In this document: piece after piece, positions 1 through 64,000 of the stretch
How positions within the stretch are numbered: position 1 is the first letter of the stretch
Layout: the number at the start of each line of letters is the position of its first letter
NCBI GenBank assembly: GCA_963761335.1
Contig: CAVXGR010000018.1
Location: 544,001-608,000 of the forward strand
Direction of reading: 5' to 3'
Origin: an uncultured delta proteobacterium
GTDB lineage: Bacteria; Desulfobacterota; Binatia; HRBIN30; BPIQ01
DNA length: 64,000 bases
Made by a program: the position numbers and the translations under genes
The notes under the pieces: model-generated
What the model was told of the DNA's origin: nothing
What the model saw: only the letters and a program-made list of their open reading frames with translations
The model's database searches: none

Positions 1-1761
1 CCGGCGCAACGAGGAGCTCACCTTCTCGAAGCAATATCGGGCCGCCTACGCCTCGTGCGACACCGTGCTCATCGCCAACCGGGCGGACAAAATGTACCAG
101 ATGCGCGGCGGCGTGCGTATCGCCGACGCGCTCCAGGCGCGCAAGCATATCGTGACCACGGAGAATCCCCTGACGCAGCTGCTGATGGCGCAGCACGGGA
201 AGACCTGTCTGGTTGCCGAGCACGATGCGCAAGGCTGTGGCCGGGTGCCTCACGCGTATTTCCGAGGGAGGCTTCCACCCCGACGAGTCGCTCTACGAGG
301 AGGTTCGGCGGCTGACGGTAGAGACCAACAAGCTCTTCTGGATGATCCATGCGGCGGAGGATCCGCAAGTCCATCCGTCCGTCTTCGTGCGTTCCGGGCG
401 GCTCTTGCAGACGGCGCGCGGGTCCCTCTTCCCCCGCGGTAAGGCGCTCCTCGACGGTGAGCTTCACACGGTCTGGCACGAGAAGCGGCAAGGCGCGGGC
501 GCGCGCCGCGACGGGTCTGTGGCGAGCGTATCTCCGGCCGCCGATGCAGCGGCTGGAAATGCGCCGGGCGCCATCTGCTACGATCCCGAGCCGACGGAAT
601 GTGCAGAGATTCAGGCGCCGCATCCGCATGTCGTCTTCGTCCTGAACAAGGCCATTGGCATGCCGGTCAGCTGCCCGACCGAATCGGTCGAGGCGGGTGC
701 GGACGCCGAGCTGTACCTGCTCGATTACAATTACCTGGACTCGCGGAAGACCTCCGCATGCCTGGAGGCGTTGGCGCAGCTAGCCGCCGCGCAGCACCTC
801 GACTTTTCGAGGAAGACGCTGCTGCTCTCCATCAAGGGATTGCATCCGGGCGGCGCCCAGCTGATCGAGCTGGCGCGGCAGTTTCGCACCCACCACGTCT
901 TCTTCGAGCTGTGGAACGGGCTGCGCGAGGTGGCGGAGATCTGTGAGGCCGGTATCGACAATCTCTATTTTCTGCCGGTGAGCAGCCGAGTTCGGCAGCA
1001 CAGCTCTGCGCCGCTGCCGGCGCCACCGAACGGCCGCGTCTTCGTGTCCCTCGGCGGCGACGACGATCTCGACCTCATTCGCCAGGTGATCGCCCTCTGC
1101 CCGCAACTGCACTTCTGCGTCCCCGACATCTCCTGGACCAAGTCGGGCTCGGAGAAGGCCGTCTTCGACGTCGACATGCAGGCGGCCAACGTCACCCCCG
1201 TGGACTGCTCGACCATCGAGCCGCACGGGACCTATAGCATCGCTCTGCGCCCGCGGCGCAACGAGGATCTCACACTGTCGGAGCGATATCTCGCCGCCTA
1301 CGCGTCCTGCGACGTGGTGCTCATCGCCACCCGGGCCGACAAGATGTTCCACATGCGCGGCGGCGTTCGGATGGCGGATGCTCTCTACACGCGCAAGCAC
1401 ATCGTAGTTACGGAGAGCCCCTTGCTCCAGCTTATGATGGCGCAGCATGAGAAGACCTGTCTGGTTGCCGAGCACGATGCGCAGGCTGTCGCCGGGTACC
1501 TCACGCGCATCTGCGAGGGAGGCTTCCACGCCGACGAGTCGCCTCTACGAGGAGGTGCGGCGGCTGACGGTAGAGACCAACAAGCTCTTCTGGATGATCC
1601 ACGCGGCGCAGGATCCGCGCGCCTGCCGGGCGGTGTTCGCGCGGTCCGGTAGCTTCCTGCAGACGGCGAGGGAATCGCTCTTCTCGCGCGGCCGGGCACT
1701 GCTCGAGGGAGAGCTTCAGGCCGTCGGGCGGGAGAAGCAGGCACGAGCGCGCCGGCGATAG
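1..1761 (+). CDS. Partial (5' truncated) protein with a tandemly duplicated GT-B glycosyltransferase-like domain; two apparent +1 frameshifts (~231, ~1542)
   Basis: Frame from nt 2 reads RRNEELTFSKQYRAAYASCDTVLIANRADKMYQMRGGVRIADAL; a near-identical block recurs 1252 nt later. ORFs 65..442, 213..1652 and 1447..1761 join into one product if single extra bases are removed. Motifs such as RVFVSLGG and YLAAYASCDVVLI..GGVRMADAL..RKHIVVT resemble a GT-B C-terminal domain. Confidence 0.55.
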
Positions 1762-1794
1762 TCGAAGAGCTTCATCGTCACCGTCCGAGGATGG

Positions 1795-2850
1795 TCAGGA
1801 AGGGGAGCCGTGGTTGTCGATCTGCTTCAGCACGAGGTGTTCCATGACCGGTACCAGGGCACGATGGCCGGCGGCGTTGAAGTGGCAGCACGGATCGAGC
1901 CGCAGCTCGCGGTAGTCCTGGTCGACGAGCTCACGCTGCAGCGGATACACGGGAATGCCGTGGGCCTGCGCGAAGCCGACGATCGCCGTCTGCCAGTCGG
2001 GTAGCGTCGCGGCGGTCTCGGCAAACGGACGGTCGAGAGGCGGGGCGGGGTAGAGCACCAGCTTGGCGCCCGCGGAACGTGCCAGCTCCGGCACCTCCGG
2101 AAGATCCGTCTGGACGAATTCGGCTGACCCCTTGGCCCATCCAGGTGCGCGGGTGCCGAAGCCGAGTGTCAGGTACTCGTAGAGGCGTGAGTGGAGGAAG
2201 AGAAAACGGTTCAGCGAGTCGGGCACGGCGGCAAAGCCGACGAAGCCGTCGGGACGCACCGCCAGATCGCGGGTGCCATACGCCGCATCGCCGATCATCC
2301 GGTACCCCTGCCACTCTATCCAGTCCTCCCACATGATCAGTGCCGGCCGGTAGCGCGCTACCTCGACGCGTGCCACCGCGTACTTCTGCTGGAAGGCGAA
2401 GCCGGGCTGCGCGAAGTTGAGCACGCAGAAGCCGGGTGAGGGCCGCAGGGCATTGAGGCGGTCCTGCAGGGCGACGGTGAAGACTTGCCGTGCCTCCAGG
2501 CTGACGCCGTAGGTAATCGAGCTGCCGAAGAAGAGAATACGGATGCGTTCCGGATGCTGCTCGACGCAGCCGCGATTGTTCCTGTCGGTTGATTGCTCCC
2601 AGATCGGCACACCGTCCTGCAGATGGACACCGTAGCCACGGACGATCTGCATGGCAGGTTTCCAATAGCCGATTCGAATCCAGGTCTCGGCGATGGCAAA
2701 GCCGGCGAGCAGACCGAGGAGGATCAGTGCGAGCCCGAGCCCCCGCAGGTGGAGCCCGACGTGGGATACGGCTCTTCGGAGACTGGACGCGGATGAAGAG
2801 TGCTCGCTGGTCACGACGCGTGTCTGGTGAGATTGGGTTTCCAGTAGCAC
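1795..2850 (-). CDS. Membrane-anchored SGNH/GDSL hydrolase-like protein
   Basis: N-terminal TM helix; RILFFGSSITYG block I, VLNFAQPGF block II, C-terminal DPCCHFNAAGH. Confidence 0.7.
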   Translation of the reverse strand: MLLETQSHQTRVVTSEHSSSASSLRRAVSHVGLHLRGLGLALILLGLLAGFAIAETWIRIGYWKPAMQIVRGYGVHLQDGVPIWEQSTDRNNRGCVEQHPERIRILFFGSSITYGVSLEARQVFTVALQDRLNALRPSPGFCVLNFAQPGFAFQQKYAVARVEVARYRPALIMWEDWIEWQGYRMIGDAAYGTRDLAVRPDGFVGFAAVPDSLNRFLFLHSRLYEYLTLGFGTRAPGWAKGSAEFVQTDLPEVPELARSAGAKLVLYPAPPLDRPFAETAATLPDWQTAIVGFAQAHGIPVYPLQRELVDQDYRELRLDPCCHFNAAGHRALVPVMEHLVLKQIDNHGSPS

Positions 2851-3002
2851 CCTGCAGCCGGTCTGATCAACGCCCGGGGTCGAGACCTTTATTGAGGAGG
2901 TTGGGTGTGGTCGTCTTCCCCCCTGAGTACTGTCCTATTTTGGGGAATGCACCCCATTGACAACCACTGCCCGTCGATTTTCACGCCGCTGCGGGCGCGG
3001 GT

Positions 3003-3096
3003 TCCCTCTCCCGCATTGTTTCGCGGGAGAGGGACAGGGTGAGGGAAGAAGCCCCTCACCCTGACCCTCTCCCCGCCAAAAGAATGCGGGGAGAGG
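3003..3096. repeat. REP-like palindromic doublet (CCCTCTCCC...GGGAGAGGG / CCCTCACCCTGACCCTCTCCCC)
   Basis: Two inverted hairpin units; same family as 12250..12384. Confidence 0.75.
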
Positions 3097-3193
3097 AGAC
3101 CCTTGCGCGAAGCGGGCGGGAGACAATTGCAGAGTCGGACCGCCCCAAACTAGGACACGCCCCCCCTGCTTCTCCCTGGACATACTCGGAGGC

Positions 3194-3733
3194 GTGTGGC
3201 AGCTTCGTTCAGTGCTCCGGTTCAACGTCGATAGGGCGTCTGGCGTCACAGGGCACGGGCGTGGCAGCTGCGGTTTTTCACTGGGCGACGCTCTGCGCGT
3301 TGGCCTTCTGTGCGTACTCCTGATCGCCCCGGCGCTGGCGGCTGACAACGATCCGGTCGCCAATCCGGTAATTGCACCAGGACAGGAAGGGCTGCTGCTG
3401 GCGATGCTCGGGCAGGGAGCTTTGCTGCCGGGTGGATGCCGGCTCGCCGCCGGAGGAGTGGATCACTCGGTCGTCGACGCTTCTTATTTCTGCCCCTGGG
3501 GCGAGGTCGTTTTCGAGCTCGCGCATCCGGATGGCGCGGCGCCCGCGGTCATGCAGACAGAGTCCTTTGCGATCAGCCTGCAGAGCGGATCCGCGCCGGA
3601 GGCTCTGGTGGAAGCCGTGGCTGCCCTCGTTCACTCTCGAGAGTCGGAGTTCGTGTGGACATGGCCGGCGGGAGATGAGGCGGGCGATCTCGGGGATGAG
3701 GACGCGCCCCCGCCAGGCGATCCTCGGTGGTGA
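3194..3733 (+). CDS. Exported hypothetical protein (paralog of 3727..4389); start uncertain
   Basis: Signal-like segment VGLLCVLLIAPALAA; shares PVI.PGQE.LLLAMLG..A.LPGGC.L...CP.GEVV.EL.HP...FAI.LQSGS.P with the next ORF. Confidence 0.7.
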   Translation: MWQLRSVLRFNVDRASGVTGHGRGSCGFSLGDALRVGLLCVLLIAPALAADNDPVANPVIAPGQEGLLLAMLGQGALLPGGCRLAAGGVDHSVVDASYFCPWGEVVFELAHPDGAAPAVMQTESFAISLQSGSAPEALVEAVAALVHSRESEFVWTWPAGDEAGDLGDEDAPPPGDPRW

Positions 3734-4389
3734 GCTCCCCAGTCGGGGCCCCCAGCGCATCGGGCGGCTCCGCGTTGCGTCGCGGCGCGACCGCCGGCGC
3801 AGGCAGTATCCTCGCCGCGATCGGTAGCACTTGGCTGCGCGCCATGGCATTCGCTACCGCCTGCGCCTTTGTTCTGACGCCGGCGCGGGCAGCGGAGACG
3901 CCGACTCCGAGCCCGGAGATCTCGGTCTCCCCGGCGTCGGAGCAGGCGACCAAAGGCGCCAGAGCGCCCACCATGATACCCGACCAGCCGGTGATCCCCC
4001 CGGGGCAGGAGGATCTGCTGCTGGCCATGCTCGGCAGGGACGCGACTCTGCCCGGCGGCTGCAAGCTCACCGGCGGCCAGGTGGCGTACGCGGTGGTGCG
4101 CGCCACCTACGGGTGCCCGGGCGGCGAGGTGGTCCTGGAACTCGTGCACCCGAGCAAGGCTCCCCCCGAGGCGACTCGGACGGCGCGCTTCGCCATCACC
4201 CTGCAGAGCGGGTCGCCCCCGGCCGGTTTGACGGATGCGGTGGCGGACCTGGTGCGCTCGCGAGAGGCAGCCTTCCGTTGGAACGAGCCGCCATCATCCC
4301 GGTGGAGCACCTCGTCGATCGCCATGATGGTTGTCGCCGTTCTCGGACTTGCTGCCGTCGGCTGGGCGCTGCGGCGCCGCCGCTCGTGA
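3727..4389 (+). CDS. Exported, C-terminally anchored hypothetical protein (paralog of 3194..3733)
   Basis: Signal-like AxA segment, the shared domain, C-terminal TM helix followed by RRRRS; GTGA overlap with the next gene. Confidence 0.7.
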   Translation: MVSSPVGAPSASGGSALRRGATAGAGSILAAIGSTWLRAMAFATACAFVLTPARAAETPTPSPEISVSPASEQATKGARAPTMIPDQPVIPPGQEDLLLAMLGRDATLPGGCKLTGGQVAYAVVRATYGCPGGEVVLELVHPSKAPPEATRTARFAITLQSGSPPAGLTDAVADLVRSREAAFRWNEPPSSRWSTSSIAMMVVAVLGLAAVGWALRRRRS

Positions 4390-6092
4390 GGCCACGTTCG
4401 AACACGCTTCTCGTCTGGACCGGGGCGCCGTGCAGCTATGGCTGCGGCGCCTGTCCGATCGACACCGCCGCTTCCACCGCCGGCTTCGAGCCGGCCGATC
4501 TGCAGCGCGCCCTCGCCAGTACCGCAGTGGGTGCGCAGCGGCTGGCGGTTCTGGTCGGCGGGGAGCCGTTCCTGCGGCGGGACGTCTTCGGCCTCCTCGC
4601 CGGCGTGCGCGCCGCCGGCTGGACACCGGGAATGATCACCACGGGCCGGGCGCTGTTGTACCCACAGGTACGCCAGCGGCTGCGGCGCGCCGGCCTCGCC
4701 TACCTGCGCCTGCAGCTCTTCGGCATTGCTGCGGCCCACGATCGCGCCGTCGGTGTCGCCGGCGCCTACGAGCAGGCGCTCGCGGCGGTGCGGGCGTGGC
4801 TGGAGGAGGCCGGTGCCGAGTGCGACGTGGACGTGGCGCTGTCGATGCGCGGCCGCGCCATCGAGGCGGCAGCCGCCGAGGTCGACATCCTGTCGCGACA
4901 GATCTCCTCATCGGAGGTACAGATCGTGGTCGCCGTCGATGGCGGCGCCGCGCCGCAGGATCTCGATTCCATGCGCCGTGCGCTCGCCGTCCTGGCGGGC
5001 TGGAACGAGGACCCGAGGCGACCGCTGCTCTCCTGGGAAGGACTTCCGGAAAGCGTCTCTTCCGCCTGTGGCCTGGCGGTCTCGCCTCTGCGGCCGGGGT
5101 TCTTGGCCCGGGCGCCGCAGGCCTGTTGCATCGGTGCGGTGCCGGCGATTGCGGAAGCTGCCGCCGCCCGCCCGCCGGAGCCGCGGGCGAACTCCTTCAA
5201 CTTCATCCGCACCGCGACCTCGGTTCCGTGGACTGCCGACCCCGCTGCGTGCACCGCCCACGCCGCCGCCGCCGGCGACACCGGCCGGCAGCTCTGGCTC
5301 GTCGAGGATGGGCTTCTTCATCTGTACGTCACCGACACCGGCGACTTCGAAATTGCCGAGATCGGTCGCGTCAAGGACGAGTGGAGCCATCTCTTCGTCG
5401 ACTGTGCTGAGCCCGGAGTTCTCGACGACTTTGTCGGAGGGATGCGCCGAGTGCGTCCCGAGGCGACCTGCGAGGCGTGTGCGAACCGCGAGCGCTGCGG
5501 GCGCCGCTTCGCCGTCGTCGAGGGCCCGCCGTTTGCGCGCGAGGAGGCGTGGATCGCGGCGCACGTCGCCGGCGTGCGGGGGCGAGTGCTGGACGTCGGC
5601 TGCGGCGAGCAGCTCTACCGCGAGCAGCTGGCGCCGCTGCTGCGCTCCGGAGCCGTCGACTACCACGGTCTCGACCCCGACGAGCCCAGCCTCGCCGCGG
5701 CGCGCGCGGCGCTTCCCGAAGGCCACTACTATCTGGGTGGCATCGAGGAGTTCCGCGGCGGCTCGGAGCGTTTCGATCACATTCTCTGCCTGCGCTCGCT
5801 CAATCACGTCCTCGATCTCGACGAGGCGCTGGCGCGCATGGCCGAGATGCTCGGGCCCGGTGGCACGCTGCTTCTGGTGGAGACCACGCCGTTCGCCATG
5901 CTGCGCCGCGCCGAGCAGGTGACCGCCGCGGACCGCGCCCCGCGCGCCGGGCATCAGCACTTTCGCAACCTCACCAGCGCCGAGGTCCTGCCGCTGGCGA
6001 GGCGCCGGCGTCTGGAGATCCTCCACCACCATCCGGTCGGTCGGGAAGCCACGAATGAATGGATTCTGCTGCTCGCCAAGCCCCGGCGTTGA
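4386..6092 (+). CDS. Radical SAM protein fused to a C-terminal class I SAM methyltransferase
   Basis: CSYGCGAC (Cx3Cx2C), VGGEPF, ITTG, HDRAVGVAGAY; CEACANRERC; RVLDVGCGE and FDHILCLRSLNHV. Start GTG overlaps the upstream stop. Confidence 0.8.
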   Translation: MRPRSNTLLVWTGAPCSYGCGACPIDTAASTAGFEPADLQRALASTAVGAQRLAVLVGGEPFLRRDVFGLLAGVRAAGWTPGMITTGRALLYPQVRQRLRRAGLAYLRLQLFGIAAAHDRAVGVAGAYEQALAAVRAWLEEAGAECDVDVALSMRGRAIEAAAAEVDILSRQISSSEVQIVVAVDGGAAPQDLDSMRRALAVLAGWNEDPRRPLLSWEGLPESVSSACGLAVSPLRPGFLARAPQACCIGAVPAIAEAAAARPPEPRANSFNFIRTATSVPWTADPAACTAHAAAAGDTGRQLWLVEDGLLHLYVTDTGDFEIAEIGRVKDEWSHLFVDCAEPGVLDDFVGGMRRVRPEATCEACANRERCGRRFAVVEGPPFAREEAWIAAHVAGVRGRVLDVGCGEQLYREQLAPLLRSGAVDYHGLDPDEPSLAAARAALPEGHYYLGGIEEFRGGSERFDHILCLRSLNHVLDLDEALARMAEMLGPGGTLLLVETTPFAMLRRAEQVTAADRAPRAGHQHFRNLTSAEVLPLARRRRLEILHHHPVGREATNEWILLLAKPRR

Positions 6093-6093
6093 A

Positions 6094-6212
6094 GGGGCCG
6101 TCTCAAGACTGAAGTAGAAGCGCCGTCCCGGCGCTTCCCGAAGCGGCGAGACGCCGCTTCTACTTGGCCCGCGAGCTGGCGGAAGTCGTCTTGCAAGGGT
6201 TGAGACAGCCTC
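6094..6212. mobile_element. Short MITE/REPIN-like element with imperfect GAGGCTGTCTCAA termini
   Basis: ggggccgtctcaa...ttgagacagcctc termini, matching those of 9602..9902; internal GTAGAAGCG...CGCTTCTAC hairpin. Confidence 0.5.
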
Positions 6213-6267
6213 CTCGAAGGGGTCCCGGCTTGACGGCGAGATTCCCGGGCTCCATGGTGATCCGAGC

Positions 6268-6549
6268 ATGGCGCTTGTCGACCCCACTGCCTTCGATGGC
6301 AAGCCGGTCACTCTCGTCTACATCGCCGGCCGCCTGAGCGAGGCGAAGCATGTCGAGGAGGTCCTCTCCGCGAACGGCGTCGACTACGCCGTCGACATCG
6401 AGCCGTTCCAGAGCCGTCTGCTCGGCATTCTCCCGGTGGAGTACGAGGGAGTCGGCTTCTACGTGCTTCCGCCCCAGGCCGAGCTCTGCCGTCGCGTCCT
6501 GCGCGAAGCGAAGCTGCTGCAGGGGTTGGTGGAGGAGGATCTCCAATAG
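6268..6549 (+). CDS. Small hypothetical protein (DUF2007-like)
   Basis: 93 aa; EAKHVEEVLSANGVDY pattern; GC3-rich codons. Confidence 0.6.
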   Translation: MALVDPTAFDGKPVTLVYIAGRLSEAKHVEEVLSANGVDYAVDIEPFQSRLLGILPVEYEGVGFYVLPPQAELCRRVLREAKLLQGLVEEDLQ

Positions 6550-6564
6550 CACCGAGACTATTCG

Positions 6565-8280
6565 TCAGTCCGCCTTGTCGCGGAAGAGCTCGGCAGTATT
6601 CTTCTGGGCCGGGGCGCTGAACGACGCCTCCCAGCACACCGGGGGGACGGCGTCGTTGACGAGCTGGACGCGGACGCGGCTGTCCTGGTTGAACATCTCG
6701 AAGCCGGCCGGCGGCGGCAGGACCAGGCGGGGCCCCTTCGCCTTCACGAGGATGTGCGCTCTGCCCCCGGTTCCCTCCTTGAGGAGGATCTTGAACAGCC
6801 CGTCGGGAGTCACCAGGCTGTCGGAATAGCGGAACCCGCCGTGCACCTCCTTCCAGCAGGGCTTGTTGTTGCAGCTGCCCCCGGCGGGAGCCCGAGCGCT
6901 GAGCACCAGGGCCGGAACGCTACCGGTCTCGTCGTAGACGCACAGCGAGTAGTTGGTGTCGGCGACCGGATTGCCGAAGTCGAGCGCCGTCGTGTCGGCT
7001 CCCTTGATCCATTTCCAGGTGAGCCGATCCCGGAACTGGTCCGGCTTGTTCTTGACGATCAGTCGCGCCTTCTGGGAGACGATCGGGGTACGGCAGCCGC
7101 TGATCGGCGCCGCCTGACACAGCGAGATCGGCGTCGGCGTCGGCGACGGCGAGGGGGTCGGCAGCGGCGGTCCGCATGTTCCGGCACCGGTGCAAGCGCC
7201 GGTGCCGCCCGCGCAGGAGGTGCCCACCGACTTGTTCGGGTGCGTGCAGTCGGTGGAGACGCCGTCGCAGACGTCATCGGTGCACTCGTTGCCGTCGTCC
7301 GCGCAGCCGAAGCCCGCGCTCGAGATGATGTCGGCCGGGCACTGGCCGCCGGCGCCGTCACAGGTCTCGACCGGGTCACAGGCTCCCGCCGAGGCGCGAC
7401 ACTCGGTGTTCGCCGGCAGGAGCTGGCAGGTCGGGGAGCAGCAGCTGCCGGCGGTGCCGTTGGCGCTGCCCTGGTCGCACTGCTCGCCCGCGTCGATGGT
7501 GCCGTTGCCGCAGAGGCACTCGAGCGTCGCGGTGACGATGTGGCCGTCGTCGGTCGCCGTACGCGAGCCCACGCCGGGATAGTCGTCGGCGCTGATCCCG
7601 TCCGTCGGACAACCGGACCAGTCGTTGACGTCAAGGCCGAGGCGCACGGCGCATTCCATGCCGCAGGTGAAGGCGGTGGCATTGCTGGCGCAGCTGCCGG
7701 TCCAGTTGAAGGTCAGCGAGTGCGACTGCGGCGAGCCGCTGCTCGTTCCGGTGATCACCGCGCTCTCGCTGCGGTCGATGGTCACGTATTGGTTTCCTCC
7801 GGCGCCGCTGAGGCCGCCCGGATCGGTGATGCTCAGGTTGCCGGAGAGAGCGCCGCCGCTCTGCGCGCCGGTGATCGGGCTGAGATCGGACGACGCCGTA
7901 CCGGCCACGCCGCAGCCCGAGGAGTCGTCCACATGCGTGAAGGCGCCCCTGAGGTTGGTATCGACGGTGATCCGGTAGCCTCCCGGAGGGCAGATGACGT
8001 CGAAGCTGAGCGTGTAGCTGCTGATCAGAGAGGTGCTGATGGGGGTGGTCAGGCGGGCGTCGGCAGCAATCAGCTCGGCGAAGCGCGTGGTGAACGAGTC
8101 GGCGGTCTGCGACACGACGCCGAGGGTCGTACGGGTTTGCGTGCAGCTCGGACAGCAGCCGCTGCTGGTTCCGCCGCCGCTGTTGTTGGTGAGCGTCAGC
8201 CCGGAGATGCTGCCGTTCGCCTGCGTGCTCGCAGGCGCGGCGACGGCGATGATGAGCAGAAGCGTGTACAGGCGATTCAT
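6565..8280 (-). CDS. Secreted protein with Cys-rich (DUF4215/disintegrin-like) repeats, PT linker and conserved C-terminal domain
   Basis: Signal peptide; CGNGTIDAGEQCDQG; CRASAGACDPVETCDG; C-terminal domain shared with 43271..45325. Confidence 0.8.
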   Translation of the reverse strand: MNRLYTLLLIIAVAAPASTQANGSISGLTLTNNSGGGTSSGCCPSCTQTRTTLGVVSQTADSFTTRFAELIAADARLTTPISTSLISSYTLSFDVICPPGGYRITVDTNLRGAFTHVDDSSGCGVAGTASSDLSPITGAQSGGALSGNLSITDPGGLSGAGGNQYVTIDRSESAVITGTSSGSPQSHSLTFNWTGSCASNATAFTCGMECAVRLGLDVNDWSGCPTDGISADDYPGVGSRTATDDGHIVTATLECLCGNGTIDAGEQCDQGSANGTAGSCCSPTCQLLPANTECRASAGACDPVETCDGAGGQCPADIISSAGFGCADDGNECTDDVCDGVSTDCTHPNKSVGTSCAGGTGACTGAGTCGPPLPTPSPSPTPTPISLCQAAPISGCRTPIVSQKARLIVKNKPDQFRDRLTWKWIKGADTTALDFGNPVADTNYSLCVYDETGSVPALVLSARAPAGGSCNNKPCWKEVHGGFRYSDSLVTPDGLFKILLKEGTGGRAHILVKAKGPRLVLPPPAGFEMFNQDSRVRVQLVNDAVPPVCWEASFSAPAQKNTAELFRDKAD

Positions 8281-8569
8281 TTGCCAATCCCCCCCGAGGA
8301 GCGACGAGCGATCCGCTCTATCTTGTGGCCAGGTGTGAACGATTGTTAACCCAACTCTCGTACCATGAGCGGGCGCCTACTGACAACGACGAAATCTCGG
8401 CGGCACCGCAGGCATTCTTCATTCTCATTCCCGGTTCTCATCCGTCGTTTTCCATTGTCTGCGAGTGCCTGAATCAGCAGCTGCGGGTTGGCGACTCCGG
8501 CTGCAGAACGAATGGAAAACGACAAGAGAGGAATGAGAACCGGGAAGGCGGCGGTCCCCACCCCGCAGC

Positions 8570-9544
8570 TCAGCGGGTGCGCAGGATGTTGGCGATCGGC
8601 TCCCAGCGAAGCGAGGCGGCGTAGTTGAACTCGACGCGCGAGGCGCCCCAGCACTGCTCGCAGCCGGTGCCGGCGGTGCGCGCCAGCGCCTCCTCCAAGC
8701 CGTGGGTGCGAACGTTGAACACCTCGCGGGGGCGCTCGACGTCGGTGCAGGCGAGCACGTCGCCGTTGGCCTGAATGCGGAAGTAGAGCCTTCCCGCTTG
8801 GCAGGGAATGGCGTGGGTATCGGGAAAGGCGGCGAGGTGCTCGAGCGCCGTGCGCGAGCTGATGAGGTGGGGATTGCGCCGCTTCTCCTCGATCAGTCGC
8901 CCCATGATGCGCCGGTACTCGTCGGCCGGCGGGGTGATCGGATCGGGAAGCTGTGAGCCGAGCCGCTCGAGGCGCGCCGGCTGGAAGGTGATCTGCACGT
9001 CGTGGCGCGCCGCGGTTTCGAGCAACCAGTCGACGGCGCCGAGGTTGCGGGCCGAGAGGACCGCGGTGAGCGCCACCTTGATCCCGTGCGCGCGCGCCGT
9101 GCGCAGCGCCTCCATCACCTGGCGATGTGAGCCGCGCCCGCGGGCCGCATCGTGGACGGCTTCGTCGCCGTCCAGGCTCAGCGTCAGCGTCGACACGCGG
9201 CGCAGGAGATCGATCTTCTCGGGCACGAAGGTGCCGTTGGTGTTGAGCGAATGGATGAAGCCGAGATCGGCGGTGTGCGCCAGTATCTCGCCGATGTCCT
9301 CGCGCAGCAGGGGTTCGCCACCGGTGTAGTTCAGGTACACCGTGCCGGCTCTCTTGAGCCCGTCGAGTGTCGAGATGACCTCCGCGGTGGTCATCTCGTC
9401 GGTGCGCACCAGCGGGATGTAGCAGTACTGGCAGCGCAGATTGCAGCGGTTGAGCAGCCGAAAGCTCACCACCAGCGGCACCCGCCGCCCCATCCCGGCG
9501 CGCGCCACCGCGCCTGCACATCCAATCGCCTGACCGAGCTTCAT
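8570..9544 (-). CDS. Radical SAM protein with SPASM/twitch-like C-terminus
   Basis: RCNLRCQYC, TGGEPLLR, NTNG, SLDG; CQAG...GDVLAC...CEQC. Confidence 0.9.
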   Translation of the reverse strand: MKLGQAIGCAGAVARAGMGRRVPLVVSFRLLNRCNLRCQYCYIPLVRTDEMTTAEVISTLDGLKRAGTVYLNYTGGEPLLREDIGEILAHTADLGFIHSLNTNGTFVPEKIDLLRRVSTLTLSLDGDEAVHDAARGRGSHRQVMEALRTARAHGIKVALTAVLSARNLGAVDWLLETAARHDVQITFQPARLERLGSQLPDPITPPADEYRRIMGRLIEEKRRNPHLISSRTALEHLAAFPDTHAIPCQAGRLYFRIQANGDVLACTDVERPREVFNVRTHGLEEALARTAGTGCEQCWGASRVEFNYAASLRWEPIANILRTR

Positions 9545-9601
9545 GGATGTGGCCCGTTCATCGGCGCGCTGTAGAGCGGGAACGCGTCGCCCCGGGTGCC
9601 A

Positions 9602-9902
9602 GAGGCTGTCTCAAAACTGTGCCCGCGCCCCTGGCGGGGCGCAGCGGGTAGTGCCGGCGTTGTTCCCCGGGTTGCACCCGGGCTACATGCCCGCGCCGCT
9701 CCGCGGCGCGATCCGTGAGGAGCCTGGCCGCTCCTCTCCGGCTGAACCCGGCTTCCCCGGGATTGCACCCGCGGCCCAGGGCTTGGACATGGTTCGCCCC
9801 GGAGGGGCGCAGGCGTGTAGCCCCGGGTCGAAGACCCGGGGATCCCGAAGCCAGCCCCGTGGCGCCCCGCCAGGGGCGCGGGCACGGTTTTGAGACAGCC
9901 TC
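9602..9902. mobile_element. MITE-like element with 41-bp terminal inverted repeats and internal REP-like hairpins
   Basis: 9602-9642 gaggctgtctcaaaactgtgcccgcgcccctggcggggcgc matches the reverse complement of 9862-9902 with 1 mismatch; internal GTAGCCC(C)GGG...CCCGGG palindromes; no transposase. Confidence 0.75.
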
Positions 9903-10073
9903 AGAAAGCTGGGGAACTGCCATGCCGTTCTTGATGCCGCGCCCCGCGGGGCGCGGGCGCGTCCGAACACACGGCGCTGCGGCGATATACCCGTCGGTGA
10001 GGGGTCAATTGCATGCTCCGAGCTCGAGGATACGTCATCACGACCGCGGACGGGAGCGGAAACTGGCGCCTGC

Positions 10074-11318
10074 TCATCGACTGCCCTCGAGGCGCCGCAG
10101 GGCGTCGCGCATCAGACGCACGTCGGTATCGGTGATTCCGTCGAACCACGGCAGCTGAATGGCATTTTCCCCGAGCGCTGCGGCGACCGGGCAGCCGGCG
10201 GCGTCGCCCCAGGCGATCATCGGAGAGGGCAAAGCGTCGACGCCGGCGGCCGCCAGCCGGCGCAGGGCGGCGTCGCGATCGGAGACCACCGCGATCTGCG
10301 CGTACTCGGCCGACTCGGCGAGCACCTCCGCGGCGAAGAGAAGCCCGGCTGGCAGCCCCTCGGCGAGCACCCGCGCCAGCCGGCGGCGCTCCGCGAGGCG
10401 CCCGGGCAGCGAGGCGAGCTGCCGCAGCCCGGCTCGCAGGAACGGTGCGCTGGGCACCGATGGCGAACGCGGCGCCGCCGGATCGGCGCCGTCGGCGCCG
10501 CGCTTGAGGAAGGGGCGGATGTGCCGTTTGTAGAACGGGATGGCACCCCCGCCGGCGCTCAGATGGACGAAGGCGCGATGTCCTATGGCGTTGTAGATCG
10601 CCGGGGTGGTGGCTGTCTCCAGGGCGGTCGCTCCGAGAAGGCGTGTCAGGGAGGTCAGGATGCCGGCCGGCGCACAGGGCTGCGCCGCCTTGCGCACCGC
10701 CGCCGCCAGCGCCGCATCCGCGGAGTGGGCGATGCCGCCGCCGCCGCAGTCGATGAGCTTGAAGGGCGCCAGGCTGGTGAACGAGGCGGTCACCAGGCTG
10801 CGCACCGCCGGCATCGCGAACGGCGCAATCGGTGCGTGCGCGCAGTCCTCGATCAGGGCGACGCCGTGCCGCGCCGCGATGGCGCCGATGGCCTCGATCG
10901 GCGCCGGCCGCCCGAAGAGGTGGATGACGGCCAGCGCCACGACGTCCGGCCCCAGCAGGGCATCGATTCGTTGCGGATCGATGGCGCCGTCGAGACGCCG
11001 CACGTCGCAGGCGACCGGTTCGAGCCCGAGCGAGGTGACCACTTCGAGCAGGCTGCGGTCCGCATACGCCGGCAGGACGACGCGGCGCTGGCCGGGGCGG
11101 GCGATCGCCTCGAGCAGGAAGCGGAAGGCGTCGCGCCCCGAAGGCACGAGAACCGCCGATCCGCCGCCGTTGGCGGCAGCGTAGGCCTCCTCGAGGCGCG
11201 TGCGTTCCGCCTCGAACTCGTCTGGCCCGCGCCTCCAGGCGCCGAGGATCTCGCGCATCGGCGGTCGCTGGCGCGCCGGACGCAGCGCCGGGACGGCTGT
11301 TCTCGGGAATCGGGGCAC
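10074..11318 (-). CDS. DegT/DnrJ/EryC1/StrS-family PLP aminotransferase-like protein
   Basis: VPSGRDA, VIHLFG, LIEDCAHA, SLAPFKLIDCGGGG (PLP lysine), IQLPW. Confidence 0.8.
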   Translation of the reverse strand: MPRFPRTAVPALRPARQRPPMREILGAWRRGPDEFEAERTRLEEAYAAANGGGSAVLVPSGRDAFRFLLEAIARPGQRRVVLPAYADRSLLEVVTSLGLEPVACDVRRLDGAIDPQRIDALLGPDVVALAVIHLFGRPAPIEAIGAIAARHGVALIEDCAHAPIAPFAMPAVRSLVTASFTSLAPFKLIDCGGGGIAHSADAALAAAVRKAAQPCAPAGILTSLTRLLGATALETATTPAIYNAIGHRAFVHLSAGGGAIPFYKRHIRPFLKRGADGADPAAPRSPSVPSAPFLRAGLRQLASLPGRLAERRRLARVLAEGLPAGLLFAAEVLAESAEYAQIAVVSDRDAALRRLAAAGVDALPSPMIAWGDAAGCPVAAALGENAIQLPWFDGITDTDVRLMRDALRRLEGSR

Positions 11319-11349
11319 GCCGGAAGCTCGCCCGAAGCGGCGGCGCCCG

Positions 11350-12303
11350 TCAAGCCGCCGCGGGCACCAGCAACCGGCGGAGGAGCGGACGCACGAAGGC
11401 GATCCCCGCGACTGCCGGCGCCAACTTCACTACCGCCGAGGAAGCCAGCCCCGCGGCCAGCAGCTCCGCGGGAGCGCCATATGGAGCCAGTAGGAAGGTG
11501 ATCGCCGCCTCGCGAATGCCGAGCCCCATCGGGGTCGCCGGCAGGCCGGCTGCGAAGACGACCATGGGCACGAAGAGCACCATTGCCGAGAGGGGTACCT
11601 GCAGGTGAAAGGCGCGCAGCACCAGCCCGTACGCGCCGAGCTCGAGGATCACCAGAACGGCCGTCCAGGCGGCGACGGCCGGCGCCTGTTCCCAGACCCA
11701 CGGGGGCTGCGCGTCGCCGAGGCGGTGCCGCCATCGTTCGAGGCGCGGCCGCCACACCGCCAGCGCCACGATCGGAATGATTGCCAGCGCGGCGGCCAGC
11801 AGGCCGAGCGCTCCCTCTCGCAGCGCCAGGCCGACCGCCACCAGGACCGCCAGAGCGCCGGCGTCGCTGCCGGCATCGATGATCGCCAAGATTCCGGCGC
11901 GGGCGATGGAGAGCCCGAAGCGGCGATTCAGATACGAGATGCGCAGCAGCTCGCCCGACTTGAAGGGGATGAGCTGGCGCACCGGATAGGTGCCCATGCG
12001 CAACACGGTGGTCTCCCACATCCCGGCGGGCGTTCCGAGCAGCGCCAGGATGCGGCGGAGCTTTGCGGAGGAGACGACGATCTCCGCCACCAGGCTGGCG
12101 GCGACCGCGGCGCCGAGGAGCCAGGGATCGGCGCGGGTCGCGGCATCCCTCAGGGCATCGAGACGCGTGTTGCGGCAGAGCAGAGCGAGGATGGCCGCCA
12201 CCGCAAGCCATCCGGCGGCCCCCACCAGCAGCGGCCGACGGTTGGAGTTCCCTCTCCCCGCATTTTCGCGGGGAGAGGGCAGGGTGAGGGGTTCCTGTTT
12301 CAC
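11350..12303 (-). CDS. Lysylphosphatidylglycerol synthase-like TM protein (UPF0104/flippase-like); start uncertain
   Basis: Multiple TM helices; IPFKSGELLR; LPATPMGLGIREAA. Confidence 0.8.
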   Translation of the reverse strand: MKQEPLTLPSPRENAGRGNSNRRPLLVGAAGWLAVAAILALLCRNTRLDALRDAATRADPWLLGAAVAASLVAEIVVSSAKLRRILALLGTPAGMWETTVLRMGTYPVRQLIPFKSGELLRISYLNRRFGLSIARAGILAIIDAGSDAGALAVLVAVGLALREGALGLLAAALAIIPIVALAVWRPRLERWRHRLGDAQPPWVWEQAPAVAAWTAVLVILELGAYGLVLRAFHLQVPLSAMVLFVPMVVFAAGLPATPMGLGIREAAITFLLAPYGAPAELLAAGLASSAVVKLAPAVAGIAFVRPLLRRLLVPAAA

Positions 12304-12384
12304 TGAAGCTCGAGAATTTTCGCGGCGCTCAATGAGGCGGCACCCTCATCCTGGCCTTCTCCCGCAGAGAATGCGGGAGAAGGG
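12250..12384. repeat. REP-like palindromic doublet
   Basis: ccctctccccgc...gcggggagagggcagggtgagggg plus inverted ccctcatcctggccttctcccgc...gcgggagaaggg. Confidence 0.7.
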
Positions 12385-12421
12385 ACCCACGCCCGCATCG
12401 CTCTGCCGATTGCGACATCCG

Positions 12422-13181
12422 TCAATCGGTGCCCGGTGCCGCTGGCGTGCTGCGCCGGTGGTTCGCGTAGATCTGATCACGCCAGGTGAGCAGGTCGGGA
12501 TACTCGCCGGCGAGCCGCTCCTGGGTGCGCGCCGCGCGAGTCGCCGGGCCGAGCCGCAGATAGGCGTCGTCAACCGGCTGCACGTAGGAGAGTGCCGTCG
12601 CCATGGCGACGTCGGCGTAGGAGAAGCGGTTGCCGAGCAGGTAGCTGCCCTCTCCGAGCCCGGCACGCAGCTCGTCGAGGGCCCGGCGCAGCGCCAGCTC
12701 GGCGACCTCGACGGCGGGCGCGTCGAGAGCGAGAGTGCCCAGGCGGCGCCGCATCCGCGCTCGCGCCAGCGGCCGAAATAGTGGACGCACGGCGGCCGGG
12801 ATCTCCGCGGGCAGGGTCTCGTCGATCGCCGCGCCGTTGTCCTCGGCGAGCCTCCGGGCGGCAAGTGTGCGCCCGGCGACGATGGCGCGATCGGCGCAGC
12901 TTGTTCCAGCGGACGACGGCGGTGATCCCGGGAATCATGCGCGCCCGCGTACCGGCGCGTTCGGCGTGCTGCACGATCTGAAAGGACCCGGCGATCACCT
13001 GGCTGCCGTCGCGCATGACCGGCAGCAGGATGCGGCCGGTCGGCTGCCGGGCGAACAGGCGCAGCCACGGCAGGCCGAGGACGGGGCGGTAGACGGTGTA
13101 GCGGTAGCGGATGCCGTGGTGATCCAGCATCCACTGGGCCCGCTCCGACCACGGCGACCACGGCAGCCCGACGAAGTGCAT
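12422..13181 (-). pseudogene. Glutathione S-transferase-like protein with an apparent frameshift near 12898
   Basis: N-part MHFVGLPWSPWSERAQWMLDHHGIRY...LPVM...GSFQI; C-part in another frame ...YLLGNRFSYADVAMA; joined by removing one base. May be a sequencing error. Confidence 0.7.
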
Positions 13182-13287
13182 GCCGGCCGCCGGGGAGGTC
13201 CGACCCGGGACCTCCCGAGGCAACACCGCGGCCGGGGTATTTTCATTTTGACACTCCTGGAGCGATCGCATTAGACTGAGAAGATCA

Positions 13288-15168
13288 ATGAAGCTTGCGT
13301 TTGTGTACCCTACCTTCCACACGCAGATTTTCAATGAAAATCTGCCGACCGTGGACGACGAGTTCGGCCTTTTTCCGCACCTCGGCTTCGGCTGGGCCTC
13401 GCGTGTGGCCAAGGAGCTCGGCTGGGAGGTGCGCCTCTTCGACGGCCTCGCCAACCGCTCGCCCGTCGAGGACGTCATCGAGATGGTGCGCGAGTGGAAT
13501 CCGGATCTGGTCGGGTTCTCGGCGCACGCCTGCCAGACGTTCCGCTTCATGCTCGGCTGGGCGAAGCGCATCAAGGAGGAGACGGGGCTGCCGACACTGG
13601 TCGGCGGCTATGAGGCGAAGGCCTATCCGGAAGAGGTCATGGCCAACGGGTGCTTCGACTACCTGTGCGCCGGTGAGAACATCAGCTTCCTGCGCGAGTT
13701 TCTCCCCGCCTTCGAGAAGGGGCGCGGTTACGAGTCGGTGGCGGATCTCTACTACTGGGATCGCGGCCAGCTCCGCCACACGGCGCCGCGGACGACCAAG
13801 CTGGCATTCTCCGAGTTCCCCTTTCCCGATCGCAGCATCTATCCCAACCACCTCTACTACTCGCACGTCTCGCAGCGGCGCTACTTCACCATCGGCATGA
13901 GCGAGGTCGGCTGCCCGTACCCGTGCTCCTTCTGCTGCATGCGCACCAGCGGCTTCGACGCGCGCTCGCCGGCGCAGCTGATCGAGGAGATGGAGGAGTG
14001 CATCGCCCTCGGCATCCACGAGATCGACTGGTTCGATCCGCTGATGCTGCACAACCGCGAGCGCATGCTGGAGTTGGCCCGCGAGCACCGCCGGCGCAAC
14101 CTCGACATCATCTGGTCGTGCCGCTCGCGCATCGACTCGCTGTCCTTTCACCGCTCCGACGGCAAGGTCGACGAGGAGCTCATCCGCACCATCGCCGAGG
14201 GCGGTTGCCGGCGCATCTTCTTCGGCATCGAGTCCGGCGACGACGAGATCCTGGCGGCGATGATGAAGGGGCAGAGGGCGACCAGCCAGATCCGCAAGGT
14301 GCTCGACTGCGTCAAGGAGCACGGCATCATGGCGCTGGGCTTCTTCATCCTGGGAGCGCCCGACGACACCATCGAGACCTGCAAGAAGACCATCGACTTC
14401 TCGCTGACGCTGCCGCTCTCCTACGCGCAGTTCCAGCTGGCGATCATCAAGCCGCACACCGAGCTGGAGAAGCGCCACATCATCGATGCCACCGGCATCG
14501 ACTACTGGCGCGAGTACATGCGCGGCACGGTGGACGAGCACCTCCTGCCGACGCCGTGGACCAAGCTCAGTCGCCCCGAGCTCGAGCGCCTGGCGCGCAG
14601 CGCCTATTTCCGCTTCTACAGCCGGCCCCGGTACGCCCTGCCCATGCTCTTCCGCATCGAGTCGTTCGACGAGCTGCAGCGCTATTTCCGCGTCGGCGTG
14701 CAGCTGGCGCTGCGGCCCTTGCGGCCGCCCACGGGCAAGAAGCTGCCGGCCTGGCGCCGCGCCCTGCGGGCCAGCGGTACCTTCACCGAGGCACTGATGA
14801 CCGCGGCCAACCCCGGAGCGCGCCACCCGGTGTTCCGCGCCGGAGGCGGCGTCAAGGGCGCTTACCGCCTGGCGAAGGCGGAGTACCACCGCTCGATCTC
14901 CGACCCGATGCTCACCGTCGATCGCGCCCGGGAGCTGCTCAGGCAGATCACCGCGAACGGCGGCACCATCTCGCCGGCGACGCCGAAGGTGGCGAACAAT
15001 CGCTACCTGCCGGTGATGGACCAGCTGCGCGACGCGGCGCGCCGAGAGGCAGCGGCGCGCAACGGCAACGGGAATGGCAACGGGAATGGGTCCGCTGTGG
15101 CGAAACGCGCCGGCGAGGCGGCAGCGGAGCCCTCGGTGACGCTTCCCGTCGTCGGCGAGAGCGCCTGA
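13288..15168 (+). CDS. B12-binding domain radical SAM protein (class B-like)
   Basis: N-terminal cobalamin-binding-like domain (PDLVGFS, LVGG); GCPYPCSFC; FGIESGDD; FFILGAPDDT. Confidence 0.9.
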   Translation: MKLAFVYPTFHTQIFNENLPTVDDEFGLFPHLGFGWASRVAKELGWEVRLFDGLANRSPVEDVIEMVREWNPDLVGFSAHACQTFRFMLGWAKRIKEETGLPTLVGGYEAKAYPEEVMANGCFDYLCAGENISFLREFLPAFEKGRGYESVADLYYWDRGQLRHTAPRTTKLAFSEFPFPDRSIYPNHLYYSHVSQRRYFTIGMSEVGCPYPCSFCCMRTSGFDARSPAQLIEEMEECIALGIHEIDWFDPLMLHNRERMLELAREHRRRNLDIIWSCRSRIDSLSFHRSDGKVDEELIRTIAEGGCRRIFFGIESGDDEILAAMMKGQRATSQIRKVLDCVKEHGIMALGFFILGAPDDTIETCKKTIDFSLTLPLSYAQFQLAIIKPHTELEKRHIIDATGIDYWREYMRGTVDEHLLPTPWTKLSRPELERLARSAYFRFYSRPRYALPMLFRIESFDELQRYFRVGVQLALRPLRPPTGKKLPAWRRALRASGTFTEALMTAANPGARHPVFRAGGGVKGAYRLAKAEYHRSISDPMLTVDRARELLRQITANGGTISPATPKVANNRYLPVMDQLRDAARREAAARNGNGNGNGNGSAVAKRAGEAAAEPSVTLPVVGESA

Positions 15169-15194
15169 CGAGTGCCCCCGTCCTCAGCCCTCGG

Positions 15195-16358
15195 ATGGGA
15201 GATCTGCCGGTCAAGGGCGAGCGGATGACCTCTCCTCAACTGTCTCCGGTCGAGCCGCGCACCGCTCTCGAGAGCGTCGCCTGTCCGGTCAACTCGCACA
15301 ACGAGTGGGACCCTCTCGAAGAGGTGATCGTCGGCCGGCTCGAAGGGGCGACGGTTCCCGCCAGCGAGGCGGTGCAGCACCGCTTCACGCCCGCGAAGCG
15401 CCTGGCCTACCGGCTGCTCGTCGGCCGGCCCTATCCCCGCCTGCTCGTGGAGCCGGCGAAGCGGCAGCTCGATGAGTTCATCCACGTTCTGGAGGGGGAG
15501 GGCATCACCGTCCGCCGTCCCAGCGTCGTCGACTACTCCGCCGTCTATGCCACGCCGCACTGGCGTTCGAAGGGCTTCTGCTCCGCCTGCCCGCGCGACG
15601 GCTTTCTGGTCATCGGCGACCAGATCATCGAGACGCCGATGTCGTGGCGCTCGCGCCATTTCGAGATCTATGCATATCGGGCGCTGTTCAAGGAGTACTT
15701 CGCCCGGGGCGCGCGCTGGGTCTCGGCGCCTCGGCCGGAGCTTCCCGACGAGCTCTACGAGGCGCCCGAGGACGGGCTCCTGGAAGGGCCGCCGAGCCGC
15801 TACGCGGTGAACGAGCTCGAGCCCGTATTCGACGCCGCCGATTTCGTCCGCTGCGGCCGCGACATCTTCTTCCAGCGCAGCAACGTCACCAACCGCAGTG
15901 GCATCGAGTGGCTGCGGCGGCACCTCGGCGACGATTACCGCCTGCACGAGATCCGCAGCAAGTGCCCCAACCCGAAGCACATCGACACCACGTTCATGCC
16001 CCTCGCGCCGGGCAAGGTGCTCGTCAACCCGGTCTGGATCGACGGCGCGCAGCTGCCACCGATTCTGAAATCGTGGGACGTCCTCGTGGCTCCCGATCCG
16101 GCTCCGGTGAAGGACCTCAAGCTGTCCCTGATCCGCCGCGTGTCCATGGTGAGCCAGTGGGTCGCCCTCAACGTGCTGATGCTCGACGAGAAGCGCGTCA
16201 TCGTCGAGCAGAGCCAGGTGCCCATGCAGCGGGCGCTCAAGGACTGGGGCTTCGAGCCCATTCCCTGCGCCTTTCTCTACTACCAGCCGTTCGGCGGCTC
16301 TTTTCACTGCGCCACGCTCGACGTGCGCCGGCGGGGGGAGCTGCAGTCGTACTTCTGA
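15195..16358 (+). CDS. Amidinotransferase (glycine amidinotransferase / StrB1-like)
   Basis: SHNEWDPLEEVIVGR, CPRD, FDAADFVRCGRDIF, HIDTTF, GGSFHCATLDVRRRG. Start at ATG 15195 or 15225. Confidence 0.92.
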   Translation: MGDLPVKGERMTSPQLSPVEPRTALESVACPVNSHNEWDPLEEVIVGRLEGATVPASEAVQHRFTPAKRLAYRLLVGRPYPRLLVEPAKRQLDEFIHVLEGEGITVRRPSVVDYSAVYATPHWRSKGFCSACPRDGFLVIGDQIIETPMSWRSRHFEIYAYRALFKEYFARGARWVSAPRPELPDELYEAPEDGLLEGPPSRYAVNELEPVFDAADFVRCGRDIFFQRSNVTNRSGIEWLRRHLGDDYRLHEIRSKCPNPKHIDTTFMPLAPGKVLVNPVWIDGAQLPPILKSWDVLVAPDPAPVKDLKLSLIRRVSMVSQWVALNVLMLDEKRVIVEQSQVPMQRALKDWGFEPIPCAFLYYQPFGGSFHCATLDVRRRGELQSYF

Positions 16359-16390
16359 TCGCCCGCCGCATCGCACACCTTCTGAAACGA

Positions 16391-17698
16391 ATGCCTTCCG
16401 CAAGATCTGCTCTCCTCCGCGTCGTCGCTCTCGCCGCGATCGCCGGATTGCTGGTCATCGAGAGACGCATCTGGCCAATCGCCGTCGGCGGGGCGATGGT
16501 CGTCGTCGTCGCCGTGGCCCTGTGGCGGCCGCGATGGCGGCCGCGTGCCGAGGGCCTCGAGCTGTCGCTGGTCGCCTTCGCCGTGACCCTGCTGCTCGCC
16601 GACGTCTTCGCGACGGCCGTGTGGCCGGGCGTGCGCCTGAGCAGCATGTTCTTTCAGTTCGGGTTCTTCCGGCACAATCCGATGAGCTCGCAGGTGATCT
16701 GGGGAAGCTGCCCGCGGGCTCGCTGGCGCCCGGGCAACTGGGGCCATGTGCCGCGCAATGACGACGGCTTCGCGGTGTACCCGATCGGCGGTGGCGGCGA
16801 CTTCACGGTGCTTCTCGTCGGCGACTCGGTGGTGAGCGTCGGCATGCCGGAGATCCTCGCCGACGCCTTCACCGCCTCCGGCCTCCACGGCCGCCTGCTC
16901 GATTCCTCCATGGGCGGCTACGACCAGGCCGACGAGAACTGCATCGTCGAGCAGCAGCTGCAGCGCAAGAAGCCGGATCTGGTGATTCTCGGGCTCTGTC
17001 TCAACGACTTCGCGGGGCGGCCGCTGATCACCGACCTCGGCGGCGGGACGCGGGAGTACAGCTGGGGGGGCAGCTTCGACGAGCGGCAGCAGGGGCTCGA
17101 TCGCCTTCCCCTGTTTCTGGAGAGCGGCGAGCACTGGGTCGAACGGAATCGCCAGCACCTGATCGAGAAGTTCGGAGATGCCGCCGTCTTTGACGTGGCC
17201 GACCCGAAGATCATGGAGCACTATGTGGACGGGCCCGATTTCGCCTACGGTCGCGCCCACCTGCGCAAGACGGTGGAGCAACTGAAGAACGCCGGCGTCC
17301 CCGCCGTCTACCTTCCCTTTCCGCTGAACTATCGCCACGCGGAGGTCGCCAATCCGCTCTACGACGCCATCATGGGCGTCCTCCGCGACACCGTGGTCGT
17401 CGATCTGCGGCCGGTCTACGCCAATCTCTCCAGCGACGACCTGCGCGACTTCCCTCCGGGTCCGGAAGCGGAGCGCTTCCGGGCGCGGCTGCTCCAGTAC
17501 AGCGACGTCATCCACTTCGGACCGTTCGCCATGTACCTCGCCGCCGATGCGACGCTGGCCGCAGCCCAATCGCGGCTCGGCATGTCCGGTCTCGCTGGCG
17601 GCCGGCAGGAGATTCGCCGTGCGCTGGCCGACCAGGGAGAGGTCGCCGGCCGCATGCTGCAGCGCCTGCACTCGCTCTACGGCGAGATCGGCGACTGA
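16391..17698 (+). CDS. Membrane-anchored SGNH hydrolase-like protein
   Basis: About three N-terminal TM helices; LLVGDSV, SMGGY, PDLVILGLCLND, DVIHF. Confidence 0.7.
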   Translation: MPSARSALLRVVALAAIAGLLVIERRIWPIAVGGAMVVVVAVALWRPRWRPRAEGLELSLVAFAVTLLLADVFATAVWPGVRLSSMFFQFGFFRHNPMSSQVIWGSCPRARWRPGNWGHVPRNDDGFAVYPIGGGGDFTVLLVGDSVVSVGMPEILADAFTASGLHGRLLDSSMGGYDQADENCIVEQQLQRKKPDLVILGLCLNDFAGRPLITDLGGGTREYSWGGSFDERQQGLDRLPLFLESGEHWVERNRQHLIEKFGDAAVFDVADPKIMEHYVDGPDFAYGRAHLRKTVEQLKNAGVPAVYLPFPLNYRHAEVANPLYDAIMGVLRDTVVVDLRPVYANLSSDDLRDFPPGPEAERFRARLLQYSDVIHFGPFAMYLAADATLAAAQSRLGMSGLAGGRQEIRRALADQGEVAGRMLQRLHSLYGEIGD

Positions 17699-19500
17699 AG
17701 CTTCGCAGGCTGCTCGAGGAGCGCGAACAGCGCGGCTCCCGAGGGGCGCAGGCGCAGCGCCTCGCACTGCGCCGCGGCCTCGGCGGCGCCGCGCACGCGA
17801 ACCGGTACGAGCGAGCGGGTTGCCTTCCGGACGTCGGCGAGCGGAAGGTCGAGGGCCAGACGGGCGGCCTCCAGCCAGCGAAACTCGTCGAAGTCGGCTG
17901 CGGGCAGATCACTGAAGAGATCCCTGTGCACCCAAAAGGGGACGAAGAGGTATTCGCGGCTCGCTGCCGGGTCCGAAGCGTTGCGGCTCGTCGCCGCTTG
18001 CGTGCCGCGGAACGCGGGCGGCCACGGTCCGGACCATTTCGATTGGCGCGACAGACGATCAGTTGGGATGTCTTGGGGCTTCAGGGCCAGCAGCCTTGCC
18101 AGCCACAACGCCTGCTCGCTCCAATCGTCTCCTGCCCGGGCAACTGCCTGGCGGCAGCGCGGCAGTAGGCCGTAGTCCTCGACGCAGTGCTGGTGCATCC
18201 AGGCGAGGGCCGTGTAGAGCGTCGGCGGGCAGCCGGAGGGGGGGCGCAGCTCCGCCAGGCGCACGCTGTCGTCGAGCAGTGCCATCAACGGCGCTTCGGG
18301 ATCGGCGTCATAAGCGGGATATCTGAGGAAATGGATGCTCGAGCCCGAGGCGACCCCGCGGCTGAGCTGGTCGTACTCCCGCTGCTTGGCGCCGAGCCGA
18401 CAGGTGGTGAGCGTGAACGCCGTCGTGCCCAGAACCCACACCGCGATCACGGCGGCGAGCGGAATCGCCAGGCGCGGGCGGGCGCCCCAGAGCGCCTGCA
18501 GGGCCATGGCGGTCTGCGGCACGAGCAGCGGCAGAACCGCGATCTGGTGCTCCTGCGCCGCGGCGCCGTTGAGGTAGATGAGAGTGTAGGCGAGCGCCGG
18601 CAGCAGCAACGGCGACGACAGCGCCGGGATCAGTGGACGATGCCGCTGATTCCAGAGCACCAAGGGAACCGCCAGCAGCAGGGCGTTGGTCGCCGGGAAG
18701 AGGAGCAGCTGGTGCCCGAGGCGCTGCGAGTACTGGTCGACGCGCCCCACCAGGTACGAGTACAGCTGCGGGTCATGGCGGGCGAGGGCCAGGTGGGCAG
18801 CCGCGAAGAACGCCGTCCACACGGCGAGCGCCAGGGCTTTGCGGCGGTGTCCGATGCGGTCGGCGCCGAGCAAGGAGGCGGGCAGGACGACCGCCAGAAA
18901 GATCGCCTCCTCCCGGCAGACGAAGGCGAAGACGGCCACGACGCTGCTGAGAGCCAGGGCGATCCAGCCGCGGGCGCCCTCGGGCTCGCGCAGGAAGGCT
19001 TCCACGAGCAACGCCGCCGAGACGAGGCTCCAGGCGAAGGGCGTCACCGGGTTGGCGTCGGCGGCAAAGACCAGGAAGGGCGCGGTGCCGATCAAAGCGA
19101 TCGCTGCCGCAGCCGCCATTCTCCGGCTGGCGCCCGCAGCGACGGCGGCGAGATAGCTCAGCGCCGGCAGCGACCCTGCCAGCAGGCCGTTGAGCCAGAA
19201 GAGACTCTGGTACGGGGACGTTTCGGCCAGCAGCCAGGTGTAGAGCCAGCGCCGCGGCATGCCGGCGCCGATCGCACCGATCGAGTGGAGATAGTACTTG
19301 TAGTCGCAGTACTCGCCGAGGGCGACGAGCGGCTGGGCCGCGGCCAAGGCGGCACCGCTGGCGGCGCAGACGAGGAGAAGGGCGACGCCGTCGCGCCGGC
19401 GGAGACGGAAGGCGAAGGCGAGCAGGAGGATCACCGCCAGCTCGAGGCTCGCGACCGCCGCGAGCCGCAGGGGCAGAAGATCCGCGGGGCCGGTGCTCAT
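17677..19500 (-). CDS. Polytopic membrane protein, GT-C-like
   Basis: About 11 hydrophobic segments; EYCDYKYY loop; REE motif; soluble C-terminus. Confidence 0.55.
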   Translation of the reverse strand: MSTGPADLLPLRLAAVASLELAVILLLAFAFRLRRRDGVALLLVCAASGAALAAAQPLVALGEYCDYKYYLHSIGAIGAGMPRRWLYTWLLAETSPYQSLFWLNGLLAGSLPALSYLAAVAAGASRRMAAAAAIALIGTAPFLVFAADANPVTPFAWSLVSAALLVEAFLREPEGARGWIALALSSVVAVFAFVCREEAIFLAVVLPASLLGADRIGHRRKALALAVWTAFFAAAHLALARHDPQLYSYLVGRVDQYSQRLGHQLLLFPATNALLLAVPLVLWNQRHRPLIPALSSPLLLPALAYTLIYLNGAAAQEHQIAVLPLLVPQTAMALQALWGARPRLAIPLAAVIAVWVLGTTAFTLTTCRLGAKQREYDQLSRGVASGSSIHFLRYPAYDADPEAPLMALLDDSVRLAELRPPSGCPPTLYTALAWMHQHCVEDYGLLPRCRQAVARAGDDWSEQALWLARLLALKPQDIPTDRLSRQSKWSGPWPPAFRGTQAATSRNASDPAASREYLFVPFWVHRDLFSDLPAADFDEFRWLEAARLALDLPLADVRKATRSLVPVRVRGAAEAAAQCEALRLRPSGAALFALLEQPAKLQSPISP

Positions 19501-19549
19501 CCGGTGCGTCGACCGATCACGCCTCCCGCGGCGATGCGCCGGCGCGGAC

Positions 19550-20566
19550 TTACTTCCATGAGAACAGGACGGAGCCCGCCTTGAGGTAGAGCTTGCGCGC
19601 CCCGAGCGGCGAGAAGAGCACGTCGGCGATGAAGCGCGGCGCCTTGCCCGGCGCTTCGCAGCGAAGGCACAGGGGGGCTTCGTTCTGCCGCCGCAGCGCG
19701 TTCATGCGGTCGACCCAGATCGTCTCCAGATCGTCGGTGAGGAGATTGCCGAAGCTGTTGCGGCGCAGCATGTCCTTGCAGCAGACCAGCACCTCGCCGT
19801 CCGGGGCCACGGCGATCTCCTCGAACGGGCGAAAGCAGCGGATTGGTCCGCGCCGCGATGTCTCTCCATCATAGGAGAACTTCTCTTCCCTCTTGATGCG
19901 CAGCAGCCGGTTGCCGGGGTTGACGAAGCGCCGGGCGAGGGCGCCCCGATCGAACTTGGCCGTGTCTGCCGGGGCGATGACCTGCAGCACCACCCAGGTG
20001 CGCGGCGCGCAGGCGCGGATGAAGCGGTTCACCTGCTCTACGCGGCGCTCGGGGAGCTCAGCCACATCGCCCAAGTGGTAGCTCTCCAGCCAGGCGTTCA
20101 GGTTCAGCACCACGACCTCGATGCCGCTGTCCGCCAGGGCGGCGATGCGGCGGTCGTCGAGCAGCATGCCGTTGCTGTAGAGGATGGTGCCGAGGCCGCG
20201 ATGGCGCGCGTGGCGGATCAGGTCGGGCAGCTCGGGGTTCAACAACGGCTCGCCGTAGAAGGAGAAGTCGACCAGCTCCAGATGGGGAGAGAGCTTGTCG
20301 AGGATGGTCTCGAACTGCGCCAGCGACGTGGCGCGCGGCTCCAGCCGCTTGAAATCGAAACAGAAGTTGCAGGTGGCATTGCAGCGACTCGCCGCCGCGA
20401 GCACCAGAATCGAGGGGCGGGTGTGGCGCACCTCGTTGTGCGCGTACTCGGAGAGCGTCGGCAACAGGCGGCCAAAGCGCCGGCGCATAGCGCGAAGGCT
20501 GGCGCCGATGCCGGCGCGTCCGGCGCCTTTGGGCTCTCGGCTCGGAAGGCGAGCGGGGGCGTTCAT
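19550..20566 (-). CDS. Radical SAM/SPASM protein
   Basis: RCNATCNFC, YGEPLLNP, SNG; CFRPFEEIAVAPDGEVLVCCKD...FGNL...CLRC; ATGA overlap with the upstream gene. Confidence 0.9.
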   Translation of the reverse strand: MNAPARLPSREPKGAGRAGIGASLRAMRRRFGRLLPTLSEYAHNEVRHTRPSILVLAAASRCNATCNFCFDFKRLEPRATSLAQFETILDKLSPHLELVDFSFYGEPLLNPELPDLIRHARHRGLGTILYSNGMLLDDRRIAALADSGIEVVVLNLNAWLESYHLGDVAELPERRVEQVNRFIRACAPRTWVVLQVIAPADTAKFDRGALARRFVNPGNRLLRIKREEKFSYDGETSRRGPIRCFRPFEEIAVAPDGEVLVCCKDMLRRNSFGNLLTDDLETIWVDRMNALRRQNEAPLCLRCEAPGKAPRFIADVLFSPLGARKLYLKAGSVLFSWK

Positions 20567-22404
20567 GACGCTGCTTCCGCCGCCGACACCAGGCCCAGCG
20601 CCTCCTCCGTGCGCGCACACAGGTCGCGCATGAACTGCTCCTCGTTCGGCGCCAGGGGCTGGTTCTCGCGCCGCGCGTAGGAGATCGCGTAGGGGCCGGC
20701 GCGAAAGAAGCTGCGCTGTCCGCTCTCGCGCTCGACGATCACGCGCAGGACCGGAGCGGGGGCGGGCAACACGCGAAAATGCGCCTCGCCGCCACCGCCG
20801 ACGCGGGCGATGGTCGCCTCGGCAAACGTCTGTCCGGGAGAGCCGAGGCCGATCAGGGCGGCCCAGGCGAGCAGCACCTCGTCCGAGGCGGCGCTGCCTG
20901 GCGGCTGTGCCGCGCTCTCCGCCTCGGAGTCGCGCAGGTGGTCGCCATCGATGGCCACGAGCTCCTTCTGGACGTCCTCGCGAGCCCGCAGCTCGTAGAT
21001 TTCCGCAGCGCGCTTCCGGCGCGCTTTCGCGTCCGGCGCGCTCGGCGGCAGCAGCGCCTCGAACACCTGCGGATGACTTGCCGGCGAAGCGCCGGTGGCG
21101 CGGCGGGCCCAGCGCCCGCGGCATCGCAGCGCCCCCGAGCGAACGCCCTCGTCGAAGAAGCGAGCGAAGGTCGCCTGCACGTCGACGCCGCTGCGGCGTT
21201 GCAGGGCACGCGTGTCGATCCGGCGCGACTCCGCCAGGCCCTGGAGCAGGGCACTGCGACACTCGTCTTCGGGTGTCAGTCGCGTGCCCAGGTACACGGG
21301 CTCCATGGGCGCGGAGAGCGTCGTGACTGCGGTGGCCTCGCGGAACCAGCTATGGCCGTAGATGTGCGACAGGGCCCCGGGGCCGATGCCGAGGATGTGC
21401 GAGTCCCCGTTCTCGTACAGCGCGTAGACCGGCAGCTCGGCTTCCGCCCGCAGCAGGCGCACCGCCTCGTAGCGAAGGCGATCGCCCCATTGCTGCCAGG
21501 TGCGCCGGCTGTTGCGCAGAAAGCTCTTGCTCGGCCGATCGTCGCCGCCGCTGGCGGCGGGCAGGTAGCCCATGCGCAGGGCGCCCCCGATGAGCGCCGG
21601 CGTGAGCACGTGGCTGTAGCGCATCTCTTCCTGCGGGCCGGCGGGGAGGCGTTCGACCGGCTGGTAGCGGTACACGGTGACGCAGTCGGGACGAACCCCG
21701 GAGAGCAGTCGCTGCAGATCGCTGCGGAAGGACGCCGGCGTCTGTGCCGGCAAGCCGAGGACCAGGTCCGTGTTGGTCCACATGCCGAGATCGCGGGCGC
21801 GGCGCACCAGCTCCTGCACCCGTTCGAAAATCGGGTTGGTCCGTCCGATCCCCTTGAGCACCGCCGGGTCGAACGACTGCAGCCCCATGCTGAGCCGGTT
21901 GACGCCGGCGCCGTGCAGGATCTCGAGCTTCTCCTCGTCGAGGGTCCCGGGATGGGCCTCGCAGGTGAACTCGCTGGCGACGCGAAAGGATTGCCGGAAG
22001 GCTTCGGCGACCCGCCGCAGCTCCGCGGCCGGGAGGGCGCTCGGAGTGCCGCCGCCGAAGTAGGCATTGGAGACGTCGACGCGCCCGAGGGCGCTGCCAT
22101 ACCGTTGGAGAAGAGCCACCAGATAGTCGGCGTAGCGCCTGACGTGATCTCCGTCGCGGGGGACGACGTGAAAGTACTGGCAGAAGCGACAGCTCGACTG
22201 GCAGAGGGCGAAGTGCATGTAGAGCTGCACCGTCGACGGCGAGCCCGGCCGGCCGCGTTGCGCCAGCGCGCTTCTCCATGCGTCGAGGACGTCGGTGGCG
22301 GGCAGGCGCTCGGGCCACCACCCGATCCAGGCCGACAGGTCGCCGCGCAGCATCTGCTCGCGCAGTGAGCGGCCGAACCCGTACTCTCGCGGGGGTTTCG
22401 CCAT
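20563..22404 (-). CDS. HemN-like (class C-like) radical SAM protein with C-terminal extension; start uncertain
   Basis: LYMHFALCQSSCRFC, YFGGGTPS, NRLSMGLQSF, DLVLGLP.QT, LGIGPGALS. Confidence 0.85.
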   Translation of the reverse strand: MAKPPREYGFGRSLREQMLRGDLSAWIGWWPERLPATDVLDAWRSALAQRGRPGSPSTVQLYMHFALCQSSCRFCQYFHVVPRDGDHVRRYADYLVALLQRYGSALGRVDVSNAYFGGGTPSALPAAELRRVAEAFRQSFRVASEFTCEAHPGTLDEEKLEILHGAGVNRLSMGLQSFDPAVLKGIGRTNPIFERVQELVRRARDLGMWTNTDLVLGLPAQTPASFRSDLQRLLSGVRPDCVTVYRYQPVERLPAGPQEEMRYSHVLTPALIGGALRMGYLPAASGGDDRPSKSFLRNSRRTWQQWGDRLRYEAVRLLRAEAELPVYALYENGDSHILGIGPGALSHIYGHSWFREATAVTTLSAPMEPVYLGTRLTPEDECRSALLQGLAESRRIDTRALQRRSGVDVQATFARFFDEGVRSGALRCRGRWARRATGASPASHPQVFEALLPPSAPDAKARRKRAAEIYELRAREDVQKELVAIDGDHLRDSEAESAAQPPGSAASDEVLLAWAALIGLGSPGQTFAEATIARVGGGGEAHFRVLPAPAPVLRVIVERESGQRSFFRAGPYAISYARRENQPLAPNEEQFMRDLCARTEEALGLVSAAEAAS

Positions 22405-22424
22405 CGAAGACGGGAGCGGGGGGC

Positions 22425-23291
22425 TCAGCGCTCCCAGCGAGGAGACATATGCAGCAGGGCGCCGCCGTCCTGCGGTTCTTCCGGGACGGCGCACCGCTCT
22501 TCGGGCGTCCTTGCGGCTCGATCATCCGCCGCTTCCGGCCGGGGTGGCGATTCGGAAGGAATATCGAGTTGTCGCCAGGGCAATGCGGCGATCTCGCGGA
22601 TGGTGCGCAGCTGCACGCGCAGGGTCATCTTCGATCGTCCCGCTCGGCGCTCGCGGAAGTCGATCGGGATCTCCGCAATCCGGCAGCCGCAGGTGGAGGC
22701 CAGGAAGGCCATTTCGACCTGAAAGCCGTAGGCCCGCGAGCGCACCCGCCGCGCCGGATCGATACGCAGCAGGGCCGCGCGCCGCCACATGCGGAAGCCG
22801 CTGGTCGGATCGGTGATCGGCAGCCTCGGGAGCAGCCGCACGACCGCGGCGTTGCCGAGACGGCTGATTGCTCTCCGATACCGGCCGCTGCGAGAGTCGC
22901 GGCTGTCGCCGGGGGTGTATCGAGAACCCACCACGACGTCGGCTTGCGAGACCGCGGCCAGCATGCGCGGCAGGACGCCGGGCTCGTGGGAGCCGTCGGC
23001 GTCCATCTGGACGATCAGATCGGCCCGGCCGTGCAGGACGTGAGAGAAGCCGGCCACGTATGCCGATCCCAGACCCTGCTTCGCGGTTCGCCGCATGACC
23101 TCGACCCGTCCCGGCCAGCGCCGCCCGGCGGCGATGGCGACGTCGGCGGTGCGGTCGGGGGAGGCGTCGTCGACCACCAGAACGTGCAGATCGCAGGTGC
23201 CGAGGGGCTGCGCAAAGAGGGCGTCGAGCAGCGCCCCGAGATGACCCGCCTCATTGTACGTCGGGATGACGGCGACCAGCTTCACGCGCAC
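22425..23291 (-). CDS. Polyprenol-phosphate mannose synthase-like GT2
   Basis: IPTYNE, VVDDASPDRT, GLGSAY, QMDADGSH, DPTSGFR, GFQVEM, GRSKM. Confidence 0.9.
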   Translation of the reverse strand: MRVKLVAVIPTYNEAGHLGALLDALFAQPLGTCDLHVLVVDDASPDRTADVAIAAGRRWPGRVEVMRRTAKQGLGSAYVAGFSHVLHGRADLIVQMDADGSHEPGVLPRMLAAVSQADVVVGSRYTPGDSRDSRSGRYRRAISRLGNAAVVRLLPRLPITDPTSGFRMWRRAALLRIDPARRVRSRAYGFQVEMAFLASTCGCRIAEIPIDFRERRAGRSKMTLRVQLRTIREIAALPWRQLDIPSESPPRPEAADDRAARTPEERCAVPEEPQDGGALLHMSPRWER

Positions 23292-23494
23292 ACCTCGGCA
23301 CTTCGATGGCCGGTTTCTGCCACAAAATCACGAGATTCAGAAGCACGGTACCAATGGCGGGAGGTTTGCGTCAAGGCAATTGTGCTATTTCTTCCTAATC
23401 GCTCTAGGCCATCGTCATTGCGCCTCAGTGACCGCTCCGCTTGGAGCGGTTCTGAGGACATCGACCATCCGTCGCTGGTCCATGTGCGTTTCCA

Positions 23495-24616
23495 TCAGAG
23501 CGTATTTAGAAAGCGCAGTAGGGCCTCGCGTTCCTGGTTGGTGGCGTTCTCGTATCGCTGGACTGAGGCCGTGGCCTCGCCGCCGTGTGCGGTGATGGCG
23601 CCATCCAGCGTCGAGGCACGACCGTCGTGCAGGTAGATTCTCCGGAAGCGAAGGCCTTGGAGCGGGGCGGTGCGGAACTCGTCTCCTTTCGCCTCATGAT
23701 CGATGATTCCATCGGCGAGCCCGTCGCCCATGCGGTGCAGACAGAAGTCGCTGAAGATATTCATGGCCGGCGGCATGTCGGGCACGTGGCAGCCGGCGCA
23801 GCCGAAGGAACGAAAAGCCGCCTCGCCGGCGGCATCTGTACCGTTTCGCCCCGGAGGCCGCAGCCCGCGCACGAAGGCCGCGAGCTTGGCGACGAACTCC
23901 GCGTCGACCTCGGGGTCGGGGAAAGCGTCATCGTCGGTCGCGCCACCGATGGGGCTGGTGACGCTGCTCTCGGAGAACAGTGCCGAGTCGACGAAGTCGG
24001 CTATGGTGCCGACGAAGGGCTTGGCCCCGAAACGCGCCACCTGGTTGTGCGGCAGCTCTCCCTGCTGCTTCGCGGAATCGACGTGTCCCTGGCCGCAGGC
24101 GGCGCGGATGGTCTGGTCGGGAATCTGCTCGATCAAGCCGAGCCCGTAGAGCGGCGGCGCAATGCGGCGGCTGACGCCGTCGGGAAGGCTGGGGACCTCC
24201 CACCCCGGTAGGGCATGGCGGCGATACGGCTCGACATCTCTCCCGCCTGGGCCCGGACCCATCTGCGCAACGTGGACGCGATCGCCGCTGCCGCCCACGG
24301 TGGGAGCCGAGTGGCAGTCGGCGCACGCCTGGTCGTTGTAGAGAGGCCCCAGCTTCGGCAACTTCGCAGTGAAGAGCTTCTTGCCCTCCTGGAACGCCGC
24401 CAGCTCCGCGGGGCTCAGGTCGTCGCGCGGCTGACCAAGCTGAGCAATGTCCTCGGGGGAAACCGTCGGCGGCGAGGGCTCCGCTTCGGCGTCGGCGGGC
24501 TCGGGATACCCGGGGAAGACCCAGTGCTCATACCCCATCGACAGGAGGCATATCACCGCGACCACCGCGAAACCGCGCCAAGCCCTGGCGATTTCCCAAA
24601 ACGTCCCGCTGGTCAT
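23495..24616 (-). CDS. Di-heme oxidoreductase family protein
   Basis: GPLYNDQACADCH and GCAGCH heme motifs; PPLYGLGL; FRTAPL; YLHDGRA; HGGEA. Confidence 0.85.
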   Translation of the reverse strand: MTSGTFWEIARAWRGFAVVAVICLLSMGYEHWVFPGYPEPADAEAEPSPPTVSPEDIAQLGQPRDDLSPAELAAFQEGKKLFTAKLPKLGPLYNDQACADCHSAPTVGGSGDRVHVAQMGPGPGGRDVEPYRRHALPGWEVPSLPDGVSRRIAPPLYGLGLIEQIPDQTIRAACGQGHVDSAKQQGELPHNQVARFGAKPFVGTIADFVDSALFSESSVTSPIGGATDDDAFPDPEVDAEFVAKLAAFVRGLRPPGRNGTDAAGEAAFRSFGCAGCHVPDMPPAMNIFSDFCLHRMGDGLADGIIDHEAKGDEFRTAPLQGLRFRRIYLHDGRASTLDGAITAHGGEATASVQRYENATNQEREALLRFLNTL

Positions 24617-24776
24617 CCCCAGCGGTCGGATTTAGCGCGATTGTCCGATGACTGTCCAGGACATAAGTCGACCGCCTGCCCGCCGTCCGGGGGAGAATTT
24701 GCCGCGGAATGCTCTTCACCCTGGCGGGGTGGTGGTGATCTCTGGTATTCCGAAGTCTCTCCCAGGAGGCGGGTCT

Positions 24777-25256
24777 ATGCACGAGCGCAGATACGGGCGG
24801 CGGCGCCGGAGATCCCGGCGCGACGAGGGTTGTGAGCAGCGGGATTGCCGAGATCACGGCGATCATCAGCACCATCACCTGCACGGCGAGCGGTCCGAGG
24901 GAGGCGGTCCCGACACCCGCTTCCTGCAGCTGGAGATGTCGCAAGTCCTCTACGGAGAGGCCGAGGCGGTCACCAAACGGGCCTTTCGCGAGCTGCTCCT
25001 CGAGTCGGCGAAGGAGCGCTTCCGCGAGCGTTTCGGCGACGAGATCGCCGGGCTGGCGGAGCTGGCGGTGGACGAGTTCATGGAGGACGTCCTCTACAGC
25101 CTCGACATCGAGTCGCAAATCGAGCAGCGCAACCGGGAGCGCAGCGACGCCAGGCAGCGCCTGCGCGACATATTCGGCTACGGCGCCGAGCCCCCCGCGG
25201 AGGAAGAAGGCGGCGGCGCAGGCGAGCCGGGTTCCGGCGAGGACGAAGAGCCGTAG
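24777..25256 (+). CDS. Hypothetical helical protein with His-rich N-terminus
   Basis: GGAGG RBS before ATG 24777; DHGDHQHHHLHG; acidic tail. Confidence 0.65.
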   Translation: MHERRYGRRRRRSRRDEGCEQRDCRDHGDHQHHHLHGERSEGGGPDTRFLQLEMSQVLYGEAEAVTKRAFRELLLESAKERFRERFGDEIAGLAELAVDEFMEDVLYSLDIESQIEQRNRERSDARQRLRDIFGYGAEPPAEEEGGGAGEPGSGEDEEP

Positions 25257-25320
25257 CGGGCGATTTTCTTGGATGTGCTCCGGCGAATCTGGTAGACCTG
25301 GGCCATTCGTCGAGTATCCC

Positions 25321-26469
25321 TTGAGCCAGACCGTGTCGCACCTCAGCCAGCTGCGTCGACGCGCCGGTATGATCGCCGGCCTGGCGCAGACGTGGCTGCG
25401 CCGTCCGAAGGCGCCGACGCGTCTGGTCATGGATATCACCAGGCGCTGCAATCTCCGCTGCAAGATGTGTAGCACCTGGACGAGACATCCCGGGCATGAG
25501 CTGACCCCGGAAGAGGTGCGGCATGTCCTGGCCCAGATGCCCGGCCTGCTGTGGCTCGACCTGACCGGTGGCGAGCCGTTCCTGCGCCGCGACGTCCGGA
25601 CGCTCTTCGAAGCGGTTCTCGAGGCGACGCCGGCGCTCCGCGTCCTGCACTTCCAGACGAATGGCTGGTTTCAGGAGCGGACGCTCGAGGTGGTGGATGT
25701 CATCCATGCCCGGCGCCCCGAGCTGGATCTCATCGTCACCGTCAGCATCGACGGCCCCCCGGAAACGCACGACGCCGTGCGCGGCCGCGAGGGCTCTTTC
25801 GATCGCGCTCTGGCGACCTTCAAGGCGTTGCGTGCCCGCAAGGACTGCGCGACCTACGTCGGCACCACGGTCACCCCGTTCAACGCCGATCAGGTGGAGG
25901 CGCTGGGCCGGCGGCTGCGCCAGGAGATTCGCGGGTTCCGCGGCGCCGAGTGGCACTGGAACTGGCTGCAGGTGTCGGAGCACTTCTTCGCCAACGCCGA
26001 CCTCGCGGCGCTGCCCGCGGTCGAGTCGCGCAACCTGGTGCGACATCACCTGCGCCGGCGTGGCCTGCCGCGAAATCTGGTGGAGCTGATGGAGCTGGTG
26101 TTTCTCATCAACCTCGAGTTCTACCGGCGCGGCGAGCCGTCGGGGGTGGTCTGCCAGGCGCTGCGCAGCGCCGCCTTCATCTCGCCGGAAGGCGATCTGT
26201 ACCCGTGCCACGTCTACGACCGGCCGCTCGGAAACCTGCGCGAGCAGTCGGTCGAGGACCTGTGGGGCTCCGCCGCCGTCCTGCAGGCCCGCCGAGAGAT
26301 CAAGGCGCTCTCCTGCGGCGGTTGCTTCACCCCGTGCGAGGCGTACCCGGCGCTCGCCGGAGCGCCGCTGCAGACACTGCGCATGACGGCGGCGCGTACC
26401 CTGCGGCTGATGGGCGAGGGGCGCGGTGCCCCGCCGCCGGTCACCGGCGGCGAGCAGGCGAGGGTCTGA
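25321..26469 (+). CDS. Radical SAM/SPASM protein; start uncertain
   Basis: RCNLRCKMC, TGGEPF, QTNG, SIDG; CQA...GDLYPC...LGNL...CGGCFTPC. Confidence 0.9.
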   Translation: MSQTVSHLSQLRRRAGMIAGLAQTWLRRPKAPTRLVMDITRRCNLRCKMCSTWTRHPGHELTPEEVRHVLAQMPGLLWLDLTGGEPFLRRDVRTLFEAVLEATPALRVLHFQTNGWFQERTLEVVDVIHARRPELDLIVTVSIDGPPETHDAVRGREGSFDRALATFKALRARKDCATYVGTTVTPFNADQVEALGRRLRQEIRGFRGAEWHWNWLQVSEHFFANADLAALPAVESRNLVRHHLRRRGLPRNLVELMELVFLINLEFYRRGEPSGVVCQALRSAAFISPEGDLYPCHVYDRPLGNLREQSVEDLWGSAAVLQARREIKALSCGGCFTPCEAYPALAGAPLQTLRMTAARTLRLMGEGRGAPPPVTGGEQARV

Positions 26470-26472
26470 CCG

Positions 26473-27960
26473 ATGCAGAAGAAGCTGCGCGTCGCTTTCA
26501 TTCAGGCGCTGACCACCGAGATGATGGGCACCATGCAGGTCTCCGCGGTGCTCAAGGAAGCGGGGCACACCACGCAGCTGTTCCTGGAATCGCAGGAGGG
26601 CGACCTGGTCGCCGCGGTGCTCGCCTGGGAGCCGGACATCGTCGGAGTGACGGTGCTGACCGGCATGCACGTCTGGGCGCTGCACGTCTGCCAACAGATC
26701 AAGAGCGCTGCGCCGCAGGTTCGCATCGTCTTCGGCGGGCCGCACGCTACCTTCGTGCCGGAGGTCGTCGAGCGCTCCGCCGTGGACGTGGTCGTGCGCG
26801 GCGAAGGCGATTACGTGATGCGCGATCTGTGCGAGGCGATCGCGGCCAGAGACGACTATACCGGGATTCCCGGAACCTGGGTGAAGGACGATCGCGGCGT
26901 CATCCACGAGAACCCGATGGGGGCTCTGGTCAACGATCTGGACGCCCTGCCGTTCGCGGATCGCGCTCTTCCGTATCGCTATCCGATCCTCCGCAAACGG
27001 GGCAACAAGTCGTTCATCCCGGGGCGGGGATGCCAGTACCCGTGCACCTTCTGCCACAACCATCTGAGCATGCGGCTGTACCGCGGGCAGGGGAAGTGGG
27101 GGAGGAAGATGTCCCCCGAGCGCTTCGTGGCGGAGATCGCCGAGGTGCGTGACCACTGGGGGCCGCTGCGCATCGTCAGCCTGGAGAACGACGACGAGAT
27201 CCTCCACCTGAAGGGCTGGGCCGAAAAGGCCTTTCCCCTCTACGCCGAGCGCGTCGCCGTGCCCTACTACGTGATGACGCGCCCGGACAGCGTCACCGAC
27301 GACATCGCGCGGCTGCTCCGCGACACCGGCTGCGTCGGCGTGTCGATGTCGCTGGAGACCGCCAACGACAAGCTGCGCAACGAGGTGCTCAAGAAGCACT
27401 TCGACCGCGAGCACGTCGAGGATGCCATGGCGTGCCTGAAGCGCCACGACATCCCCGTCAAGCTGTTCAACATGGTGGGCATTCCGGGAGAGACGCTGGA
27501 AGATGCCCTCGACACTCTGGAGATGAACATCCGCCTCAAGCCGATGTGGGCGCGCTGCAGCATCCTGCAGCCGTATCCGCCGATGGACCTCTTCCAGATG
27601 TGCAAGCGCCAAGGCCTCTTCAAGGAAGACTTCGGCACCGATGATTTCGAGTACTTCTACCTGAAGGGGAGCCCCCTGAATTTTCCCGGAATCGACCGGC
27701 TGGTGAACCTGCAGAAGTTCTTCTCCGTCGTCGCCCGATATCCCTTCCTGCTGCCGCTCGTGCGCCAGCTGATCAAAGTCAGGCCCAACCGCCTCTACGA
27801 GCTCCTGGGCATGGTGTTCTACGGCTACTTCGGCGCTCGCTTCGACCGGCTGACGGTGAAGGAGCTGGCCGAGTTTGCCATCGCCAGCTCTTCCTTTCTG
27901 ACGCGCCGCGGCAGCAGGGAAGGGGTTCCGCAGGCCGTGGACATAGCCCGGGCCGTCTGA
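26473..27960 (+). CDS. B12-binding domain radical SAM protein
   Basis: PDIVG, FGGPHAT, VRGEGD; RGCQYPCTFC; NMVGIPGET. Confidence 0.9.
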   Translation: MQKKLRVAFIQALTTEMMGTMQVSAVLKEAGHTTQLFLESQEGDLVAAVLAWEPDIVGVTVLTGMHVWALHVCQQIKSAAPQVRIVFGGPHATFVPEVVERSAVDVVVRGEGDYVMRDLCEAIAARDDYTGIPGTWVKDDRGVIHENPMGALVNDLDALPFADRALPYRYPILRKRGNKSFIPGRGCQYPCTFCHNHLSMRLYRGQGKWGRKMSPERFVAEIAEVRDHWGPLRIVSLENDDEILHLKGWAEKAFPLYAERVAVPYYVMTRPDSVTDDIARLLRDTGCVGVSMSLETANDKLRNEVLKKHFDREHVEDAMACLKRHDIPVKLFNMVGIPGETLEDALDTLEMNIRLKPMWARCSILQPYPPMDLFQMCKRQGLFKEDFGTDDFEYFYLKGSPLNFPGIDRLVNLQKFFSVVARYPFLLPLVRQLIKVRPNRLYELLGMVFYGYFGARFDRLTVKELAEFAIASSSFLTRRGSREGVPQAVDIARAV

Positions 27961-28968
27961 GTGGTGGAAGCCAGGACTGCGAACGGCCGCCCGATCGATC
28001 TGGGCGACGCCTACGCAGGTCGCCGCGTGCTGGTCACCGGCGCCGCCGGGTTCATCGGCGCTCACCTGGTGGAGCGACTGCTGTCGCTCGGCGCCGAGGT
28101 CACGGCCTTCGTTCGCTACACCTCGCGCGCCTCGCTCGGCGTCGCCGCCGCGGGCCTGGAGCCGCTGGTGCCCAGGCTGCGGGCCGTGATCAGTGGCGAT
28201 CTGTCTGCCCCCGGCACGGTCGAGCAGATCGCCGATCTCGACGTCGAGCTGGTGTTGCACCTGGCCGCCGACGCCTGGGTGACGCGGTCATTGAGCGCCC
28301 CGCTCGACGTCTTCACCAACAACGTTCAGAGCACCGTCCACGTCCTCGAATCCGTGCGCCGCTCGCGGCGTATCGCGCGCGCCGTGGTCACCTCGTCGAG
28401 CGAGATCTACGGCACGGCGGCCACCGAGCGCATCGCCGAAAGCCATCCGCTCGAGCCGACGACGCCGTATGCGGCCTCGAAGGTGGCTTGCGACCGGCTG
28501 GCCATCGCCTGGCAGCGCACCTTCGACTTGTCGGTCGCCATCATCCGCCCGTTCAACACCTATGGCCCGCGACACATCTACGATGTCATTCCGAAGTTCA
28601 TCCGCGCCGCCCTGCGCGGCGAGCCGCTCACCATCCACGGCTCGGGCGCACAATCCCGCGACTTCACCTACGTCACCGACATGGTCGACGCCTTCTTGCT
28701 CATGGGTGCCCACCCGGACGCCGTCGGGCGTGCCGTGAACTTCGGCACCGGCGTCGACGTGACGGTTCTCGACGTCGCGCAGCAGATCCGGGAGATCGCC
28801 GGCAGCGCTTCGAAGATCGTGCATGTGGAGGACCGCCCCGGCCAGGTGCACCGCCTCTGCTGCGATAGCGGCCTCGCGGAGCAGCTCTTCGGATGGAGGC
28901 CGGCGGTGAGCCTGCGCGAGGGAATCGCGCGCAACGTCGAATGGGCGCGAGAGCACGAGCGCGCCTGA
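27961..28968 (+). CDS. NDP-sugar epimerase/dehydratase (extended SDR)
   Basis: VTGAAGFIG, SSSEIYG, YAASK, RPFNTYGP, RDFTYV. Confidence 0.92.
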   Translation: MVEARTANGRPIDLGDAYAGRRVLVTGAAGFIGAHLVERLLSLGAEVTAFVRYTSRASLGVAAAGLEPLVPRLRAVISGDLSAPGTVEQIADLDVELVLHLAADAWVTRSLSAPLDVFTNNVQSTVHVLESVRRSRRIARAVVTSSSEIYGTAATERIAESHPLEPTTPYAASKVACDRLAIAWQRTFDLSVAIIRPFNTYGPRHIYDVIPKFIRAALRGEPLTIHGSGAQSRDFTYVTDMVDAFLLMGAHPDAVGRAVNFGTGVDVTVLDVAQQIREIAGSASKIVHVEDRPGQVHRLCCDSGLAEQLFGWRPAVSLREGIARNVEWAREHERA

Positions 28969-28969
28969 G

Positions 28970-30679
28970 ATGATCACGCCCCGGAGCGATGCCGCGGCTG
29001 CAGCTGAGCGCGCGCGGCGCCGCGAGATCGCTTCGAGCGCACCGGTGGCGGTGCATCCCGCCGTCGTCTGGGTGATTGCCGCCGCTTTCGTCGCCGCCGG
29101 GCTCGCGGTCATTCAGGCGAATACCTTTCTGAACGACGAAGGGGTGCTCACCTGGATCTTCGCCGGCCTTACCAGTGAGGCGCCGCTCGACATGCTCTTC
29201 TTCCTCAAGGCGCGCCCGGCGATCTCCCTTCTGTACGCGCCGGTTGCGGCTCTGGGGCTGAGCCCCTTCCTGTGGGTGCATCTGCTCGTCGCGGCGGTCG
29301 CCGTGCCGCTCACCGCGAGCCTGGCCCGACGCTTCGAGCACCGCAGGCCGTTGCTGCCGGCGGCTCTGCTGGCCCTTTCCCCTCTCTACTTTGCGGCGGC
29401 GGCTGCCGGCGTGCAGAACACCGACGGCACCGTGGGTCTGCTTTTGGTCGCCTGGCTGATGTCCCGCAACTTCCTCCTGACGGCGGGGCTGCTTCTGGGG
29501 GCGGTGGTTCTCGGGCGGATCGAGATCGCCTTCTTCGCGGTGGTGTTGGCGGCATATGCCGCTCTCACTCCGGGCCGCCGCCGCCTTCTCCTCGGCGTCC
29601 TCACGATTCTGGGGCTTTATTTCCTCGCCGGGACCGTCTACCACGGCGATCTTCTCTGGCCCCTGCACTATCCGTCGTCGGTGTTCTCCAACCCCGCGAT
29701 CGGTGTTGCGGAACGCGCCGGCTACGGCGGTAGCCTCAGGGACCTGGTGACCACGGTCCTGGGGCTGACGCCGGTCGTCGGCGCGCTCGCCTGGATATCG
29801 CTGCGGGGCCGGGCGGCTCTGGAGAACGTTCTCATCCTGGCGGCGATCGCCTTTGTCCTGGTGATCCGGGTTCTTCCATTCACGCAGCTGATCTACGTCG
29901 ACGCCTCGCCGCGATATGTGCTGCCGGCCCTGCCGTTTCTCTGTCTCGGCGTGGGAGGTGTTCTGGAGAGCTGGGGCGCGAAGGACCGACGTGCCTGGGC
30001 GGCGCCGGCGATGCTGCTCGCCGTCGTCGCACTCGTCTCCTTGGGGCTGGATGCCCGGACGATCGTGCTGCTGTTTGCAACCGCCGGCATCTGCGTGCTT
30101 GCCGCTGCGGCCGCCTCCCGCTCGCGGTTGCGGGCGGCGATGATCGTGCTCGCCGGCGCTGTCGCCGGCTTCCTGCCGCTGTTGCCGGGCACGCGTCTAC
30201 TTCTTGGCGAGCGCGCGCCGCAGCTGGAGCAGATTCGCCAGTGGGTTGCCGCGGCGCACGTCCCGCGCCACACCGTGGTGGTTACTGATCGTCACCTGCT
30301 GGGGATCTGGCTGGCCGACTATGCTCCCGAGCTCGGTGTCGAGGTGCGGCACCTGGTAACCGCGGACATGCTGTACGAGCTGAAGGCGCTGACGAACCCG
30401 GCGACCCATCAGCTCGACGCGGTGTTCGCCACCTCGAGGTTCTTCTATGCGCCGTGGATCTTTCCCGAGCAGGTCGCTTCGCTGTCCGGCGACACCCTCT
30501 TCGTGATGAGGAATGACGGCTCCGGTCACAACCCCGTTCTCTCGGAGCCGCCCTTCGACCGGGTGCGATGGCGCGATCAGGGCGCCTGGATCGCCGGACG
30601 GCTCGGGCGCAGCCCGGCCGCTACAGGAGATCATCCAGCCGGGGTTCATCCAGGAACCACTCGGCCGCCTGCAAGGTGA
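28970..30679 (+). CDS. Polytopic membrane protein, GT-C-like
   Basis: NDEG after the first TM helix; about 12 TM helices; PRYVLPALP. Confidence 0.6.
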   Translation: MITPRSDAAAAAERARRREIASSAPVAVHPAVVWVIAAAFVAAGLAVIQANTFLNDEGVLTWIFAGLTSEAPLDMLFFLKARPAISLLYAPVAALGLSPFLWVHLLVAAVAVPLTASLARRFEHRRPLLPAALLALSPLYFAAAAAGVQNTDGTVGLLLVAWLMSRNFLLTAGLLLGAVVLGRIEIAFFAVVLAAYAALTPGRRRLLLGVLTILGLYFLAGTVYHGDLLWPLHYPSSVFSNPAIGVAERAGYGGSLRDLVTTVLGLTPVVGALAWISLRGRAALENVLILAAIAFVLVIRVLPFTQLIYVDASPRYVLPALPFLCLGVGGVLESWGAKDRRAWAAPAMLLAVVALVSLGLDARTIVLLFATAGICVLAAAAASRSRLRAAMIVLAGAVAGFLPLLPGTRLLLGERAPQLEQIRQWVAAAHVPRHTVVVTDRHLLGIWLADYAPELGVEVRHLVTADMLYELKALTNPATHQLDAVFATSRFFYAPWIFPEQVASLSGDTLFVMRNDGSGHNPVLSEPPFDRVRWRDQGAWIAGRLGRSPAATGDHPAGVHPGTTRPPAR

Positions 30680-31640
30680 ACATCGTCGACCAGCTGCAGA
30701 GATCGTCACTGTCCGGGGAATAGCGGATACCGCCCTCTGGGGACTGGCAGCCGGCGAGAAAGGCGAGAGCCCGGGATATCGCCTCGGCGTAGCGGTTGCG
30801 GTCGCGGAGAAGCCAGAGGCGGACCGCCTGCGCGGTGGCGTCGGTGCGCGCCTCGCCGAAGCCGTCCATGCCGTTGGCGAAGGCGAGGATGGCGCCGTTC
30901 GGTCGTTGCAGTGCCGCCAGCCACTCGAGCGCCCCGTCGATCGGCTCGAAGAGGGTGGCGAGCCCGTAGTGAGCGACGACCAGGTGTCCTTCCTGCTCGT
31001 AGCAGAACGGGTGGACGTAGACCGGGCTCGGTTGGTGCCCGGAGCGATTGATCAGCGCCCCGACCAGGTCGTCGTGCAGGGTATCGCCGAAGGTGCGCGC
31101 GTACAGGTGCAGGCTGTGGAGGCACTTGAGAAGATGGGCGCCGAACTGCGTCGACCAGCGGCCGTCGACGGCCGCCCGTTTGGGCAGCACGGCGGTACCG
31201 GCGGCGATCTGCTGGCAGACGAAGCGCCGCACGCGGTGAATCACCTCGTCTCCGCCGATGCGCCCCCCGGCGGCGCGATAGCGGAGCAGGCCCGCCAGCG
31301 CCACGGCCGAGTCGAACAGGTAGGTCGTGCCGTTGCGGCCGACCCCTCCGTCCGGCCCGATCGACTTGCACAACCAGGCGGCGACCCTGTCGGCCGCGTT
31401 CCCGGTGCCTGGGGTTTCGGGAAATGTGCTGGTGGAGCTGAGAAACAGCCCCGCCGCCTCCGCGTAGGCGTAGCCCGGATGTCGCGGATTGGCCCAGGAA
31501 AAGACGGCGCCGTTGCGGCCGAAGATGGCCTCGTCGGCGAGCCAGCGGCGCATCGCGCCGATTGCGGGCAGAGGCGGAGCGATCGCCGCAGAGGTGGCCC
31601 CTGGCTGCGGCGATCTGTTCTCAGGCCGCGGAGCGCTCAC
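30621..31640 (-). CDS. Alpha/alpha-barrel protein (prenyltransferase/squalene-cyclase repeat-like)
   Basis: WLAALQRPNG and FLAGCQSPEGG repeats; RTDATAQA. Confidence 0.6.
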   Translation of the reverse strand: MSAPRPENRSPQPGATSAAIAPPLPAIGAMRRWLADEAIFGRNGAVFSWANPRHPGYAYAEAAGLFLSSTSTFPETPGTGNAADRVAAWLCKSIGPDGGVGRNGTTYLFDSAVALAGLLRYRAAGGRIGGDEVIHRVRRFVCQQIAAGTAVLPKRAAVDGRWSTQFGAHLLKCLHSLHLYARTFGDTLHDDLVGALINRSGHQPSPVYVHPFCYEQEGHLVVAHYGLATLFEPIDGALEWLAALQRPNGAILAFANGMDGFGEARTDATAQAVRLWLLRDRNRYAEAISRALAFLAGCQSPEGGIRYSPDSDDLCSWSTMFTLQAAEWFLDEPRLDDLL

Positions 31641-32382
31641 CGTATGGCTGGGGGCGGGGGCGGCGGCTCAGCTTGCCGGCGAGCATGGCGCGCAGGATTC
31701 GGAGCCCGTGGTACACGGGAAGAAACGAGGTCGCGCCGGCAGCGCGCGGATGCCGCGTCACCGGCACCTCGACCACCCGGCCGCCGCGCTCGAGGACGTG
31801 GATCAGCATCTCGGTTTCGATCTCGTAGGCGCGGGCGCGAAGCTCCGCGGGGTTGATGCTCTCCCGGCGGACCGCCCGGAATCCCGCTTGTGTATCACCG
31901 ACGCTCGAGCCGTAGAGGGCGTTGAAGATGCGGGTGAGCAGGATGTTGCCGAATCGGTTGAGCGGGGTGATGGAGCCGTCGAGCAGGGTCCCCGCGAAAC
32001 GGGAGCCGATGGCCATCGCTGCGCCGGAGCTGAGCGCCCCCAGCAGCAGCGGGATCTCGGCGACGTCGTCCTGTCCGTCGGCGTCCAGAAACAGCAGAAT
32101 GTCTCCCGACGCGGCTCGACATCCGGCGCGTAGGGCCTCGCCCTTGCCGCGATTGCGCCGATGCCGGATCACTCTTGCCCCGGCAGCCGCGGCGACCGAC
32201 GGGGTGAGGTCGCTGGAGCCGTCATCGATGACCAGCACCTCGGCGAGATTCGGAGTGGCGCGGCGCGCACCGCGTACCACCTCGGCGATCGTGCCCCCCT
32301 CGTTGTACGCTGGAATGATGACGCTCACCGTGCCGGCGTCGGCCGGCGGAACGCGTGGGGCGGCAGAGCTGCTTGGGGACAT
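31621..32382 (-). CDS. Glycosyltransferase family 2
   Basis: IIPAYNE, IDDGSSD, NRGKG, FLDADGQ, DTQAGFR. Confidence 0.92.
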   Translation of the reverse strand: MSPSSSAAPRVPPADAGTVSVIIPAYNEGGTIAEVVRGARRATPNLAEVLVIDDGSSDLTPSVAAAAGARVIRHRRNRGKGEALRAGCRAASGDILLFLDADGQDDVAEIPLLLGALSSGAAMAIGSRFAGTLLDGSITPLNRFGNILLTRIFNALYGSSVGDTQAGFRAVRRESINPAELRARAYEIETEMLIHVLERGGRVVEVPVTRHPRAAGATSFLPVYHGLRILRAMLAGKLSRRPRPQPYGERSAA

Positions 32383-32415
32383 TGACGAAGTTGTAGCCTC
32401 GCCGCAGTTCGACCG

Positions 32416-33745
32416 TCAAGGAGAACTGCGCCCTTGGCGAGTCTGGCCGTTCAGCGGGACTCCGCCGGCTTCGCCGATCGCCGCCAGTCTGCCAATCGGA
32501 GGCAGACGTCCTCCCTCACCCTCGGCTGCGCCTTGGACCATCTGGCGGAAGCGGGATCCGACAATCTGCAGATCGCGGAAGTCCAGATCACTGCGATAGA
32601 AGATGTGGGCCGCGCCGACGTCGAACGGGCTCCGCAGCGAGGAAGGTGCACATGTAAGCTCGAACTCCGCCTTCCCGGACTTTCCCGAGAGGGCAGCGAC
32701 GAGGCCGCTGTCGTTGACTTGGAGGGAGTCCAGGGACCAGCCGTCTGCGATGCTCTGTCCGACGATGAAGGGTCCGACCTGCCGCAGCGCGGGCACCACG
32801 GCCGGCGCGCCCGCTTCCCGCGCCGTCTCCAGTCGAGTCCAACGCTGCCTCTGATGAGAGATGGCGAGCAGGGCGCATACGGCCAGCACCGCTGCGGCGG
32901 CAGCGAACCGCCGATCGACCCCACCTACTCCCGCGGTGGAGTGCGCCGAGGGCGTCGGCGTGCCGTCCGCCGAGAGGCCGAAGACGAGCAGAAAGACCAT
33001 CGATTCCCAATAGAGAATGTGGGTCAGCAGGTAGATGTTCGCATGCATGGCGAGCAATCCCAGAGCGATGCAGAGCCGCGTCCGGCCGCCGGCGATCACG
33101 AGCGGCCCCGCCAGCTCGAAGCCGAGGGTGGCGACGGCGAACAGCTGAGCGACTGCCGGAGTCGTCGCTACCCAGGAGCGATAGGCGCTCAGCAAGCTGT
33201 CGGCGACCAGTCCGTCCTGTCCGATGACGACTGCCTGGATGGGGATGCCGGAGATCCACTCGGTGCCTCCGTACACGGCCTTGCTGATGCCGGCGTTCAG
33301 ATACGCCGCACCCAGCAGGGCGAGGCTGCCGGTGCGAGCGAACGACTCGTCAGTCGGCGTTCCCCGGGCGCGACCCACGGCCAAGCCGAGAAGCCATCCG
33401 GACAGACACAGGCCGCTGTAGAAAAGATGGCGCCAGGGCGATCCGAACAGCTGTGCATGGACGGAGCTGAGCAGCGCCAGGGCGGCCAGCGCGATCATTC
33501 CCTCCCACAGGCGCCCGGGCCTGCGGCCAAAGGCGATGGTGGCCGCCAGGCCGATGGCGATCACGATGCCGCGCACGGTCGCTGCGCGAGAGGATGTCGA
33601 TCAGCGGGCCGAGAGCCGGGCCGCGGGCCAGCGCCGCGGCGCGGGCCTCGCCGAGGAAGAAGAAGAAGGAGAGCAGGTCGACGGCGACGATGGCGGCCAG
33701 GGCGATGCGCAGGCAAGGCCGTGTCGGCGGGGGCTGTGCGGTCAT
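32416..33745 (-). CDS. HTTM-like membrane protein with C-terminal soluble domain; apparent frameshift near 33585
   Basis: YLNAGISK, FELAGPL, LLAMHANIYLL. The N-terminus MTAQPPPTRPCLRIALAAIVAVD lies in a different frame and overlaps the upstream stop (ATGA). Confidence 0.6.
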
Positions 33746-34188
33746 CGTCCCACCCGGCAGTGGGCGATGACACAGTCCGCGACAGGCGCCGGCGGCGAAC
33801 CGGGGCGCAGCTCCCAAGTCCGCGTGATGAGCTCCGCCTGGAGCGCGCCGGGACCGGCATGGGTCTCGATGTAGCGAGTCAGATCCTCGAACTGATACTC
33901 GATGCCGCGCCGGTGAGCGCACCGAGCCGCGCTGCCCCGCAGGGGCTCGCTGCAGTCGAAGGAGCTGAAATCGGTGACCCGGTGCACCGCACCCCCAGCG
34001 TCGCGAATCAGAAGGTGACTCGCCTGTCTGCCCGGCAGCCGGGCATACATGGAGAAGGTGTCGAGCGGATAGAGCAGCGACGCCATCTGGTCCCCGAGCC
34101 GCATGTCGAAGCGCACCGCCCACGACAGGGCGACGTAGCCGAGGACGCAGAGCACTCCGAAACGAAGCTGCGAGGCGCGCGCGCTCAC
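33742..34188 (-). CDS. Small membrane-anchored protein, likely partner of the HTTM-like gene
   Basis: GTG start overlapping the upstream stop; TM helix then YPLDTFSMYA. Confidence 0.6.
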   Translation of the reverse strand: MSARASQLRFGVLCVLGYVALSWAVRFDMRLGDQMASLLYPLDTFSMYARLPGRQASHLLIRDAGGAVHRVTDFSSFDCSEPLRGSAARCAHRRGIEYQFEDLTRYIETHAGPGALQAELITRTWELRPGSPPAPVADCVIAHCRVGR

Positions 34189-35333
34189 GGGTGCAGCAGA
34201 GGCTCCAGATCGTCCAGCGGATCGACCTTGACGCCACGGGCGGCGAAGGCTGCCGCAAGATGGCGGATGGTCGTCTCGGCGAACTCCTCGGTGGCGAAGG
34301 ACTGAAGCCGGTGTTGCTCGTAGAGATGCCGGACGCGCTCGCCGAGGTACATCCGGTCCAGCCGCACGGCACAGACGTACGGGGCAATCTCCGCGACCAG
34401 GCGGTCGACGTTCATCGGCAGCACCGGCTGGATGACGGCAAAGGTCCTGATCCCCGCCGCGTGCAGCGCCCGCAGGGCCGCGAATCGCTCGCCGATCGGG
34501 TCGGCGCCGGGCTCGAAAATCTTCCGGTACTCGTCGGCATCGGTGGGAATGCTGAAGCCGACGAGGGCCCGCGGGAACCGCTTCAGCAGATCGAGATCGT
34601 CGAGGACGCGCGGCGCGCGCGTCAGGACGACCGGCGCCAGCTCGCTGTCGAGGAGCACCTCCAGACACTGGCGCGTGATCCGGTAGCGCCGCTCCGCCGC
34701 CTGATAGGGATCGGTGAGGATCGGGCTCAGCCTCACGGTACCGCGCTTCGTTGTCTGGATTTCGCGTCGCAGAACTTCCGCGGCGTTGATCTTCACGTCG
34801 AGATAGCGACCCCACGCAAGCCGTGGCAGGCCCTCCAGGCGGCGCGAGAAGTCCGCCCGGTCGATGACGTAGCAGAAGGAGCAGCCGATCATGCAGCCGA
34901 CGTAGGGGTTGATGTAGTAGCGGCCCCTGCCTTCCGGCATCAGCAGGCGTTCGACGAGAACCTCGCGCACGGCGGTGCCGCGCTCGGCGCCGGGCCGCTC
35001 TCCCGCCGGGAGCAGCGCCTCGCGATCGCGGACCACCGCGACGACGTCGTCGACCAGGCGGCGATCCGCCTCGTTCATGGGCGTGTCCTCGAGCAGGCGG
35101 CGCGCGCAGACGTTGAAGCGGGCCGTGCGCGTGTAGCAGTCCAGGCGATCATTGCGCTCTTCGAGCTCCACGAGAACGGAGGCCCCATCACGTTCGAAGG
35201 TGAGGCAGATCGCCTGCTCGGCGTCCCAGCTGATCAGATTCCAGCCGGAAGACGCAGGACGGTCGTTGAGGAACGGCGCCAGGAGCTGGCCGGCAACCTC
35301 CTCGATCCCGCGTCTTACCGGTGTGAGTCCCAC
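34185..35333 (-). CDS. SPL/Rv2578c-like radical SAM protein with extra N-terminal domain; start uncertain
   Basis: INPYVGCMIGCSFCY, VKINAAEVL, TDPYQ..E..Y..TR.CL, FEPGA. Confidence 0.85.
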   Translation of the reverse strand: MGLTPVRRGIEEVAGQLLAPFLNDRPASSGWNLISWDAEQAICLTFERDGASVLVELEERNDRLDCYTRTARFNVCARRLLEDTPMNEADRRLVDDVVAVVRDREALLPAGERPGAERGTAVREVLVERLLMPEGRGRYYINPYVGCMIGCSFCYVIDRADFSRRLEGLPRLAWGRYLDVKINAAEVLRREIQTTKRGTVRLSPILTDPYQAAERRYRITRQCLEVLLDSELAPVVLTRAPRVLDDLDLLKRFPRALVGFSIPTDADEYRKIFEPGADPIGERFAALRALHAAGIRTFAVIQPVLPMNVDRLVAEIAPYVCAVRLDRMYLGERVRHLYEQHRLQSFATEEFAETTIRHLAAAFAARGVKVDPLDDLEPLLHP

Positions 35334-35474
35334 GGTTCTGTGCTCATTCTGCGGTCGCGAGAGCGATCCGACAGGCAGGCTAGTCGCTACGGCAACGGCG
35401 AGCAAGGATTGCGAAGGCTCGGCCCCGAGCTTTTCCTCTGGAAATGGCGCGCCGCCTGCGCGAGACTTCCGAGG

Positions 35475-37265
35475 ATGTGGCGAATCTCTTGGGCCCGGGC
35501 AGCGGCGGCGGCGCGCCTGCTCGCCGAGCTCGCCGGATTCGCGGCGCTGCTGTTCGTGACCCGCTTCATCGCCCGCGGACACCTGGTCCCGCAGATGGAT
35601 CAGGAATGTCACATCGGCGGCATCGCCATCGACGTGCTCCGGCACGGAGTGCGCTTTCCGCTGATGGTGTACGCTCCCAACGAGTACGACAACGGCTCCT
35701 TCTTCAGCGGTCTCCTGGCGGCGGCGTCCTTCTCGCTCTTCGGTCGCAATCTCCTGGCCTTGAAGCTGGTCACGCACCTGATCTGTGCCGCCGGAGCCGT
35801 GGCCACCCTGTGGCTCTTGCGGGGCTGCCTCGAGGAGCTTGGGCTGACGACGCGGAAGGTGTACTGGGCAGCCGTCGCCGTGCTGATCGTCGAGATCGCC
35901 GTGGCCCCGCGCGTGGTGACCCTGGTCTCGATGTACGCCGTCGGCAACCACGCCGAGGGCTGCGCCATCGATACCATTCTGCTGGCGCTCTACTCGCACC
36001 GGGCGCCGCGGAGATCGGCGGCGCGCACCGCCGCCTTCTGGGCGCTGGTGGGGATTGGGCTCTACCTGAACAAAGGGACCTTCCTGGTCATTCCCGTGCT
36101 GGGCGCGGCGGAGGTTGCGCTCGGCTGGCGTTCGCGCCGCCGCCTCGTCGCCGCCCTGGGCGGGTTTGTCGCGGGTATCCTTCCGGAGCTGCTGGTCGTT
36201 GCCCGGCGCCACGCGATGGGCTGGGCGACGATGGCCTCCAAGGCCGAGAACAACTCGCGGGCGTTTCCTCGCGCTTTCGCCGACAGCTTCCTGACTCTTG
36301 CCGATAAGCGACCCGAGCTCCTGCTCCTGTGGGTCATTGCCCTGGTCGCCGGTGGGCTGTTGCTGGCGGGCGCTCTGCGTCGCCGTTGGAGCGGCGGCGA
36401 GGCAGACCTGTGCGCCGGCGCCGCGCCGCCGGTGGCGCTGGCGCTGGTGGTGGGTGTCACCTGCATGCATCTGGCGGCGATGACGGTGATGGCCCAGGGC
36501 GGTCTCGACGCCTACGCGATCTACAGCTATCCCGCGCTGGCCGTGCTGGTCGCGCTACTGGTTGCCTGGGGATGCGCCCAGGCGGAGGCGCACCGGGCCG
36601 GAGGCGGTGTCCTGGTCGGTATCGCCGCAGTGGCGATGGCGCTGGTGGTCTATCGTCCCGAGGCGCTGACCTGGGGAACCGCCGAGGTTTCGGAGCTGTG
36701 GCACGACCGGGCTGGCGCGGCCTGCTCCTGGCGCTTTGCGGAAGGCTTCATGCGCGAGCAGCACTACGGCCTGGCGCCCGGGCAGACTCGTGAGCAGCAC
36801 GCGATTGCCCGCTGCCGCTCTCTCAGCGATCGGGATCAGGTGCTCGACTGCATCGGCGGAATCGGCCGCGAGCTCAACTGGAGGCAGGGGGGGCGGGTGC
36901 ACGGGACGCCGCCGCCGGAGCTCGATGCGGCGGAGCGCCGCGCCTACGCCTACTACTACGGCACTCACCGGGGCGGCGACACGACGGCATGCCGCGACTT
37001 CGATGATACCCAGCTGGTGGCGGAATGTGAGTCCGCCGTGCAGCTGGACTGTCTCATCTTCGGCGACGTCTCCACGCGCTTCGTCGCCGGCCGCGGGCTC
37101 GGCCGACCGCGATGCAGCCTCGCGGCGCCCCCGATGGACGGCTACTGGATGGCGATGCGCGCCGAGCTCCTCGGGAGGCCGGGACACCGGGGCCCCGACC
37201 TCGGCGGCGGGCTCGGGGACAACGATCTGCGGTCCTGTCAGGCGGTTTTCGACGCCTGCTACTGA
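35475..37265 (+). CDS. Polytopic membrane protein, GT-C-like, with Cys-rich extracytoplasmic C-terminus
   Basis: DQEC loop after TM1; about 10 TM helices; several Cys in the C-terminal domain. Confidence 0.6.
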   Translation: MWRISWARAAAAARLLAELAGFAALLFVTRFIARGHLVPQMDQECHIGGIAIDVLRHGVRFPLMVYAPNEYDNGSFFSGLLAAASFSLFGRNLLALKLVTHLICAAGAVATLWLLRGCLEELGLTTRKVYWAAVAVLIVEIAVAPRVVTLVSMYAVGNHAEGCAIDTILLALYSHRAPRRSAARTAAFWALVGIGLYLNKGTFLVIPVLGAAEVALGWRSRRRLVAALGGFVAGILPELLVVARRHAMGWATMASKAENNSRAFPRAFADSFLTLADKRPELLLLWVIALVAGGLLLAGALRRRWSGGEADLCAGAAPPVALALVVGVTCMHLAAMTVMAQGGLDAYAIYSYPALAVLVALLVAWGCAQAEAHRAGGGVLVGIAAVAMALVVYRPEALTWGTAEVSELWHDRAGAACSWRFAEGFMREQHYGLAPGQTREQHAIARCRSLSDRDQVLDCIGGIGRELNWRQGGRVHGTPPPELDAAERRAYAYYYGTHRGGDTTACRDFDDTQLVAECESAVQLDCLIFGDVSTRFVAGRGLGRPRCSLAAPPMDGYWMAMRAELLGRPGHRGPDLGGGLGDNDLRSCQAVFDACY

Positions 37266-38287
37266 GCGGTGGCATTTGCCGCCGCTGCCGGCGCGAGGAG
37301 ACGCTGCCGCCTCAGAAACTCGGCGAGCTGGTCGGCCACCAGGCGGTTGCCCGCAACCGTCATGTGGCCGTGAAAGAGACGAGCGCGCTGCTCGAGCGGC
37401 AGACTTTCGACCGGCGGGAACGCATCCACCGTCAGGAGATGATTCGCCCGGGCGCAGTCGAGTGCGGCGTCTTTGATCTGCAGATGCTCGGCGGTTGCGG
37501 TGGGTTGCTGTGGTTGCGCCAGGACGACGATGCGGAGGCCGTGGGCACGCTCGAAAGCGGCGAGGCGTTTCATGAGCAAGCAGGCAACCTCTCTGCCCTG
37601 GTGATGCACCACCGTCTCGTAGGGGCCCTCCCAGTTGATGAAGGTCGGAAAGAGCAGATCGGCGGTGACGCTGACCGACAGCAGGCGGCGCAGCGGGTCG
37701 TACACGGATGGCGGGGGAATCAGGGCGGAATGAAGCCGCAGCTGGCCGTCCTCGACGTCGAAGTACGGCTTCGGGTGCCCCGACCAGTACGACATCTCGC
37801 AGCGAAGGACGTCATGGGGGATGAAGCTGACGATGACGATGTTCGGTGCGTAGACGGGGGCGAGCTGCTCGGCGCGGAGCACGGCCTGGTCCAAGCCGAA
37901 GCCGGGGACGGCGGCGTTGATCACTCGGTGGCCGGTGCGCCGCTCGAGGATGGCCGGCCACGAGTAGCGGTCGTCAACCTGGTCGCCGAAGGCGAACGAG
38001 TCGCCCACGGCGAGCATCGGCGGGCGCGCCGCCGGCGGCGGCGGATTGCCGTTGCGGCGCGTGCCGTACTCTCCGATGCTGATGTTGAAGCCTCGCGGGT
38101 GATGAATCGAGATGCCGGCTTTTGGAATGCGACCGGCGACCGGGTCGACGACGGCGTAGCGACCGCTGTTGGGTCCTCCCAGCGAGAAGACGGTGTGCGT
38201 GGCAATACGCACCGAGAGCTCGATGAGAAGGAGAACGACTGTGGTGCCCAGCAATAGGCGCAGCGCGACGCGTTTGCGCGTCATCAA
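37259..38287 (-). CDS. Membrane-anchored SGNH hydrolase-like protein
   Basis: LAVGDSFAFG, INAAVPGFGLDQ, HGHMTVAGN. Confidence 0.8.
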   Translation of the reverse strand: MMTRKRVALRLLLGTTVVLLLIELSVRIATHTVFSLGGPNSGRYAVVDPVAGRIPKAGISIHHPRGFNISIGEYGTRRNGNPPPPAARPPMLAVGDSFAFGDQVDDRYSWPAILERRTGHRVINAAVPGFGLDQAVLRAEQLAPVYAPNIVIVSFIPHDVLRCEMSYWSGHPKPYFDVEDGQLRLHSALIPPPSVYDPLRRLLSVSVTADLLFPTFINWEGPYETVVHHQGREVACLLMKRLAAFERAHGLRIVVLAQPQQPTATAEHLQIKDAALDCARANHLLTVDAFPPVESLPLEQRARLFHGHMTVAGNRLVADQLAEFLRRQRLLAPAAAANATAQ

Positions 38288-38309
38288 TTCGGTGGAAAGG
38301 GTGTGGTGA

Positions 38310-39348
38310 CTAGCCCTGCGCTGGCATCGGTGGCGGGAGGGCGCCCGGCGGCGGGGAGACCATCATCGCCGGAGAGGGCGTGAGGGGAAGGGGCGACGGA
38401 GAGGGCGCGATGGGCAGGGGCGTCGGTGGAGGTCCTCCGGCGGCCGGCGTGGCCTCCATGCCGACGCAGGTGTCTGTCCCTGCCTGCATGTAAGAGTCAC
38501 AGGCATCGGCTTGCCCGAGGGCGGCCTTGGCGAGGGTGCGCTCGCGCGCCGGAGCCGACTCCGCCAGGTCCTTCAGGCCCTTGGCGTAGAAGCCCTTCCT
38601 GTCGATGGTGTTCTTGCAGTCCTCGACGATCTCCTTGGAGTCCTTGCCCTGGGCGCTGCAGAGAGACTTGTCGAGCTTGATGAAGGCGCGGCAAACTCCC
38701 TGCAGCTCGCCGGCAGCGGAGCACTGGCTCGCGTCGCCGGAGCGCAGCGCTTTGCGGAAGTTGTCGCAGATGCTGGCCACGCGCGGATCGGCGTGGCACT
38801 CCTCCAGCTTTACGTCGTCGAACATGAACGAGCGCCCATTCGGGTAGGTGCGCAGCTCGTGGAAGATCGAGCGCATGGCCCGACAGTCTTTGATCTGGCT
38901 GTCAGTGGTGAGCAGCTGGCAGGGCGCGTCAGAGTCGGTTGCCACGGCTCCACAGGTGACGAGCTCCGATGCCCGTGGTGCCAGGGCGCGCACCTCGTCA
39001 CTCTTCAGCACGGCAGCGTCCTTGGCGTGGCCCGAGAGGGCCGCCACGTACCGCTCGCAGCGATCGTGAGCCGCGGTATTGGCCGTGGCGACAGCCGGCA
39101 CCGGCGTGGGTGATCCGGCGGGCGCGCTCGTCGTCTCGTTTGCCGCCGTGGCCGTCGCCGGGGGCGCCACCGCAGTGGCGGTGGCGGCGGGGGGCGCCGC
39201 TGTCGGGCTCGCGACGAGCCACCGCGTGCGTCGGCGTCGGGGTCTTCTGCGGCTCGGCGGGTCGAGTGCAGCCGGCGAGCGGCAGGGCCAGGAGAACCAC
39301 GGAGCCGGTTCCCCGGACGATCAGTTTCGCGAAGCGAGAACGGGCCAC
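38310..39348 (-). CDS. Cys-rich lipoprotein with Pro/Ala/Thr linkers; apparent frameshift near 39217
   Basis: ORF 38998..39348 supplies the lipobox LAGC; ORF 38310..39170 supplies the Cys-rich body; joined by a one-base shift. Confidence 0.6.
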
Positions 39349-39349
39349 G

Positions 39350-40354
39350 TCACAGCCCGTACCACTTTCGCCGCAGGGGCGTCAACTTGGGGTTTGTCGT
39401 CCGGGTGCTGGTCGTCTGCGCCCGACGCGCCGGGTAGGCTCCCGGGTGACCCTCCCGAAAGCGGCGGCCCAGTGGGTCGTCGCGTCGCGGCTGAGCGATT
39501 CCGGTCGCCCGGCTGGTCGGGGTCATCCGTTCGCCGGCGCCATTGATCCACGATCTCTCGGAGCTCTGCAGCTCGCGCAGCAGCTGCGGCCGCTGGCGCA
39601 GAAGGGCGATTGCCTCGGGCTGCGGAAGAGCGCGGTGGAGCAGGGCTCGGTACCTCTGCAGACGGGCGCGCCACTGTGCCGGCGAGAGGGTGGTCCTGGT
39701 CGGAGGCGGGCAGGGCACCTGCTGGCCGAGCAGCATGATCATCAAACCCTCGTAGTTGAAAGCCGGGTCGCCCGTCGCACAGCGACGATTGCCGCTTTCG
39801 ACCCACGGGCCACAGGTGGAGTAGTGATCGAGCAGGGGCTGCAGGCCGGATACATCCACCGAAGCGCGACAGTCTCGCCAGAAGCGCGTCTCGCTCTTGC
39901 GGTTGAACTTGTAATGCACGCTGAGAAACCACCGCAGGTAGTCCCAGTGGGCGCCGAGCGCCTCGTTGGCGAAGGAGCGGTCGGACGGCCGATTTCCCGA
40001 CTGCAGCCCGCCGATGAGATAGGCGATCTCGACAATGACCATGTGGAGGGCGGTGGACTCGAGCGGCTCGACGAACCCGTAGGCATTGCCCAGGGCAACC
40101 GTGTTGCCCTTCCAGAAATCCCGGTGGCGGCCGCTGCGGAACTGCGGGGGGACCCGATAGGAGAATGAGTACCTGCCCGGCAGACCCCAATCGAACTTGA
40201 TGCCCAGTTTCCAGGTGGGCCGCACCTCGCGGTACAGGTCGACGATATCGATGCCGAGCTGCCGGTGTAGAAATGGCGGCATCAGGGTGGTGGTTGCTTC
40301 GCCGACGCCGACAACCTTTCGAGCCTCAAGATCTCGACGGTCCTCCGGCATCAT
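39350..40354 (-). pseudogene. Internally deleted tryptophan-halogenase-family (flavin-dependent) gene
   Basis: VGVGEAT, TWKLGIKFDW, FRSGRH, VALGNAYGFVEPLESTAL present; no GxGxxG, no WxWxIP; central region absent. Confidence 0.8.
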
Positions 40355-41816
40355 GAATCCCTTCACTGATGTCTCGAGGTGCTGTGGTTGCCCAGCGCGC
40401 CAGGATTTCGGCCGTGCGCGAGTCGGTCTCGTTCGCCAGGAGCTCGAACAGTCGCCGCGAGACGGCCATGTGCTCCTTGCACTCGAATGAATGCGGGCGC
40501 TGCCCGAAGAGATCTCCCCGGGTGGCAAAGCTGTGCACGGGGTCGATGCCGCAGAAGGGCTTGTTCCAGCAGTCGGCGCACATCGGCTGCGCGTCGAGGA
40601 GGGAAGCCGCGGCAATGGCGCGCACGGTGGGGTGCTGCAGCACCTCGGCCAGGGTCAGGGTGCGCACATCGCCGATCGCGAAGATCGGATCGCCGGTGAA
40701 GTCGATCAGCCGTGCCTCCTCGCAGGGAAAGACGCGTCCATCGGCATCGTAGGCGAGCTCGGACGTTCCAGCTGCGGCTGGAGACTGGATGTCGCACACT
40801 CCAGGGTCTTCCGAGGTGAGGATGCGAGTCGCGAAGATCCGTGCGGTACCCTCGACGATGTCGACGCCCTGGCGGTTGAGCTCGAGGATGTAATCCAGGG
40901 CGCGCCGATAGAAGTCGAGGTACTCCTCAGCGGAGTAGCCGATCTCCGACCAGACGTCGCCGGAGATGCCGAGAGGATTGAGAGGTCGCAGGTAGATCGC
41001 GCCGAGTCCCCGGGCCACGTACTCGTCCACCAGCCCTTGCGGTTCCTCGAGGGTTCGCCGAGTTACATTGGCGCGCGCCTCGATCGCCCGGATGCGAGAA
41101 TCCTGGCCGCTCTCCACAGACTGGCGCTGAAAGTAATCGATCCAGCGAATCACCTCGGCATGGGTGCTGCCGCCGATCCACCGGCGATTCCAATCGTGAA
41201 TGCCCGCCGGTCCGTCGAGATCCGTCCGCACGCGGACGTCGTTGGCGATCAGCCACTCGGCAGACTCCGCGGTCATGGCGGTGAGATTGGTCACCAGTCG
41301 GAAGGCCAGCGTCTTGCCGGCCGTCTGCATGTTGCGCGAGCGCGCCAGATCCAGCAGATGGCGCAGCACGTCGAAGCTCGCCAGGGGCTCGCCGTCGCCG
41401 GCGCGGAGCTCGAAGGTGATCGACGGCGAAGTGCTCTGCAGAGCTACCTCGGCCACTTGCGCGGCAGTCTCCGGGCTCATGTCGACGGCTGTTCCTTCGC
41501 CGCTCCGGCGAAGGTTGACGACGTGCAGATGCGGCCCGCGACCGACGTGGCGATTGCGCCGCGCCACCCGGTCGGCGAAGGCGTCGAGGTCGAGCCCGTC
41601 GCGCAGGAAGCCCATGCGCTTGAACTCCTCAAACCGGGAATGACCTTCGGCAACGCGTCCGGCGAGCAGCTCATCCAGCTCCGCCTCGCTCAGAAGCGCC
41701 CAGTCGCCGGCGTCGTTGGTGACCAGGATCTTGCCGGCGACGCGTCCCCAGCGGAAGAATCCGAGCCGGTCCTCAGCGAGATCCTGGCGCGACAGCGTCA
41801 GGCTGCGTCGGTCCAC
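40326..41816 (-). CDS. HxsB-like paralog lacking the radical-SAM CxxxCxxC motif
   Basis: Colinear with 55771..57321 (LVTNDAGDW, GPHLH, DMSPE, LVTNL, DLDGP, LDYILELNRQG, CADCWNKPFCG), but the HRCNHGCQYC segment is missing. Confidence 0.85.
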   Translation of the reverse strand: MDRRSLTLSRQDLAEDRLGFFRWGRVAGKILVTNDAGDWALLSEAELDELLAGRVAEGHSRFEEFKRMGFLRDGLDLDAFADRVARRNRHVGRGPHLHVVNLRRSGEGTAVDMSPETAAQVAEVALQSTSPSITFELRAGDGEPLASFDVLRHLLDLARSRNMQTAGKTLAFRLVTNLTAMTAESAEWLIANDVRVRTDLDGPAGIHDWNRRWIGGSTHAEVIRWIDYFQRQSVESGQDSRIRAIEARANVTRRTLEEPQGLVDEYVARGLGAIYLRPLNPLGISGDVWSEIGYSAEEYLDFYRRALDYILELNRQGVDIVEGTARIFATRILTSEDPGVCDIQSPAAAGTSELAYDADGRVFPCEEARLIDFTGDPIFAIGDVRTLTLAEVLQHPTVRAIAAASLLDAQPMCADCWNKPFCGIDPVHSFATRGDLFGQRPHSFECKEHMAVSRRLFELLANETDSRTAEILARWATTAPRDISEGIHDAGGPSRS

Positions 41817-42058
41817 TAACTCTCCTCCGCCAGAGCCGCCTGACGCATTCGCGAAATGGTCTCGTGCAAGACGTGATTGCAGAAGGCGTTGGCTACCATC
41901 TCGGCATCATCTTCGGCAACGCCGGAGATGATGGTCTCGATGGCGTCGGCGGCGGCAGTCACTTCGATCTGGGCGTGCTCGGCGTAGGCCGCCGCGGCGG
42001 CGTCGACGGCCTCAGGCAGGTATAGCGATCGGTCGAAGGCGATGCGCTTGGTCATCAC
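41816..42058 (-). CDS. HxsD-like small protein
   Basis: FDRSLYLPEAVDAAAAAY...NAFCNHVL; paralog of 55524..55778. Confidence 0.75.
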   Translation of the reverse strand: MMTKRIAFDRSLYLPEAVDAAAAAYAEHAQIEVTAAADAIETIISGVAEDDAEMVANAFCNHVLHETISRMRQAALAEES

Positions 42059-42540
42059 TCCGTTTCCGGATCCTTCTTCGGCCCGGGCTCCTCGGTGGCG
42101 CCGCCGTGCTTCTCCTCCCATGGGACCATGATCTCCAGCGGGTCCTCGAGCAGCTCTTCGGCCTCCAGCTCGGCCAGCAGGTCGTCGACGGAGGGTGCCG
42201 AGGCGGCGGCGCGAAGCGCAGCCGCCGTGTAGTAGTCGCGAATATGCGTGGTCGCCTGGGAGAGGCGCAGGCGGGTGGCCTGCGACAGAAGCTCGTTGGC
42301 GAACTCACCGGCGAGGGCGTCCAGCTCCGCGGGTGTTGCAGGGGTCCGCGAGGTCAGCCTCGCGGTCACCACTTGCGGCTTCGGCCTCGACAGATAGACG
42401 AAGCACTTCTCGACGAACAGGTAGCAGGCGCCGTAGATGGCGTCGAGAGGATAGATGCTCTCGTCGACCTCGAAGGAGATCTGGTCAGGTCCCAGAGAGA
42501 AGCCGAGGCGAGACTGCTGCTCGGCGTCGGTCGCGGACAC
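42055..42540 (-). CDS. hxsD: His-Xaa-Ser system protein HxsD
   Basis: VDESIYPLDAIYGACYLF...LAGEFANELL...T..IRD; C-terminal LEDPLEIMVPWEEK; paralog of 55072..55527. Confidence 0.8.
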   Translation of the reverse strand: MSATDAEQQSRLGFSLGPDQISFEVDESIYPLDAIYGACYLFVEKCFVYLSRPKPQVVTARLTSRTPATPAELDALAGEFANELLSQATRLRLSQATTHIRDYYTAAALRAAASAPSVDDLLAELEAEELLEDPLEIMVPWEEKHGGATEEPGPKKDPETE

Positions 42541-42544
42541 TGCG

Positions 42545-43201
42545 CTACCTCAACCTCCGATCCACGGGACCCGAGAACAGGCGCAGGCGCTCCGACTGCG
42601 GCATCAGCGCCGCCATAAGAGGCCTGTTCTTCCACTTGGTTTCGTTGCGGGCGAGCACGTGGGCCAAGCGCGCAACCGCTTGGGCCAATCCTTCTTCCGT
42701 GGGCAGGTCTCCTCGTCCGCCATTCATGACCACGAGATCGAGACCCTTCGTGTGGACCAAGCCCTGCGGACGCCCATCGTTGCGGCAGAGATGGACGCGG
42801 TGTTCTCGACCCCGCGGATTCACCAGGGTCAGCACGCAGGTGCCGTCAACGACTCCGGTCAGGCCTGCGACGCGCCACCCATATGCCACCAATGATCCCT
42901 TGGCGAGTGGCCGAAGCAGCTCCCAGGGAGGCGGCGCGCCGAGGGTGCTCGCCGGCCCGGCGTCGACGACAGCGGGCTGCGGATCTACGGCCTTTCGAGG
43001 GTCGCCGACTGGCTCTGGAGCTGGAACGATCGCCTCCGTGGCGGCGGTCGCCGCTTGGATGGATCCCTCTTGATCCAGGGCAGAGCCGGTGACTGGCTCG
43101 GCGCGGCGTGCTGAGGCAAAGCTGGTCCGTGCCAGCCCCGCGGCCCACATCATGGCCGTACCGGCTGCGAGCCTTCCGACCAAATCACGTCGCGACAGCA
43201 T
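42545..43201 (-). CDS. Tat-signal hypothetical protein (paralog of 45956..46543)
   Basis: MLSRRDLVGRLAAG; GWRVAGL...CRNDGRPQGLVHT..DLVVMNGGRGDLPTEEGLAQAV. Confidence 0.75.
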   Translation of the reverse strand: MLSRRDLVGRLAAGTAMMWAAGLARTSFASARRAEPVTGSALDQEGSIQAATAATEAIVPAPEPVGDPRKAVDPQPAVVDAGPASTLGAPPPWELLRPLAKGSLVAYGWRVAGLTGVVDGTCVLTLVNPRGREHRVHLCRNDGRPQGLVHTKGLDLVVMNGGRGDLPTEEGLAQAVARLAHVLARNETKWKNRPLMAALMPQSERLRLFSGPVDRRLR

Positions 43202-43270
43202 GCCGCACCTCCTTCCGTTCATCCAATATTTCTCCTGCTACCACAGGCATTTTACGTTCGCAACGCGACA

Positions 43271-45325
43271 TCAGTCGTTCTTGTCGAGGAACCTGTCGCC
43301 CTCGTTCTTCGTCGCCGGGGCCGTGTAGTCGGCAGTCCAGCACTCACCGTTGCTGTTGACGAGCTGAACCGTCATCATCGGATCCTGGTTGAGCGGGATC
43401 AGCGGCTCGAGGCTGGCGAAGTCGAGGTTCAGACCCTTCGCCAGGACGACGAGCTTGGCGCTGGCGCTCCCCGCCTTCAGGCGGATGGTCTTGATGCCGC
43501 GCTGGGTCGAGTCCCTGTCCTTGTAGCGGAAGCCACTGACTCCGGTCGCCTTCCAGCACGGATGAGAGCCGCAGGTGCTGCTGCCCGGAATACCGGCGGT
43601 CAGCAAGCGGATCGGCGTGCCCGACGAGTAGTCGTATACGCAGAAGGAGTAGAAGGTCGAGGTGTTGACCGGGTCGCCGAAGTCGGGCGGCGAGGTGACG
43701 TCCCCGTACGATCGCACCGCCGACCAGGTCCACTTCAGCAGGTCCCTCTTGTCCGGGGACTTGTCGCGGATCAGCAGCAGCGACTTCTTCGGCTGTATCG
43801 TGATGTGGCACAGGTTCGCCGGCAGCGGCGTCAGGGCGCAGGGGTTGGGTGTCGGGGTCGCCGTGGGCGTCGGACTCGGAGTGGCGGTCGGGGTATCCGT
43901 CGGGGTCACGGTCGGCGTATTGGTCGGCGTGCTGGTCGGCGTATCCGTCGGCGTCACGGTCGGCGTATCCGTCGGCGTGCTGGTCGGCGTGTTGGTCGGC
44001 GTGCTGGTCGGCGTATCCGTCGGCGTGCTGGTCGGCGTTTCCGTCGGCGTGCTGGTCGGCGTATTCGTCGGCGTATTCGTCGGGGTGTTGGTCGGGGTGT
44101 TGGTCGGCGTGCTCGTCGGCGTGCTCGTCGGCGTATCCGTCGGCGTGCTCGTCGGCGTGTTGGTCGGCGTGCTCGTCGGCGTGCTCGTCGGCGTGCTCGT
44201 CGGCGTGCTCGTGGACGTCGGCGTATTGGTCGGGGTGCTCGTCGGTGTCCGCGTCGGCGTTTCCGTCGGCGTATCGGTCGGCGTGCTCGTCGGCGTCACC
44301 GTCGGCGTATTGGTGCTGGTCGGTGTCCTCGTCGGGGTGCTCGTGGACGTCGGCGTGTTGGTCGGCGTGCTCGTCGGCGTGCTCGTCGGCGTACTCGTCG
44401 GCGTGTTGGTTGGCGTGCGGGTCGGTGTCTGCGTCGGCGTGTTGGTCACCGTCGGCGTGCGTGTCGGGGTGCTGGTCGGCGTCTGCGTCGGCGTGCAGGC
44501 CGGGTTGAAATCGGCCGGGCACGAGGCGCTCGAGCCCGTGCAGGTCTCGGCGACGTCACAGGCGCCGGCGTCGGGCCGGCAGACCTGACCGCTGCCGCGG
44601 AAGGTGCAGCTGCTGGTGCAGCAAGAGGTCGAGCTGCCGTTCGAGCCGCCGAGGTCGCACTGCTCGGCGCTGTTGTTCGTGTCGGTCACGCCGTCGCCGC
44701 AGTCCGAGTAGTAGAAGGCGACGTCGACGCTGCTGTAGTCGGAGGCGCCTGACGACGGTGTGTGTGTGTTGTTGTAGTTGGTCAGGGCGTAGTCGAGAGA
44801 GAAGGTCGGGGCGCTGGCTTTGACATCGACCCGGAACGTGAAGGAGGTGCCGCTGGTGAGCTGGAAGAGGTAGCGGATGTCGCCATAGGTGCCGCTGTCG
44901 GCGGGGCTGCCGCCGGCGGCGATCGTCGATGCGGAGCCGGAGACTCGGGTGATGACCAGCTGGTTGCTCACCGTTTGCGACCCGTTGATCTGGTCGGCGA
45001 CGCTGGTCGAGCTGGTGTAGGTGATCGACGTGGAGTTGCTGGTCGAGTACTTGAAGATGGCGCTCCCCGAGGGGGCGGAGCCCGTCATGGTGTTGCCGTT
45101 CACATTCGAGGCCGCCCGGATGCCGAAGTACACGTTGGAGTGCGAGCCGAGGCTCACTCCGGAGCAGGTGACCGTGGCGCCGCCGCTGGAGCTGGGCACG
45201 CCGCTGACGCTGCAGGAGCCGCCCCCTGGGAGGCTGTACGTCGGGCCGCCGGTGATCACCAGCGCCGAGGCGCTGCTGGCGACGCCGAATAGAATGAGCG
45301 CCGCAAGGATTGCACCACGCTGCAT
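43271..45325 (-). CDS. Secreted Ser/Thr-rich protein with Cys-rich repeat, long TPT[S/N/D] linker and conserved C-terminal domain
   Basis: GGAGG RBS before ATG 45325; signal peptide; CGDG...EQCDLG; about 200 aa of PT repeats; C-terminal domain like that of 6565..8280. Confidence 0.8.
43848..44495 (-). repeat. Coding 12-bp tandem repeat (Thr-Pro-Thr-Xaa linker)
   Basis: Imperfect gtcggcgtgctc/gtcggcgtatcc units. Confidence 0.9.
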
Positions 45326-45468
45326 CGTCCACCTCCGCCGTGGGTTGTGAAGCGAGCTCGAAGAGATGCGCACCGCAACGGAATCCGCGGCTGATCTTCC
45401 CCCGTTTGGCCGAAATAACGTCATCAAGGCGCCTCCGCTAGCGCTGCGGTGCTGTTTGCACCAGGGTG

Positions 45469-45858
45469 TCACCACGATCCGTGCGAGCCGTGACTGCCAT
45501 GAGACCCGTGACTCCCGTGGGACCCGTGGCTGCCGTGCGAGCCGTGGCTTCCATGTGAACCGTGGCTTCCATGCGAGCCGTGGCTGCCGTGCGAGCCGTG
45601 GCTGCCGTGTGAGCCATGGCTGCCGTGCGAGCCGTGGCTGCCGTGCGAGCCGTGGCTGCCGTGCGAGCCGTGCGAGGCGTGCGACATGTGCTGCGCCAGC
45701 ATCATGCTTTCATTGCTGGGGTCGGTCCGCAGGGCCTGAGCCGCTGCCGCAGGATCGACGGCACCGACCGGTTTCACCGCCTGGCGGGCCTCGTCGCGGC
45801 TGAGAAAATCCAATGGCGTCTTCCGCAATGAGGGAAGCGCGTTCTTCTTCTGGCTCAT
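45469..45858 (-). CDS. hxsA: His-Xaa-Ser repeat precursor peptide (HxsA-like): 56-aa leader + HMS-HAS-(HGS)22-W
   Basis: 24 in-frame H-x-S triplets (45475-45690); AAGGAGGG RBS upstream; located among hxsB/C/D-like genes. Confidence 0.9.
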
Positions 45859-45955
45859 TGTCCCTCCTTCACCGTGGGCGCATCATCGACGCGATACGCC
45901 CCCCTATCTCGATTCGTAGCCACAACCGACCCCGGCCATTGCGCCGTGGAGACCC

Positions 45956-46543
45956 TCATCGCAACCTCGCCCCACTGGCAGCGGCAAATCGCTCGAGGCG
46001 CTCCGCGTGGGACAACAGCGCCGAGGCGAGCTGCCGCTGTCGGTTCGCCTCGTTGGCCGCGAGCACGCGCCCCACAGCGGCCACCGCCTGGGCCAATCCC
46101 TCTTCCGTGGGTAGATCTCCTCTGCCGCCGTTCATCACCACCAGATCGAATCGTCGGGTATGCACGAGACCTTGGGGCCGACCGTCGTTGCGGCAGATGT
46201 GCACGCGGTGCGAGCGCCCGCGCCGGTTCTCCAGCGCCAGCACGCAGGAGCCGTCTTCCTCTCCGCTCAAGCCAGCCACCCGCCAGCCATGGGCCACTGC
46301 GGACCCGATTCCCAGCGGCTGCAACAGATCCAAGGGTGGGCTGCTCGGCGGCGCGGGCTCGGCCGCGGACATGGCGGCCTCCGCTGCCGGAGCTGTGGCC
46401 GACTGCTCTTCACCGCTCTGCGCCAATGCGGAAACACCAATATCGTCGCGAGCGGATTTCGCCTCCGCCCGCCCGATGTTGGCAGACCACGCCACGGCAG
46501 CACCGGCCGCCAGCTTTCCGACGAACGCCCGTCGGGACAGCAT
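45956..46543 (-). CDS. Tat-signal hypothetical protein (paralog of 42545..43201)
   Basis: MLSRRAFVGKLAAGAAVAW...AEA; same conserved domain as its paralog. Confidence 0.75.
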   Translation of the reverse strand: MLSRRAFVGKLAAGAAVAWSANIGRAEAKSARDDIGVSALAQSGEEQSATAPAAEAAMSAAEPAPPSSPPLDLLQPLGIGSAVAHGWRVAGLSGEEDGSCVLALENRRGRSHRVHICRNDGRPQGLVHTRRFDLVVMNGGRGDLPTEEGLAQAVAAVGRVLAANEANRQRQLASALLSHAERLERFAAASGARLR

Positions 46544-46912
46544 GCAGTTTTCCCCCCCTACAACTAGACAGGAACTAAAGGTTCGTAACGGGCGTATCAC
46601 AAGGCCGACGGACGAGTAAAGAAAAATTTTCGCGCGACCCCGGGAATTCTGTCGTCCGTCGAGAATGCGCCTCGGCGTGGCGCACCGCTGTCCGCCGGCC
46701 CTTTGCGTTCGAAAAAAATCTGGCGTCTCTTCAGGTGTCGTGATACGCGTTTCCTCTGACACGAGACGAATCTCTTACGTCTGTTGACAAGTGCGCGATA
46801 GAAAGGGATTCAGCAGGGGGGGCAAGAATCGCGCGAAGGACGGCGTACGGCTCTCGGCCGGCGACCGCGAACGAAGCAGCAGGACTGATCCCATTCGTGC
46901 AGAGAATCTTCT
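46544..46912. promoter_or_regulatory. Divergent intergenic/promoter region between the two Hxs arms
   Basis: Relatively AT-rich, between divergent operons; TTGACA at 46784, but no convincing -10 at canonical spacing. Confidence 0.4.
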
Positions 46913-48769
46913 TTGATGCACACTGATCCCTCGATCGACGCGGTTGGTGGTCTGACCCAGTTGAGCGGCGAGGCCGCTCGACGTCTGCTCTCACCCAGCC
47001 GCGGGGCGGAGGTGGATCTGCGCCTCTCGTTGGTGCGCCAGCGCGCCATTCTGCCCTGGCGGTTTGTGCCGCCCGATGCTCGCGACGATCTGCGGTCGAG
47101 CGAGGTGATCGACGCTGCCCGGGCGGCCGGTGCACATGCGGGAGCCTTTCTCATTGGCGGCGGGGATCCCCTGCGGCGTCCCGATCTGTGGGATCTGCTG
47201 GCGGAGTTGGTGCGCCTCAGGCCGAATGATCTCGGACTCTGCATTTCCGGTCGCGGGCTGACGGCGCCGGTGATCGAGCGCCTGCGCGCCGCCGGCGTGC
47301 GGCGGCTGCACGTCCCCTTTCACTGCGCTCGGCAAGATGCCCACGATTGGTTGGTCGGCCAGCCGGGCGCCTTGAAGATGGCTCATCGCGCCATCCGCGC
47401 CGCTGCCGAAGCGGAGCTGCCGGTGGTCGCCGAGATCGTCCTGACGCGACCGACGGTGTTGCATCTGGCCGAGACGGTCGAGGTGCTGTCCCGCATCGGC
47501 GCCGGCGCCGTCTGTGTCCGGCGGCTGGCGGCGGAGGACACCGACGGCACCGCCTTCGTGCCGCTCTCTCCGCGCCTGTCCTTGGTGGGCGAGAGCCTCG
47601 AGCAGGCGGCGGCGGTGGCCCTGCGGCGCCGCCTACGGCTGCGTCTGCGCGACCTGCCCCTGTGTGTCGCGCCGCGGCTCCGGCGACTGTTCGCCGCCGC
47701 CGAGAGCGAGGCATGGGTGATGGCCGACGGCACCCTGAGCCGGCGCGCCGCGGCGGCACTGGGGTGCCCCGACTGCCCCGGACCTCCGCGCTGCGCCGGC
47801 GCGCCGAGCGACTACACGGCGCGCTTCGGCTGGGAGGAGTTCGCCGACGTGAGCGTCGCCGCGGCGCGGCTCAGAGAGAACGTCGAGGAGCAGCGGGCGC
47901 CGCATCTGTCGGCACCGATGGTCTTCGCCTGGCGCGGTCCACATCGAGTGCGCTGCGACGCCTGCGGCGACGGGGCGGAGGCGCAGTCCGGATACGAATC
48001 GACGCGAGCGGTGCGCGCCAGGCTGGTGCAGGCGGCGCGCTATCGGCCGTCGCTGCTGCGCTTGGTGGGGGCGGATCTTCTCGCCCACCCGCAGGCGGCG
48101 GCGCTGATCTTCGATGCGGTGCGGCTGTTCCCGCGCGTCGAGGTCGTCGGGGAGGCCAGCGCCGTGGTCGAATGGTCCGATCTCGACCTGCGCCGCTTGA
48201 AGGACCTGAAGCGCGTCGACGTCCCATTGTATGGGCCCGATGCGGCGACCCACGACTCCCACTGCGGTATTCCCGGAGCCTTCGCTGCGATGCTGCGCGG
48301 CGTCCAGCGTCTGGGCGCCCAGGAGATCCGGGTTGGCGCCTACGCCGTCCTTCATGACGCGCATCTGCTCGAGCGGTTCGCCGCAGCTTGGGACGCCGGT
48401 AGCTTGCCGGGCGAGCCCCGCTTTCGCCTCTCGGCCCGCGGCGCGTCTCTCGATGAGCTGGCGGAGGCGGCGCGCCGTTTGCCGAGCGGCCCGGCGCGCG
48501 CCGCGGTGGCGGCGCTCTTGCCCCGCTGCCTGTGGGACGATTCCGCCGCCGGCAGCGGCGGTCAGGTCCTGTTGGTTCAACGGCCGGAGCCGCAGCGGGT
48601 CGTCCACTGTGGCAGGAGCACTTCCTATCATTCATGCGGATCGGATCCGATCGGGGATTTTGAGACATGCCGTGAGGGCGCCGGTGCGTGCGCCGGCTCG
48701 GGATGTGTCGGAACCGCTGTCGGGTGGCGGACTGCGGCGAGGTCAGAGCGATGGAACGTGAGGATCTGA
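46913..48769 (+). CDS. Tandem degenerate HxsC-like radical-SAM-fold protein (no complete CxxxCxxC)
   Basis: Domain 1: GGGDPLRRPDL, HDWLVGQPGA, DLPLC, CPDC....RCAG. Domain 2: RCDAC, VGADLLAHP, LYGPDAATHDSHCGIPGAF, LPRC. Confidence 0.7.
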   Translation: MMHTDPSIDAVGGLTQLSGEAARRLLSPSRGAEVDLRLSLVRQRAILPWRFVPPDARDDLRSSEVIDAARAAGAHAGAFLIGGGDPLRRPDLWDLLAELVRLRPNDLGLCISGRGLTAPVIERLRAAGVRRLHVPFHCARQDAHDWLVGQPGALKMAHRAIRAAAEAELPVVAEIVLTRPTVLHLAETVEVLSRIGAGAVCVRRLAAEDTDGTAFVPLSPRLSLVGESLEQAAAVALRRRLRLRLRDLPLCVAPRLRRLFAAAESEAWVMADGTLSRRAAAALGCPDCPGPPRCAGAPSDYTARFGWEEFADVSVAAARLRENVEEQRAPHLSAPMVFAWRGPHRVRCDACGDGAEAQSGYESTRAVRARLVQAARYRPSLLRLVGADLLAHPQAAALIFDAVRLFPRVEVVGEASAVVEWSDLDLRRLKDLKRVDVPLYGPDAATHDSHCGIPGAFAAMLRGVQRLGAQEIRVGAYAVLHDAHLLERFAAAWDAGSLPGEPRFRLSARGASLDELAEAARRLPSGPARAAVAALLPRCLWDDSAAGSGGQVLLVQRPEPQRVVHCGRSTSYHSCGSDPIGDFETCREGAGACAGSGCVGTAVGWRTAARSERWNVRI

Positions 48770-50631
48770 AGACGAGAATGCTGGCGCGCGAGCGCGTCGC
48801 CAATGTCCGCAAGCACTGGGTGCGCCTGGTGACCGCTTGTAACAGCCGCTGTATCTTCTGTCTGGACACCGACACGCCGCGCAACGTGTACATCCCCGAG
48901 GACGAGGTGCGGCGCGAGATTCTGCGCGGGCGGGAGCAGCTCAAGGCCGACAAGGTGATCCTCTCCGGGGGAGAGGGCTCGATCCATCCGAAGTTCGTCG
49001 ACTTCGTCGCCTACGCCAAGGAGGTCGGCTACAACCGCGTGCAGACGGTCACCAACGGCGTGATGTTCGCCCGCCGCGACTTCTATGCCGCGGCGGTGGG
49101 CGCCGGGCTCGGCGAGATCACCTTCAGCCTGCACGGGCACACGGCCGAGCTGCACGACCGTCTCACGGGGACGCCGGGCGCCTTCCGCAAGCTCATCAAA
49201 GGAATGGTGCGCGCCGTGCGCGAGGGGCGGATCATCGTCAACGTCGACGTCTGCATCAACAAGCAGAACGTCGCTTACATCGACCAGATCGTCGATCTCT
49301 GCCTCTCGGTGGGGGTGCACGAGTTCGACCTGCTGCACGTCATTCCCCAGGGGGTGGCCTTCGAGAACCGCAACGACCTCTTCTACGATCCGGTCGAGTA
49401 CCTGCCGCGCCTGCAGAAGGTGTTTCGTCTGAACCGCCACCCGAATGTGGTGGTGTGGACGAACCGCTTTCCGGTGGAGTTCCTCGAGGGGCTGGAGGAT
49501 CTCATTCAGGATCCGCACAAGATGCTCGACGAGGTCAACGGCCGCCGCTTCCAGGTCCGCCGCTACCTGGACGAAGGAGTGCCCCTGGAGTGCCGAGAGA
49601 AAGAGCGCTGCCAGTACTGCTTCATCGAGCCCTTCTGCAACACCGCCGATCGAGTCATCGAGCGGCAGAACCGCGCCAGCTGGGAGGTGTGGTGGATCGG
49701 CGAGCCCGGAGAGGCGCAGCGGGCGGAGATCGCCGCGCTGACCCCCGAGCAGCTGCCCTTCGGATGCGGCTACGTCGGCGTCGAGGTCGACGATCTGGCC
49801 GATCTCGAGGGGCTGGCGGTGTCCCCCGAGATCGGCATCTACGCCAAGGCGAGGCAGGTTTCGCGCCTCGTCGACCGCAAGGCGGTGTCCAATCCTCTCC
49901 TCGTCTGCGTTGCCGAAGCGGAGGCACTCGAGGTTCTGCTGTCGGCCGGCGAGATTCCGCCGGGCGTCGAGATCGAGATCGAGCTCAACCGGCAGACGGC
50001 GCCCTGGCTTCTGGCGCACCGCGAGCGCCTCGCCGGGGTTCTCTCCCGCCTGCGGCTCCATCAGCCGAGCCACGAGTTCCTGAAAGACGCCGTCGACAAC
50101 GACGTGCGCAATCCCGCCGCGTTCTTCGCCCAGCTCGCCCTGCCGGTGCGGGTCAGCGGACTCCCCGCCTGTCTGGCGCCGGGAGCGCAGCTGAGCGAGG
50201 CGCCCAAGATTCTGCACAGGACACTCTTCGACGCCGAGACCGGGCGCGTGGCGATCCGCGAGCTGGCGCGCGAGCACGTGGTGCGCGGTTACTGGGGCAA
50301 GTCGGTTCGCTGCCGAGACTGCGTGGTGAACGACCGCTGCGACGGTGCCCACATCAACTTCCTCCGCGATCAGGGATTCGCGCAGCTGGATCCTCTGCGT
50401 CAGGGCGAATGGGCCGAGGCGGCGGCGGCGCAGATGCTGCGCCTGCGACCCGAGCCGCCGGCGCGGCTGCGCGACGGACGGCCGAGCCTTCCGGTGGCGC
50501 CGAGCCTGCCCGGGTTCGCCCCGCCACGGCCGGCTCCCGTCGAGCCGCTGATCGAGCTCGGGCAGCGCGTGCGCGAGGAGCGCGAGCGGCGCCGCCTGCG
50601 CGCCCACCCGGAGGCTCCGCCGCCGGCATAA
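48751..50631 (+). CDS. HxsC-like radical SAM protein with extended Cys-rich C-terminus
   Basis: ACNSRCIFC, SGGE, TVTNG, FSLHG.TAELHD; CREKERCQYCFIEPFC; CRDCVVNDRCDG. Confidence 0.85.
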   Translation: MEREDLKTRMLARERVANVRKHWVRLVTACNSRCIFCLDTDTPRNVYIPEDEVRREILRGREQLKADKVILSGGEGSIHPKFVDFVAYAKEVGYNRVQTVTNGVMFARRDFYAAAVGAGLGEITFSLHGHTAELHDRLTGTPGAFRKLIKGMVRAVREGRIIVNVDVCINKQNVAYIDQIVDLCLSVGVHEFDLLHVIPQGVAFENRNDLFYDPVEYLPRLQKVFRLNRHPNVVVWTNRFPVEFLEGLEDLIQDPHKMLDEVNGRRFQVRRYLDEGVPLECREKERCQYCFIEPFCNTADRVIERQNRASWEVWWIGEPGEAQRAEIAALTPEQLPFGCGYVGVEVDDLADLEGLAVSPEIGIYAKARQVSRLVDRKAVSNPLLVCVAEAEALEVLLSAGEIPPGVEIEIELNRQTAPWLLAHRERLAGVLSRLRLHQPSHEFLKDAVDNDVRNPAAFFAQLALPVRVSGLPACLAPGAQLSEAPKILHRTLFDAETGRVAIRELAREHVVRGYWGKSVRCRDCVVNDRCDGAHINFLRDQGFAQLDPLRQGEWAEAAAAQMLRLRPEPPARLRDGRPSLPVAPSLPGFAPPRPAPVEPLIELGQRVREERERRRLRAHPEAPPPA

Positions 50632-50653
50632 CGGGATGTGAAGACGCGATCCG

Positions 50654-51691
50654 ATGGCGAATCTGGGCTATCTGCAGCTCACCCGCAATTGCTATCAGAA
50701 GTGCCAGTTCTGTAGTAATCCGCCGACCGGGGTGCATCTCAACGAGGAGGAGATGCGCGCCAACATCGACCGCCTGGTCGAGCTCGGCTACGACGGCGTG
50801 ATCCTCACCGGCGGCGAGCCGAGCATCTCGGAGCTGCTCTTGCCGGCGCTGGCCTACGCCCGCGAGCGCGACCTCTTCAGCCGCATGATCACCAACGGTC
50901 AGAGGCTCGCCGACCGGGACTTCTTCCGCCGCTGCGTCGACGCCGGGCTGACCCACATCCACGTGTCCCTGCACAGCTATCGGCGCGAGGTCCACGACTT
51001 CATCACCCAGTACCGCGGCGCCTGGGATCTCCTGGTGGAGTGTCTGAGCCACGTGCCGGAGATGGGCATCACCTGCGACATCAACACGGTGATCAACGTG
51101 TACAACTGCGATCACCTCCACGAGAACGTGCAGTGGATCTGCGAGAACTTCCCGTTCATCCGGCACTTCGTGTGGAACAACATGGACCCCGACGGCAATC
51201 GCGCCGAGGAGAATCCCGACTGCATTCCCCGGCACTACGAGTTCCAGGTGTCGCTGGAGCGCGCCATGGAGTACCTGGTGAGCAGCGGGCGGACCTTCCG
51301 CGCCGAGCGCGTGCCGCTGTGCTACATGCGCCACTTCGCCTGGGCCTCCACCGAGGCCCGCAAGATCATCAAGGAGGAGGAGCGCTGCATCAAGTTCCTC
51401 GATGCCAAGGGCTTCATCCACCAGAAGGAGTTTCTGCACGGCAAGGGCACCGCCTGCGACGTCTGTCGCTTCGACACGATCTGCGCGGGCATGTTCTCGA
51501 TGGCCAAGACCTACGACGAGCGCGAGCTGTCGCCGATCTTCGACGATCCGCTCGATGTGATCGTCCAGGTGCTGGGACGGAGGCCGTCCCCGGACCTGCT
51601 CGAGAGACTGCAGAAGCGGCGCGGCCGGCGCTCGAAGACGGAGCAGCCGTCGGTGGAAAAGAGGGAACAGGCGCTCTCGCGGGCGCTGTAG
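50654..51691 (+). CDS. HxsC-like radical SAM protein
   Basis: NCYQKCQFC, TGGEP, ITNG, VSLHS; VPLCYM; CDVCRFDTICAG. Confidence 0.85.
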   Translation: MANLGYLQLTRNCYQKCQFCSNPPTGVHLNEEEMRANIDRLVELGYDGVILTGGEPSISELLLPALAYARERDLFSRMITNGQRLADRDFFRRCVDAGLTHIHVSLHSYRREVHDFITQYRGAWDLLVECLSHVPEMGITCDINTVINVYNCDHLHENVQWICENFPFIRHFVWNNMDPDGNRAEENPDCIPRHYEFQVSLERAMEYLVSSGRTFRAERVPLCYMRHFAWASTEARKIIKEEERCIKFLDAKGFIHQKEFLHGKGTACDVCRFDTICAGMFSMAKTYDERELSPIFDDPLDVIVQVLGRRPSPDLLERLQKRRGRRSKTEQPSVEKREQALSRAL

Positions 51692-51694
51692 GCC

Positions 51695-54007
51695 ATGCCC
51701 CGCTTGCTCTTCGTCAACCCGCCCCTCGTCCTCGACGAGGACTTCATCGACTACCCGTACTTCGCCAATCACGGACTGCTCGCCTGCGCCGGGATGGCGG
51801 CGCGCGCCGGGGCGCAGGTGGACGTCTACGACGCCTTCGCGCAGCCCGCCTCGGGGCGCCACCGGCGGGCCGCAGGCGGCTTCGTTCTCGGCGTCGGGCA
51901 CGCCGACTTCATCGCCGGCCTGCCCGAGGGCGAGCCCGACGTGGTGGTGCTCGGCGCCTCCGTCTTCCTGCGCATCGAGGCGGCACACGCGGAGACGCGG
52001 GCGCTGATCGCGGCGCTCCGCCGGCGGTTCCCGGACGCCGTGCTGCTGCTCGCCGACGGCTACGTGGGCGGCCAGCACTACATGGACTACGATGGCGTAC
52101 GGGTGCTGGCGGAGTACGAGGAGCTGGATGCGATCCTCAAGTACCCCGGCGAGCGCCTCTTCGGCGACCCCGCGTATCTCGCCACACTCCGCGGCGCCAG
52201 AAGGGTACTGACGGAGGCAGGGGAGCGCGGCGCCGATCCCCTCGCATCGTTTTATATGCTCGATGCCATCGATCTGGGGAGCTTCGATCGCTTTCTCGAT
52301 CGCTGCTTCGCCGACGGGCTGTGGCAGGACACCTTCGGTGTCGGCAGCGGCACCCGCTCCTTTCTCACCAGCATGGGCTGCCCGCATCGCTGCATCTTCT
52401 GCACCAGCAATCCCGGCTGGCGGCGCAGCGGCCGCAAGCTCTACCAGCCGATCCCGCTGGCCCGCCTGAAGCACTGGGCCTTCCTGCTGCGCACCGCCTT
52501 CGGGGCGCGCAAGCTCATCGTTCTCGACGAGATGGTGAACGTGCGCCCGGACTTCGAGGCGCTGCTCACCGCCTTCAACGACCTCGATCTCTCCTACGAT
52601 TTCCCCAACGGCATGCGCGCCGACCATCTCAGCCGCGAGGCCGTCGCCCTCATGCGGGGACGCGTCAGCGTGGTCAGCATCTCGGCGGAGAGCGCCACGC
52701 AGGAGGATCTCGACGGCCCCATCGGCAAGGGCCAGAAGCTCGACGCCATCTTTCGGGCCGCCGCCTGGTGTCAGGAGATCGGTGTGCCCTTGATGATCCA
52801 CTACATCATCGGCTTTCCGTGGGAGACCCCGGCGCACATCACCGCGACCCTGGAGATGGCATGGGACCTCTATGAGCGCTACGGCGCCTGGCCCTCGATG
52901 CAGTTCGCGACGCCGATCCGCGGCACCGCGCTGCACGAGCAGTGCGCCTCGCTCGGGCTGATACCGCCGGAAGGCATCGATCTCAAGGACGGGGCTCTCT
53001 TCCAGCACCGCCCGTGCTACGAGCCGCCGCACTGCCCTCCCGGCTACGTCGCCAAGGCGCGCGCCGCCTTCGACATGAAGATGGCCGCCCGCGAGTCCCG
53101 CAAGCTGATCGTCAACATCACCTACAAGTGCGCCAACCGCTGCGTCTTCTGCGCCACCGGCGACCGCATCTCGGCGGCGCTCGACTGGGAGAAGATCGAG
53201 GGGATCCTCCGCCAGCATCGCCAGGAGGGGACGGATCTTCTCGACATCGACGGCGGCGAGCCGACCCTGCACCCGCGACTCCTCGACGCCGTCGCCCTGG
53301 CGCGGGATCTCGGCTACCGCGCCATCAACGTCACCAGCAACGGTCGCCTGCTGCGCGATCCGGCGGTCGCTCGCGGCCTTCTCGAGAGCGGCATCACGCA
53401 TCTGCTGATCTCGCTGCACGGGGCCACTGCCGCCGTGCACGACGCCGCGACCGATACGCCGGGAAGCTTCGAGCAGACGGTTGCCGGCATCGACAACGTC
53501 ATGGCCATGCGTCCGCCGCACGTCGACACGGGCATGAACGTCACCATCGTGCGCGACAACGTCGATCAGCTGATGCCGCTCGCCGCCCTGGCGGTGGAGA
53601 AGGGTTTTGCCAAGATCAACTTTCAGTTCACCACGCCGTTCGGCCGCGCCTACGAGGACGTGGTGCCGCCTCTCGAGGAGGCGGCGCGTGCGGTGATGCG
53701 GGTCATCGACCGCTACGCGGGCGAGATTCAGATCCACGTGATCAACGCCCAGTTCTGCGCCTTCCCCGGCTACGAGCAGTACGTCGTCGGCGATCTGCAG
53801 AAGCTCGGCCGCACCATGATCTTCGCCGCCGATCCGCGCTTTCCGGAGCAGGTGAACCTGTACCAGTGGCTGGGGGCCCGTCGCGAGAAGCGCGCCGTCT
53901 GCGGCCAGTGCCCATGGACGACCGCGTGCGAGGGCTTCCAGGTCTTCGCCCAGGAGAAGCCCGATATGCGCGTCGAGCGCGCCCGACCGAGCGTCGCGGT
54001 GGCCTGA
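51695..54007 (+). CDS. B12-binding radical SAM fused to a second, HxsC-like radical SAM domain
   Basis: N-terminal B12-binding-like domain; GCPHRCIFC...IIGFPWET; second motif KCANRCVFC, DGGEPT, SLHG; CGQCPWTTACEG. Confidence 0.88.
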   Translation: MPRLLFVNPPLVLDEDFIDYPYFANHGLLACAGMAARAGAQVDVYDAFAQPASGRHRRAAGGFVLGVGHADFIAGLPEGEPDVVVLGASVFLRIEAAHAETRALIAALRRRFPDAVLLLADGYVGGQHYMDYDGVRVLAEYEELDAILKYPGERLFGDPAYLATLRGARRVLTEAGERGADPLASFYMLDAIDLGSFDRFLDRCFADGLWQDTFGVGSGTRSFLTSMGCPHRCIFCTSNPGWRRSGRKLYQPIPLARLKHWAFLLRTAFGARKLIVLDEMVNVRPDFEALLTAFNDLDLSYDFPNGMRADHLSREAVALMRGRVSVVSISAESATQEDLDGPIGKGQKLDAIFRAAAWCQEIGVPLMIHYIIGFPWETPAHITATLEMAWDLYERYGAWPSMQFATPIRGTALHEQCASLGLIPPEGIDLKDGALFQHRPCYEPPHCPPGYVAKARAAFDMKMAARESRKLIVNITYKCANRCVFCATGDRISAALDWEKIEGILRQHRQEGTDLLDIDGGEPTLHPRLLDAVALARDLGYRAINVTSNGRLLRDPAVARGLLESGITHLLISLHGATAAVHDAATDTPGSFEQTVAGIDNVMAMRPPHVDTGMNVTIVRDNVDQLMPLAALAVEKGFAKINFQFTTPFGRAYEDVVPPLEEAARAVMRVIDRYAGEIQIHVINAQFCAFPGYEQYVVGDLQKLGRTMIFAADPRFPEQVNLYQWLGARREKRAVCGQCPWTTACEGFQVFAQEKPDMRVERARPSVAVA

Positions 54008-54009
54008 GC

Positions 54010-54942
54010 ATGGAGACGATCCAGCTGGGCGGGCAGTGGTTCGACTACGCCGACGTCCTCATCGACGTCATGTTCGGCTACGCCTGCAACGTCCAGTGCG
54101 ACTACTGCTCGATCACCGACGACATGCGCCGGGAGAACATGACGACGGCGTCGGTCATCGCGCAGCTCGCCGAGGCGCGGGCGCGCGGCGCCACCCGGGT
54201 CGCCTTTGGCGGCGGCGAGCCGACCATCCGGCGGAGCCTGTTGCCGCTGGCGCGCTGGTGCCGCGATCGCGGCTATCGCTCGATCAAGGTCGCCTCCAAC
54301 GGGCTCATGTACTCGTATCGCTCCTTCGCGGAGGAGGCGAGCGAGGCGGGCATCAACTCGTTCCACATCTCCTTCATGGCGCACACGCCCGAGCTCTACG
54401 AGAAGATCATGGGAAAGCCGGGGGCGCTGTCGCTGGTGACCGAGGGGCTCCGCAACCTGATCGCCCTGGGCCACAAGCCGGTCGGCGACCTGATCATCAA
54501 GAGCGACACCTGGATGCATCTCGCGGACATCGTCGAGCACTGGGCCGCTCTCGGTGTCGAGACCTTCAACCTGTGGTTGGTGTCGCTGTCGGATCGCAAC
54601 CGCGACAATCTCGACTCGCTGTTGCCGGTCAGCACCATGCGCGAGGGGATCGGCGCTGCCTTCGAGCGCGGCCGGAGCCTCGGGGTCACGGTTCTGTCGC
54701 GCCACATTCCGCGCTGCATGCTCCCCGGGTACGAGGATCAGGTCGCCGATCTGCGCGACGACAAGGTGCTGGTGGTGACGCCGCGCACCTCTTTCGCACT
54801 CTGGGAATCGAAGATCTCTCCCAACACCTACGCCGAGAAGTGCCAGGGCTGCCGCCACCAGCACGGCGTCTGCCTCGGGCTGCGCCAGGACTACCTGGAG
54901 CGCTACGGCGACGCCGAGGTGCAGCCGGAGTACGCGCAATGA
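54010..54942 (+). CDS. HxsC-like radical SAM protein
   Basis: ACNVQCDYC, GGGEPTIR, SNG; IPRCM; CQGCRHQHGVCLG. Confidence 0.85.
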   Translation: METIQLGGQWFDYADVLIDVMFGYACNVQCDYCSITDDMRRENMTTASVIAQLAEARARGATRVAFGGGEPTIRRSLLPLARWCRDRGYRSIKVASNGLMYSYRSFAEEASEAGINSFHISFMAHTPELYEKIMGKPGALSLVTEGLRNLIALGHKPVGDLIIKSDTWMHLADIVEHWAALGVETFNLWLVSLSDRNRDNLDSLLPVSTMREGIGAAFERGRSLGVTVLSRHIPRCMLPGYEDQVADLRDDKVLVVTPRTSFALWESKISPNTYAEKCQGCRHQHGVCLGLRQDYLERYGDAEVQPEYAQ

Positions 54943-54943
54943 T

Positions 54944-55021
54944 GGGGACAGGCTACTTTTCGGCGGCACCGCCTGCCGATTCAAGAGAAGGCGACGCGTC
55001 GCCGAAGAGTAGCCTGTCCCC
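54944..55021. repeat. 22-bp inverted repeat pair (REP-like or RNA hairpin) inside the operon
   Basis: ggggacaggctacttttcggcg / cgccgaagagtagcctgtcccc, 1 mismatch. Confidence 0.7.
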
Positions 55022-55071
55022 CTTCCACTTGATGAACGCGCAGCAATGCGGCATCCCCTGACCAGAAGCTC

Positions 55072-55527
55072 ATGACTCACACCCGAATAGAAACCCTCGA
55101 CGCGCAGGGGTCGACGCTGACCCTGTCGCTCGACATCGGCCTGTATCCGCGCGACGTGCTCTACGCCGCCGCCTACGTGTTCCTCGACCGCGCCTACGTG
55201 CTCCTCGACCGCGATGGCTCGCGTTTCCTCGTGCACCTGCGGGGCAAGCAGCTCCTCGAAGAGGAGGCTCTGCGGGCCATGGCCGGCGAGTTCGAGAACG
55301 AGCTCCTCGCCCAGGCGCTGCGGCAGCGGGTGACCCGCACCAACCAGAGACTCATCGAGGACATCGCCTCCCTGGCGATCGCCGGTGCCGCCGGCGCCGC
55401 AGTGCACGGCGACGTCGCGTCCGACGACTCCGGGCTGATCGATGTCGACGCCCCCGGCGAGGACGGCTTTCTCGACGACCCCCTGGGCATTGCCGAGCCC
55501 TGGGAGTCCAAGAAGAAGGACGGGTGA
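55072..55527 (+). CDS. hxsD: His-Xaa-Ser system protein HxsD
   Basis: LDIGLYPRDVLYAAAYVFLDRAYV...AGEFENELL.Q.LR; FLDDPLGIAEPWE. Confidence 0.85.
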   Translation: MTHTRIETLDAQGSTLTLSLDIGLYPRDVLYAAAYVFLDRAYVLLDRDGSRFLVHLRGKQLLEEEALRAMAGEFENELLAQALRQRVTRTNQRLIEDIASLAIAGAAGAAVHGDVASDDSGLIDVDAPGEDGFLDDPLGIAEPWESKKKDG

Positions 55528-55778
55528 GCGCGATGTCTGCCGGCACCGCCGAGCCCGCCACCGTGAAGCTGCACTGCGCCCTGTACATGCGCGAGGCGAT
55601 CACGGACGCGGCGGCGACCTTTGCCGACTTCGCTTCGTTCGTCCTCCGCCTCGACGGCGATCACTTTCTCGTCGAGGTCAGCGACATCGATGCCGAGGTC
55701 GAGGGCGATGTGGTGGCGGAGTTCTGCAACTTCGCCCTGGCGCACACGGCGATGCGCCGCAAGAGCCAGCATGCTTGA
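55524..55778 (+). CDS. HxsD-like small protein
   Basis: LY..EAI..AA..F...AEFCNFAL; paralog of 41816..42058. Confidence 0.75.
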   Translation: MSAMSAGTAEPATVKLHCALYMREAITDAAATFADFASFVLRLDGDHFLVEVSDIDAEVEGDVVAEFCNFALAHTAMRRKSQHA

Positions 55779-57321
55779 CGCCGGGGCCCGCATCGAGAAC
55801 GGCAGCCGCGATCTGCTGCCGCGCGGCCGCCAGGTCGACTTCACCAGGCTCTCCAGCCCCGACCGCTGGCAGCCGGAGCTCGCCGTTCCCTTCAATCAGC
55901 GGATGATCGGCGAGAAGGTGTTGATCAGCAACGATCTCGGCGATTGGTTGCTGCTCTCCCAGGAGGAGTTCCGCGATCTCCTCGAAGGCCGACCACAGCC
56001 GGGGGAGCCTCTCTACGAGAAGCTGGGGCGCGCCAACTTCATCGCCGCCGAGATCGACGTCCATGCCCAGGCAGAGCGCTGGCGGCGCAAGAAGCAGTAC
56101 CTGTTTCAGGGGCCGACGCTGCACGCCTTCGTGCTGACGCATCGCTGCAACCACGGATGCCAGTACTGCCACAGCTCGATCGTCGGCATGGAGCGCACCG
56201 ACACGGACATGTCGATGGAGGTTGCCGAGCGCGCCGTCGATATGGCCTTCCAGACCACTGCCTGGGCGCTGACCATCGAGTTCCAGGGCGGTGAGCCGAC
56301 GGCCAACTGGGACGTGCTCCGCCATGTCGTCGAGTACGCACGCGAGAAGAACATCACCGCCGGGAAGGTCCTTTCCTTCGCGCTGGTGACCAACCTCTCG
56401 CTCATGGACGACGAGAAGCTCGACTATCTCCTCGACCGCCGCGTGCAGATCTGCACCAGCCTCGACGGTCCCGCCGACCTGCACAACAAGATCCGCGTCT
56501 TCAAGGGCGGCAACAGCCACGAGATGGTCCTCGGCTGGATGAAGAAGATCAACCAGCGCTACGCCGACATGGGCCTGGACGTGAACCATTACCGGGTCGA
56601 GGCCCTGCCGACGATCACCCGTCCCAGCCTGACGCGCTGGAGGGACATCGTCGACCAGTTCGTCGCAGCCGGCTGCCGCGCCGTCTTCCTGCGCAAGCTG
56701 GACCCATTCGGATTCGCGGCGCGCAGCGCCAAGACGCTGGGCTACTCCATGGACGAGTTCCTGGAGTTCTACGCCAATGCCGTGGACTACATCATCGAGC
56801 TCAATCGCCAGGGCGTGCAGGTGATGGAGCGGCACGCGGCGATCATGCTCAACAAGATTCTCGCCGACGAAGAGCCCAACTATCTCGACCTGCGCATCCC
56901 CGGCGGCGCCTGCATCGGCCAGCTCGGCTACGCGCCGGACGGCAGCATCTACTCCTCCGACGAGGGCCGCTTCGTCGCCTCCATGGGCGACGACATGTTC
57001 AGGATCGGCAGCGTGTACGACAGCTACCACGAGCTGATGACCAGCGGCGCCACCCGCGCCCTGGTGATGGCGGGCCTCAACGACGGCCAGCCGGACTGCG
57101 TCAGCTGCGTCTACAAGCCGTGGTGCGGCCAGCAGGTCGAGTACAACTACAAGACCCAGGGCAGTCTGCACGGCCACATGCGCGACTCGACCTGGTGCAA
57201 GAAGCACAAGTCGATCTTCGACTACCTCATGCACAAGCTCGAGTCGGCCGACGAGCGGGACATGGAGATGTTCCGCCTGTGGACGACCAACCGCACCCTG
57301 GAGCACTTCATCATCGAATAG
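55771..57321 (+). CDS. hxsB: His-Xaa-Ser system radical SAM maturase HxsB
   Basis: GPTLHAFVLTHRCNHGCQYC, DMS, IEFQGGEP, ICTSLDGP..LHNKIR, DGSIYSSDEGR, CVSCVYKPWCG. Confidence 0.9.
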   Translation: MLDAGARIENGSRDLLPRGRQVDFTRLSSPDRWQPELAVPFNQRMIGEKVLISNDLGDWLLLSQEEFRDLLEGRPQPGEPLYEKLGRANFIAAEIDVHAQAERWRRKKQYLFQGPTLHAFVLTHRCNHGCQYCHSSIVGMERTDTDMSMEVAERAVDMAFQTTAWALTIEFQGGEPTANWDVLRHVVEYAREKNITAGKVLSFALVTNLSLMDDEKLDYLLDRRVQICTSLDGPADLHNKIRVFKGGNSHEMVLGWMKKINQRYADMGLDVNHYRVEALPTITRPSLTRWRDIVDQFVAAGCRAVFLRKLDPFGFAARSAKTLGYSMDEFLEFYANAVDYIIELNRQGVQVMERHAAIMLNKILADEEPNYLDLRIPGGACIGQLGYAPDGSIYSSDEGRFVASMGDDMFRIGSVYDSYHELMTSGATRALVMAGLNDGQPDCVSCVYKPWCGQQVEYNYKTQGSLHGHMRDSTWCKKHKSIFDYLMHKLESADERDMEMFRLWTTNRTLEHFIIE

Positions 57322-57329
57322 CCGGAGGC

Positions 57330-57516
57330 GTGGCTCGGTTTCTCGGTGGCTCGGTTATCGGGTTAACGGCTTCTCGGATTGGGCGACGCGCCGCTTTCTC
57401 CGTCGACCAAGCGGATAACTCGATAACCCATAAGCCCGGTAACCGAGCTCCCGAGCCACAGAGCCACAGAGCCACAGAGCCACAGAGAAACTGAGCCACT
57501 GAGCCACTGAGCCACC
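57330..57516. repeat. Octamer tandem repeats in inverted arrangement between convergent genes
   Basis: Eight GAGCCAC[A/T/C]-type units at 57453-57516; reverse-complement units gtggctc/ggtttctc/ggtggctc from 57330. Confidence 0.75.
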
Positions 57517-57529
57517 GCGCTCCGAGGGC

Positions 57530-58429
57530 TCAGTGTTGCGCGAACTGCTCGAGAATGCGCTCGCGCGGCAGGGCCTTTGCCTTCATGTGCTCCTGTCGTT
57601 CGCGCACCAGGCTCTCGTAGGTCGGCGGCGGCTCGGGATCGCGGTAGAGCACCCCGGTGTAGAGCTCCTTGCCGTAGGTCTGCGCCAGCGCCATCGCCTT
57701 CACCCGGTGGAGCGGCTTGTAGCCGATCTTGGCGAGCGATTTCATCCCCTCGCGATGCGCCTTGAGCTGCCGGTCGGGCTCACCGAAGGTGACGCAGGGC
57801 GACTGCACGTTGACGAAGGCGAAGCCCGGGAAGCGGATCGCCTCCTCGATGATCGCCGCCAGCCCCGGCATGTCGGCGGGTGTCCCCTGGGCCACGAAGT
57901 GGGCACCGTAGCCGAGAACGTAGAGGAGCGGGTTCACCGGATCCTCGAGACTGCCCTCCGGAGAGGTGACCGTGTGGCGACCGCGGGCCGAGGTCGGCGA
58001 CAGCTGCCCCTTGGTGAGGCCGTACGTCTGGTTGTCCATGACGATGTAGGTGAGGTCGATGTTGCGGCGAATCACGTGCGGCAGATGTCCGCCGCCGATC
58101 GAGAAGCCGTCGCCGTCGCCGCCGGCGACCAGGACCAGTAGATCGGGGTTGGCCAGCTTGATGCCCTGGGCGATCGGCAGGGCGCGCCCGTGCACGCTGT
58201 TGAAGCCGTAGGCGGTGGTGTATCCGGGAATGCGGCTCGAGCAGCCGATGCCGGAGACGAAGGCAATCTCGTGAGGCGGCCTGCCGATGTGGGCCAGGGC
58301 GCGGTTCAGGGCCGTGAGCACCCCGAAATCTCCACAGCCCGGGCACCAGATCGGCTTGAGCTCGCTCTTGAAGTCCGACGGGTCGAAGGCCGGGGTCGAG
58401 GGGCAGCTGAGGGCAGTGTTCACGTGCAT
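57530..58429 (-). CDS. korB: 2-oxoacid:ferredoxin oxidoreductase subunit beta
   Basis: WCPGCGDF, SGIGCSSR, HGRALP, GGDGD, YGLTKGQ.SPT. Confidence 0.92.
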   Translation of the reverse strand: MHVNTALSCPSTPAFDPSDFKSELKPIWCPGCGDFGVLTALNRALAHIGRPPHEIAFVSGIGCSSRIPGYTTAYGFNSVHGRALPIAQGIKLANPDLLVLVAGGDGDGFSIGGGHLPHVIRRNIDLTYIVMDNQTYGLTKGQLSPTSARGRHTVTSPEGSLEDPVNPLLYVLGYGAHFVAQGTPADMPGLAAIIEEAIRFPGFAFVNVQSPCVTFGEPDRQLKAHREGMKSLAKIGYKPLHRVKAMALAQTYGKELYTGVLYRDPEPPPTYESLVRERQEHMKAKALPRERILEQFAQH

Positions 58430-58439
58430 GGTGTCTCCG

Positions 58440-60230
58440 TCATTCGGCGGCTTGCAGCGCGTCCTCATGGCGGCGCTGCAGGCGCAGGGCGAGCTCGCCG
58501 AGGTGCTCGACGATCTCGGTGGGCTGGAAGGGGATGGCGCCGCTGCGCGCCAACGACTCGATTCCGGGGGGCAGGTCGACGTACATGCGCATGAGGCGGA
58601 AGAGCTGCCCCTGATACGACTGCTCGACCACCAGGCCGGCGTGCACGCCGGTGAGAAACTCGAGATAGGTCTCCTCGACCACCGGGTAGAGGAGCAGCGG
58701 TGTGAGCAGCTTGACGCGCAGGCCGGCATCCCGGGCGAGACGCAGCGCCTCGCGGCAGACGCCCGCGGTGCTGCCCCAGCTGATCAGCGCCAGGGCGGCG
58801 CCGGGATCGCCTTCGATGCGGAAGAGGTCGCTCTGGGCGCGCAGCGCATCGAACTTGTGAAAGCGCTTCTCGGTCATGCGCGCGTGCACCGCACCGCTGG
58901 CGGTGGGCGCGCCGGCGTCGTTGTGCTCGATGCCGGCGCCCTGGTAGTTGCCGCCGAGCATGCCCGGGTGGCTGATGGGGCTCACCCCGTCGTCGGTGAA
59001 GCGGAAGCGCCGGTAGCTCTGCAGCTCGGCGTCGGTCGGCTCGCGGCGCTCGAGCCGCGCGAACTGGGTCGTGTCGATCGGGTCGAGAGACTCCTTGCGC
59101 TGTGCGATCTCCTGATCGGAGAGGATGACCACCGGGGTCTGAAAGCGCTCGGCGACGTTGAAGGCGTGCACGGTCACCGCGAAGGTGTCGGCGACACAGG
59201 TCGGCGCCAGCACCGGGCGCAGCACGTCGCCGTGCGCGGAGAACACCGCCTGGAACAGGTCCGCCTGCTCCGACTTGGTCGGCATCCCCGTCGACGGGCC
59301 GCCGCGCTGCACGTCGACGACCACCAAGGGCAGCTCGGCGATGCTCGCCAGGCCGAGCATCTCGGTTTTCAGTGACATGCCGGGGCCGGAGGTCGCGGTC
59401 ATCGACTTCTTCCCGGCGAACGACGCCCCCAGGGCCGCGCCGACGCCGGCGATCTCGTCCTCGGCCTGCAGCAGAGCGCCGCCGTACTTCCAGATCTCGC
59501 GGCTGAGGAACTGCATGATCTCGGTGGAAGGCGTGATCGGGTAGCCGCCGAAGAACTCGCAGCCGGCGAACAGCGCCGCCGCGGCGCACATCTCGTTGCC
59601 GTCCACCAGGAGCTTGCCGCCCGCCTTGCCGCTGGCCGGGGCGAGAGCGCGGGCGCGCTGCAGTGGGTGATCGGTGGCGTACTCGACGCCGGCGGCGAAG
59701 GCGTCCTCGGCTCCCTGGAGCACGGCCTGGCTCTTCTTGGCGAAGCGCTTGTGCATGCCGCGCAGCAGCGCCTCTCTGGCAATGCCGAACCAGCCGGCGA
59801 GCAGGCCGAGGACGACGATGTTCTTGGCGCGGTCGCCGCCCGAGGTGCGCCGCGCCATCTCGGCGATCGGCACGCTGCACACCTCGCTCGGCGACACCCC
59901 GATGAGCGGGATCTCGTCCGGCGGAATTCCGCAGCCGGCGTCGTAGATCACCACCGTCTTGCCGCCGACCGGCAGCTCGGCCCCGAACTTCATGAAGTCG
60001 TCCCAGTTGAGGGCGACGGCGACGTCCAGCGTGCCCGCCGAGTTGAAGATCGGCTCGTTCGAGATCCGCACCCGGCAGGAGGACTCGCCACCGCGGATCT
60101 GCGAGCCGAACGCCTTGGCCATGATCACGTGGTAGCCTTCGTAGGCGGCCGCCGAGGTGAGAGACTCGCCGGCAGACACGATGCCGTCTCCACCTGAGCC
60201 GGCCATCCCAATCATCAGGTCACTGTCCAT
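58440..60230 (-). CDS. korA: 2-oxoacid:acceptor oxidoreductase subunit alpha
   Basis: IRGGES, GYPITPSTEI, QAEDEI, TATSGPG, QRGGPSTGMPTK.EQ.DL. Confidence 0.92.
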   Translation of the reverse strand: MDSDLMIGMAGSGGDGIVSAGESLTSAAAYEGYHVIMAKAFGSQIRGGESSCRVRISNEPIFNSAGTLDVAVALNWDDFMKFGAELPVGGKTVVIYDAGCGIPPDEIPLIGVSPSEVCSVPIAEMARRTSGGDRAKNIVVLGLLAGWFGIAREALLRGMHKRFAKKSQAVLQGAEDAFAAGVEYATDHPLQRARALAPASGKAGGKLLVDGNEMCAAAALFAGCEFFGGYPITPSTEIMQFLSREIWKYGGALLQAEDEIAGVGAALGASFAGKKSMTATSGPGMSLKTEMLGLASIAELPLVVVDVQRGGPSTGMPTKSEQADLFQAVFSAHGDVLRPVLAPTCVADTFAVTVHAFNVAERFQTPVVILSDQEIAQRKESLDPIDTTQFARLERREPTDAELQSYRRFRFTDDGVSPISHPGMLGGNYQGAGIEHNDAGAPTASGAVHARMTEKRFHKFDALRAQSDLFRIEGDPGAALALISWGSTAGVCREALRLARDAGLRVKLLTPLLLYPVVEETYLEFLTGVHAGLVVEQSYQGQLFRLMRMYVDLPPGIESLARSGAIPFQPTEIVEHLGELALRLQRRHEDALQAAE

Positions 60231-60410
60231 TCTGCTCCTGTTCCTCGATTAAACGAGAAGAAGAGGGAGCAAAGCACGTGCCCGCTAACCCCACGGTCGA
60301 TGCGGCAACTCACGCCGGCAAAGATTCCCACCCTTGGGAATAATGTGCCGCCGAGCCCCCGAAAACCGGGAGCCCCACCTGCCCCTAATGGCCTGAGCAC
60401 AAAGGCGTAT

Positions 60411-61208
60411 CTACAGCAGCCGCGTCTTGAAGAAGTCGATGATCTCGTCCACGGCCTGGCGCGTCGGCTGGCCCTGCTCGTCGATCAGATGCAGGGTGAC
60501 GACGCTGTGCGGGTTCTTCATCGGGGCGTTGGGGTTGGCGGCGCTGTCGGGGAGGACGCGGGGCTGGAAGCGGTCGCCGAGCGCCTGCTGGTAGGCGGCG
60601 AAGCGCGCCGCCCGGCAGAAGCTGTCGCCCTCGAAGCGATAGGCGAGGACGGTGAGATCCTCGCGGTCGAGCCGTTCCTTGACCGCCTTCAGCTCCTCCG
60701 GGGCGATGTGCATGCCGGAGGCTTTCGCCAACGGCAGGGAGGGCTGCGACAGGACCGGCGCCCGCACCGCCGGCTCGAGCATCATCGACAGGGCGAAGTT
60801 GCCGGTGAAGCACATGCCGATGGCGCCGACCCCCTGGCCGCCGCAGAGCGGATGGGCACGCGCCGCCAGCGCCCGCAGCCACTGGGTGACCGGGCTCGAG
60901 GCGTTGGCGGCGAAGGCGCGGAACTCGGCGCTGATGCATCCCTTGATGATCGAGCTGGCTCCGTAGAGCGTCGACACCGGCCGTCCCGGCTGGCCGAACA
61001 GGTTCGGCATCCACACAGTGAAGCCGGCGTCGCGGACCCAGCGCGCGAAGCGGGCCACCTGCGGCGAAATCCCGGGCATCTCGGTCATGACGATGACCGC
61101 GGGACCGCTCCCGGCGACGAACACCAGCTTGGTCTCGCCGTTGAGAGTGATCTGCCGGTGCTCGAAATCGGCGAGCGGGTCGGTCTTCGAGAGATCGGTC
61201 TCTGCCAT
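60411..61208 (-). CDS. Dienelactone hydrolase family protein
   Basis: EMPGI, GAIGMCFTG nucleophile motif, HSVVT. Confidence 0.85.
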   Translation of the reverse strand: MAETDLSKTDPLADFEHRQITLNGETKLVFVAGSGPAVIVMTEMPGISPQVARFARWVRDAGFTVWMPNLFGQPGRPVSTLYGASSIIKGCISAEFRAFAANASSPVTQWLRALAARAHPLCGGQGVGAIGMCFTGNFALSMMLEPAVRAPVLSQPSLPLAKASGMHIAPEELKAVKERLDREDLTVLAYRFEGDSFCRAARFAAYQQALGDRFQPRVLPDSAANPNAPMKNPHSVVTLHLIDEQGQPTRQAVDEIIDFFKTRLL

Positions 61209-61352
61209 CGATTGGGCCCTCCGCGGGCGACCGTAGCCAACTTTGCGGCGGTGCGCCATGATGGGAAAACTTGGTGGCCAGGCTGGCCGCGGTCCCAGGC
61301 AAACGCGGGTGGGTGTGCGAATCGCGCACGGCACCGCTATGATGGCGCCTCA

Positions 61353-62681
61353 ATGAATGCGCCTCGCACAAGCCCCGACTCCGGCAGCGGCCGAGGACTG
61401 GTGCTGGAAGAGCCGGAAGCTGAGGCCCGCGCCCTCAAGGCGGCGTACGTGCACTATCTGGCCGACTGCTGCCAGCGCTTCCTCGCCGTCGCCGGGGAGC
61501 TACCTCCCGAGCTGCGCCCGGCGCATGCGGCAATCGCGGCTCTGGTGCGGCAGGTGCTTCCACAGGGACGTCAGGCGATGCTCAACTGCTTCGCTTCACC
61601 GGCGGTGGGCACGGCGCTGCAGTGCGCCGAGCTGCGGCGCGACCTCGACGACTTCCGCGTCCGCATCGACAAGGCGGCGGCGGAGATGATGCCGCACCTG
61701 CTGCTGGAGATGGCGCTGCGAGGGCTCATCCCCCCGGGACAGTCTCTTCTCTGGGAGCACGGCGCGCCGTCGCTGGCTTCGCTCGCCGTCGGCGGCGAGC
61801 TCGTCCCGCCCGCCGCGGCCACCGGCCTGCGCTTCTCGGCCAGCCACGTCGCCGCGCTCGCCGGCGGCGCCGAGCTGGCGCGGTTGCCCCTGGAGCGCGA
61901 GGCGATGCGACAGACCTTGGCCGAGAACGCCGCCGGCGGCTTCCGCTTCGAGCGCCGTTTCCGCCGCCTCGGGAAGGTCACCCATTTCGCCACCGTCGAC
62001 CACAACCCCATCGCCGCCTTCGAGGCGCATCCCGACAAGGCGGGAAATCACATCGACCTCGGCGGTCGACCTGTGGGGGAGTGGACCGAGATGCTCGACC
62101 GCTGCTTTGCCCTGGTCGAGCGCTACCTGCCCGGCGAGCTCGCCGAGATGAGGATCATGCTCCGCGAGGTCATCCCGGTCGGCTACGACCCGCACCGCCA
62201 TCTGTCCGCCTCCTATCGCGAGGCCGTCGGCATCGTCTATCTGACGCTTCACCCGAGCGTCATGATCATGACCGAGGCTGTGGTGCACGAGTTCCAGCAC
62301 AACAAGTTCAACGTCTCGAGCTACGGAGCCGAGTACCTGGCGAACGCCTTCCATCCTCTCTACAAGAGCCCGGTGCGCCCCGACCCGCGACCGCTGTGGG
62401 GAATCCTCCTGGCGGTACACGCCTTTCTCCCCGTCGCCGAGCTCTATCGGCGCATGCGCGACGGCGGTGACCCGCTGGCGGCGCATCCCGATTTCGAGCG
62501 GCGCATGTCGGAGATCGATCTCAAGAACCACGAGGGCATGGAGATGCTCCGCGCCCACGCGCAGCTCACCGCCGCCGGCGGCGCCATGTTTGCCGAGCTG
62601 GAGAGCCTCGAGCGCCGCCATCTGGCCGAGCGCGCCGCCCGCGGCCTCGACAGCACGCCGACCGACGCCCACCTCGGATGA
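61353..62681 (+). CDS. HExxH-motif peptide-modifying protein (alphaKG-HExxH-like)
   Basis: SASYREAVGIVYL, EAVVHEFQHNKFN, YKSPVRPDPRPLWGILLAVHAF. Confidence 0.88.
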   Translation: MNAPRTSPDSGSGRGLVLEEPEAEARALKAAYVHYLADCCQRFLAVAGELPPELRPAHAAIAALVRQVLPQGRQAMLNCFASPAVGTALQCAELRRDLDDFRVRIDKAAAEMMPHLLLEMALRGLIPPGQSLLWEHGAPSLASLAVGGELVPPAAATGLRFSASHVAALAGGAELARLPLEREAMRQTLAENAAGGFRFERRFRRLGKVTHFATVDHNPIAAFEAHPDKAGNHIDLGGRPVGEWTEMLDRCFALVERYLPGELAEMRIMLREVIPVGYDPHRHLSASYREAVGIVYLTLHPSVMIMTEAVVHEFQHNKFNVSSYGAEYLANAFHPLYKSPVRPDPRPLWGILLAVHAFLPVAELYRRMRDGGDPLAAHPDFERRMSEIDLKNHEGMEMLRAHAQLTAAGGAMFAELESLERRHLAERAARGLDSTPTDAHLG

Positions 62682-62918
62682 TCGGATGAGAGATCGAGGA
62701 GGTGTCCCGCCTCCTCTCTCCACCCGCGGGCGACAGCGTCGTGTCTGCGCCACATCCATGCGGAGAACCACGGCAGCTCCGCCAAATTTCTTCTTGACGC
62801 GATCGCCGTCTGTAGCATGATGCGTTCGTCCTCAGGATGGGGACGACGGACGCGGCGGTAGCCAGGTGACACGGGGTCTTCCTGGTCACGGCGGCGAAGA
62901 CAGAGCACGGAGGCTCAG

Positions 62919-64000
62919 ATGCGATCGGGATGCTTCGCGGCGTGCGCCCTGCTGGGCGCTTGGGTGTCAGTGACGACAGTGTGGGCGCAGACGGATCGGG
63001 TATCGCCAGGGGCCGGAGGCTTCGACCCCAGCTCGGTGCTCGGCATTCTCGAACAGTCGGCGCCGGGCGGCCATCCGCCGGCGCCTTTCCCGGGACTCGC
63101 CTCGCCGCTGCGGGTCGACGAGAGCAGTGGGGCGGCGGCCAGCGCCATCGACATTGCGGTCCCACCCGGTCGCAGGGGAATGAGCCCGAAGCTGTCGGTG
63201 GTCTACTCGAGCAACCGCGGCAACGGCCTCTTCGGCGTCGGCTGGCATCTGCCCATCGGCTCGATCAAGCGCAGCACGCGTCATGGGGTGCCCTTCGAGT
63301 ACGACAACGCCGCCGGCACCGAGTCCCAGTTTCGCTACGCCGTTCCCGGCGACGCCCTGCCGGGGGAGGGCGAGTACATCCTCGAGCTCGGCGGCCGCAT
63401 GATCCGCCTGGATCGCTATCTCGGCACCAGCGGTGCGTATCACGTGTTCGGTTCCGCCGTCGAGGAGGCGCCGTTGCGCGTGTGGTTCGACCCCTCGGCC
63501 AACGTCTGGATCGTCACCGACCGCTCCGGCGTGCAGTACACCTACGGCGGCGGCGGTCGGGAGACGCGCGCCGGCTTCGACGTGGATCACGCCGACGGCA
63601 CCTTCAGCTGGGGGCTCACCCACGTCGAGGATCCCAACGGCAACGCCATCGATTATGTCTATGCGGCGTTTGGCCTCAGCGGCTCTCTCAATCGCTACCT
63701 GTATCCGCGGAGCGTGACCTACGGGGGCAATCCCTCCGCCGGCTACACCACCGCGGCCTTTCACGTCGAGATGAAGTACGAGGCCGAAGCGCGGCTCGAC
63801 CAGCCGCTGTCGTACATGGGCGGCTATGAGAGCCGGCTGGAGAAGCGCATCGGCTCGATCGAGGTCTGGTACGGCGGCACCCTGTTGCGCCGCTATGGAC
63901 TGACGTACGAGAACGAGCCGAGCACCGGCGTCTCGCGCCTGCGGCGCGTCGAGCTGCGTTCCGGACCGGTTGACGGAGCCGAGGACGGCACGCCGCTGCC
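62919..64000 (+). CDS. SpvB/TcaC N-terminal domain, RHS/YD-type secreted protein (3' truncated by window edge)
   Basis: Own translation: MRSGCFAACALLGAW...SGAAASAIDIAVPPGRRGMSPKLSVVYSSNRGNGLFGVGWHLPIGSIKR; later WGLTHVEDPNGNAIDY. Confidence 0.85.
   Translation, partial: MRSGCFAACALLGAWVSVTTVWAQTDRVSPGAGGFDPSSVLGILEQSAPGGHPPAPFPGLASPLRVDESSGAAASAIDIAVPPGRRGMSPKLSVVYSSNRGNGLFGVGWHLPIGSIKRSTRHGVPFEYDNAAGTESQFRYAVPGDALPGEGEYILELGGRMIRLDRYLGTSGAYHVFGSAVEEAPLRVWFDPSANVWIVTDRSGVQYTYGGGGRETRAGFDVDHADGTFSWGLTHVEDPNGNAIDYVYAAFGLSGSLNRYLYPRSVTYGGNPSAGYTTAAFHVEMKYEAEARLDQPLSYMGGYESRLEKRIGSIEVWYGGTLLRRYGLTYENEPSTGVSRLRRVELRSGPVDGAEDGTPL

Follow-up and report, generated by a model that had tools for sequence, protein, structure and literature searches.

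An uncatalogued domain recurring in proteins with export signals and in radical SAM enzymes of a His-Xaa-Ser cluster in a Binatia-like bacterium

What could be the role of a small domain that is repeated in seven proteins of one His-Xaa-Ser (Hxs) cluster, both in stand-alone proteins with export signals and within enzymes? The function of Hxs systems was opaque for more than a decade, until in 2026 an antiphage role was shown in E. coli (PMC13128918). As described in the main text of that report, the HXS of E. coli and Klebsiella (HxsA-D) is an antiphage system whose effector undergoes maturation by radical SAM enzymes and acts in the periplasm, as E. coli HxsA does; HxsC and HxsD constitute the core processing complex in E. 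coli, and the handling and export of the effector are left open there (PMC13128918). The term 'Twin-arginine' does not occur in this main text, and 'Tat' is seen in the reference list only. Clusters of the Binatia type are far larger, with a signal-less precursor and with a conserved unnamed domain that is present in exported proteins and in several classes of enzymes.

The window, i.e., the whole stretch of 64,000 nucleotides that was analysed, belongs to a Binatia-like genome and carries an HxsA4-type His-Xaa-Ser cluster, very large, rich in radical SAM enzymes and centred on a His-Xaa-Ser repeat peptide (Table 1). Like the HXS of E. coli and Klebsiella, it contains HxsB, HxsC-type and HxsD genes together with a His-Xaa-Ser repeat protein, but it is set apart by the number of these genes (two HxsB, four HxsC-like and three HxsD-type, plus many more radical SAM enzymes), by the domain present in seven proteins and by the architecture of HxsA4. 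This precursor is composed of a strongly conserved 56-aa leader (mean column identity of 66% in alignment A5, n = 26 sequences), in which a hydrophobic signal segment was looked for and none was found, then 24 His-Xaa-Ser repeats and a Trp at the end. Glycosyltransferases, a PMT-like transferase, an LPG-synthase-type membrane protein and a DegT aminotransferase are also encoded in the cluster, and TatC is encoded in the same genome.

Table 1. Positions of the domain-bearing proteins and of the neighbouring Hxs genes in the window.
Feature	Position	Strand	Domain copy	Remarks
Protein A	3194..3733	+	~3362-3673	179 aa ORF; paralog of B
Protein B	3727..4389	+	3982-4296	220 aa
HemN-like radical SAM enzyme	20563..22494	-	20566-20910 (candidate)	643 aa; HemN/HutW-type matches
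Polytopic membrane protein	32416..33576	-	32452-32793 (C-terminal)	386 aa; 5 relatives
Protein C	34185..35318	-	34956-35318 (N-terminal)	fused to SPL-like radical SAM enzyme
HxsB	40326-41816	-		TIGR03978, 351.7 bits; downstream of E
HxsD-like gene	41816-42121	-		NF038315, 58.1 bits; downstream of E
HxsD	42055-42540	-		TIGR03976, 50.5 bits; downstream of E
Protein E	42545..43201	-	42548-42949	directly upstream of HxsD, HxsD-like gene and HxsB
Secreted protein with disintegrin-type domain	43271..45325	-		PF00200, 39.6 bits vs cut-off 35.1
HxsA4-type precursor	45469..45858	-		NF038313, 143.7 bits vs cut-off 55
Protein D	45956..46546	-	45959-46351	directly upstream of HxsA4

A first-pass annotation of this DNA had proposed that one module, used stand-alone, exported and fused to enzymes, recurs in the window, and all seven segments are indeed present where it placed them, the one at 35019-35298 and both Tat proteins on the minus strand. 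The stand-alone and exported use appears from the sequence in two pairs of clear paralogs, A and B (phmmer E 1.6e-34), with a predicted Sec-type signal and two Cys residues that are conserved as a pair, and D and E (phmmer E 5e-60), with a predicted twin-arginine signal. Protein A consists of a signal-peptide-like N-terminus, the domain and an acidic tail without an anchor, and protein B of a signal peptide, a linker, the domain with two invariant Cys residues, a C-terminal transmembrane helix and an Arg cluster. In D and E the signal is followed by a linker and the domain, to which D adds two C-terminal helices. Their N-terminus carries a motif of the S-R-R-x-F-L-K type, after which come a hydrophobic stretch and then an A-x-A site, and S4, R5 and R6 are each at least 90% conserved among 126 D/E sequences; a search with D brought 747 relatives from public data and no Pfam match. 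Strand 3 of the stand-alone D/E proteins also carries a His and a Cys that lie two residues apart and are at least 90% conserved; the three fused D/E-type copies lack them, as do the A/B and C families. The fusion to enzymes is seen in protein C, whose enzyme part is of the PA0069/Rv2578c type (Radical_SAM at aa 136-301), in the HemN-like enzyme, whose C-terminal segment is the weakest candidate copy, and in an eighth copy elsewhere in the genome, with an HxsD-like domain on one side and an HxsC4-like radical SAM domain on the other, all within a single polypeptide (an HxsD-HxsC4-ferredoxin fusion). The label 'HTTM-like', given earlier to the membrane protein at 32416-33576, finds no backing in Pfam, which returned no HTTM match at E <= 0.01, and only a chance 'Harakiri' row (E 0.004). 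The domain itself is marked by a Gly-Trp opening strand 1 (Cys in A/B) and by Thr-x-Arg-Phe at strand 4.

This domain is previously uncatalogued: for eight domain segments Pfam gave nothing at E <= 10 other than two chance rows of unrelated kind, NCBIfam gave 0 families at E <= 0.001 for A, B, D and E, and a PDB sequence search with the domain gave no match. Protein C matches only SPL-type radical SAM models in NCBIfam, all outside the domain, and the NCBIfam Hxs models match C, the HemN-like enzyme and the membrane protein, if at all, only outside it. HxsD (TIGR03976) and HxsD-like (NF038315) proteins are small accessory proteins of the same loci and adjoin the domain in the eighth-copy fusion. 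Profile comparison showed no similarity to HxsD, the one HxsD window among 32 decoys scoring at most 19.6 against each of the four profiles, and the curated NCBIfam Hxs models gave no match to A, B, D and E.

Are these segments then related to one another? Single-sequence links between the families are marginal (phmmer E 0.066 for B-C, 0.1 for A-E and 1.6 for B-D), and it is in profile comparison that the N-terminal domain of C emerges as the hub. The all-against-all profile alignment suggested earlier gave a divided answer. The links through C stand above the decoys: C matches A/B at 93.6% (hhalign E 2.1e-7, 89 columns; 76.6% and E 2.1e-5 with untrimmed alignments) and D/E at 46-71% (E 3.6e-5 to 2e-4) over the full domain of ~90 columns, the C-terminus of the membrane protein matches C at 38-50% over 94-96 columns and D/E at 61-79% over 43-49 columns, and the HemN-like C-terminus together with its ortholog L050 matches C at 69-78% (E 2e-5 to 4e-5, 58-60 columns). 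The direct comparison of A/B with D/E (P 0.02) did not hold up, being within the decoy range, as was that of A/B with the membrane-protein tail (P 0.016), and the HemN-like segment on its own gave no signal (P 0.18). These values, along with the drop of C versus D/E to 24.7% (E 7.9e-4) with untrimmed alignments and the shallowness of the family profiles (Neff 2.2-4.6), would fit the absence of a single superfamily, only A/B and the N-terminal domain of C being related and the D/E, membrane-protein and HemN-like segments having in common a small, widespread alpha/beta arrangement and some chance motifs. We consider this improbable, because independent links score 27-35 in four cases (C-D/E, C-membrane tail, D/E-membrane tail and C-HemN pair), the real links as a whole 27-44, against a maximum of 19.6 (P 0.012) in 128 comparisons with decoys (32 alignment windows, one of them HxsD, tested against four profiles) and of 15.2 in the reversed controls, all 12 of which gave P 0.059-0.6. 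The alignments span the whole domain in one register that agrees with the predicted secondary structure, and MAFFT alone sets all five families in that common register. Moreover, when the whole genome was screened as 63,035 six-frame fragments, the two best non-self matches of the C profile were D and B, and the best non-family match of the D/E profile genome-wide is the C-terminus of the membrane protein, i.e., other candidates from the same window. The homology of the recurring domain is supported, the D/E, membrane-protein and HemN links having profile scores that are moderate.

The predicted folds agree with one recurring module. AlphaFold (AF2) models of B and D, made independently, both have the order helix, four strands, helix, which in B (domain pLDDT 96-98) corresponds to H95-101, E112-120, E123-130, E133-140, E156-161 and H168-182, and in D (domain pLDDT > 90) is extended to helix, four strands and three helices. 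In the sequence alignment 46 of 64 structured columns agree between the two models, and a register shift of at least 6 lowers this to 22-27 of 69-80. When 48,161 solved chains were searched, 21 of the best 50 structural neighbours were common to both models; this is no proof of common descent, because the arrangement is simple and common and Z was below 6 for all of the best 50 per model, a range in which likeness may reflect only common arrangement. A sheet of four antiparallel strands with a helix packed against it is likewise found in the MucB/RseB C-terminal domain, the Aha1 N-terminal domain, KA1 and TULIP proteins. MucB/RseB C-terminal domains match both models over ~81 residues with Z 4.5-5.1, below the informative level, and MucB 6jau_A is matched across the whole domain (80-81 residues at an rmsd of 3.0-3.3, with Z 5.1 for B and 4.7 for D), as is the Aha1 N-terminal domain (Z 5.5 for B, 4.3 for D). 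In the ESM Atlas the MucB/RseB C-terminal cluster was reached at 0.82, under the Atlas lead level of 0.9, and the domain segments gave no Pfam match to PF17188. TULIP-type lipid-binding proteins (Mdm12, BPI, SPLUNC1 and juvenile-hormone-binding protein; Z 4.5-5.8) are among the best neighbours of both models and would suit a different type of ligand than a peptide.

It had also been claimed that the module is tied to the Hxs core, and the conserved neighbourhood with the genes for HxsA, HxsB, HxsC and HxsD bears this out. Among 51 D/E matches from 45 other loci, the next gene is an HxS-repeat ORF in 25 and HxsD in 11, so that 36 of 51 lie directly upstream of one or the other; the rest are without flank (9), of other kinds (5) or fused (1). 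Tandem D/E-HxsA4 pairs occur three times in one locus (L042) and twice in another (L022). HxS ORFs are present in 3 of 11 A/B loci and Hxs-type genes in 4 (L051, L052, L053 and L061), and in L052 A/B, C, D/E and an HxS ORF are all within 10 kb of one another. The C family is tied to Hxs only loosely: the fusion of domain and radical SAM enzyme is the same in 23/24 related loci, and an Hxs-like radical SAM gene lies within 10 kb in 11/24, but 7/24 are without any window-like neighbour and just 1/24 has an HxS ORF. These counts are not independent, since the loci come from related MAGs and some from one contig; the tie of the domain to the Hxs core through conserved neighbourhood is supported.

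Beyond the demonstrated recurrence, profile links, shared predicted architecture and conserved gene order, the domain probably handles the His-Xaa-Ser peptide, which it may recognise or escort. The leading explanation, to which we give roughly even chances as a whole, is that the seven segments represent one domain of ~100 residues, made up of a short helix, a sheet of four antiparallel strands and a long helix. It would have diverged in Binatia-like bacteria into five families or more and would belong to an expanded HxsA4-type maturation system, where it would most likely serve to bind or hand over the HxsA4 peptide or the product of its modification. Copies fused to the cytoplasmic SPL-like, HxsC4-like and HemN-like radical SAM enzymes and to the membrane protein may bring the peptide to each tailoring step, and the Tat-signal D/E proteins, as well as the putatively Sec-exported, disulfide-bearing and partly membrane-anchored A/B, may hold the product outside the cytoplasm. 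Peptide handling is favoured because the HxsA4 leader is strongly conserved and lacks a hydrophobic signal segment, because no PqqD/RRE family was matched in the 52 ORFs of 213-48766 (E <= 0.01), and because TatC is encoded in this genome and E. coli HxsA is described as periplasmic (PMC13128918).

In the proposed role the domain would resemble the RiPP recognition element (RRE), a PqqD-like winged helix that is likewise small, stand-alone or enzyme-fused within one peptide-maturation cluster and found beside a precursor with a conserved leader. RREs have three strands followed by three helices, unlike the predicted helix, four strands, helix of the new domain, which is also without PqqD-type sequence match (Pfam, E <= 10, eight segments); RRE entries are absent from the best 50 structural neighbours of B and of D, by which the family is not excluded. 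To our knowledge, neither Tat nor Sec export of RREs is known. Were the domain to bind the peptide, peptide maturation would have a recognition module of a second kind, folded differently from the RRE, and the domain would also be a candidate export escort and a handle for finding the enzymes of such clusters. In Tat 'hitchhiker' export a signal-bearing partner carries a signal-less protein, as with the small and large subunits of hydrogenases, and D/E with their near-invariant S-R-R next to signal-less HxsA4 are similar, although complex formation and co-export of the two are conjectural. One may speculate, with rather low confidence, that the domain represents a new kind of fold for peptide recognition, one that accompanies its substrate across the membrane and so gives the Hxs system its own export escort: enzyme-fused cytoplasmic copies would offer signal-less HxsA4 for modification, D/E would take up the finished product while it is still in the cytoplasm and bring it out as a hitchhiker by way of the Tat translocon, and disulfide-bonded, membrane-anchored, Sec-exported A/B would keep it at the cell surface.

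Two other roles have to be weighed against peptide handling. The domain might be a protein-protein docking module for HxsD or HxsC-type enzymes, which assembles the tailoring complex without binding peptide; the eighth copy, flanked by an HxsD-like domain and a radical SAM domain of the HxsC4-like type, the E-type genes directly upstream of HxsD in 11/51 matches and the HxsC-HxsD core processing complex of E. coli (PMC13128918) are in line with this. Docking appears rather unlikely, as the exported copies (Tat-signal D/E, Sec-signal A/B) would be apart from the cytoplasmic iron-sulfur enzymes and the commonest neighbour (25/51) is the precursor gene, not an enzyme gene. Still less probable is the binding of a small ligand that the cluster makes or uses, which could be a metal or cofactor as well as a lipid or an intermediate on the way to a glycolipid, with the Tat export of D/E reflecting a bound cofactor. 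The TULIP-type neighbours of both models, the glycosyltransferases, PMT-like transferase, LPG-synthase-type protein and DegT aminotransferase of the cluster and the strand-3 His and Cys of stand-alone D/E would fit such a ligand, but these two residues are missing from three fused D/E-type copies, A/B and C, every structural Z is under the informative level, and the tight pairing of D/E and precursor genes would be left unexplained.

The pairing with the precursor often extends to a third gene. The secreted protein encoded next to HxsA4, in which a long Pro/Thr linker joins a Cys-rich disintegrin-type domain to a C-terminal domain, represents the third member of a conserved cassette, after the Tat protein and HxsA4, and proteins of its type come after 24 of 32 HxS ORFs.

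All segments in which the first-pass annotation had placed an unnamed domain of about 90 residues are present at their positions, that of the SPL-like radical SAM protein C (35019-35298) and those of both Tat proteins lying on the minus strand. Two of the proposed kinships are plain: the adjacent proteins A and B are paralogs (phmmer E 1.6e-34), and so are the twin-arginine proteins D and E (E 5e-60). Between families single-sequence E-values are marginal (B-C 0.066, A-E 0.1, B-D 1.6), and profiles from domain-trimmed alignments, which are shallow (Neff 2.2-4.6), were compared by local hhalign. The pair judged strongest by eye, B and C, is borderline as single sequences; in the profile comparison C matches A/B at 93.6% (93.3% with 42 C sequences; E 2.1e-7, 89 columns). 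C also matches D/E at 46-71% over the whole domain (E 3.6e-5 to 2e-4, 89-90 columns). The C-terminal tail of the polytopic membrane protein, noted as a weaker match, reaches 38-50% with C (94-96 columns) and 61-79% with D/E (43-49 columns), but only P 0.016 with A/B. The other weak candidate, the HemN-like tail, fails alone against C (P 0.18), whereas together with its counterpart in the related locus L050 it gives 69-78% (E 1.8e-5 to 4.4e-5; 58-60 columns, strand 3 to the final helix), a value that rests on this one ortholog. L050, the only locus found in a related-locus scan with the HemN-like enzyme alone, carries its sole ortholog found (tblastn 1e-82 over residues 51-626, C-terminal BLASTP 2e-6); a search of five MAGs for the C-terminal part had no match, and a scan with the membrane protein alone found no related locus.

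It may be argued that the weaker families do not share descent, and the comparison of A/B with D/E (P 0.02), which gives no direct link, favors this explanation. Yet the real links score 27-44, while four profiles run against 32 alignment windows, taken from the same loci but from unrelated families, gave a maximum of 19.6 with medians of 10-12, and reversed targets gave P 0.059-0.6 in all 12 controls. Kinship of the domain to HxsD was rejected on the same decoy test, in which the one HxsD window did not exceed that maximum. Without trimming, C versus A/B falls to 76.6% (E 2.1e-5) and C versus D/E to 24.7% (E 7.9e-4). Judged from the profile links together with the reversed and decoy controls, C is the hub: its link to A/B is strong, those to the remaining three families are of moderate strength, and A/B connects to D/E only by way of C.

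When the whole genome (63,035 six-frame fragments) was ranked, the best non-self matches of the C profile were D (E 0.47) and B (E 0.91), the top non-family match of the D/E profile was the membrane protein (E 1.1), and C came only sixth for A/B (E 4.5). These E-values are individually weak; however, had the segments been chance picks from 1% of the genome, better matches would be expected in the other 99%. A third genomic site matched by the D/E profile holds an eighth copy, inside a 732-residue ORF that joins, in this order, an HxsD-like domain, the D/E-type copy, a radical SAM domain of HxsC4-like type and a plant-type 2Fe-2S ferredoxin. The gene of a TPR protein lies before this ORF and that of a protein carrying a pair of HxsC-like radical SAM domains after it, and the region is a second Hxs-like locus of the genome, in the part of which that was read no HxS repeat gene was seen. 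A union profile trained on the eight known copies found no ninth in the genome (next best E 0.54).

Features of the window and the second Hxs-like locus; window genes were called by codon-position G+C and family matches, with gene starts inferred
Feature	Coordinates	Strand	Match or remark
A, Sec-type signal	3194-3733	+	
B, Sec-type signal	3727-4389	+	
Radical SAM domain fused to class I SAM methyltransferase	4390-6092	+	immediately 3' of A and B
Secreted protein, Cys-rich disintegrin-type	6565-8280	-	PF00200, 29.8 bits, below cut-off
Glutathione S-transferase N- and C-terminal domains	12422-13574	-	two separate overlapping ORFs
HemN-like radical SAM enzyme	20563-22494	-	tail 20566-20910
Polytopic membrane protein	32416-33576	-	tail 32452-32793
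C, SPL-like radical SAM enzyme	34185-35318	-	domain 34956-35318
Tryptophan-halogenase-like gene	39350-40615	-	directly downstream of HxsB
HxsB, first	40326-41816	-	family match
HxsD-like gene and HxsD	41816-42121; 42055-42540	-	family matches
E, twin-arginine signal	42545-43201	-	
Secreted protein, Cys-rich disintegrin-type	43271-45475	-	PF00200, 39.6 bits; Pro/Thr linker of ~200 residues
'GVLVGV' ORF, 308 aa	43662-44588	+	rejected as gene
HxsA4-type repeat protein	45469-45858	-	NF038313, 143.7 bits
D, twin-arginine signal	45956-46546	-	
HxsC/HxsC4-like radical SAM genes, four	46913-54007	+	
HxsD or HxsD-like gene	55072-55527	+	family match
HxsB, second	55621-57321	+	family match
2-oxoacid:ferredoxin oxidoreductase pair	57530-60230	-	
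Large protein, C-terminal aKG-HExxH-type peptide beta-hydroxylase domain	60300-62681	+	TIGR04267, 79.7 bits
Partial SpvB-type NCBIfam match	62919-63998	+	residues 76-129 only; 34 bits, cut-off 1133
732-residue fusion (L001 7954-10152)	C18:939953-942151		D/E-type domain C18:940163-940558

For D/E, 747 relatives were found at E ≤ 0.001, the best 120 of which contain no Pfam domain, and an alignment of 126 sequences shows S-R-R at positions 4-6 with at least 90% conservation; in a phylum sample the D/E profile matched one of 401 genomes, the window's own. A tree of 34 D/E domains did not cleanly split precursor-adjacent from HxsD-adjacent copies, therefore two subfamilies are not claimed. The 64 relatives of A/B are built of a signal peptide and a domain, some 100 residues long, in which two cysteines are invariant, followed in most by a C-terminal transmembrane helix and arginines. 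A search of 1.84 billion representatives with the N-terminal 121 residues of C matched only 25 clusters, most of them the same N-domain joined to an SPL-like radical SAM enzyme and none of them A/B or D/E members, and the membrane protein has five relatives. Nothing meaningful was obtained for the eight domain segments from Pfam at E ≤ 10, A, B, D and E matched no NCBIfam model, profiles A3 and A4 had no match in PDB sequences at E ≤ 1, and ESM Atlas scores were all ≤0.85.

Structures were predicted for B and D, whose domains were modeled with pLDDT 96-98 (71 sequences) and >90 (126 sequences), respectively. B is composed of H95-101, E112-120, E123-130, E133-140, E156-161 and H168-182, then the anchor helix, and D of H72-75, E89-97, E100-106, E112-119, E133-138 and H149-169, plus two further helices. 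When all five families are aligned by MAFFT on sequence only, B and D agree at 46 of their 64 structured columns, and after one of them is shifted by six or more residues at only 22-27 of 69-80. Among 48,161 solved chains the top 50 neighbors of B and D have 21 entries in common, including Mdm12, the Aha1 N-domain, KA1 domains, the MucB/RseB C-domain and SPLUNC1, all at Z <6, a level that may reflect common arrangement only. Because of the register agreement, the matching element order and these common neighbors, B and D are predicted to have the same architecture, which is not clearly that of any solved family. Foldseek gave no match for D in the PDB at E ≤ 0.001, and the kinase N-lobes in its top rows (E 0.4-1) were treated as topological noise.

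The right part of the window contains a His-Xaa-Ser (Hxs) system, and the left 39 kb hold at least eight further radical SAM enzymes, plus glycosyltransferases and membrane proteins. Related loci come from Candidatus Binatia MAGs, and all counts below overstate independence, as the MAGs are kin and some loci share a contig. Around 51 D/E matches in 45 loci, an HxS-repeat ORF is immediately next on the same strand in 25, and HxsD in 11, mostly then an HxsD-like gene and HxsB; nine have <400 nt of flank, one is fused and five are other, two of which (in L042) overlap HxS ORF fragments. The HxS ORFs have a common 56-residue leader and a Trp end, and since disintegrin-type relatives come after 24 of 32 of them (five without flank, three not), Tat protein, HxsA4 and disintegrin-type secreted protein form a conserved three-gene cassette. 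The window contains both arrangements, D-HxsA4-secreted protein and then E-HxsD-HxsD-like-HxsB. In the sample of 11 A/B loci, L052 holds A/B, an HxS ORF, D/E and C inside 10 kb, L051 repeats the left-hand gene set of the window, and A/B stands with HxsD and HxsB in L053, with C in L058 and with the membrane protein in L060. The same fusion is found in 23 of 24 C-family loci, and within 10 kb there are an Hxs-like radical SAM gene in 11, A/B in three, D/E in two, the membrane protein in two and an HxS ORF in one, with seven loci free of any window-like neighbor.

Stand-alone, exported and enzyme-fused forms, as the annotation supposed, do occur, and by predicted location the domain is both cytoplasmic, as part of three classes of iron-sulfur enzyme, and beyond the membrane, in proteins with a Tat signal and in Sec-type ones whose Cys pair is conserved. 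One carrier is present in every sub-operon of the window, and the commonest partner of domain genes is the precursor gene, whose HxsA4 product has a conserved leader without signal; TatC is present in the genome. The simplest account would be a module for binding and handing on the HxsA4 peptide or its product, and in a bolder version D/E would carry it through Tat. The domain might instead be a docking module for HxsD/HxsC, or a ligand-binding domain. Complex prediction of D (62-196) with the HxsA4 leader (1-74) returned no answer (score 0.00) and was counted neither for nor against binding. The E. coli effector, which acts in the periplasm and keeps phage DNA from entering, is HxsA after maturation by HxsB, HxsC and HxsD; this HxsA bears a signal peptide of its own, and the paper describes its export as non-canonical and leaves it unsettled (PMC13128918). 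Pseudomonadota account for 99.7% of the Hxs systems found there, and 'Twin-arginine', 'leader' and 'Binat' are absent from the main text (PMC13128918). A limited literature search found no paper naming HxsA4, HxsC4, HxsA2, HxsA3 or HxsD-like.

The window has 68% G+C, and the majority of its long ORFs are shadows of real genes. The 'GVLVGV' ORF, with Gly-Val-Leu repeats and excellent third-position G+C, illustrates misleading frame statistics, as it only runs antisense to a minus-strand gene, over its Pro/Thr linker. The split Glutathione S-transferase could reflect a frameshift, an error in the sequence or a wrongly placed start, and the SpvB-type match is probably a common repeat or N-terminal region, not the enzyme. 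The beta-hydroxylase-type protein lies just past the second HxsD-HxsB pair and the oxidoreductase pair. The order of A/B and the radical SAM-methyltransferase enzyme recurs in L051, L053, L062 and L080, and the tryptophan-halogenase-like gene also adjoins HxsB in L009, L016, L044, L045, L046 and L065; the last residue of HxsA4 peptides is an invariant Trp.

Follow-up and report, generated by a model that had tools for sequence, protein, structure and literature searches.

An enlarged Hxs locus with intact and degenerate rSAM enzymes in an uncultured soil Binatia bacterium

Introduction

The canonical HXS system (HxsD-HxsB-HxsC-HxsA, TIGR03976-03979) has been reported as an anti-phage system in E. 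coli (Li et al., Nat Commun 2026; PMC13128918). According to that paper, mutation of the first-cluster cysteines of HxsB abolishes function, HxsC is found to bind HxsD, and a change of +8 Da is located on an HxS repeat of HxsA (PMC13128918). This value is not the -2 Da of a cyclophane, which counts against expecting a cyclophane. An earlier note on the DNA considered here had called the chemistry and product of such loci poorly known, a statement partly overtaken by the 2026 paper, which describes an anti-phage role, a periplasmic effector and the +8 Da change (PMC13128918).

Two further bodies of work are relevant. In the triceptide pathways (ChlB/ChlH; MicB), MicB makes a His-Ser cyclophane, joining His5 and Ser7, on an H-A-S motif (PMC12912966), and an aKG-HExxH enzyme has been reported to hydroxylate His and Asp once a cyclophane is in place (PMC12636437). 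NCBIfam also holds a set of 'type 4' models (HxsA4 NF038313, HxsD-like NF038315, HxsC4 NF038332). The names 'HxsA4' and 'HxsC4' were found in no paper of the literature searched, and so the same note's description of the present system as undescribed is right for print, but not for NCBIfam, which already catalogues the HxsA4 and HxsD-like models.

Gene content and layout of the locus

The window (the whole stretch of DNA analysed, 64,000 nucleotides) contains an Hxs locus of an uncultured soil Binatia bacterium, in which about 20 genes appear to be devoted to modifying one small HxS-repeat peptide (Table 1). Gene models were vetted by third-position GC together with start and stop codons. Two arms diverge from an intergenic region where GC drops, and a consensus scan of this region found neither a sigma-70-like promoter nor a terminator. 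The left arm, on the minus strand, carries the genes for Tat protein A, HxsA4, the Cys-rich secreted protein and Tat protein B, then hxsD, hxsD-like and hxsB; the right arm, on the plus strand, consists of five rSAM genes followed by hxsD, hxsD-like and hxsB. The locus has nine rSAM domains, six with an intact CxxxCxxC motif, spread over five genes, and three degenerate.

Table 1. Features of the Hxs locus, with positions in the window
Feature	Position	Strand	Evidence or remark
Halogenase remnant	39350..40354	-	Flavin-dependent Trp-halogenase family, partial PF04820 match
Degenerate hxsB (HxsB_L), 496 aa	40326..41816	-	TIGR03978 351.7 bits, under cut-off 370
hxsD-like, left	41816..42058	-	NF038315 58.1 bits (cut-off 41)
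hxsD, left	42055..42540	-	TIGR03976 50.5 bits (cut-off 50)
Tat-signal protein B, 218 aa	42545..43201	-	Paralogue of protein A, 60% identity
Secreted protein, 684 aa	43271..45325	-	Sec-type signal; PF00200 39.4 bits
hxsA4 precursor, 129 aa	45469..45858	-	NF038313 143.7 bits (cut-off 55)
Tat-signal protein A, 195 aa	45956..46543	-	Twin-arginine signal (SRRxFxGK motif)
Divergent intergenic region	46544..46912	.	369 nt, flanked by Tat protein A and the double pseudo-rSAM
Double pseudo-rSAM (rs618), 618 aa	46913..48769	+	PF04055 53.5 bits from profile position 30
HxsC-like rSAM (rs647), 626 aa	48751..50631	+	Intact CxxxCxxC
HxsC-like rSAM (rs345), 345 aa	50654..51691	+	Intact CxxxCxxC; TIGR03977 97.4 bits, cut-off 267.9 missed
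rSAM fusion (rs770), 770 aa	51695..54007	+	Two intact motifs
HxsC4-like rSAM (rs311), 310 aa	54010..54942	+	Intact CxxxCxxC; NF038332 86.2 bits, cut-off 500 missed
hxsD, right	55072..55527	+	TIGR03976 55.2 bits (cut-off 50)
hxsD-like, right	55524..55778	+	NF038315 59.4 bits (cut-off 41)
Intact hxsB (HxsB_R), 516 aa	55771..57321	+	TIGR03978 506 bits (cut-off 370); CxxxCxxC, SPASM
Insert, foreign to the system	57530..61259	-	2-oxoacid:ferredoxin oxidoreductase beta and alpha subunits (korAB), dienelactone-hydrolase-family gene
aKG-HExxH-type peptide hydroxylase, 442 aa	61353..62681	+	TIGR04267 81.6 bits (cut-off 40); HEFQH motif

Almost every item that the earlier note had read from the letters is borne out. 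Its Hxs genes match Hxs families in a profile search, with HxsA4, both HxsD, both HxsD-like proteins and HxsB_R above curated cut-offs; gene models and profiles also agree with its two divergent arms, each with hxsD, hxsD-like and hxsB in the same order, and with its placing of the precursor (NF038313 match) and two Tat proteins (twin-arginine signals) in one arm. The motif count reproduces its six intact and three dead rSAM domains, and the HExxH enzyme that it saw nearby passes its family cut-off and adjoins hxsB_R in most relatives. Its five HxsC-like or B12 rSAM genes in the other arm stand as HxsC-like, but the "B12" part is unproven. The first gene in its range is, by a partial PF04820 match, a halogenase remnant.

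Two candidate reading frames were rejected. An ORF at 54036-55061 is an off-frame artefact, the true fifth rSAM gene being that at 54010-54942, and a 793-aa version of the HExxH ORF was over-extended, its 5' part overlapping the dienelactone-hydrolase gene on the opposite strand.

Precursor and exported proteins

HxsA4 comprises a leader of ~56 aa, with 62-81% identity among 18 sequences, and a 73-residue core, HMS-HAS-(HGS)22-W, which holds 24 histidines in 24 HxS triplets and ends in Trp. It has no signal peptide, so its export is a guess, and no Pfam match, so no peptidoglycan-binding domain was detected. It is the single HxS-run ORF of the window, and the precursor copies of relatives all have the same leader and core.

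Tat protein A is built from its twin-arginine signal, a variable linker and a conserved C-domain of ~110 aa, and matches nothing in Pfam or NCBIfam. It has 938 homologues, and the 120 listed all lack Pfam domains and are named 'hypothetical protein' at most. Its structural model is confident, yet the best Foldseek E-value was 0.3 and the best Z 5.5. Tat B also stands ahead of hxsD_L in relatives. The 684-aa secreted protein has an N-domain, a disintegrin-like Cys-rich module, a long Pro/Thr linker and a C-domain; a relative of its gene (orf734-like) lies at most 600 nt downstream of hxsA4 in 13/13 judgeable loci, counted at the hxsA4 copy that lies ahead of the rSAM block and points away from it.

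Intact and degenerate enzymes

Both hxsB genes of this genome sit in this locus, and their products share only 36% identity. HxsB_R is 81-92% identical to its relatives and CxxxCxxC is present in all 11 orthologues scored; against other maturase families it reaches ~100 bits (thioether-type/QhpD-type) and ~52 bits (cyclophane-forming), all far under the cut-offs. HxsB_L has no CxxxCxxC, its rSAM cluster loop being deleted with a gap of ~14 residues, and retains the GGE-type motif, the C-terminal SPASM cysteines and the N-terminal domain. The motif is likewise missing in 10 of 12 HxsB_L orthologues. The SPASM cysteines are retained in at least 17 of 19 sequences, and the N-terminal domain is the most conserved portion of the degenerate HxsB. 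In a quick, midpoint-rooted tree of HxsB, 15 cluster-less copies, all with full-length open frames, lie to one side of a branch supported at 99*, and are thus consistent with a single old loss.

The rSAM block opens with the double pseudo-rSAM rs618, which shares its last 19 nt with the beginning of the next gene. CxxxCxxC is found in neither of its two rSAM-like halves, the N-half of which is a paralogue of the HxsC-like enzymes, nor in any of its eight scored orthologues. The remaining genes keep the motif in every orthologue scored (rs647, 9/9; rs345, 10/10; rs770, 10/10 for both motifs; rs311, 10/10). A ~300-aa C-terminal extension of no recognised family is found on rs647, and rs345 is the most conserved gene of the set (82-88% identity in relatives, dN/dS 0.139). 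In rs770, a class-B-like rSAM (Rossmann-type N-domain plus barrel) is fused to an HxsC4-like rSAM; it has no match to the B12-binding Pfam domain PF02310, and AprD4 is the best structural match of its class-B-like fold, followed by TsrM, MgmA and TokK. The HxsC-like proteins are all under cut-offs (HxsC, best 97.4 vs 267.9; HxsC4, best 119.9 vs 500).

ChlH is among the PDB sequence matches of the HExxH enzyme. At this locus korAB and the dienelactone-hydrolase gene separate the enzyme from the right hxsB, ~4 kb away. This insert was not found between the two in the 13 other loci having both genes. HExxH comes no more than 260 nt after hxsB_R in 11 of 15 loci, and no more than ~2.1 kb after it in two others; judged by gene order, the enzyme belongs to the Hxs system.

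Conservation in Binatia

The gene set, made up of the two triplets, five rSAM genes, Tat proteins and HExxH, is kept as a unit in MAGs of uncultured Binatia belonging to one order, and the pseudo-rSAM has 50-65% identity to its counterparts at 25 named Binatia-type loci. Of 40 genomes of the same order, 18 have an HxsB that passes the cut-off, and 16 of these 18 hold at least two copies; presence of HxsB is uniform within genera (g6, 6/6; g20, 2/2; g4, 0/5; another, 0/2). The five-rSAM block was found in 20/20 judgeable loci. The second triplet is less fixed: in eight of the 20 it lies co-directionally upstream of the rSAM block in the same operon, and elsewhere it sits 25-126 kb off or on a separate contig. 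The gene neighbourhood is therefore conserved in content, but the divergent two-arm layout that the earlier note had singled out is not.

Estimates of dN/dS, for which dS is partly saturated and codon bias strong at 68% GC, were 0.345 for HxsB_L and 0.273 for rs618, as against 0.139-0.207 for the active genes (0.167 for HxsB_R); the pseudo-enzymes thus change faster than the active enzymes around them. The three motif-less rSAM-like domains nevertheless stay intact, conserved and under purifying selection, and the predicted split between active enzymes and pseudo-enzymes is genuine and conserved in relatives.

A proposed maturation system and its possible roles

The locus probably encodes a single, functional maturation system in which several enzymes act on the HxsA4 peptide in the cytoplasm. 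The SPASM enzyme HxsB_R and four HxsC-like domains, aided by HxsD and HxsD-like, would modify one His-Gly-Ser triplet after another by radical chemistry, the likeliest products being His-to-Ser side-chain three-residue cyclophane crosslinks and/or the '+C -4H' (+8 Da) change as in E. coli HxsA. The class-B-like domain may contribute a further change, possibly methylation, and the HExxH enzyme would then hydroxylate the peptide at beta-carbons once it is crosslinked. The earlier note had predicted a poly-cyclophane, methylated or hydroxylated, metal-binding peptide; of these features, a His-Ser cyclophane and a hydroxylation that depends on a cyclophane have the precedents cited above. The double pseudo-rSAM and the cluster-less HxsB may assist without catalysis of their own, by binding the peptide or by keeping the complex assembled. 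Once mature, the peptide would act outside the cytoplasm, in company with the Tat-exported proteins and with the Cys-rich secreted protein whose gene accompanies each precursor copy. Several findings count against this scheme. No HxsC-like protein reaches the HxsC or HxsC4 cut-off, HxsB_R scores higher against thioether-type and QhpD-type maturases than against cyclophane-forming families, the cluster and its surroundings show no conserved gene for a protease or exporter, and the pseudo-enzymes have the higher dN/dS. No RNA run was found to contain the locus. As to function, we lean towards a stable envelope or periplasmic role of the His-rich modified peptide, for which anti-phage activity and metal binding are the main candidates.

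It is possible, if doubtful, that the role is that of canonical HXS, with a periplasmic anti-phage effector that blocks phage DNA entry and extra enzymes that merely elaborate it. HxsB, HxsD and the HxS-repeat substrate are homologous to the E. coli system, periplasm-directed (Tat) and secreted proteins are encoded beside the precursor, and the 24 histidines of the core could attach to DNA when the pH is low, in the way proposed for HxsA (PMC13128918). The signal peptide and peptidoglycan-binding domain that HxsA4 lacks are, however, described there as essential for HxsA, and the same source places 99.7% of HXS in Pseudomonadota and gives 99.8% as four-gene (PMC13128918). PADLOC yields only generic rSAM similarity to viperins, and the presence of HxsB is uniform within genera, not strain-patchy.

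A metal-binding product, such as a periplasmic or secreted metallophore or a Cu/Ni/Zn buffer whose crosslinks pre-organise imidazoles, seems rather unlikely, although several observations speak for it. The Tat route typically exports proteins that are complexed or carry a cofactor, the core is one-third histidine, and stable conservation throughout genera suits a physiological role. His-crosslinked copper-binding ribosomal peptides have been reported (PMC10206099). In the conserved gene set, nevertheless, neither a transporter nor a regulator for metals was seen, nor a TonB-dependent receptor, and the locus shows no link to any metal; copper monooxygenase subunit A was matched in 0/41 genomes, though control genomes gave no match either.

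It is improbable that the left triplet, taken together with Tat B and the halogenase remnant on either side of its HxsD, HxsD-like and cluster-less HxsB, is a functionless duplicate in decay, with the right arm alone maturing the peptide. HxsB_L has lost its cluster loop, scores under its family cut-off, sits on long tree branches and has about twice the dN/dS of HxsB_R, and the module changes position between genomes. The neighbouring halogenase, which is full-length with GxGxxG and WxWxIP in three other loci (L034, L040 and L052), is without both motifs here, and some decay of the left arm is therefore possible. Against this, all 15 cluster-less copies on their side of the branch have full-length frames, dN/dS (0.25-0.35) is far under 1, and the SPASM cysteines and N-terminal domain are conserved. 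HxsD_L, HxsD-like_L and Tat B are intact, the first two exceeding their cut-offs, a left-type module heads the operon of the active enzymes in 8/20 loci, and 16 of the 18 HxsB-positive relatives retain a second HxsB copy.

Two independent Hxs systems standing back to back by chance, each with its own substrate, are very hard to credit: the modules are far apart in several relatives, some of which (G021) have a precursor copy beside each of two modules, and the two HxsB are divergent, but the window has one HxS-run ORF and both genomic hxsB genes, precursors of relatives share leader and core, in most genomes no active rSAM enzyme belongs to the left module itself, and the modules are joined in one operon in eight of 20.

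Comparison with known systems

Among the closest known systems are reduced HxsA4-type modules in high-GC Myxococcota-like MAGs (L073-L077). There, as here, HExxH faces pseudo-rSAM and HxsC-like genes, and the order is Tat protein, HxsD, HxsD-like, HxsB, HxsA4. These modules differ in having one triplet, no 770-aa fusion and 36-44% identity to the pseudo-rSAM, and their sole HxsB groups with the left-arm lineage yet is intact (456 bits).

The triceptide pathways share with the Binatia locus an aromatic-X-X triplet repeated in the core and a SPASM rSAM maturase paired with an aKG-HExxH enzyme (TIGR04267 is passed here). HxsB_R, however, reaches only ~52 bits where the cyclophane-forming families have cut-offs of 425-445, the crosslink here is predicted only, and there are far more rSAM enzymes and repeats than in the triceptide pathways as far as the sources consulted describe them. 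Of the NCBIfam 'type 4' models, those for the precursor and HxsD-like are passed, the latter by both proteins, but no rSAM comes near the HxsC4 cut-off, and the models are silent on pseudo-enzymes, Tat proteins, HExxH and the doubled triplet.

With canonical HXS the locus has in common HxsB (a SPASM rSAM) and HxsD above their cut-offs, a His-Xaa-Ser-repeat substrate, rSAM maturation and presumed action outside the cytoplasm. It differs in having ~17 conserved genes rather than four and 24 triplets rather than five, a substrate without signal peptide and peptidoglycan-binding domain, no protein that attains the HxsC or HxsA cut-off, and a doubled HxsD/HxsD-like/HxsB triplet in which one of the HxsB proteins lacks the cluster. 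The double pseudo-rSAM, class-B-like rSAM, HExxH hydroxylase, Tat proteins and Cys-rich secreted partner are all additional, and the host is a member of the Binatia, not of the Pseudomonadota. The Binatia locus is a greatly expanded and so far unstudied relative of this four-gene system, which has been shown to block phage DNA entry (PMC13128918).

Gene content and organisation of the locus

The locus is a co-inherited, conserved set of genes built around a peptide of 24 His-Xaa-Ser triplets, with six intact and three degenerate radical SAM (rSAM) domains, a HExxH hydroxylase and extracytoplasmic partners. As the window is ~68% GC, most of its long open reading frames (ORFs) are spurious, and genes were chosen by third-position GC (GC3) together with family scans, with the start and stop codons of every gene checked. 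Two gene models of an earlier note were discarded on these grounds. ORF 54036-55061 is an Arg-rich artefact in the wrong frame by GC3, lying off-frame over the true fifth rSAM gene, and the HExxH ORF, given as 793 aa, was over-extended, since GC3 and a family scan place a real minus-strand gene across its 5' third. The stop of the first rSAM-family gene (rs618) and the start of the second (rs647) overlap by 19 nt, and a scan of 45200-47000 for promoters and terminators found none.

Features of the locus (window positions)
Feature	Position	Strand	Remark
Halogenase-family remnant	39350-40354	-	
hxsD, hxsD-like, hxsB (left)	42540 down to 40326	-	Ends overlapping or nearly abutting; hxsB (HxsB_L) 40326-41816
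Second Tat-signal paralogue	42545-43201	-	
Secreted Cys-rich protein	43271-45325	-	Disintegrin-like module and long Pro/Thr linker
hxsA4 precursor	45469-45858	-	
Tat-signal protein	45956-46543	-	
Divergent intergenic region	46544-46912		369 nt; two gene strings run outward from it
Five rSAM-family genes	46913-54942	+	rs618 46913-48769; rs647 48751-50631; rs345 50654-51691; rs770 (fusion) 51695-54007; rs311 54010-54942
hxsD, hxsD-like, hxsB (right)	55072-57321	+	hxsB (HxsB_R) 55771-57321
korB, korA, dienelactone-hydrolase-family gene	57530-61259	-	Unrelated
aKG-HExxH hydroxylase gene	61353-62681	+	

Among the loci compared, the korB/korA/hydrolase insertion was seen in this genome only; because of it the HExxH gene lies 4 kb from the right-arm hxsB and must have its own promoter here. 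Further downstream, an ORF running off the window end (62919-63998, +) has an N-terminal domain of the SpvB type (PF03534, 72 bits), which is found at the start of Tc-toxin-like and Rhs-like proteins. The window also holds a second rSAM-rich cluster (8570-30679), with rSAM genes at 8570-9544, 13288-15168, 20563-22494, 24832-26469 (SPASM) and 26473-27960, true B12-binding domains being present in the genes at 13288-15168 and 26473-27960. Its neighbours are glycosyltransferases, a DegT-type aminotransferase, an epimerase and an LPG-synthase-type membrane protein, and from this gene content it looks like a sugar or lipid tailoring cluster.

The precursor and its enzymes

HxsA4 has 129 residues, namely a leader lacking a hydrophobic signal, followed by HMS, HAS, 22 HGS repeats and a terminal Trp. 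The 24 triplets lie within 73 residues and give the core the aromatic-X-X pattern of triceptides, RiPPs with three-residue cyclophanes whose C-C crosslink lowers the mass by 2 Da for each motif. The precursor matches the HxsA4 model NF038313 at 143.7 bits (cut-off 55) over the leader as well as the repeats, and reaches only 20.7 bits against the HxsA model (TIGR03979, cut-off 121.65); neither a hydrophobic signal nor a peptidoglycan-binding domain was seen in its sequence or by Pfam scan. In relatives the leader is 62-81% identical, the HMSHAS start and the terminal Trp are shared, and the triplet count ranges from 15 to 24, the lowest coming from a copy truncated by the locus end, with assembly repeat collapse another possible cause of low counts. 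In several loci the precursor is present in two or three copies (L061, L062, L064, L070 and, per genome, G021 with loci L030-L032). Most such copies with enough flank are followed by a relative of the secreted Cys-rich protein gene, and some are also preceded by a Tat-protein gene. A second secreted protein with a disintegrin module, encoded elsewhere in the window (6565-8280, -), resembles the one beside hxsA4 and has no adjacent ORF with a HxS run.

The expectation that these genes would match Hxs families was borne out for HxsB_R, both HxsD, both HxsD-like proteins and HxsA4, all of which score above their cut-offs. HxsB_R reaches 506 bits against TIGR03978 (cut-off 370) with its CxxxCxxC motif intact, the HxsD pair 50.5 and 55.2 bits against TIGR03976 (cut-off 50), and the HxsD-like pair 58.1 and 59.4 bits against NF038315 (cut-off 41). 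The left-arm HxsB_L aligns over the whole length of TIGR03978, falls short of its cut-off at 351.7 bits and lacks CxxxCxxC, and so does not qualify as an HxsB by this model. None of the five HxsC candidates reaches TIGR03977 (best 97.4 bits, cut-off 267.9) or the HxsC4 model NF038332 (cut-off 500 bits), for which the C-terminal half of rs770 scores best at 119.9 and others 96.4, 86.2 and 52.9. HxsB_R does not belong to the cyclophane-forming rSAM/SPASM families represented by the YhhB, AmcB, GrrM and FxsB models, with 52.4 bits for YhhB (cut-off 445) and 53.1 for AmcB (cut-off 425). The HExxH enzyme passes TIGR04267 (81.6 bits, cut-off 40) with the motif HEFQH, and ChlH is a sequence match in the PDB (E 5.5e-4). 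The available text of the 2026 study gives D-B-C-A as the gene order of the canonical four-gene HXS system (PMC13128918), an order that the locus does not match.

The N-terminal half of rs770, the 770-aa fusion enzyme, had no match to the B12-binding domain PF02310 even at E 0.1, and this domain was present in none of the 120 rs770 orthologues listed; true PF02310 rSAM genes occur elsewhere in the window. Its structural model (pLDDT 71) has a Rossmann-type N-domain and matches AprD4 best (5.9e-14), followed by TsrM, MgmA, TokK, MiaB, CysS and OxsB, and AprD4 is also the closest solved relative by sequence (E 3e-6). AprD4 is not known to use cobalamin. As modelled, the architecture of this half is class-B-like, class B being the cobalamin-dependent rSAM enzymes with a B12-binding domain N-terminal to the barrel.

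Loss of the radical SAM cluster

By motif inspection, CxxxCxxC is intact in rs647, rs345, both halves of rs770, rs311 and HxsB_R, and missing from both halves of rs618 and from HxsB_L, so that the earlier count of six intact and three dead rSAM domains is correct. The loss is shared by relatives, with the motif absent from all eight rs618 orthologues and from 10 of 12 HxsB_L orthologues, and kept in every orthologue of the other rSAM genes. In a wider set of 19 HxsB sequences of the left-arm (L) type, 15 lack the motif through deletion of a ~14-residue stretch that spans the loop, with the GGE-type motif retained, while the four C-terminal SPASM cysteines are kept in at least 17 of the 19. The N-terminal domain is the most conserved region of the degenerate group (64%), the reverse of the pattern in HxsB_R. 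The N-terminal half of rs618 and the HxsC-like enzymes are distantly related paralogues (E 1e-10 to 1e-4). In E. coli HxsB, mutation of the first-cluster cysteines abolishes both HxsA processing and defence, according to the available text of the 2026 study (PMC13128918); these cysteines being essential there, a loop-deleted HxsB copy cannot be a radical SAM catalyst.

Nei-Gojobori estimates from 12 sequences per family, with dS partly saturated and strong codon bias, gave dN/dS values of 0.345 for the degenerate HxsB (0.25-0.28 in the closest pairs), 0.273 for rs618 and 0.139-0.207 for the active genes. Judged by these substitution rates, the degenerate HxsB and rs618 are under relaxed yet clear purifying selection. 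An apparently broken HxsB_L in locus L034 was considered as a sign of decay and rejected, because the same contig splits rs647 and L069 splits many genes, making assembly indel errors likely. More generally, several system genes of L034/L048 and L069 are split into adjacent frames, which suggests assembly indel errors and not real pseudogenes. In one relative (L044, G037:C194) two cluster-less HxsB_L copies lie on one contig and one strand, separated by ~2.6 kb.

In a quick maximum-likelihood tree of HxsB (midpoint root, SH-aLRT support), the 15 degenerate copies fall on one side of a branch with a support of 99, and the intact L-type copies from G038 and G026 (two) are their sisters. The single intact HxsB of reduced loci outside Binatia groups with the L lineage (support 100) and not with HxsB_R, and the gene order of this reduced system (Tat, HxsD, HxsD-like, HxsB, HxsA4) is the same as in the left arm here. 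Together, the shared order and the grouping of the reduced-system HxsB suggest that the left module is the older core, on a tree whose root is not established.

Conservation and distribution

The source assembly (6.26 Mb) has two HxsB genes only. HxsB above cut-off was found in 18 of 40 relatives of the same order (17 of 39 without the unpublished genome G029), 16 of the 18 having at least two copies, typically one of ~500 bits and one of 300-350. Each of the genera compared either has it throughout or lacks it (g6 6/6 and g20 2/2, versus g4 0/5 and 0/2 in each of g5, g7, g8 and g17). Alignment of the pseudo-rSAM protein rs618 to the named species collection returned 31 loci. At 50-65% identity are 25, all from metagenome-assembled genomes (MAGs) of uncultured bacteria that carry the label Candidatus Binatia, Deltaproteobacteria, Polyangiaceae, Thermodesulfobacteriota or simply bacterium; five at 36-44% come from Myxococcota-labelled and, doubtfully, Rickettsiales-labelled MAGs of 71-75% GC, and the last is a 23% match to a second stretch of one Binatia-type contig. 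The Rickettsiales-labelled MAGs, a doubtful label, are L075-L077; L076 has 71-75% GC and a reduced HxsA4 system, and L075 and L077 have similar gene sets. At E 1e-30 the protein was absent from all 300 other genomes of an even phylum sample, a weak bound on its distribution as only nine of them are of the same class. The rs770 fusion enzyme has at least 120 metagenome clusters at 75-87% identity and the Tat protein 938 homologues, of which none of the 120 listed has a Pfam domain or a source name other than 'hypothetical protein'; on these numbers the locus is abundant in soil metagenomes and a widespread trait of an uncultured group. The sequencing runs listed for the locus are five DNA runs (four soil, one marsh), the best containing 0.34 of its sampled words and the others 0.06-0.07; no RNA run is among them.

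Window proteins were mapped onto the loci of relatives by tblastn, giving 28 contigs once duplicates were removed. The rs618-rs647-rs345-rs770-rs311 block is present in 20/20 loci with enough flank, with the Tat gene divergently upstream in 16/20 and hxsA4 in 14/20, several of the misses being contig ends. A relative of the secreted Cys-rich protein gene follows hxsA4 within 600 nt in 13/13. The HExxH gene lies at most 260 nt after the right-arm hxsB in 11 of 15 loci and ~2 kb after it in two more; one locus showed none within 4.4 kb. The divergent two-arm layout itself, which the earlier note had named as a point to check in other genomes, is not conserved: the second hxsD/hxsD-like/hxsB triplet sits directly upstream of rs618 on the same strand, forming one long operon, in 8/20 loci. 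In other genomes the triplet is found on a separate contig (G005) or at a distance, 126 kb in G019 and ~25 kb in G021, where it has a precursor copy of its own. Gene content is thus conserved, and the layout seen here is one arrangement among several.

Accessory proteins

Tat signals consist of an S/T-R-R-x-F-L-K-type motif followed by a hydrophobic stretch. By motif inspection, the two Tat-signal proteins carry such motifs (SRRAFVGK and SRRDLVGR), with the RR pair in at least 90% of rows of a 20-sequence alignment. They share a confidently modelled domain of ~110 residues, for which no convincing relative was found by Foldseek against the PDB (best E 0.3), in a protein atlas (best score 0.82) or by a broad structural search (best Z 5.5, where MucB/RseB C-domains, BPI and Mdm12 were tied in the noise). 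A predicted complex of the Tat-protein C-domain and the HxsA4 leader scored 0.01, which speaks neither for nor against binding.

Flavin-dependent halogenases (PF04820) have the motifs GxGxxG (FAD) and WxWxIP. Both are missing from the window's halogenase-family copy, which is therefore not a halogenase by this measure; the gene is full-length with both motifs in L034, L040 and L052, and divergent in L060. The full-length form has a weak resemblance to QhpG (31 bits, cut-off 240). In some relatives this Trp-halogenase-family flavoenzyme adjoins the degenerate HxsB, and Trp is the last residue of all precursors that extend to their C-terminus; a link between the enzyme and the terminal Trp is possible. 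No conserved protease or exporter recurs in the gaps and flanks of relatives, where the genes are unrelated and non-recurring (a sulfate permease, an HTH protein, a TPR protein and, in two loci, a PMT_2-type glycosyltransferase).

Proposed maturation and possible roles

Precedents for the chemistry can be found in the available portions of three sources. In E. coli, maturation changes the mass of the HxS repeat by +8 Da ('+C -4H') and HxsC binds HxsD (PMC13128918), rSAM enzymes can join His to Ser across an H-A-S triplet (PMC12912966), and hydroxylation of His and Asp by an aKG-HExxH enzyme requires a pre-formed cyclophane (PMC12636437). From these, the HxsB-, HxsC- and HxsD-type proteins would be expected to carry out iterative radical crosslinking or modification of the HxS triplets, the extra rSAM domains would tailor the triplets further, and beta-hydroxylation would come last. 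The cluster-less proteins would be peptide-binding or scaffolding subunits.

Any statement on the export route and biological role of the mature peptide is a guess. A metal-binding role fits the composition and has no supporting context; a search for copper monooxygenase (PF02461) matched 0/41 genomes, in a run where no control genome matched either. An anti-phage role by analogy with canonical HXS, which blocks the entry of phage DNA, is the obvious lead, but HxsA4 is without the signal peptide and peptidoglycan-binding domain that are both essential in HxsA, PADLOC finds no defence-type neighbours (only weak viperin-model matches, generic for any rSAM enzyme), and presence is uniform across genera.

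The maturation scheme of crosslinking, tailoring and hydroxylation can be extended to a catalytic hand-over, which in all its steps jointly we consider unlikely. The left-arm module (Tat protein, HxsD, HxsD-like, HxsB and HxsA4) would be the ancestral core; a divergent second HxsB triplet would have arisen, after which the ancestral HxsB lost its rSAM cluster once and was long kept as a leader-binding scaffold. This scaffold would supply the six-domain rSAM line and the HExxH hydroxylase, which would build a polymer-like chain with as many as 24 His-Ser cyclophanes, each hydroxylated. This product might then exit by hitch-hiking on the neighbouring Tat-signal protein and, with the secreted Cys-rich partner, form an envelope barrier or metal store.

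Comparison with known HXS systems

The Hxs literature of substance that we found consists of the 2026 anti-phage study and its preprint. NCBIfam already has HxsA4 and HxsD-like models; the terms "HxsA4" and "HxsC4" were not found in the main text of the papers searched, whose supplements could contain variant HXS architectures. New here is the order-wide Binatia architecture, in which the triplet is doubled and the cluster-deleted HxsB falls on one supported branch. The locus further adds the double pseudo-rSAM, and each precursor has a Tat protein and a secreted Cys-rich protein as fixed partners. The two natural rSAM pseudo-enzymes under selection could show what role non-catalytic paralogues play in RiPP assembly lines. 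The function of the four-gene HXS system has only just been assigned, and what is reported of its chemistry is a +8 Da change on one triplet; the Binatia version supplies a substrate whose 24 identical triplets follow a clean leader, and its separable enzyme set makes the action of each Hxs-type rSAM enzyme on His-Xaa-Ser directly testable.

Follow-up and report, generated by a model that had tools for sequence, protein, structure and literature searches.

HxsB', one of only two HxsB-family genes in this genome, encodes a full-length protein that is predicted to be unable to carry out radical chemistry and is nevertheless kept under strong purifying selection. We propose that it is radical-dead yet functional, serving an HxsA4-type maturation system with several radical SAM enzymes as an adaptor or scaffold subunit, and give this reading a probability of roughly 0.55. 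The gene, its parts and its intact paralog are placed as follows in the window, by which we mean the whole stretch of 64,000 nucleotides that was analysed.

40326..41816, minus strand: HxsB', RRE-like domain, radical-SAM barrel and SPASM region, without CxxxCxxC (ORF, TIGR03978, AF2, Foldseek)
41556..41753, minus strand: N-terminal RRE-like domain, residues 22-87, three strands and then three helices (DSSP of the AF2 model)
41484..41510, minus strand: loop left at the motif site, RRSGEGTAV, residues 103-111; the paralog reads THRCNHGCQYCHSSIVGMERTDT here (pairwise and family alignments)
41385..41399, minus strand: G-D-G-E-P, residues 140-144, the GGEP SAM motif preceded by two inserted residues (pairwise alignment)
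40479..40580, minus strand: predicted auxiliary-cluster cysteines C413, C416, C422 and C446, CxxCx5C ... C (alignment, Pfam SPASM)
55621..57321, plus strand: canonical motif-bearing HxsB, the intact copy (TIGR03978, 506.1 bits, cut-off 370)

The ORF list of the window gives HxsB' as a frame of 496 aa with a GTG start and no internal stop, and its GC3 is 0.80. It is 36% identical to intact HxsB over 467 columns (BLASTP, E 2e-101) and matches the HxsB model TIGR03978 from end to end (residues 20-476 on profile positions 3-466 of 466, E 5.9e-105), although the score of 351.7 bits falls just below the curated cut-off of 370. This likeness to the family, model and paralog alike, is far beyond chance, and it bears out the earlier note in its description of an open 496-aa frame and a full-length HxsB paralog without CxxxCxxC. 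The Pfam Radical SAM family (PF04055) scores 19.1 bits, below its gathering cut-off of 29.5, and the match begins at profile position 25, past the motif. The SPASM match is above its cut-off (26.1 against 21.5 bits).

A motif scan of the frame found no CxxxCxxC anywhere in the HxsB' ORF. The pairwise alignment with intact HxsB has a 13-residue gap that takes out CNHGCQYC ('...GPHLHVVNL-RRSGEG-------------TAVDMS' in HxsB' against '...GPTLHAFVLTHRCNHGCQYCHSSIVGMERTDTDMS' in the intact copy), and the loop between L102 and D112 contains zero cysteines. The motif had been called excised. For HxsB' itself the word is apt, the loop at the motif site being 13 residues long against 27 in motif-bearing copies, but it does not describe most motif-less relatives, which have a loop of about 22 residues with the cysteines substituted. 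Since the three ligand cysteines are gone and there is no substitute triad, HxsB' is predicted to be unable to bind the radical SAM [4Fe-4S] cluster, and it would therefore not cleave SAM.

The C-terminal cysteines C365, C413, C416, C422 and C446 are all present, as described earlier. They were followed through a comparison of 114 motif-less rows, 25 motif-bearing rows of clade 2 (the separate HxsB clade to which HxsB' belongs) and 5 canonical rows. C413, C416, C422 and C446 are cysteine in 111, 111, 111 and 108 of the motif-less rows, respectively, and in all five canonical ones; together they make up one predicted four-cysteine auxiliary cluster site, which we presume to be occupied. Apart from these four, the motif-less rows conserve cysteine only at alignment column 466 (Cys443), an extra residue gained in 102 of the 114 and missing from HxsB'. 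Canonical HxsB and 22 of the 25 motif-bearing copies have a cysteine adjoining TxLDGP; 105 of the 114 motif-less rows have another residue there.

GGE(P) and DG(P), which we take to be SAM-pocket motifs and positioned by alignment to anSME, are present in HxsB' as G142-E143-P144 and D201-G202-P203. The alignment confirms the reported change of GGEP to GDGEP ('RAGDGEP' against 'Q--GGEP'), and the 2-residue insertion ahead of GGEP is shared by 113 of 114 motif-less rows and, among the motif-bearing rows of clade 2, by 10 of 25. E143 and P144 are retained in 95-99% of the motif-less rows; for GEP together with the columns of N177, T198, D201-G202-P203, H207 and R211 the range is 93-100%.

The AF2 model of HxsB' is confident (pLDDT 91.2, pTM 0.90), and the best structures retrieved with Foldseek were CteB, anSME, TigE, ChlB and SuiB. 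The modelled partial TIM-barrel matches CteB, anSME, PqqE and viperin with a Foldseek probability of 1.00. Ahead of the barrel, DSSP assigns strands at residues 22-26, 29-33 and 39-42 and helices at 44-51, 62-68 and 77-87. We call this domain RRE-like from the likeness of its predicted fold to CteB and SuiB, which, like TigE, presumably carry an RRE; Pfam gave no match of HxsB' to the PqqD-like RRE family (PF05402) at E<=0.01.

Clade 2 was found in 17 of 40 related genomes and is separated with a support of 100* in both trees. Identity to HxsB' is 50-66% within the clade and 34-38% for canonical HxsB. The earlier note had suggested looking for motif-less orthologs elsewhere, and they are common: 15 of 19 clade copies derived from 16 related genomes lack every motif cysteine, as do 98 of the 119 closest database homologs, the motif being kept in the remaining 21. 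Open, full-length orthologs of HxsB' occur in 13 related genomes. Parsimony gives five motif-state changes within the clade, at least two of them forced by starred branches. Furthermore, L025, which bears the motif, is nested together with a pair of motif-less copies (support 99-100*), and constraining the motif-less rows to one clade is rejected (p-AU 0.0135). The radical SAM motif has thus been lost more than once, with at least two losses. The end branch of HxsB' is long (0.34-0.39 in the trees). Frame-split versions of the gene occur at 4 of 23 related loci (L039, L052, L054 and L059), and either genuine decay or indel errors in long reads may account for them. Elsewhere in the phylum, 0 of 200 sampled genomes matched HxsB' at E<=1e-110, which limits the range of the clade as sampled and does not imply absence. 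Six DNA runs from soil and marsh metagenomes contain only small shares of positions 40326-42540, and no RNA run is listed for them.

Motif-bearing and canonical copies share 112 conserved columns. The motif-less rows keep 82 of them, keep 24 in part and have lost six, three of which are the motif cysteines. Motif-less copies retain about 89% of family-conserved positions; HxsB' itself retains 89 of 106 (84%), against 99% in motif-bearing clade members, and ranks 13th lowest of the 114 motif-less rows. Codon-model dN/dS (omega, GY+F3X4) was 0.115 for 16 motif-less sequences, 0.041 for five canonical and 0.045 for four motif-bearing ones. Neutrality (omega=1) was rejected for the 16 motif-less sequences (2dlnL 2625.7) and for HxsB' with its two nearest DNA relatives, L010 and L011 (omega 0.088, 2dlnL 509). 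These estimates were used in place of NG86, whose median pairwise dN/dS (0.39 over 120 pairs) serves only to bound the value roughly from above, since synonymous sites show saturation and codon bias. The motif-less copies are therefore under strong purifying selection, though relaxed relative to the active paralogs: omega is 2.5-3 times theirs, and NG86 dN for the same genome pairs is 3-5 times theirs. The relaxation is concentrated in the barrel, where mean identity is 0.61 in motif-less and 0.74 in motif-bearing copies; in the RRE-like N-domain the two groups have the same mean pairwise identity, 0.67. The dN/dS test that had been suggested thus came out in favour of constraint. It had also been reasoned that close orthologs with the motif, together with relaxed selection, would tell against a retained function. 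This applies only in part: 21 homologs bear the motif, and selection is relaxed 2.5-3-fold relative to the active paralogs, but it is still strongly purifying.

The pocket columns have been kept even though the cluster is gone, and HxsB' could accordingly be read as neofunctionalised, with radical chemistry lost and the old active site still catalytic on HxsA4. Such an enzyme could use the SAM-pocket motifs (non-radical use of SAM, or binding of SAM, SAH or 5'-deoxyadenosine) and/or redox or Lewis-acid chemistry of an auxiliary [4Fe-4S] cluster. The retained auxiliary cysteines and the one gained at column 466 would fit, as would an omega that is low for a mere scaffold, and the repeated independent losses suggest that the cluster-less state is favoured. 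We nevertheless consider this reading unlikely. The barrel is the most relaxed domain, the cysteine by TxLDGP has been replaced in most motif-less rows, and the conserved motifs may be structural. Furthermore, no cluster-less radical-SAM-fold enzyme with such chemistry was found in open-access papers and bioRxiv.

The remaining genes around HxsB' are the following.

41816..42055, minus strand: HxsD-like, 79 aa (NF038315, 58.1 bits, cut-off 41)
42055..42540, minus strand: HxsD, 161 aa (TIGR03976, 50.5 bits, cut-off 50)
42545..43222, minus strand: twin-arginine-signal protein, 225 aa, first gene of a conserved four-gene cassette (synteny)
43271..45475, minus strand: secreted Pro/Thr-repeat protein, 734 aa, with a disintegrin-like Cys-rich domain (Pfam Disintegrin, 39.4 bits)
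45469..45858, minus strand: HxsA4 precursor, 129 aa, leader at residues 1-61, with a long His-Gly-Ser repeat run (NF038313, 143.7 bits, cut-off 55)
45956..46762, minus strand: second twin-arginine-signal protein, paralog of 42545-43222 (tblastn cross-matches at other loci)
46913..48769, plus strand: HxsC', a 618-aa HxsC-like, double radical-SAM-like protein without CxxxCxxC (Pfam Radical_SAM, TIGR03977)
48688..50631, plus strand: HxsC4-like radical SAM protein, intact motif (profile matches, motif scan)
50654..51691, plus strand: HxsC-like radical SAM protein, intact motif (profile matches, motif scan)
51695..54007, plus strand: two-domain radical SAM fusion, B12-binding-type and HxsC4-like, motif in both (profile matches, motif scan)
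54010..54942, plus strand: further HxsC-like radical SAM protein of about 310 aa, its start placed approximately (CxxxCxxC in frame)
55072..55527, plus strand: second HxsD (TIGR03976, 55.2 bits)

The stop codon of HxsD-like overlaps the start of HxsB' (TAGTG), and that of HxsD overlaps the start of HxsD-like (TGATG); from these overlaps, HxsB' is predicted to be translationally coupled to the HxsD-like/HxsD pair. The order twin-arginine-signal protein, HxsD, HxsD-like, HxsB', with overlapping stop and start codons, is a conserved cassette. Its first gene is syntenic in five related loci (L029, L031, L033, L036 and L037), HxsD orthologs of 58-82% identity hold the equivalent position in other genomes, and HxsD-like orthologs lie directly upstream of HxsB' there. 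No Pfam or NCBIfam family matched the twin-arginine-signal protein at 42545..43222, and its best score in the protein atlas, 0.75, was uninformative. HxsA4 lies 3.6 kb upstream of HxsB' on the same strand, and in related loci the gene for the Pro/Thr-repeat protein comes after it. For the protein at 54010..54942, the alignment of orthologs with the long ORF begins near its residue 377. The window has 68% G+C and long spurious ORFs are common in it; a degraded halogenase gene neighbours HxsB'. PADLOC gave nothing meaningful for HxsB', HxsC', HxsD, HxsD-like, HxsA4 or the twin-arginine-signal protein, HXS apparently not being in its 2023 library, and its only matches in the window were weak viperin ones to radical SAM genes that bear the motif and a Cas8a one at chance level.

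HxsC' is motif-less too: the CxxxCxxC is missing from the window copy and all 10 of its orthologs (11/11), with 'LPWR' at the motif site. Its Pfam Radical_SAM match begins at profile position 30, and its TIGR03977 score of 58.8 bits is well below the cut-off. At 10 of 23 loci HxsB', the motif-less HxsC' and active radical SAM genes follow each other on one strand. The HxsC-like genes are thus co-linear with HxsB' in 10 related loci and divergent from it in the window; this inversion of the cassette relative to HxsC', together with the degraded halogenase neighbour, shows that this locus has been rearranged. The gene order points to a module of HxsB' with HxsD, HxsD-like and the motif-less HxsC'.

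The partnership proposed earlier was a heterodimer with canonical HxsB, considered here as an obligate one to which HxsB' would contribute leader binding or electrons. Canonical HxsB accompanies the motif-less copy in the window genome and in 13 of 13 related genomes, and at many loci both genes belong to one co-linear array. This co-occurrence does not discriminate, because canonical HxsB is also present in two of the three genomes whose only clade-2 copy is motif-bearing and in one that lacks any clade-2 copy (G032). Canonical HxsB, moreover, already carries an RRE-like region and is immediately preceded by an HxsD gene of its own, whereas HxsB' is coupled to a different HxsD/HxsD-like pair and adjoins HxsC' rather than HxsB. 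A putative heterodimer of this kind is therefore, in our judgement, decidedly improbable.

That HxsB' is a decaying pseudogene or neutral relic, its frame open by accident of the high G+C content, is very improbable. The spurious ORFs of the window, the degraded halogenase gene, the long branch and the frame-split relatives would all fit decay. A relic, however, is hard to reconcile with the rejection of neutrality in both sequence sets, the 84% of family-conserved residues still in place, full-length open orthologs in 13 genomes, a confident fold model and the preserved coupling to the upstream gene; with the auxiliary cysteines also kept, the earlier description of HxsB' as a conserved pseudo-enzyme rather than a decaying pseudogene holds. 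It is scarcely credible that HxsB' is still a radical SAM enzyme whose cluster ligands come from another part of its own chain or, in trans, from HxsD or HxsD-like. The idea derives from non-canonical radical SAM enzymes, but the motif-less rows conserve only the four auxiliary cysteines and column 466. The trans variant was rejected for having too few conserved cysteines: HxsD has a single one, invariant across 25 sequences, and HxsD-like a single one, in place of which 6 of 16 sequences have Ala or Ser.

We therefore return to an adaptor or scaffold. The binding partners of HxsB' would be HxsA4, the precursor with the His-Gly-Ser repeats, and/or the HxsD and HxsD-like proteins encoded alongside it. 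HxsB' would hold or present substrate to the products of the five motif-bearing radical SAM genes, and would act together with the likewise motif-less HxsC'. The analysis establishes the loss of the motif and its recurrence, the fold, the conservation, the purifying selection and the synteny; the binding or scaffold role, the occupancy of the auxiliary cluster and the identity of the partners are what we infer here. The earlier proposal of a scaffold, leader-binding or electron-transfer role fits the kept RRE-like domain and auxiliary cysteines, with an electron relay only possibly included. A predicted complex of HxsB' (A1) with HxsD-like (A2) scored 0.16 against a mark of 0.32 in a run without controls, and is evidence neither way. 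No pseudoenzyme scaffold in radical SAM peptide maturation was found in open-access papers and bioRxiv.

Some observations sit less easily with a scaffold. Motif-less copies evolve faster than active paralogs, and HxsB' combines a long branch and low column retention with a missing Cys443. A pure scaffold would not be expected to retain GEP and DGP. The rearranged locus, the frame-split copies and the RRE-like domain's failure to match any sequence family weigh on the same side.

More tentatively, and at somewhat less than even odds, the whole HxsD-HxsB-HxsC module may have been turned into a dead yet selected platform (HxsD, HxsD-like, HxsB' and HxsC'), the cluster having been lost more than once. 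Such a platform would hold or template the substrate and order the action of the five active enzymes on the His-Gly-Ser repeat protein, possibly still binding SAM and carrying one auxiliary Fe-S cluster.

Radical SAM enzymes are normally annotated by homology alone. Many motif-less proteins of the HxsB' clade carry the database label 'radical SAM maturase HxsB', which is thus given to proteins predicted to be unable to bind the catalytic cluster. If the proposed role is true, the conserved and repeatedly evolved dead HxsB', with a dead HxsC' at its side, would clearly exemplify how RiPP-like or protein-maturation pathways recruit pseudoenzymes, and would provide a handle on repeat-substrate recognition and hand-over in multi-radical-SAM systems. 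The HXS family has newly been linked to antiphage defence in enterobacteria, and the HxsA4 branch is an expanded one in uncultured soil bacteria. The records of these bacteria are labelled Candidatus Binatia and 'delta proteobacterium'.

HxsB' resembles canonical HxsB in its end-to-end homology, in its RRE-like, barrel and SPASM architecture, and in its gene context, directly behind hxsD and clustered with HxsC-like genes and the gene of a His-Xaa-Ser repeat protein. It differs in lacking CxxxCxxC, in being only 36% identical to the genome's own copy and in scoring below the curated cut-off. Its nearest presumably active relatives are the motif-bearing clade members (among them P0003, P0005, L028 and L039), which are 59-67% identical and of equal length. 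L039 also shares the HxsD and HxsD-like upstream context. Unlike HxsB', these proteins have CxxxCxxC, the Cys before TxLDGP and, in part, SPASM cysteines at columns 369, 387 and 448.

In E. coli, HXS (HxsD-HxsB-HxsC-HxsA) is an antiphage system in which HxsD binds HxsC and the active sites of both HxsB and HxsC are required (Li et al., Nat Commun 2026, PMC13128918). Active-site substitutions in E. coli HxsB abolish function (PMC13128918), and on this account HxsB' would not do the job of E. coli HxsB in the same way. The HxsB' system also differs from E. coli HXS in having an HxsA4 precursor with His-Gly-Ser repeats and five further motif-bearing radical SAM genes.

The best profile and fold matches are the solved RRE-radical SAM-SPASM maturases CteB (5wgg), TigE (8vpo), SuiB (5v1q) and ChlB (9gm3), plus anSME (4k36-4k39). 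CteB matches HxsB' with a profile E of 3.2e-27, and in Foldseek with an E of 1.7e-17 and a TM of 0.60-0.66 over the full length. The solved maturases are 13-17% identical to HxsB' and all bind the radical SAM cluster, whereas HxsB' keeps only one of their two SPASM cluster sites and lacks the motif.

By name alone, the curated family TIGR04347, 'pseudo-SAM/SPASM protein', offers a precedent; the name arose among the matches of neighbouring genes. TIGR04347 is absent among the 25 best of 27 families for HxsB', and no member of the HxsB' alignment (A1) matches it at E<=1e-20, so the resemblance is convergent and not one of membership. A further parallel is PqqD, the stand-alone RRE chaperone that works with PqqE as a non-catalytic, peptide-binding partner and delivers the precursor to the radical SAM enzyme. 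HxsB' differs from the 90-aa RRE of the PqqD type in being an entire, though dead, enzyme: its 496 aa include the barrel and SPASM.

HxsB', the product of the gene at 40326..41816 on the minus strand, appears from its sequence to be a conserved, radical-dead paralog of HxsB that belongs to a widespread, unnamed clade and is paired with a likewise dead HxsC. Its gene is an open frame of 496 codons with a GTG start and a GC3 of 0.80. The protein matches the NCBIfam model for HxsB, TIGR03978, over profile positions 3-466 of 466 (E 5.9e-105). The score of 351.7 bits lies below the curated cut-off of 370 bits, and the canonical HxsB encoded at 55621..57321 (+) scores 506.1 bits; these two are the only HxsB-family genes in the genome. 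BLASTP aligned them with 36% identity over 467 columns, placing a 13-residue gap in HxsB' exactly opposite CNHGCQYC of the intact copy and a 2-residue insertion that turns Q--GGEP into RAGDGEP. A motif scan found no CxxxCxxC anywhere in the frame; the cysteines present are C365, C413, C416, C422 and C446. An earlier note had described a full-length, motif-less HxsB paralog with an open frame, a gap at the motif, GGEP changed to GDGEP and the C-terminal cysteines kept, and this description proved correct, the core observation being borne out by the end-to-end TIGR03978 match and the lack of CxxxCxxC in the ORF. The note's term "excised" fits the 13-residue loop of HxsB' itself, but in most motif-less relatives the loop still has about 22 residues and other residues have replaced the cysteines, which suggests that excision of the loop was a later step than cysteine loss.

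The gene is the last of a minus-strand series, in the following order:

46762-45956, minus strand: TAT-signal protein, first in minus-strand order
45858-45469, minus strand: HxsA4 with His-Gly-Ser repeats (NF038313)
43271-45475, minus strand: 734-aa secreted Pro/Thr-repeat protein with a disintegrin-like Cys-rich domain
43222-42545, minus strand: second TAT-signal protein
42540-42055, minus strand: HxsD
42055-41816, minus strand: HxsD-like protein
40326..41816, minus strand: HxsB'

The last three genes are joined by stop-start overlaps (TGATG and TAGTG); no RNA run was listed as containing this stretch (40326-42540). The cassette of TAT protein, HxsD, HxsD-like protein and HxsB' is also found in the related loci L029, L031, L033, L036 and L037, and without a detected TAT protein in L032 and L034. 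The 734-aa protein comes after HxsA4 in the window and in related loci; its repeat region is long and (T/P)-rich, and its C-terminal domain is conserved. The two TAT-signal proteins are paralogs of each other, with no family match. In related loci each is paired with an HxsA4 gene (three such pairs in a row at L054 44-6847), and both are possible additional substrates or partners of the Hxs system.

On the plus strand lie the gene for an HxsC-like protein (HxsC', 46913-48769), four motif-bearing radical SAM genes, a second HxsD and the canonical HxsB. HxsC' has 618 aa and two radical-SAM-like halves. Its Pfam Radical_SAM match begins at profile position 30, LPWR stands at the motif site, and the second half keeps CxxC only; no CxxxCxxC was found anywhere in this protein or in 10 orthologs. 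In many genomes HxsC' is encoded directly behind HxsB', and 10 of 23 loci (named records) have HxsB', HxsC' and active radical SAM genes in this order on the same strand, one of them with an intact flavin halogenase between HxsB' and HxsC'. In the window the cassette is inverted relative to HxsC' and only a halogenase remnant is left. This remnant of a flavin-dependent (tryptophan-type) enzyme (39350-40615, minus strand, likely start 40351/40354) is missing the GxGxxG part at its N-terminus and some 200 residues of the interior when compared with an intact 551-aa ortholog (L049 9447-11102), and its frame overlaps the 3' end of the HxsB' gene. The 64-kb window is unusually dense in radical SAM genes, with 14 CxxxCxxC matches in 13 long open frames, some of them beyond the Hxs cluster (e.g. 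8570-9610, 13252-15168, 19550-22521, 24739-27960 and 34185-36554). PADLOC gave no meaningful match for HxsB', HxsC', HxsD, the HxsD-like protein, HxsA4 or the TAT protein, its matches being weak viperin ones to motif-bearing radical SAM genes and one to Cas8a at chance level, and a protein-atlas search with the TAT-signal protein was uninformative (best score 0.75).

A protein search with HxsB' over 40 related genomes gave two classes of matches, clade 2 (50-66% identical to HxsB') and canonical HxsB (34-38%), each in 17 of the 40. The motif region is readable in 19 clade-2 copies from 16 genomes, of which 15 lack every motif cysteine and 4 have CxxxCxxC; one of the 15, L014, is from the unpublished genome G029, and a twentieth copy (G019), which lies in three frames, was left out of motif scoring. 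A search of a large protein collection gave 416 matches at E<=1e-30, and among the best 119 of these, HxsB' itself apart (56-66% identical), the motif is absent in 98 and kept in 21. Motif-less orthologs, for which the earlier note had proposed to look, were thus found in both sets. Several carry the source label "His-Xaa-Ser system radical SAM maturase HxsB"; TIGR03978 is the best NCBIfam family for all 79 sequences of our HxsB' alignment, and NCBIfam has no dedicated model for clade 2. Among named records, clade 2 occurs in uncultured MAGs, which carry the labels Candidatus Binatia, "delta proteobacterium", Polyangiaceae or Thermodesulfobacteriota. In 200 other genomes, sampled evenly from the same phylum, no match reached E<=1e-110, and within this sampling the clade does not extend beyond the window's order. 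Two genomes have two motif-less copies each: G037 (L029 6297-7784 and 10381-11742, 2.6 kb apart on one contig) and G033 (L019 and L034). Matches are spread over 2-3 reading frames in four related loci (L039, L052, L054 and L059); at L059 neighbouring motif-bearing genes are split too, making sequencing indels likelier there than decay.

Trees were built with FastTree (144 rows) and IQ-TREE (60 rows), leaving out the motif and insertion columns. In both, clade 2 stands apart from canonical HxsB at 100* support, and the motif-bearing rows are scattered near its base. The motif state requires 5 changes on the trees, at least 2 of them forced by starred branches; the clearest case of repeated loss is L025, a motif-bearing copy nested with the motif-less proteins P0065 and P0100 (99-100* support). 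Forcing the motif-less rows into one clade cost 98.9 log-likelihood units (p-AU 0.0135). A shortening by 3-5 residues around the third cysteine is common to all motif-less rows, and together with alignment uncertainty this means that fewer losses than the tree suggests would also fit. The insertion before GGEP (113 of 114 motif-less rows) is also carried by 10 of 25 motif-bearing clade-2 rows, suggesting that it predates motif loss and is not inactivating by itself. The cassette is likewise older than the loss, since the motif-bearing clade-2 gene L039 has the same two genes, for HxsD and the HxsD-like protein, in front of it.

Conservation was scored on 112 reference columns, chosen because motif-bearing clade-2 rows share them at 90% or more and canonical HxsB has the same residue. 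In motif-less rows 82 of these are kept at >=85% and another 24 in part; the 6 that are lost include the three motif cysteines. Kept residues include G142-E143-P144, N177, T198, D201-G202-P203, H207 and R211, and the SPASM cysteines C413, C416 and C422 (each 111/114) and C446 (108/114). Most extra SPASM cysteines disappeared together with the motif, as did the cysteine that directly precedes TxLDGP (column 219 of the clade-2 alignment), found in 5/5 canonical, 22/25 motif-bearing and 9/114 motif-less rows, HxsB' having R197. A cysteine three residues before C446 (column 466) was gained in 102/114 motif-less rows; HxsB' has S443 instead. Of the 106 conserved columns outside the motif, HxsB' retains 89, which ranks it 13th lowest of 114, and median retention is 88.7% in motif-less versus 99% in motif-bearing rows. 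Mean pairwise identity, in motif-less versus motif-bearing rows, is 0.67 in both for the RRE-like domain, 0.61 versus 0.74 for the barrel and 0.67 versus 0.73 for SPASM, a relative comparison only as the groups differ in depth. On this comparison the relaxation falls on the catalytic barrel, and the N-terminal domain is spared.

The earlier note had also named dN/dS as a check. Under a codon model (GY+F3X4) omega is well below 1, at 0.115 for 16 motif-less genes (2dlnL versus omega=1 of 2625.7), 0.109 without the G029 gene (n=15) and 0.088 for HxsB' with its relatives L010 and L011 (n=3, 2dlnL 509); values for canonical HxsB (n=5) and motif-bearing clade-2 genes (n=4) are 0.041 and 0.045. HxsB' has the longest branch in the three-sequence tree, so its own lineage has probably not been neutral for long. 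Pairwise estimates by NG86 come out higher (a median of 0.39 over 120 pairs, and 0.24-0.51 where HxsB' is one of the two), an effect of saturation at synonymous sites under strong codon bias.

In the AlphaFold2 model of HxsB' (79-row alignment, pLDDT 91.2, pTM 0.90), residues 22-87 form three strands and three helices at the N-terminus; a barrel of alternating strands and helices follows, and the C-terminal domain is helical. CteB (5wgg, E 3.2e-27) and anSME (4k36/4k37) are the best profile matches among solved structures, and Foldseek ranks CteB, anSME, TigE, ChlB, SuiB, SkfB and PqqE at the top, all with probability 1.00. These matches point to the predicted architecture of an RRE-radical SAM-SPASM peptide maturase. 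Pfam found no RRE family in HxsB', and the RRE label of the modelled N-domain denotes fold likeness only.

HxsB' has retained its fold, is under purifying selection and holds a conserved place in the module. The best-supported reading is an adaptor or scaffold role, in which it would be a non-catalytic subunit serving active radical SAM enzymes, with its N-domain, barrel and auxiliary-cluster domain binding the HxsA4 precursor and/or HxsD-type partners. In a rival reading, HxsB' may still bind SAM or perform cluster-independent chemistry, as the GEP and DGP pocket motifs are kept. It may instead form a heterodimer with canonical HxsB, as the earlier note proposed; canonical HxsB co-occurs with a motif-less copy in 13/13 genomes, but it is present in nearly all genomes with any clade-2 copy, and the co-occurrence counts neither for nor against such a heterodimer. 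By cysteine conservation, HxsB' has no ligand set for a radical SAM cluster, and supply in trans was rejected, HxsD having one invariant cysteine only and the HxsD-like protein a single cysteine that is replaced in 6/16 sequences.

Our search of the open-access literature turned up neither pseudo- nor motif-less radical SAM proteins of the HxsB' kind, and a single experimental study of Hxs (PMC13128918). According to that study, HxsC of the E. coli HXS system is bound by HxsD, the HxsB-HxsC association is unstable, and both active sites are required. Given this requirement, the radical chemistry of the Binatia-type system must be supplied by its remaining radical SAM genes. The same study gives the order HxsD-HxsB-HxsC for 99.6% of HXS systems, and this canonical order is mirrored by the HxsD-(HxsD-like)-HxsB'-HxsC' order of the related loci.
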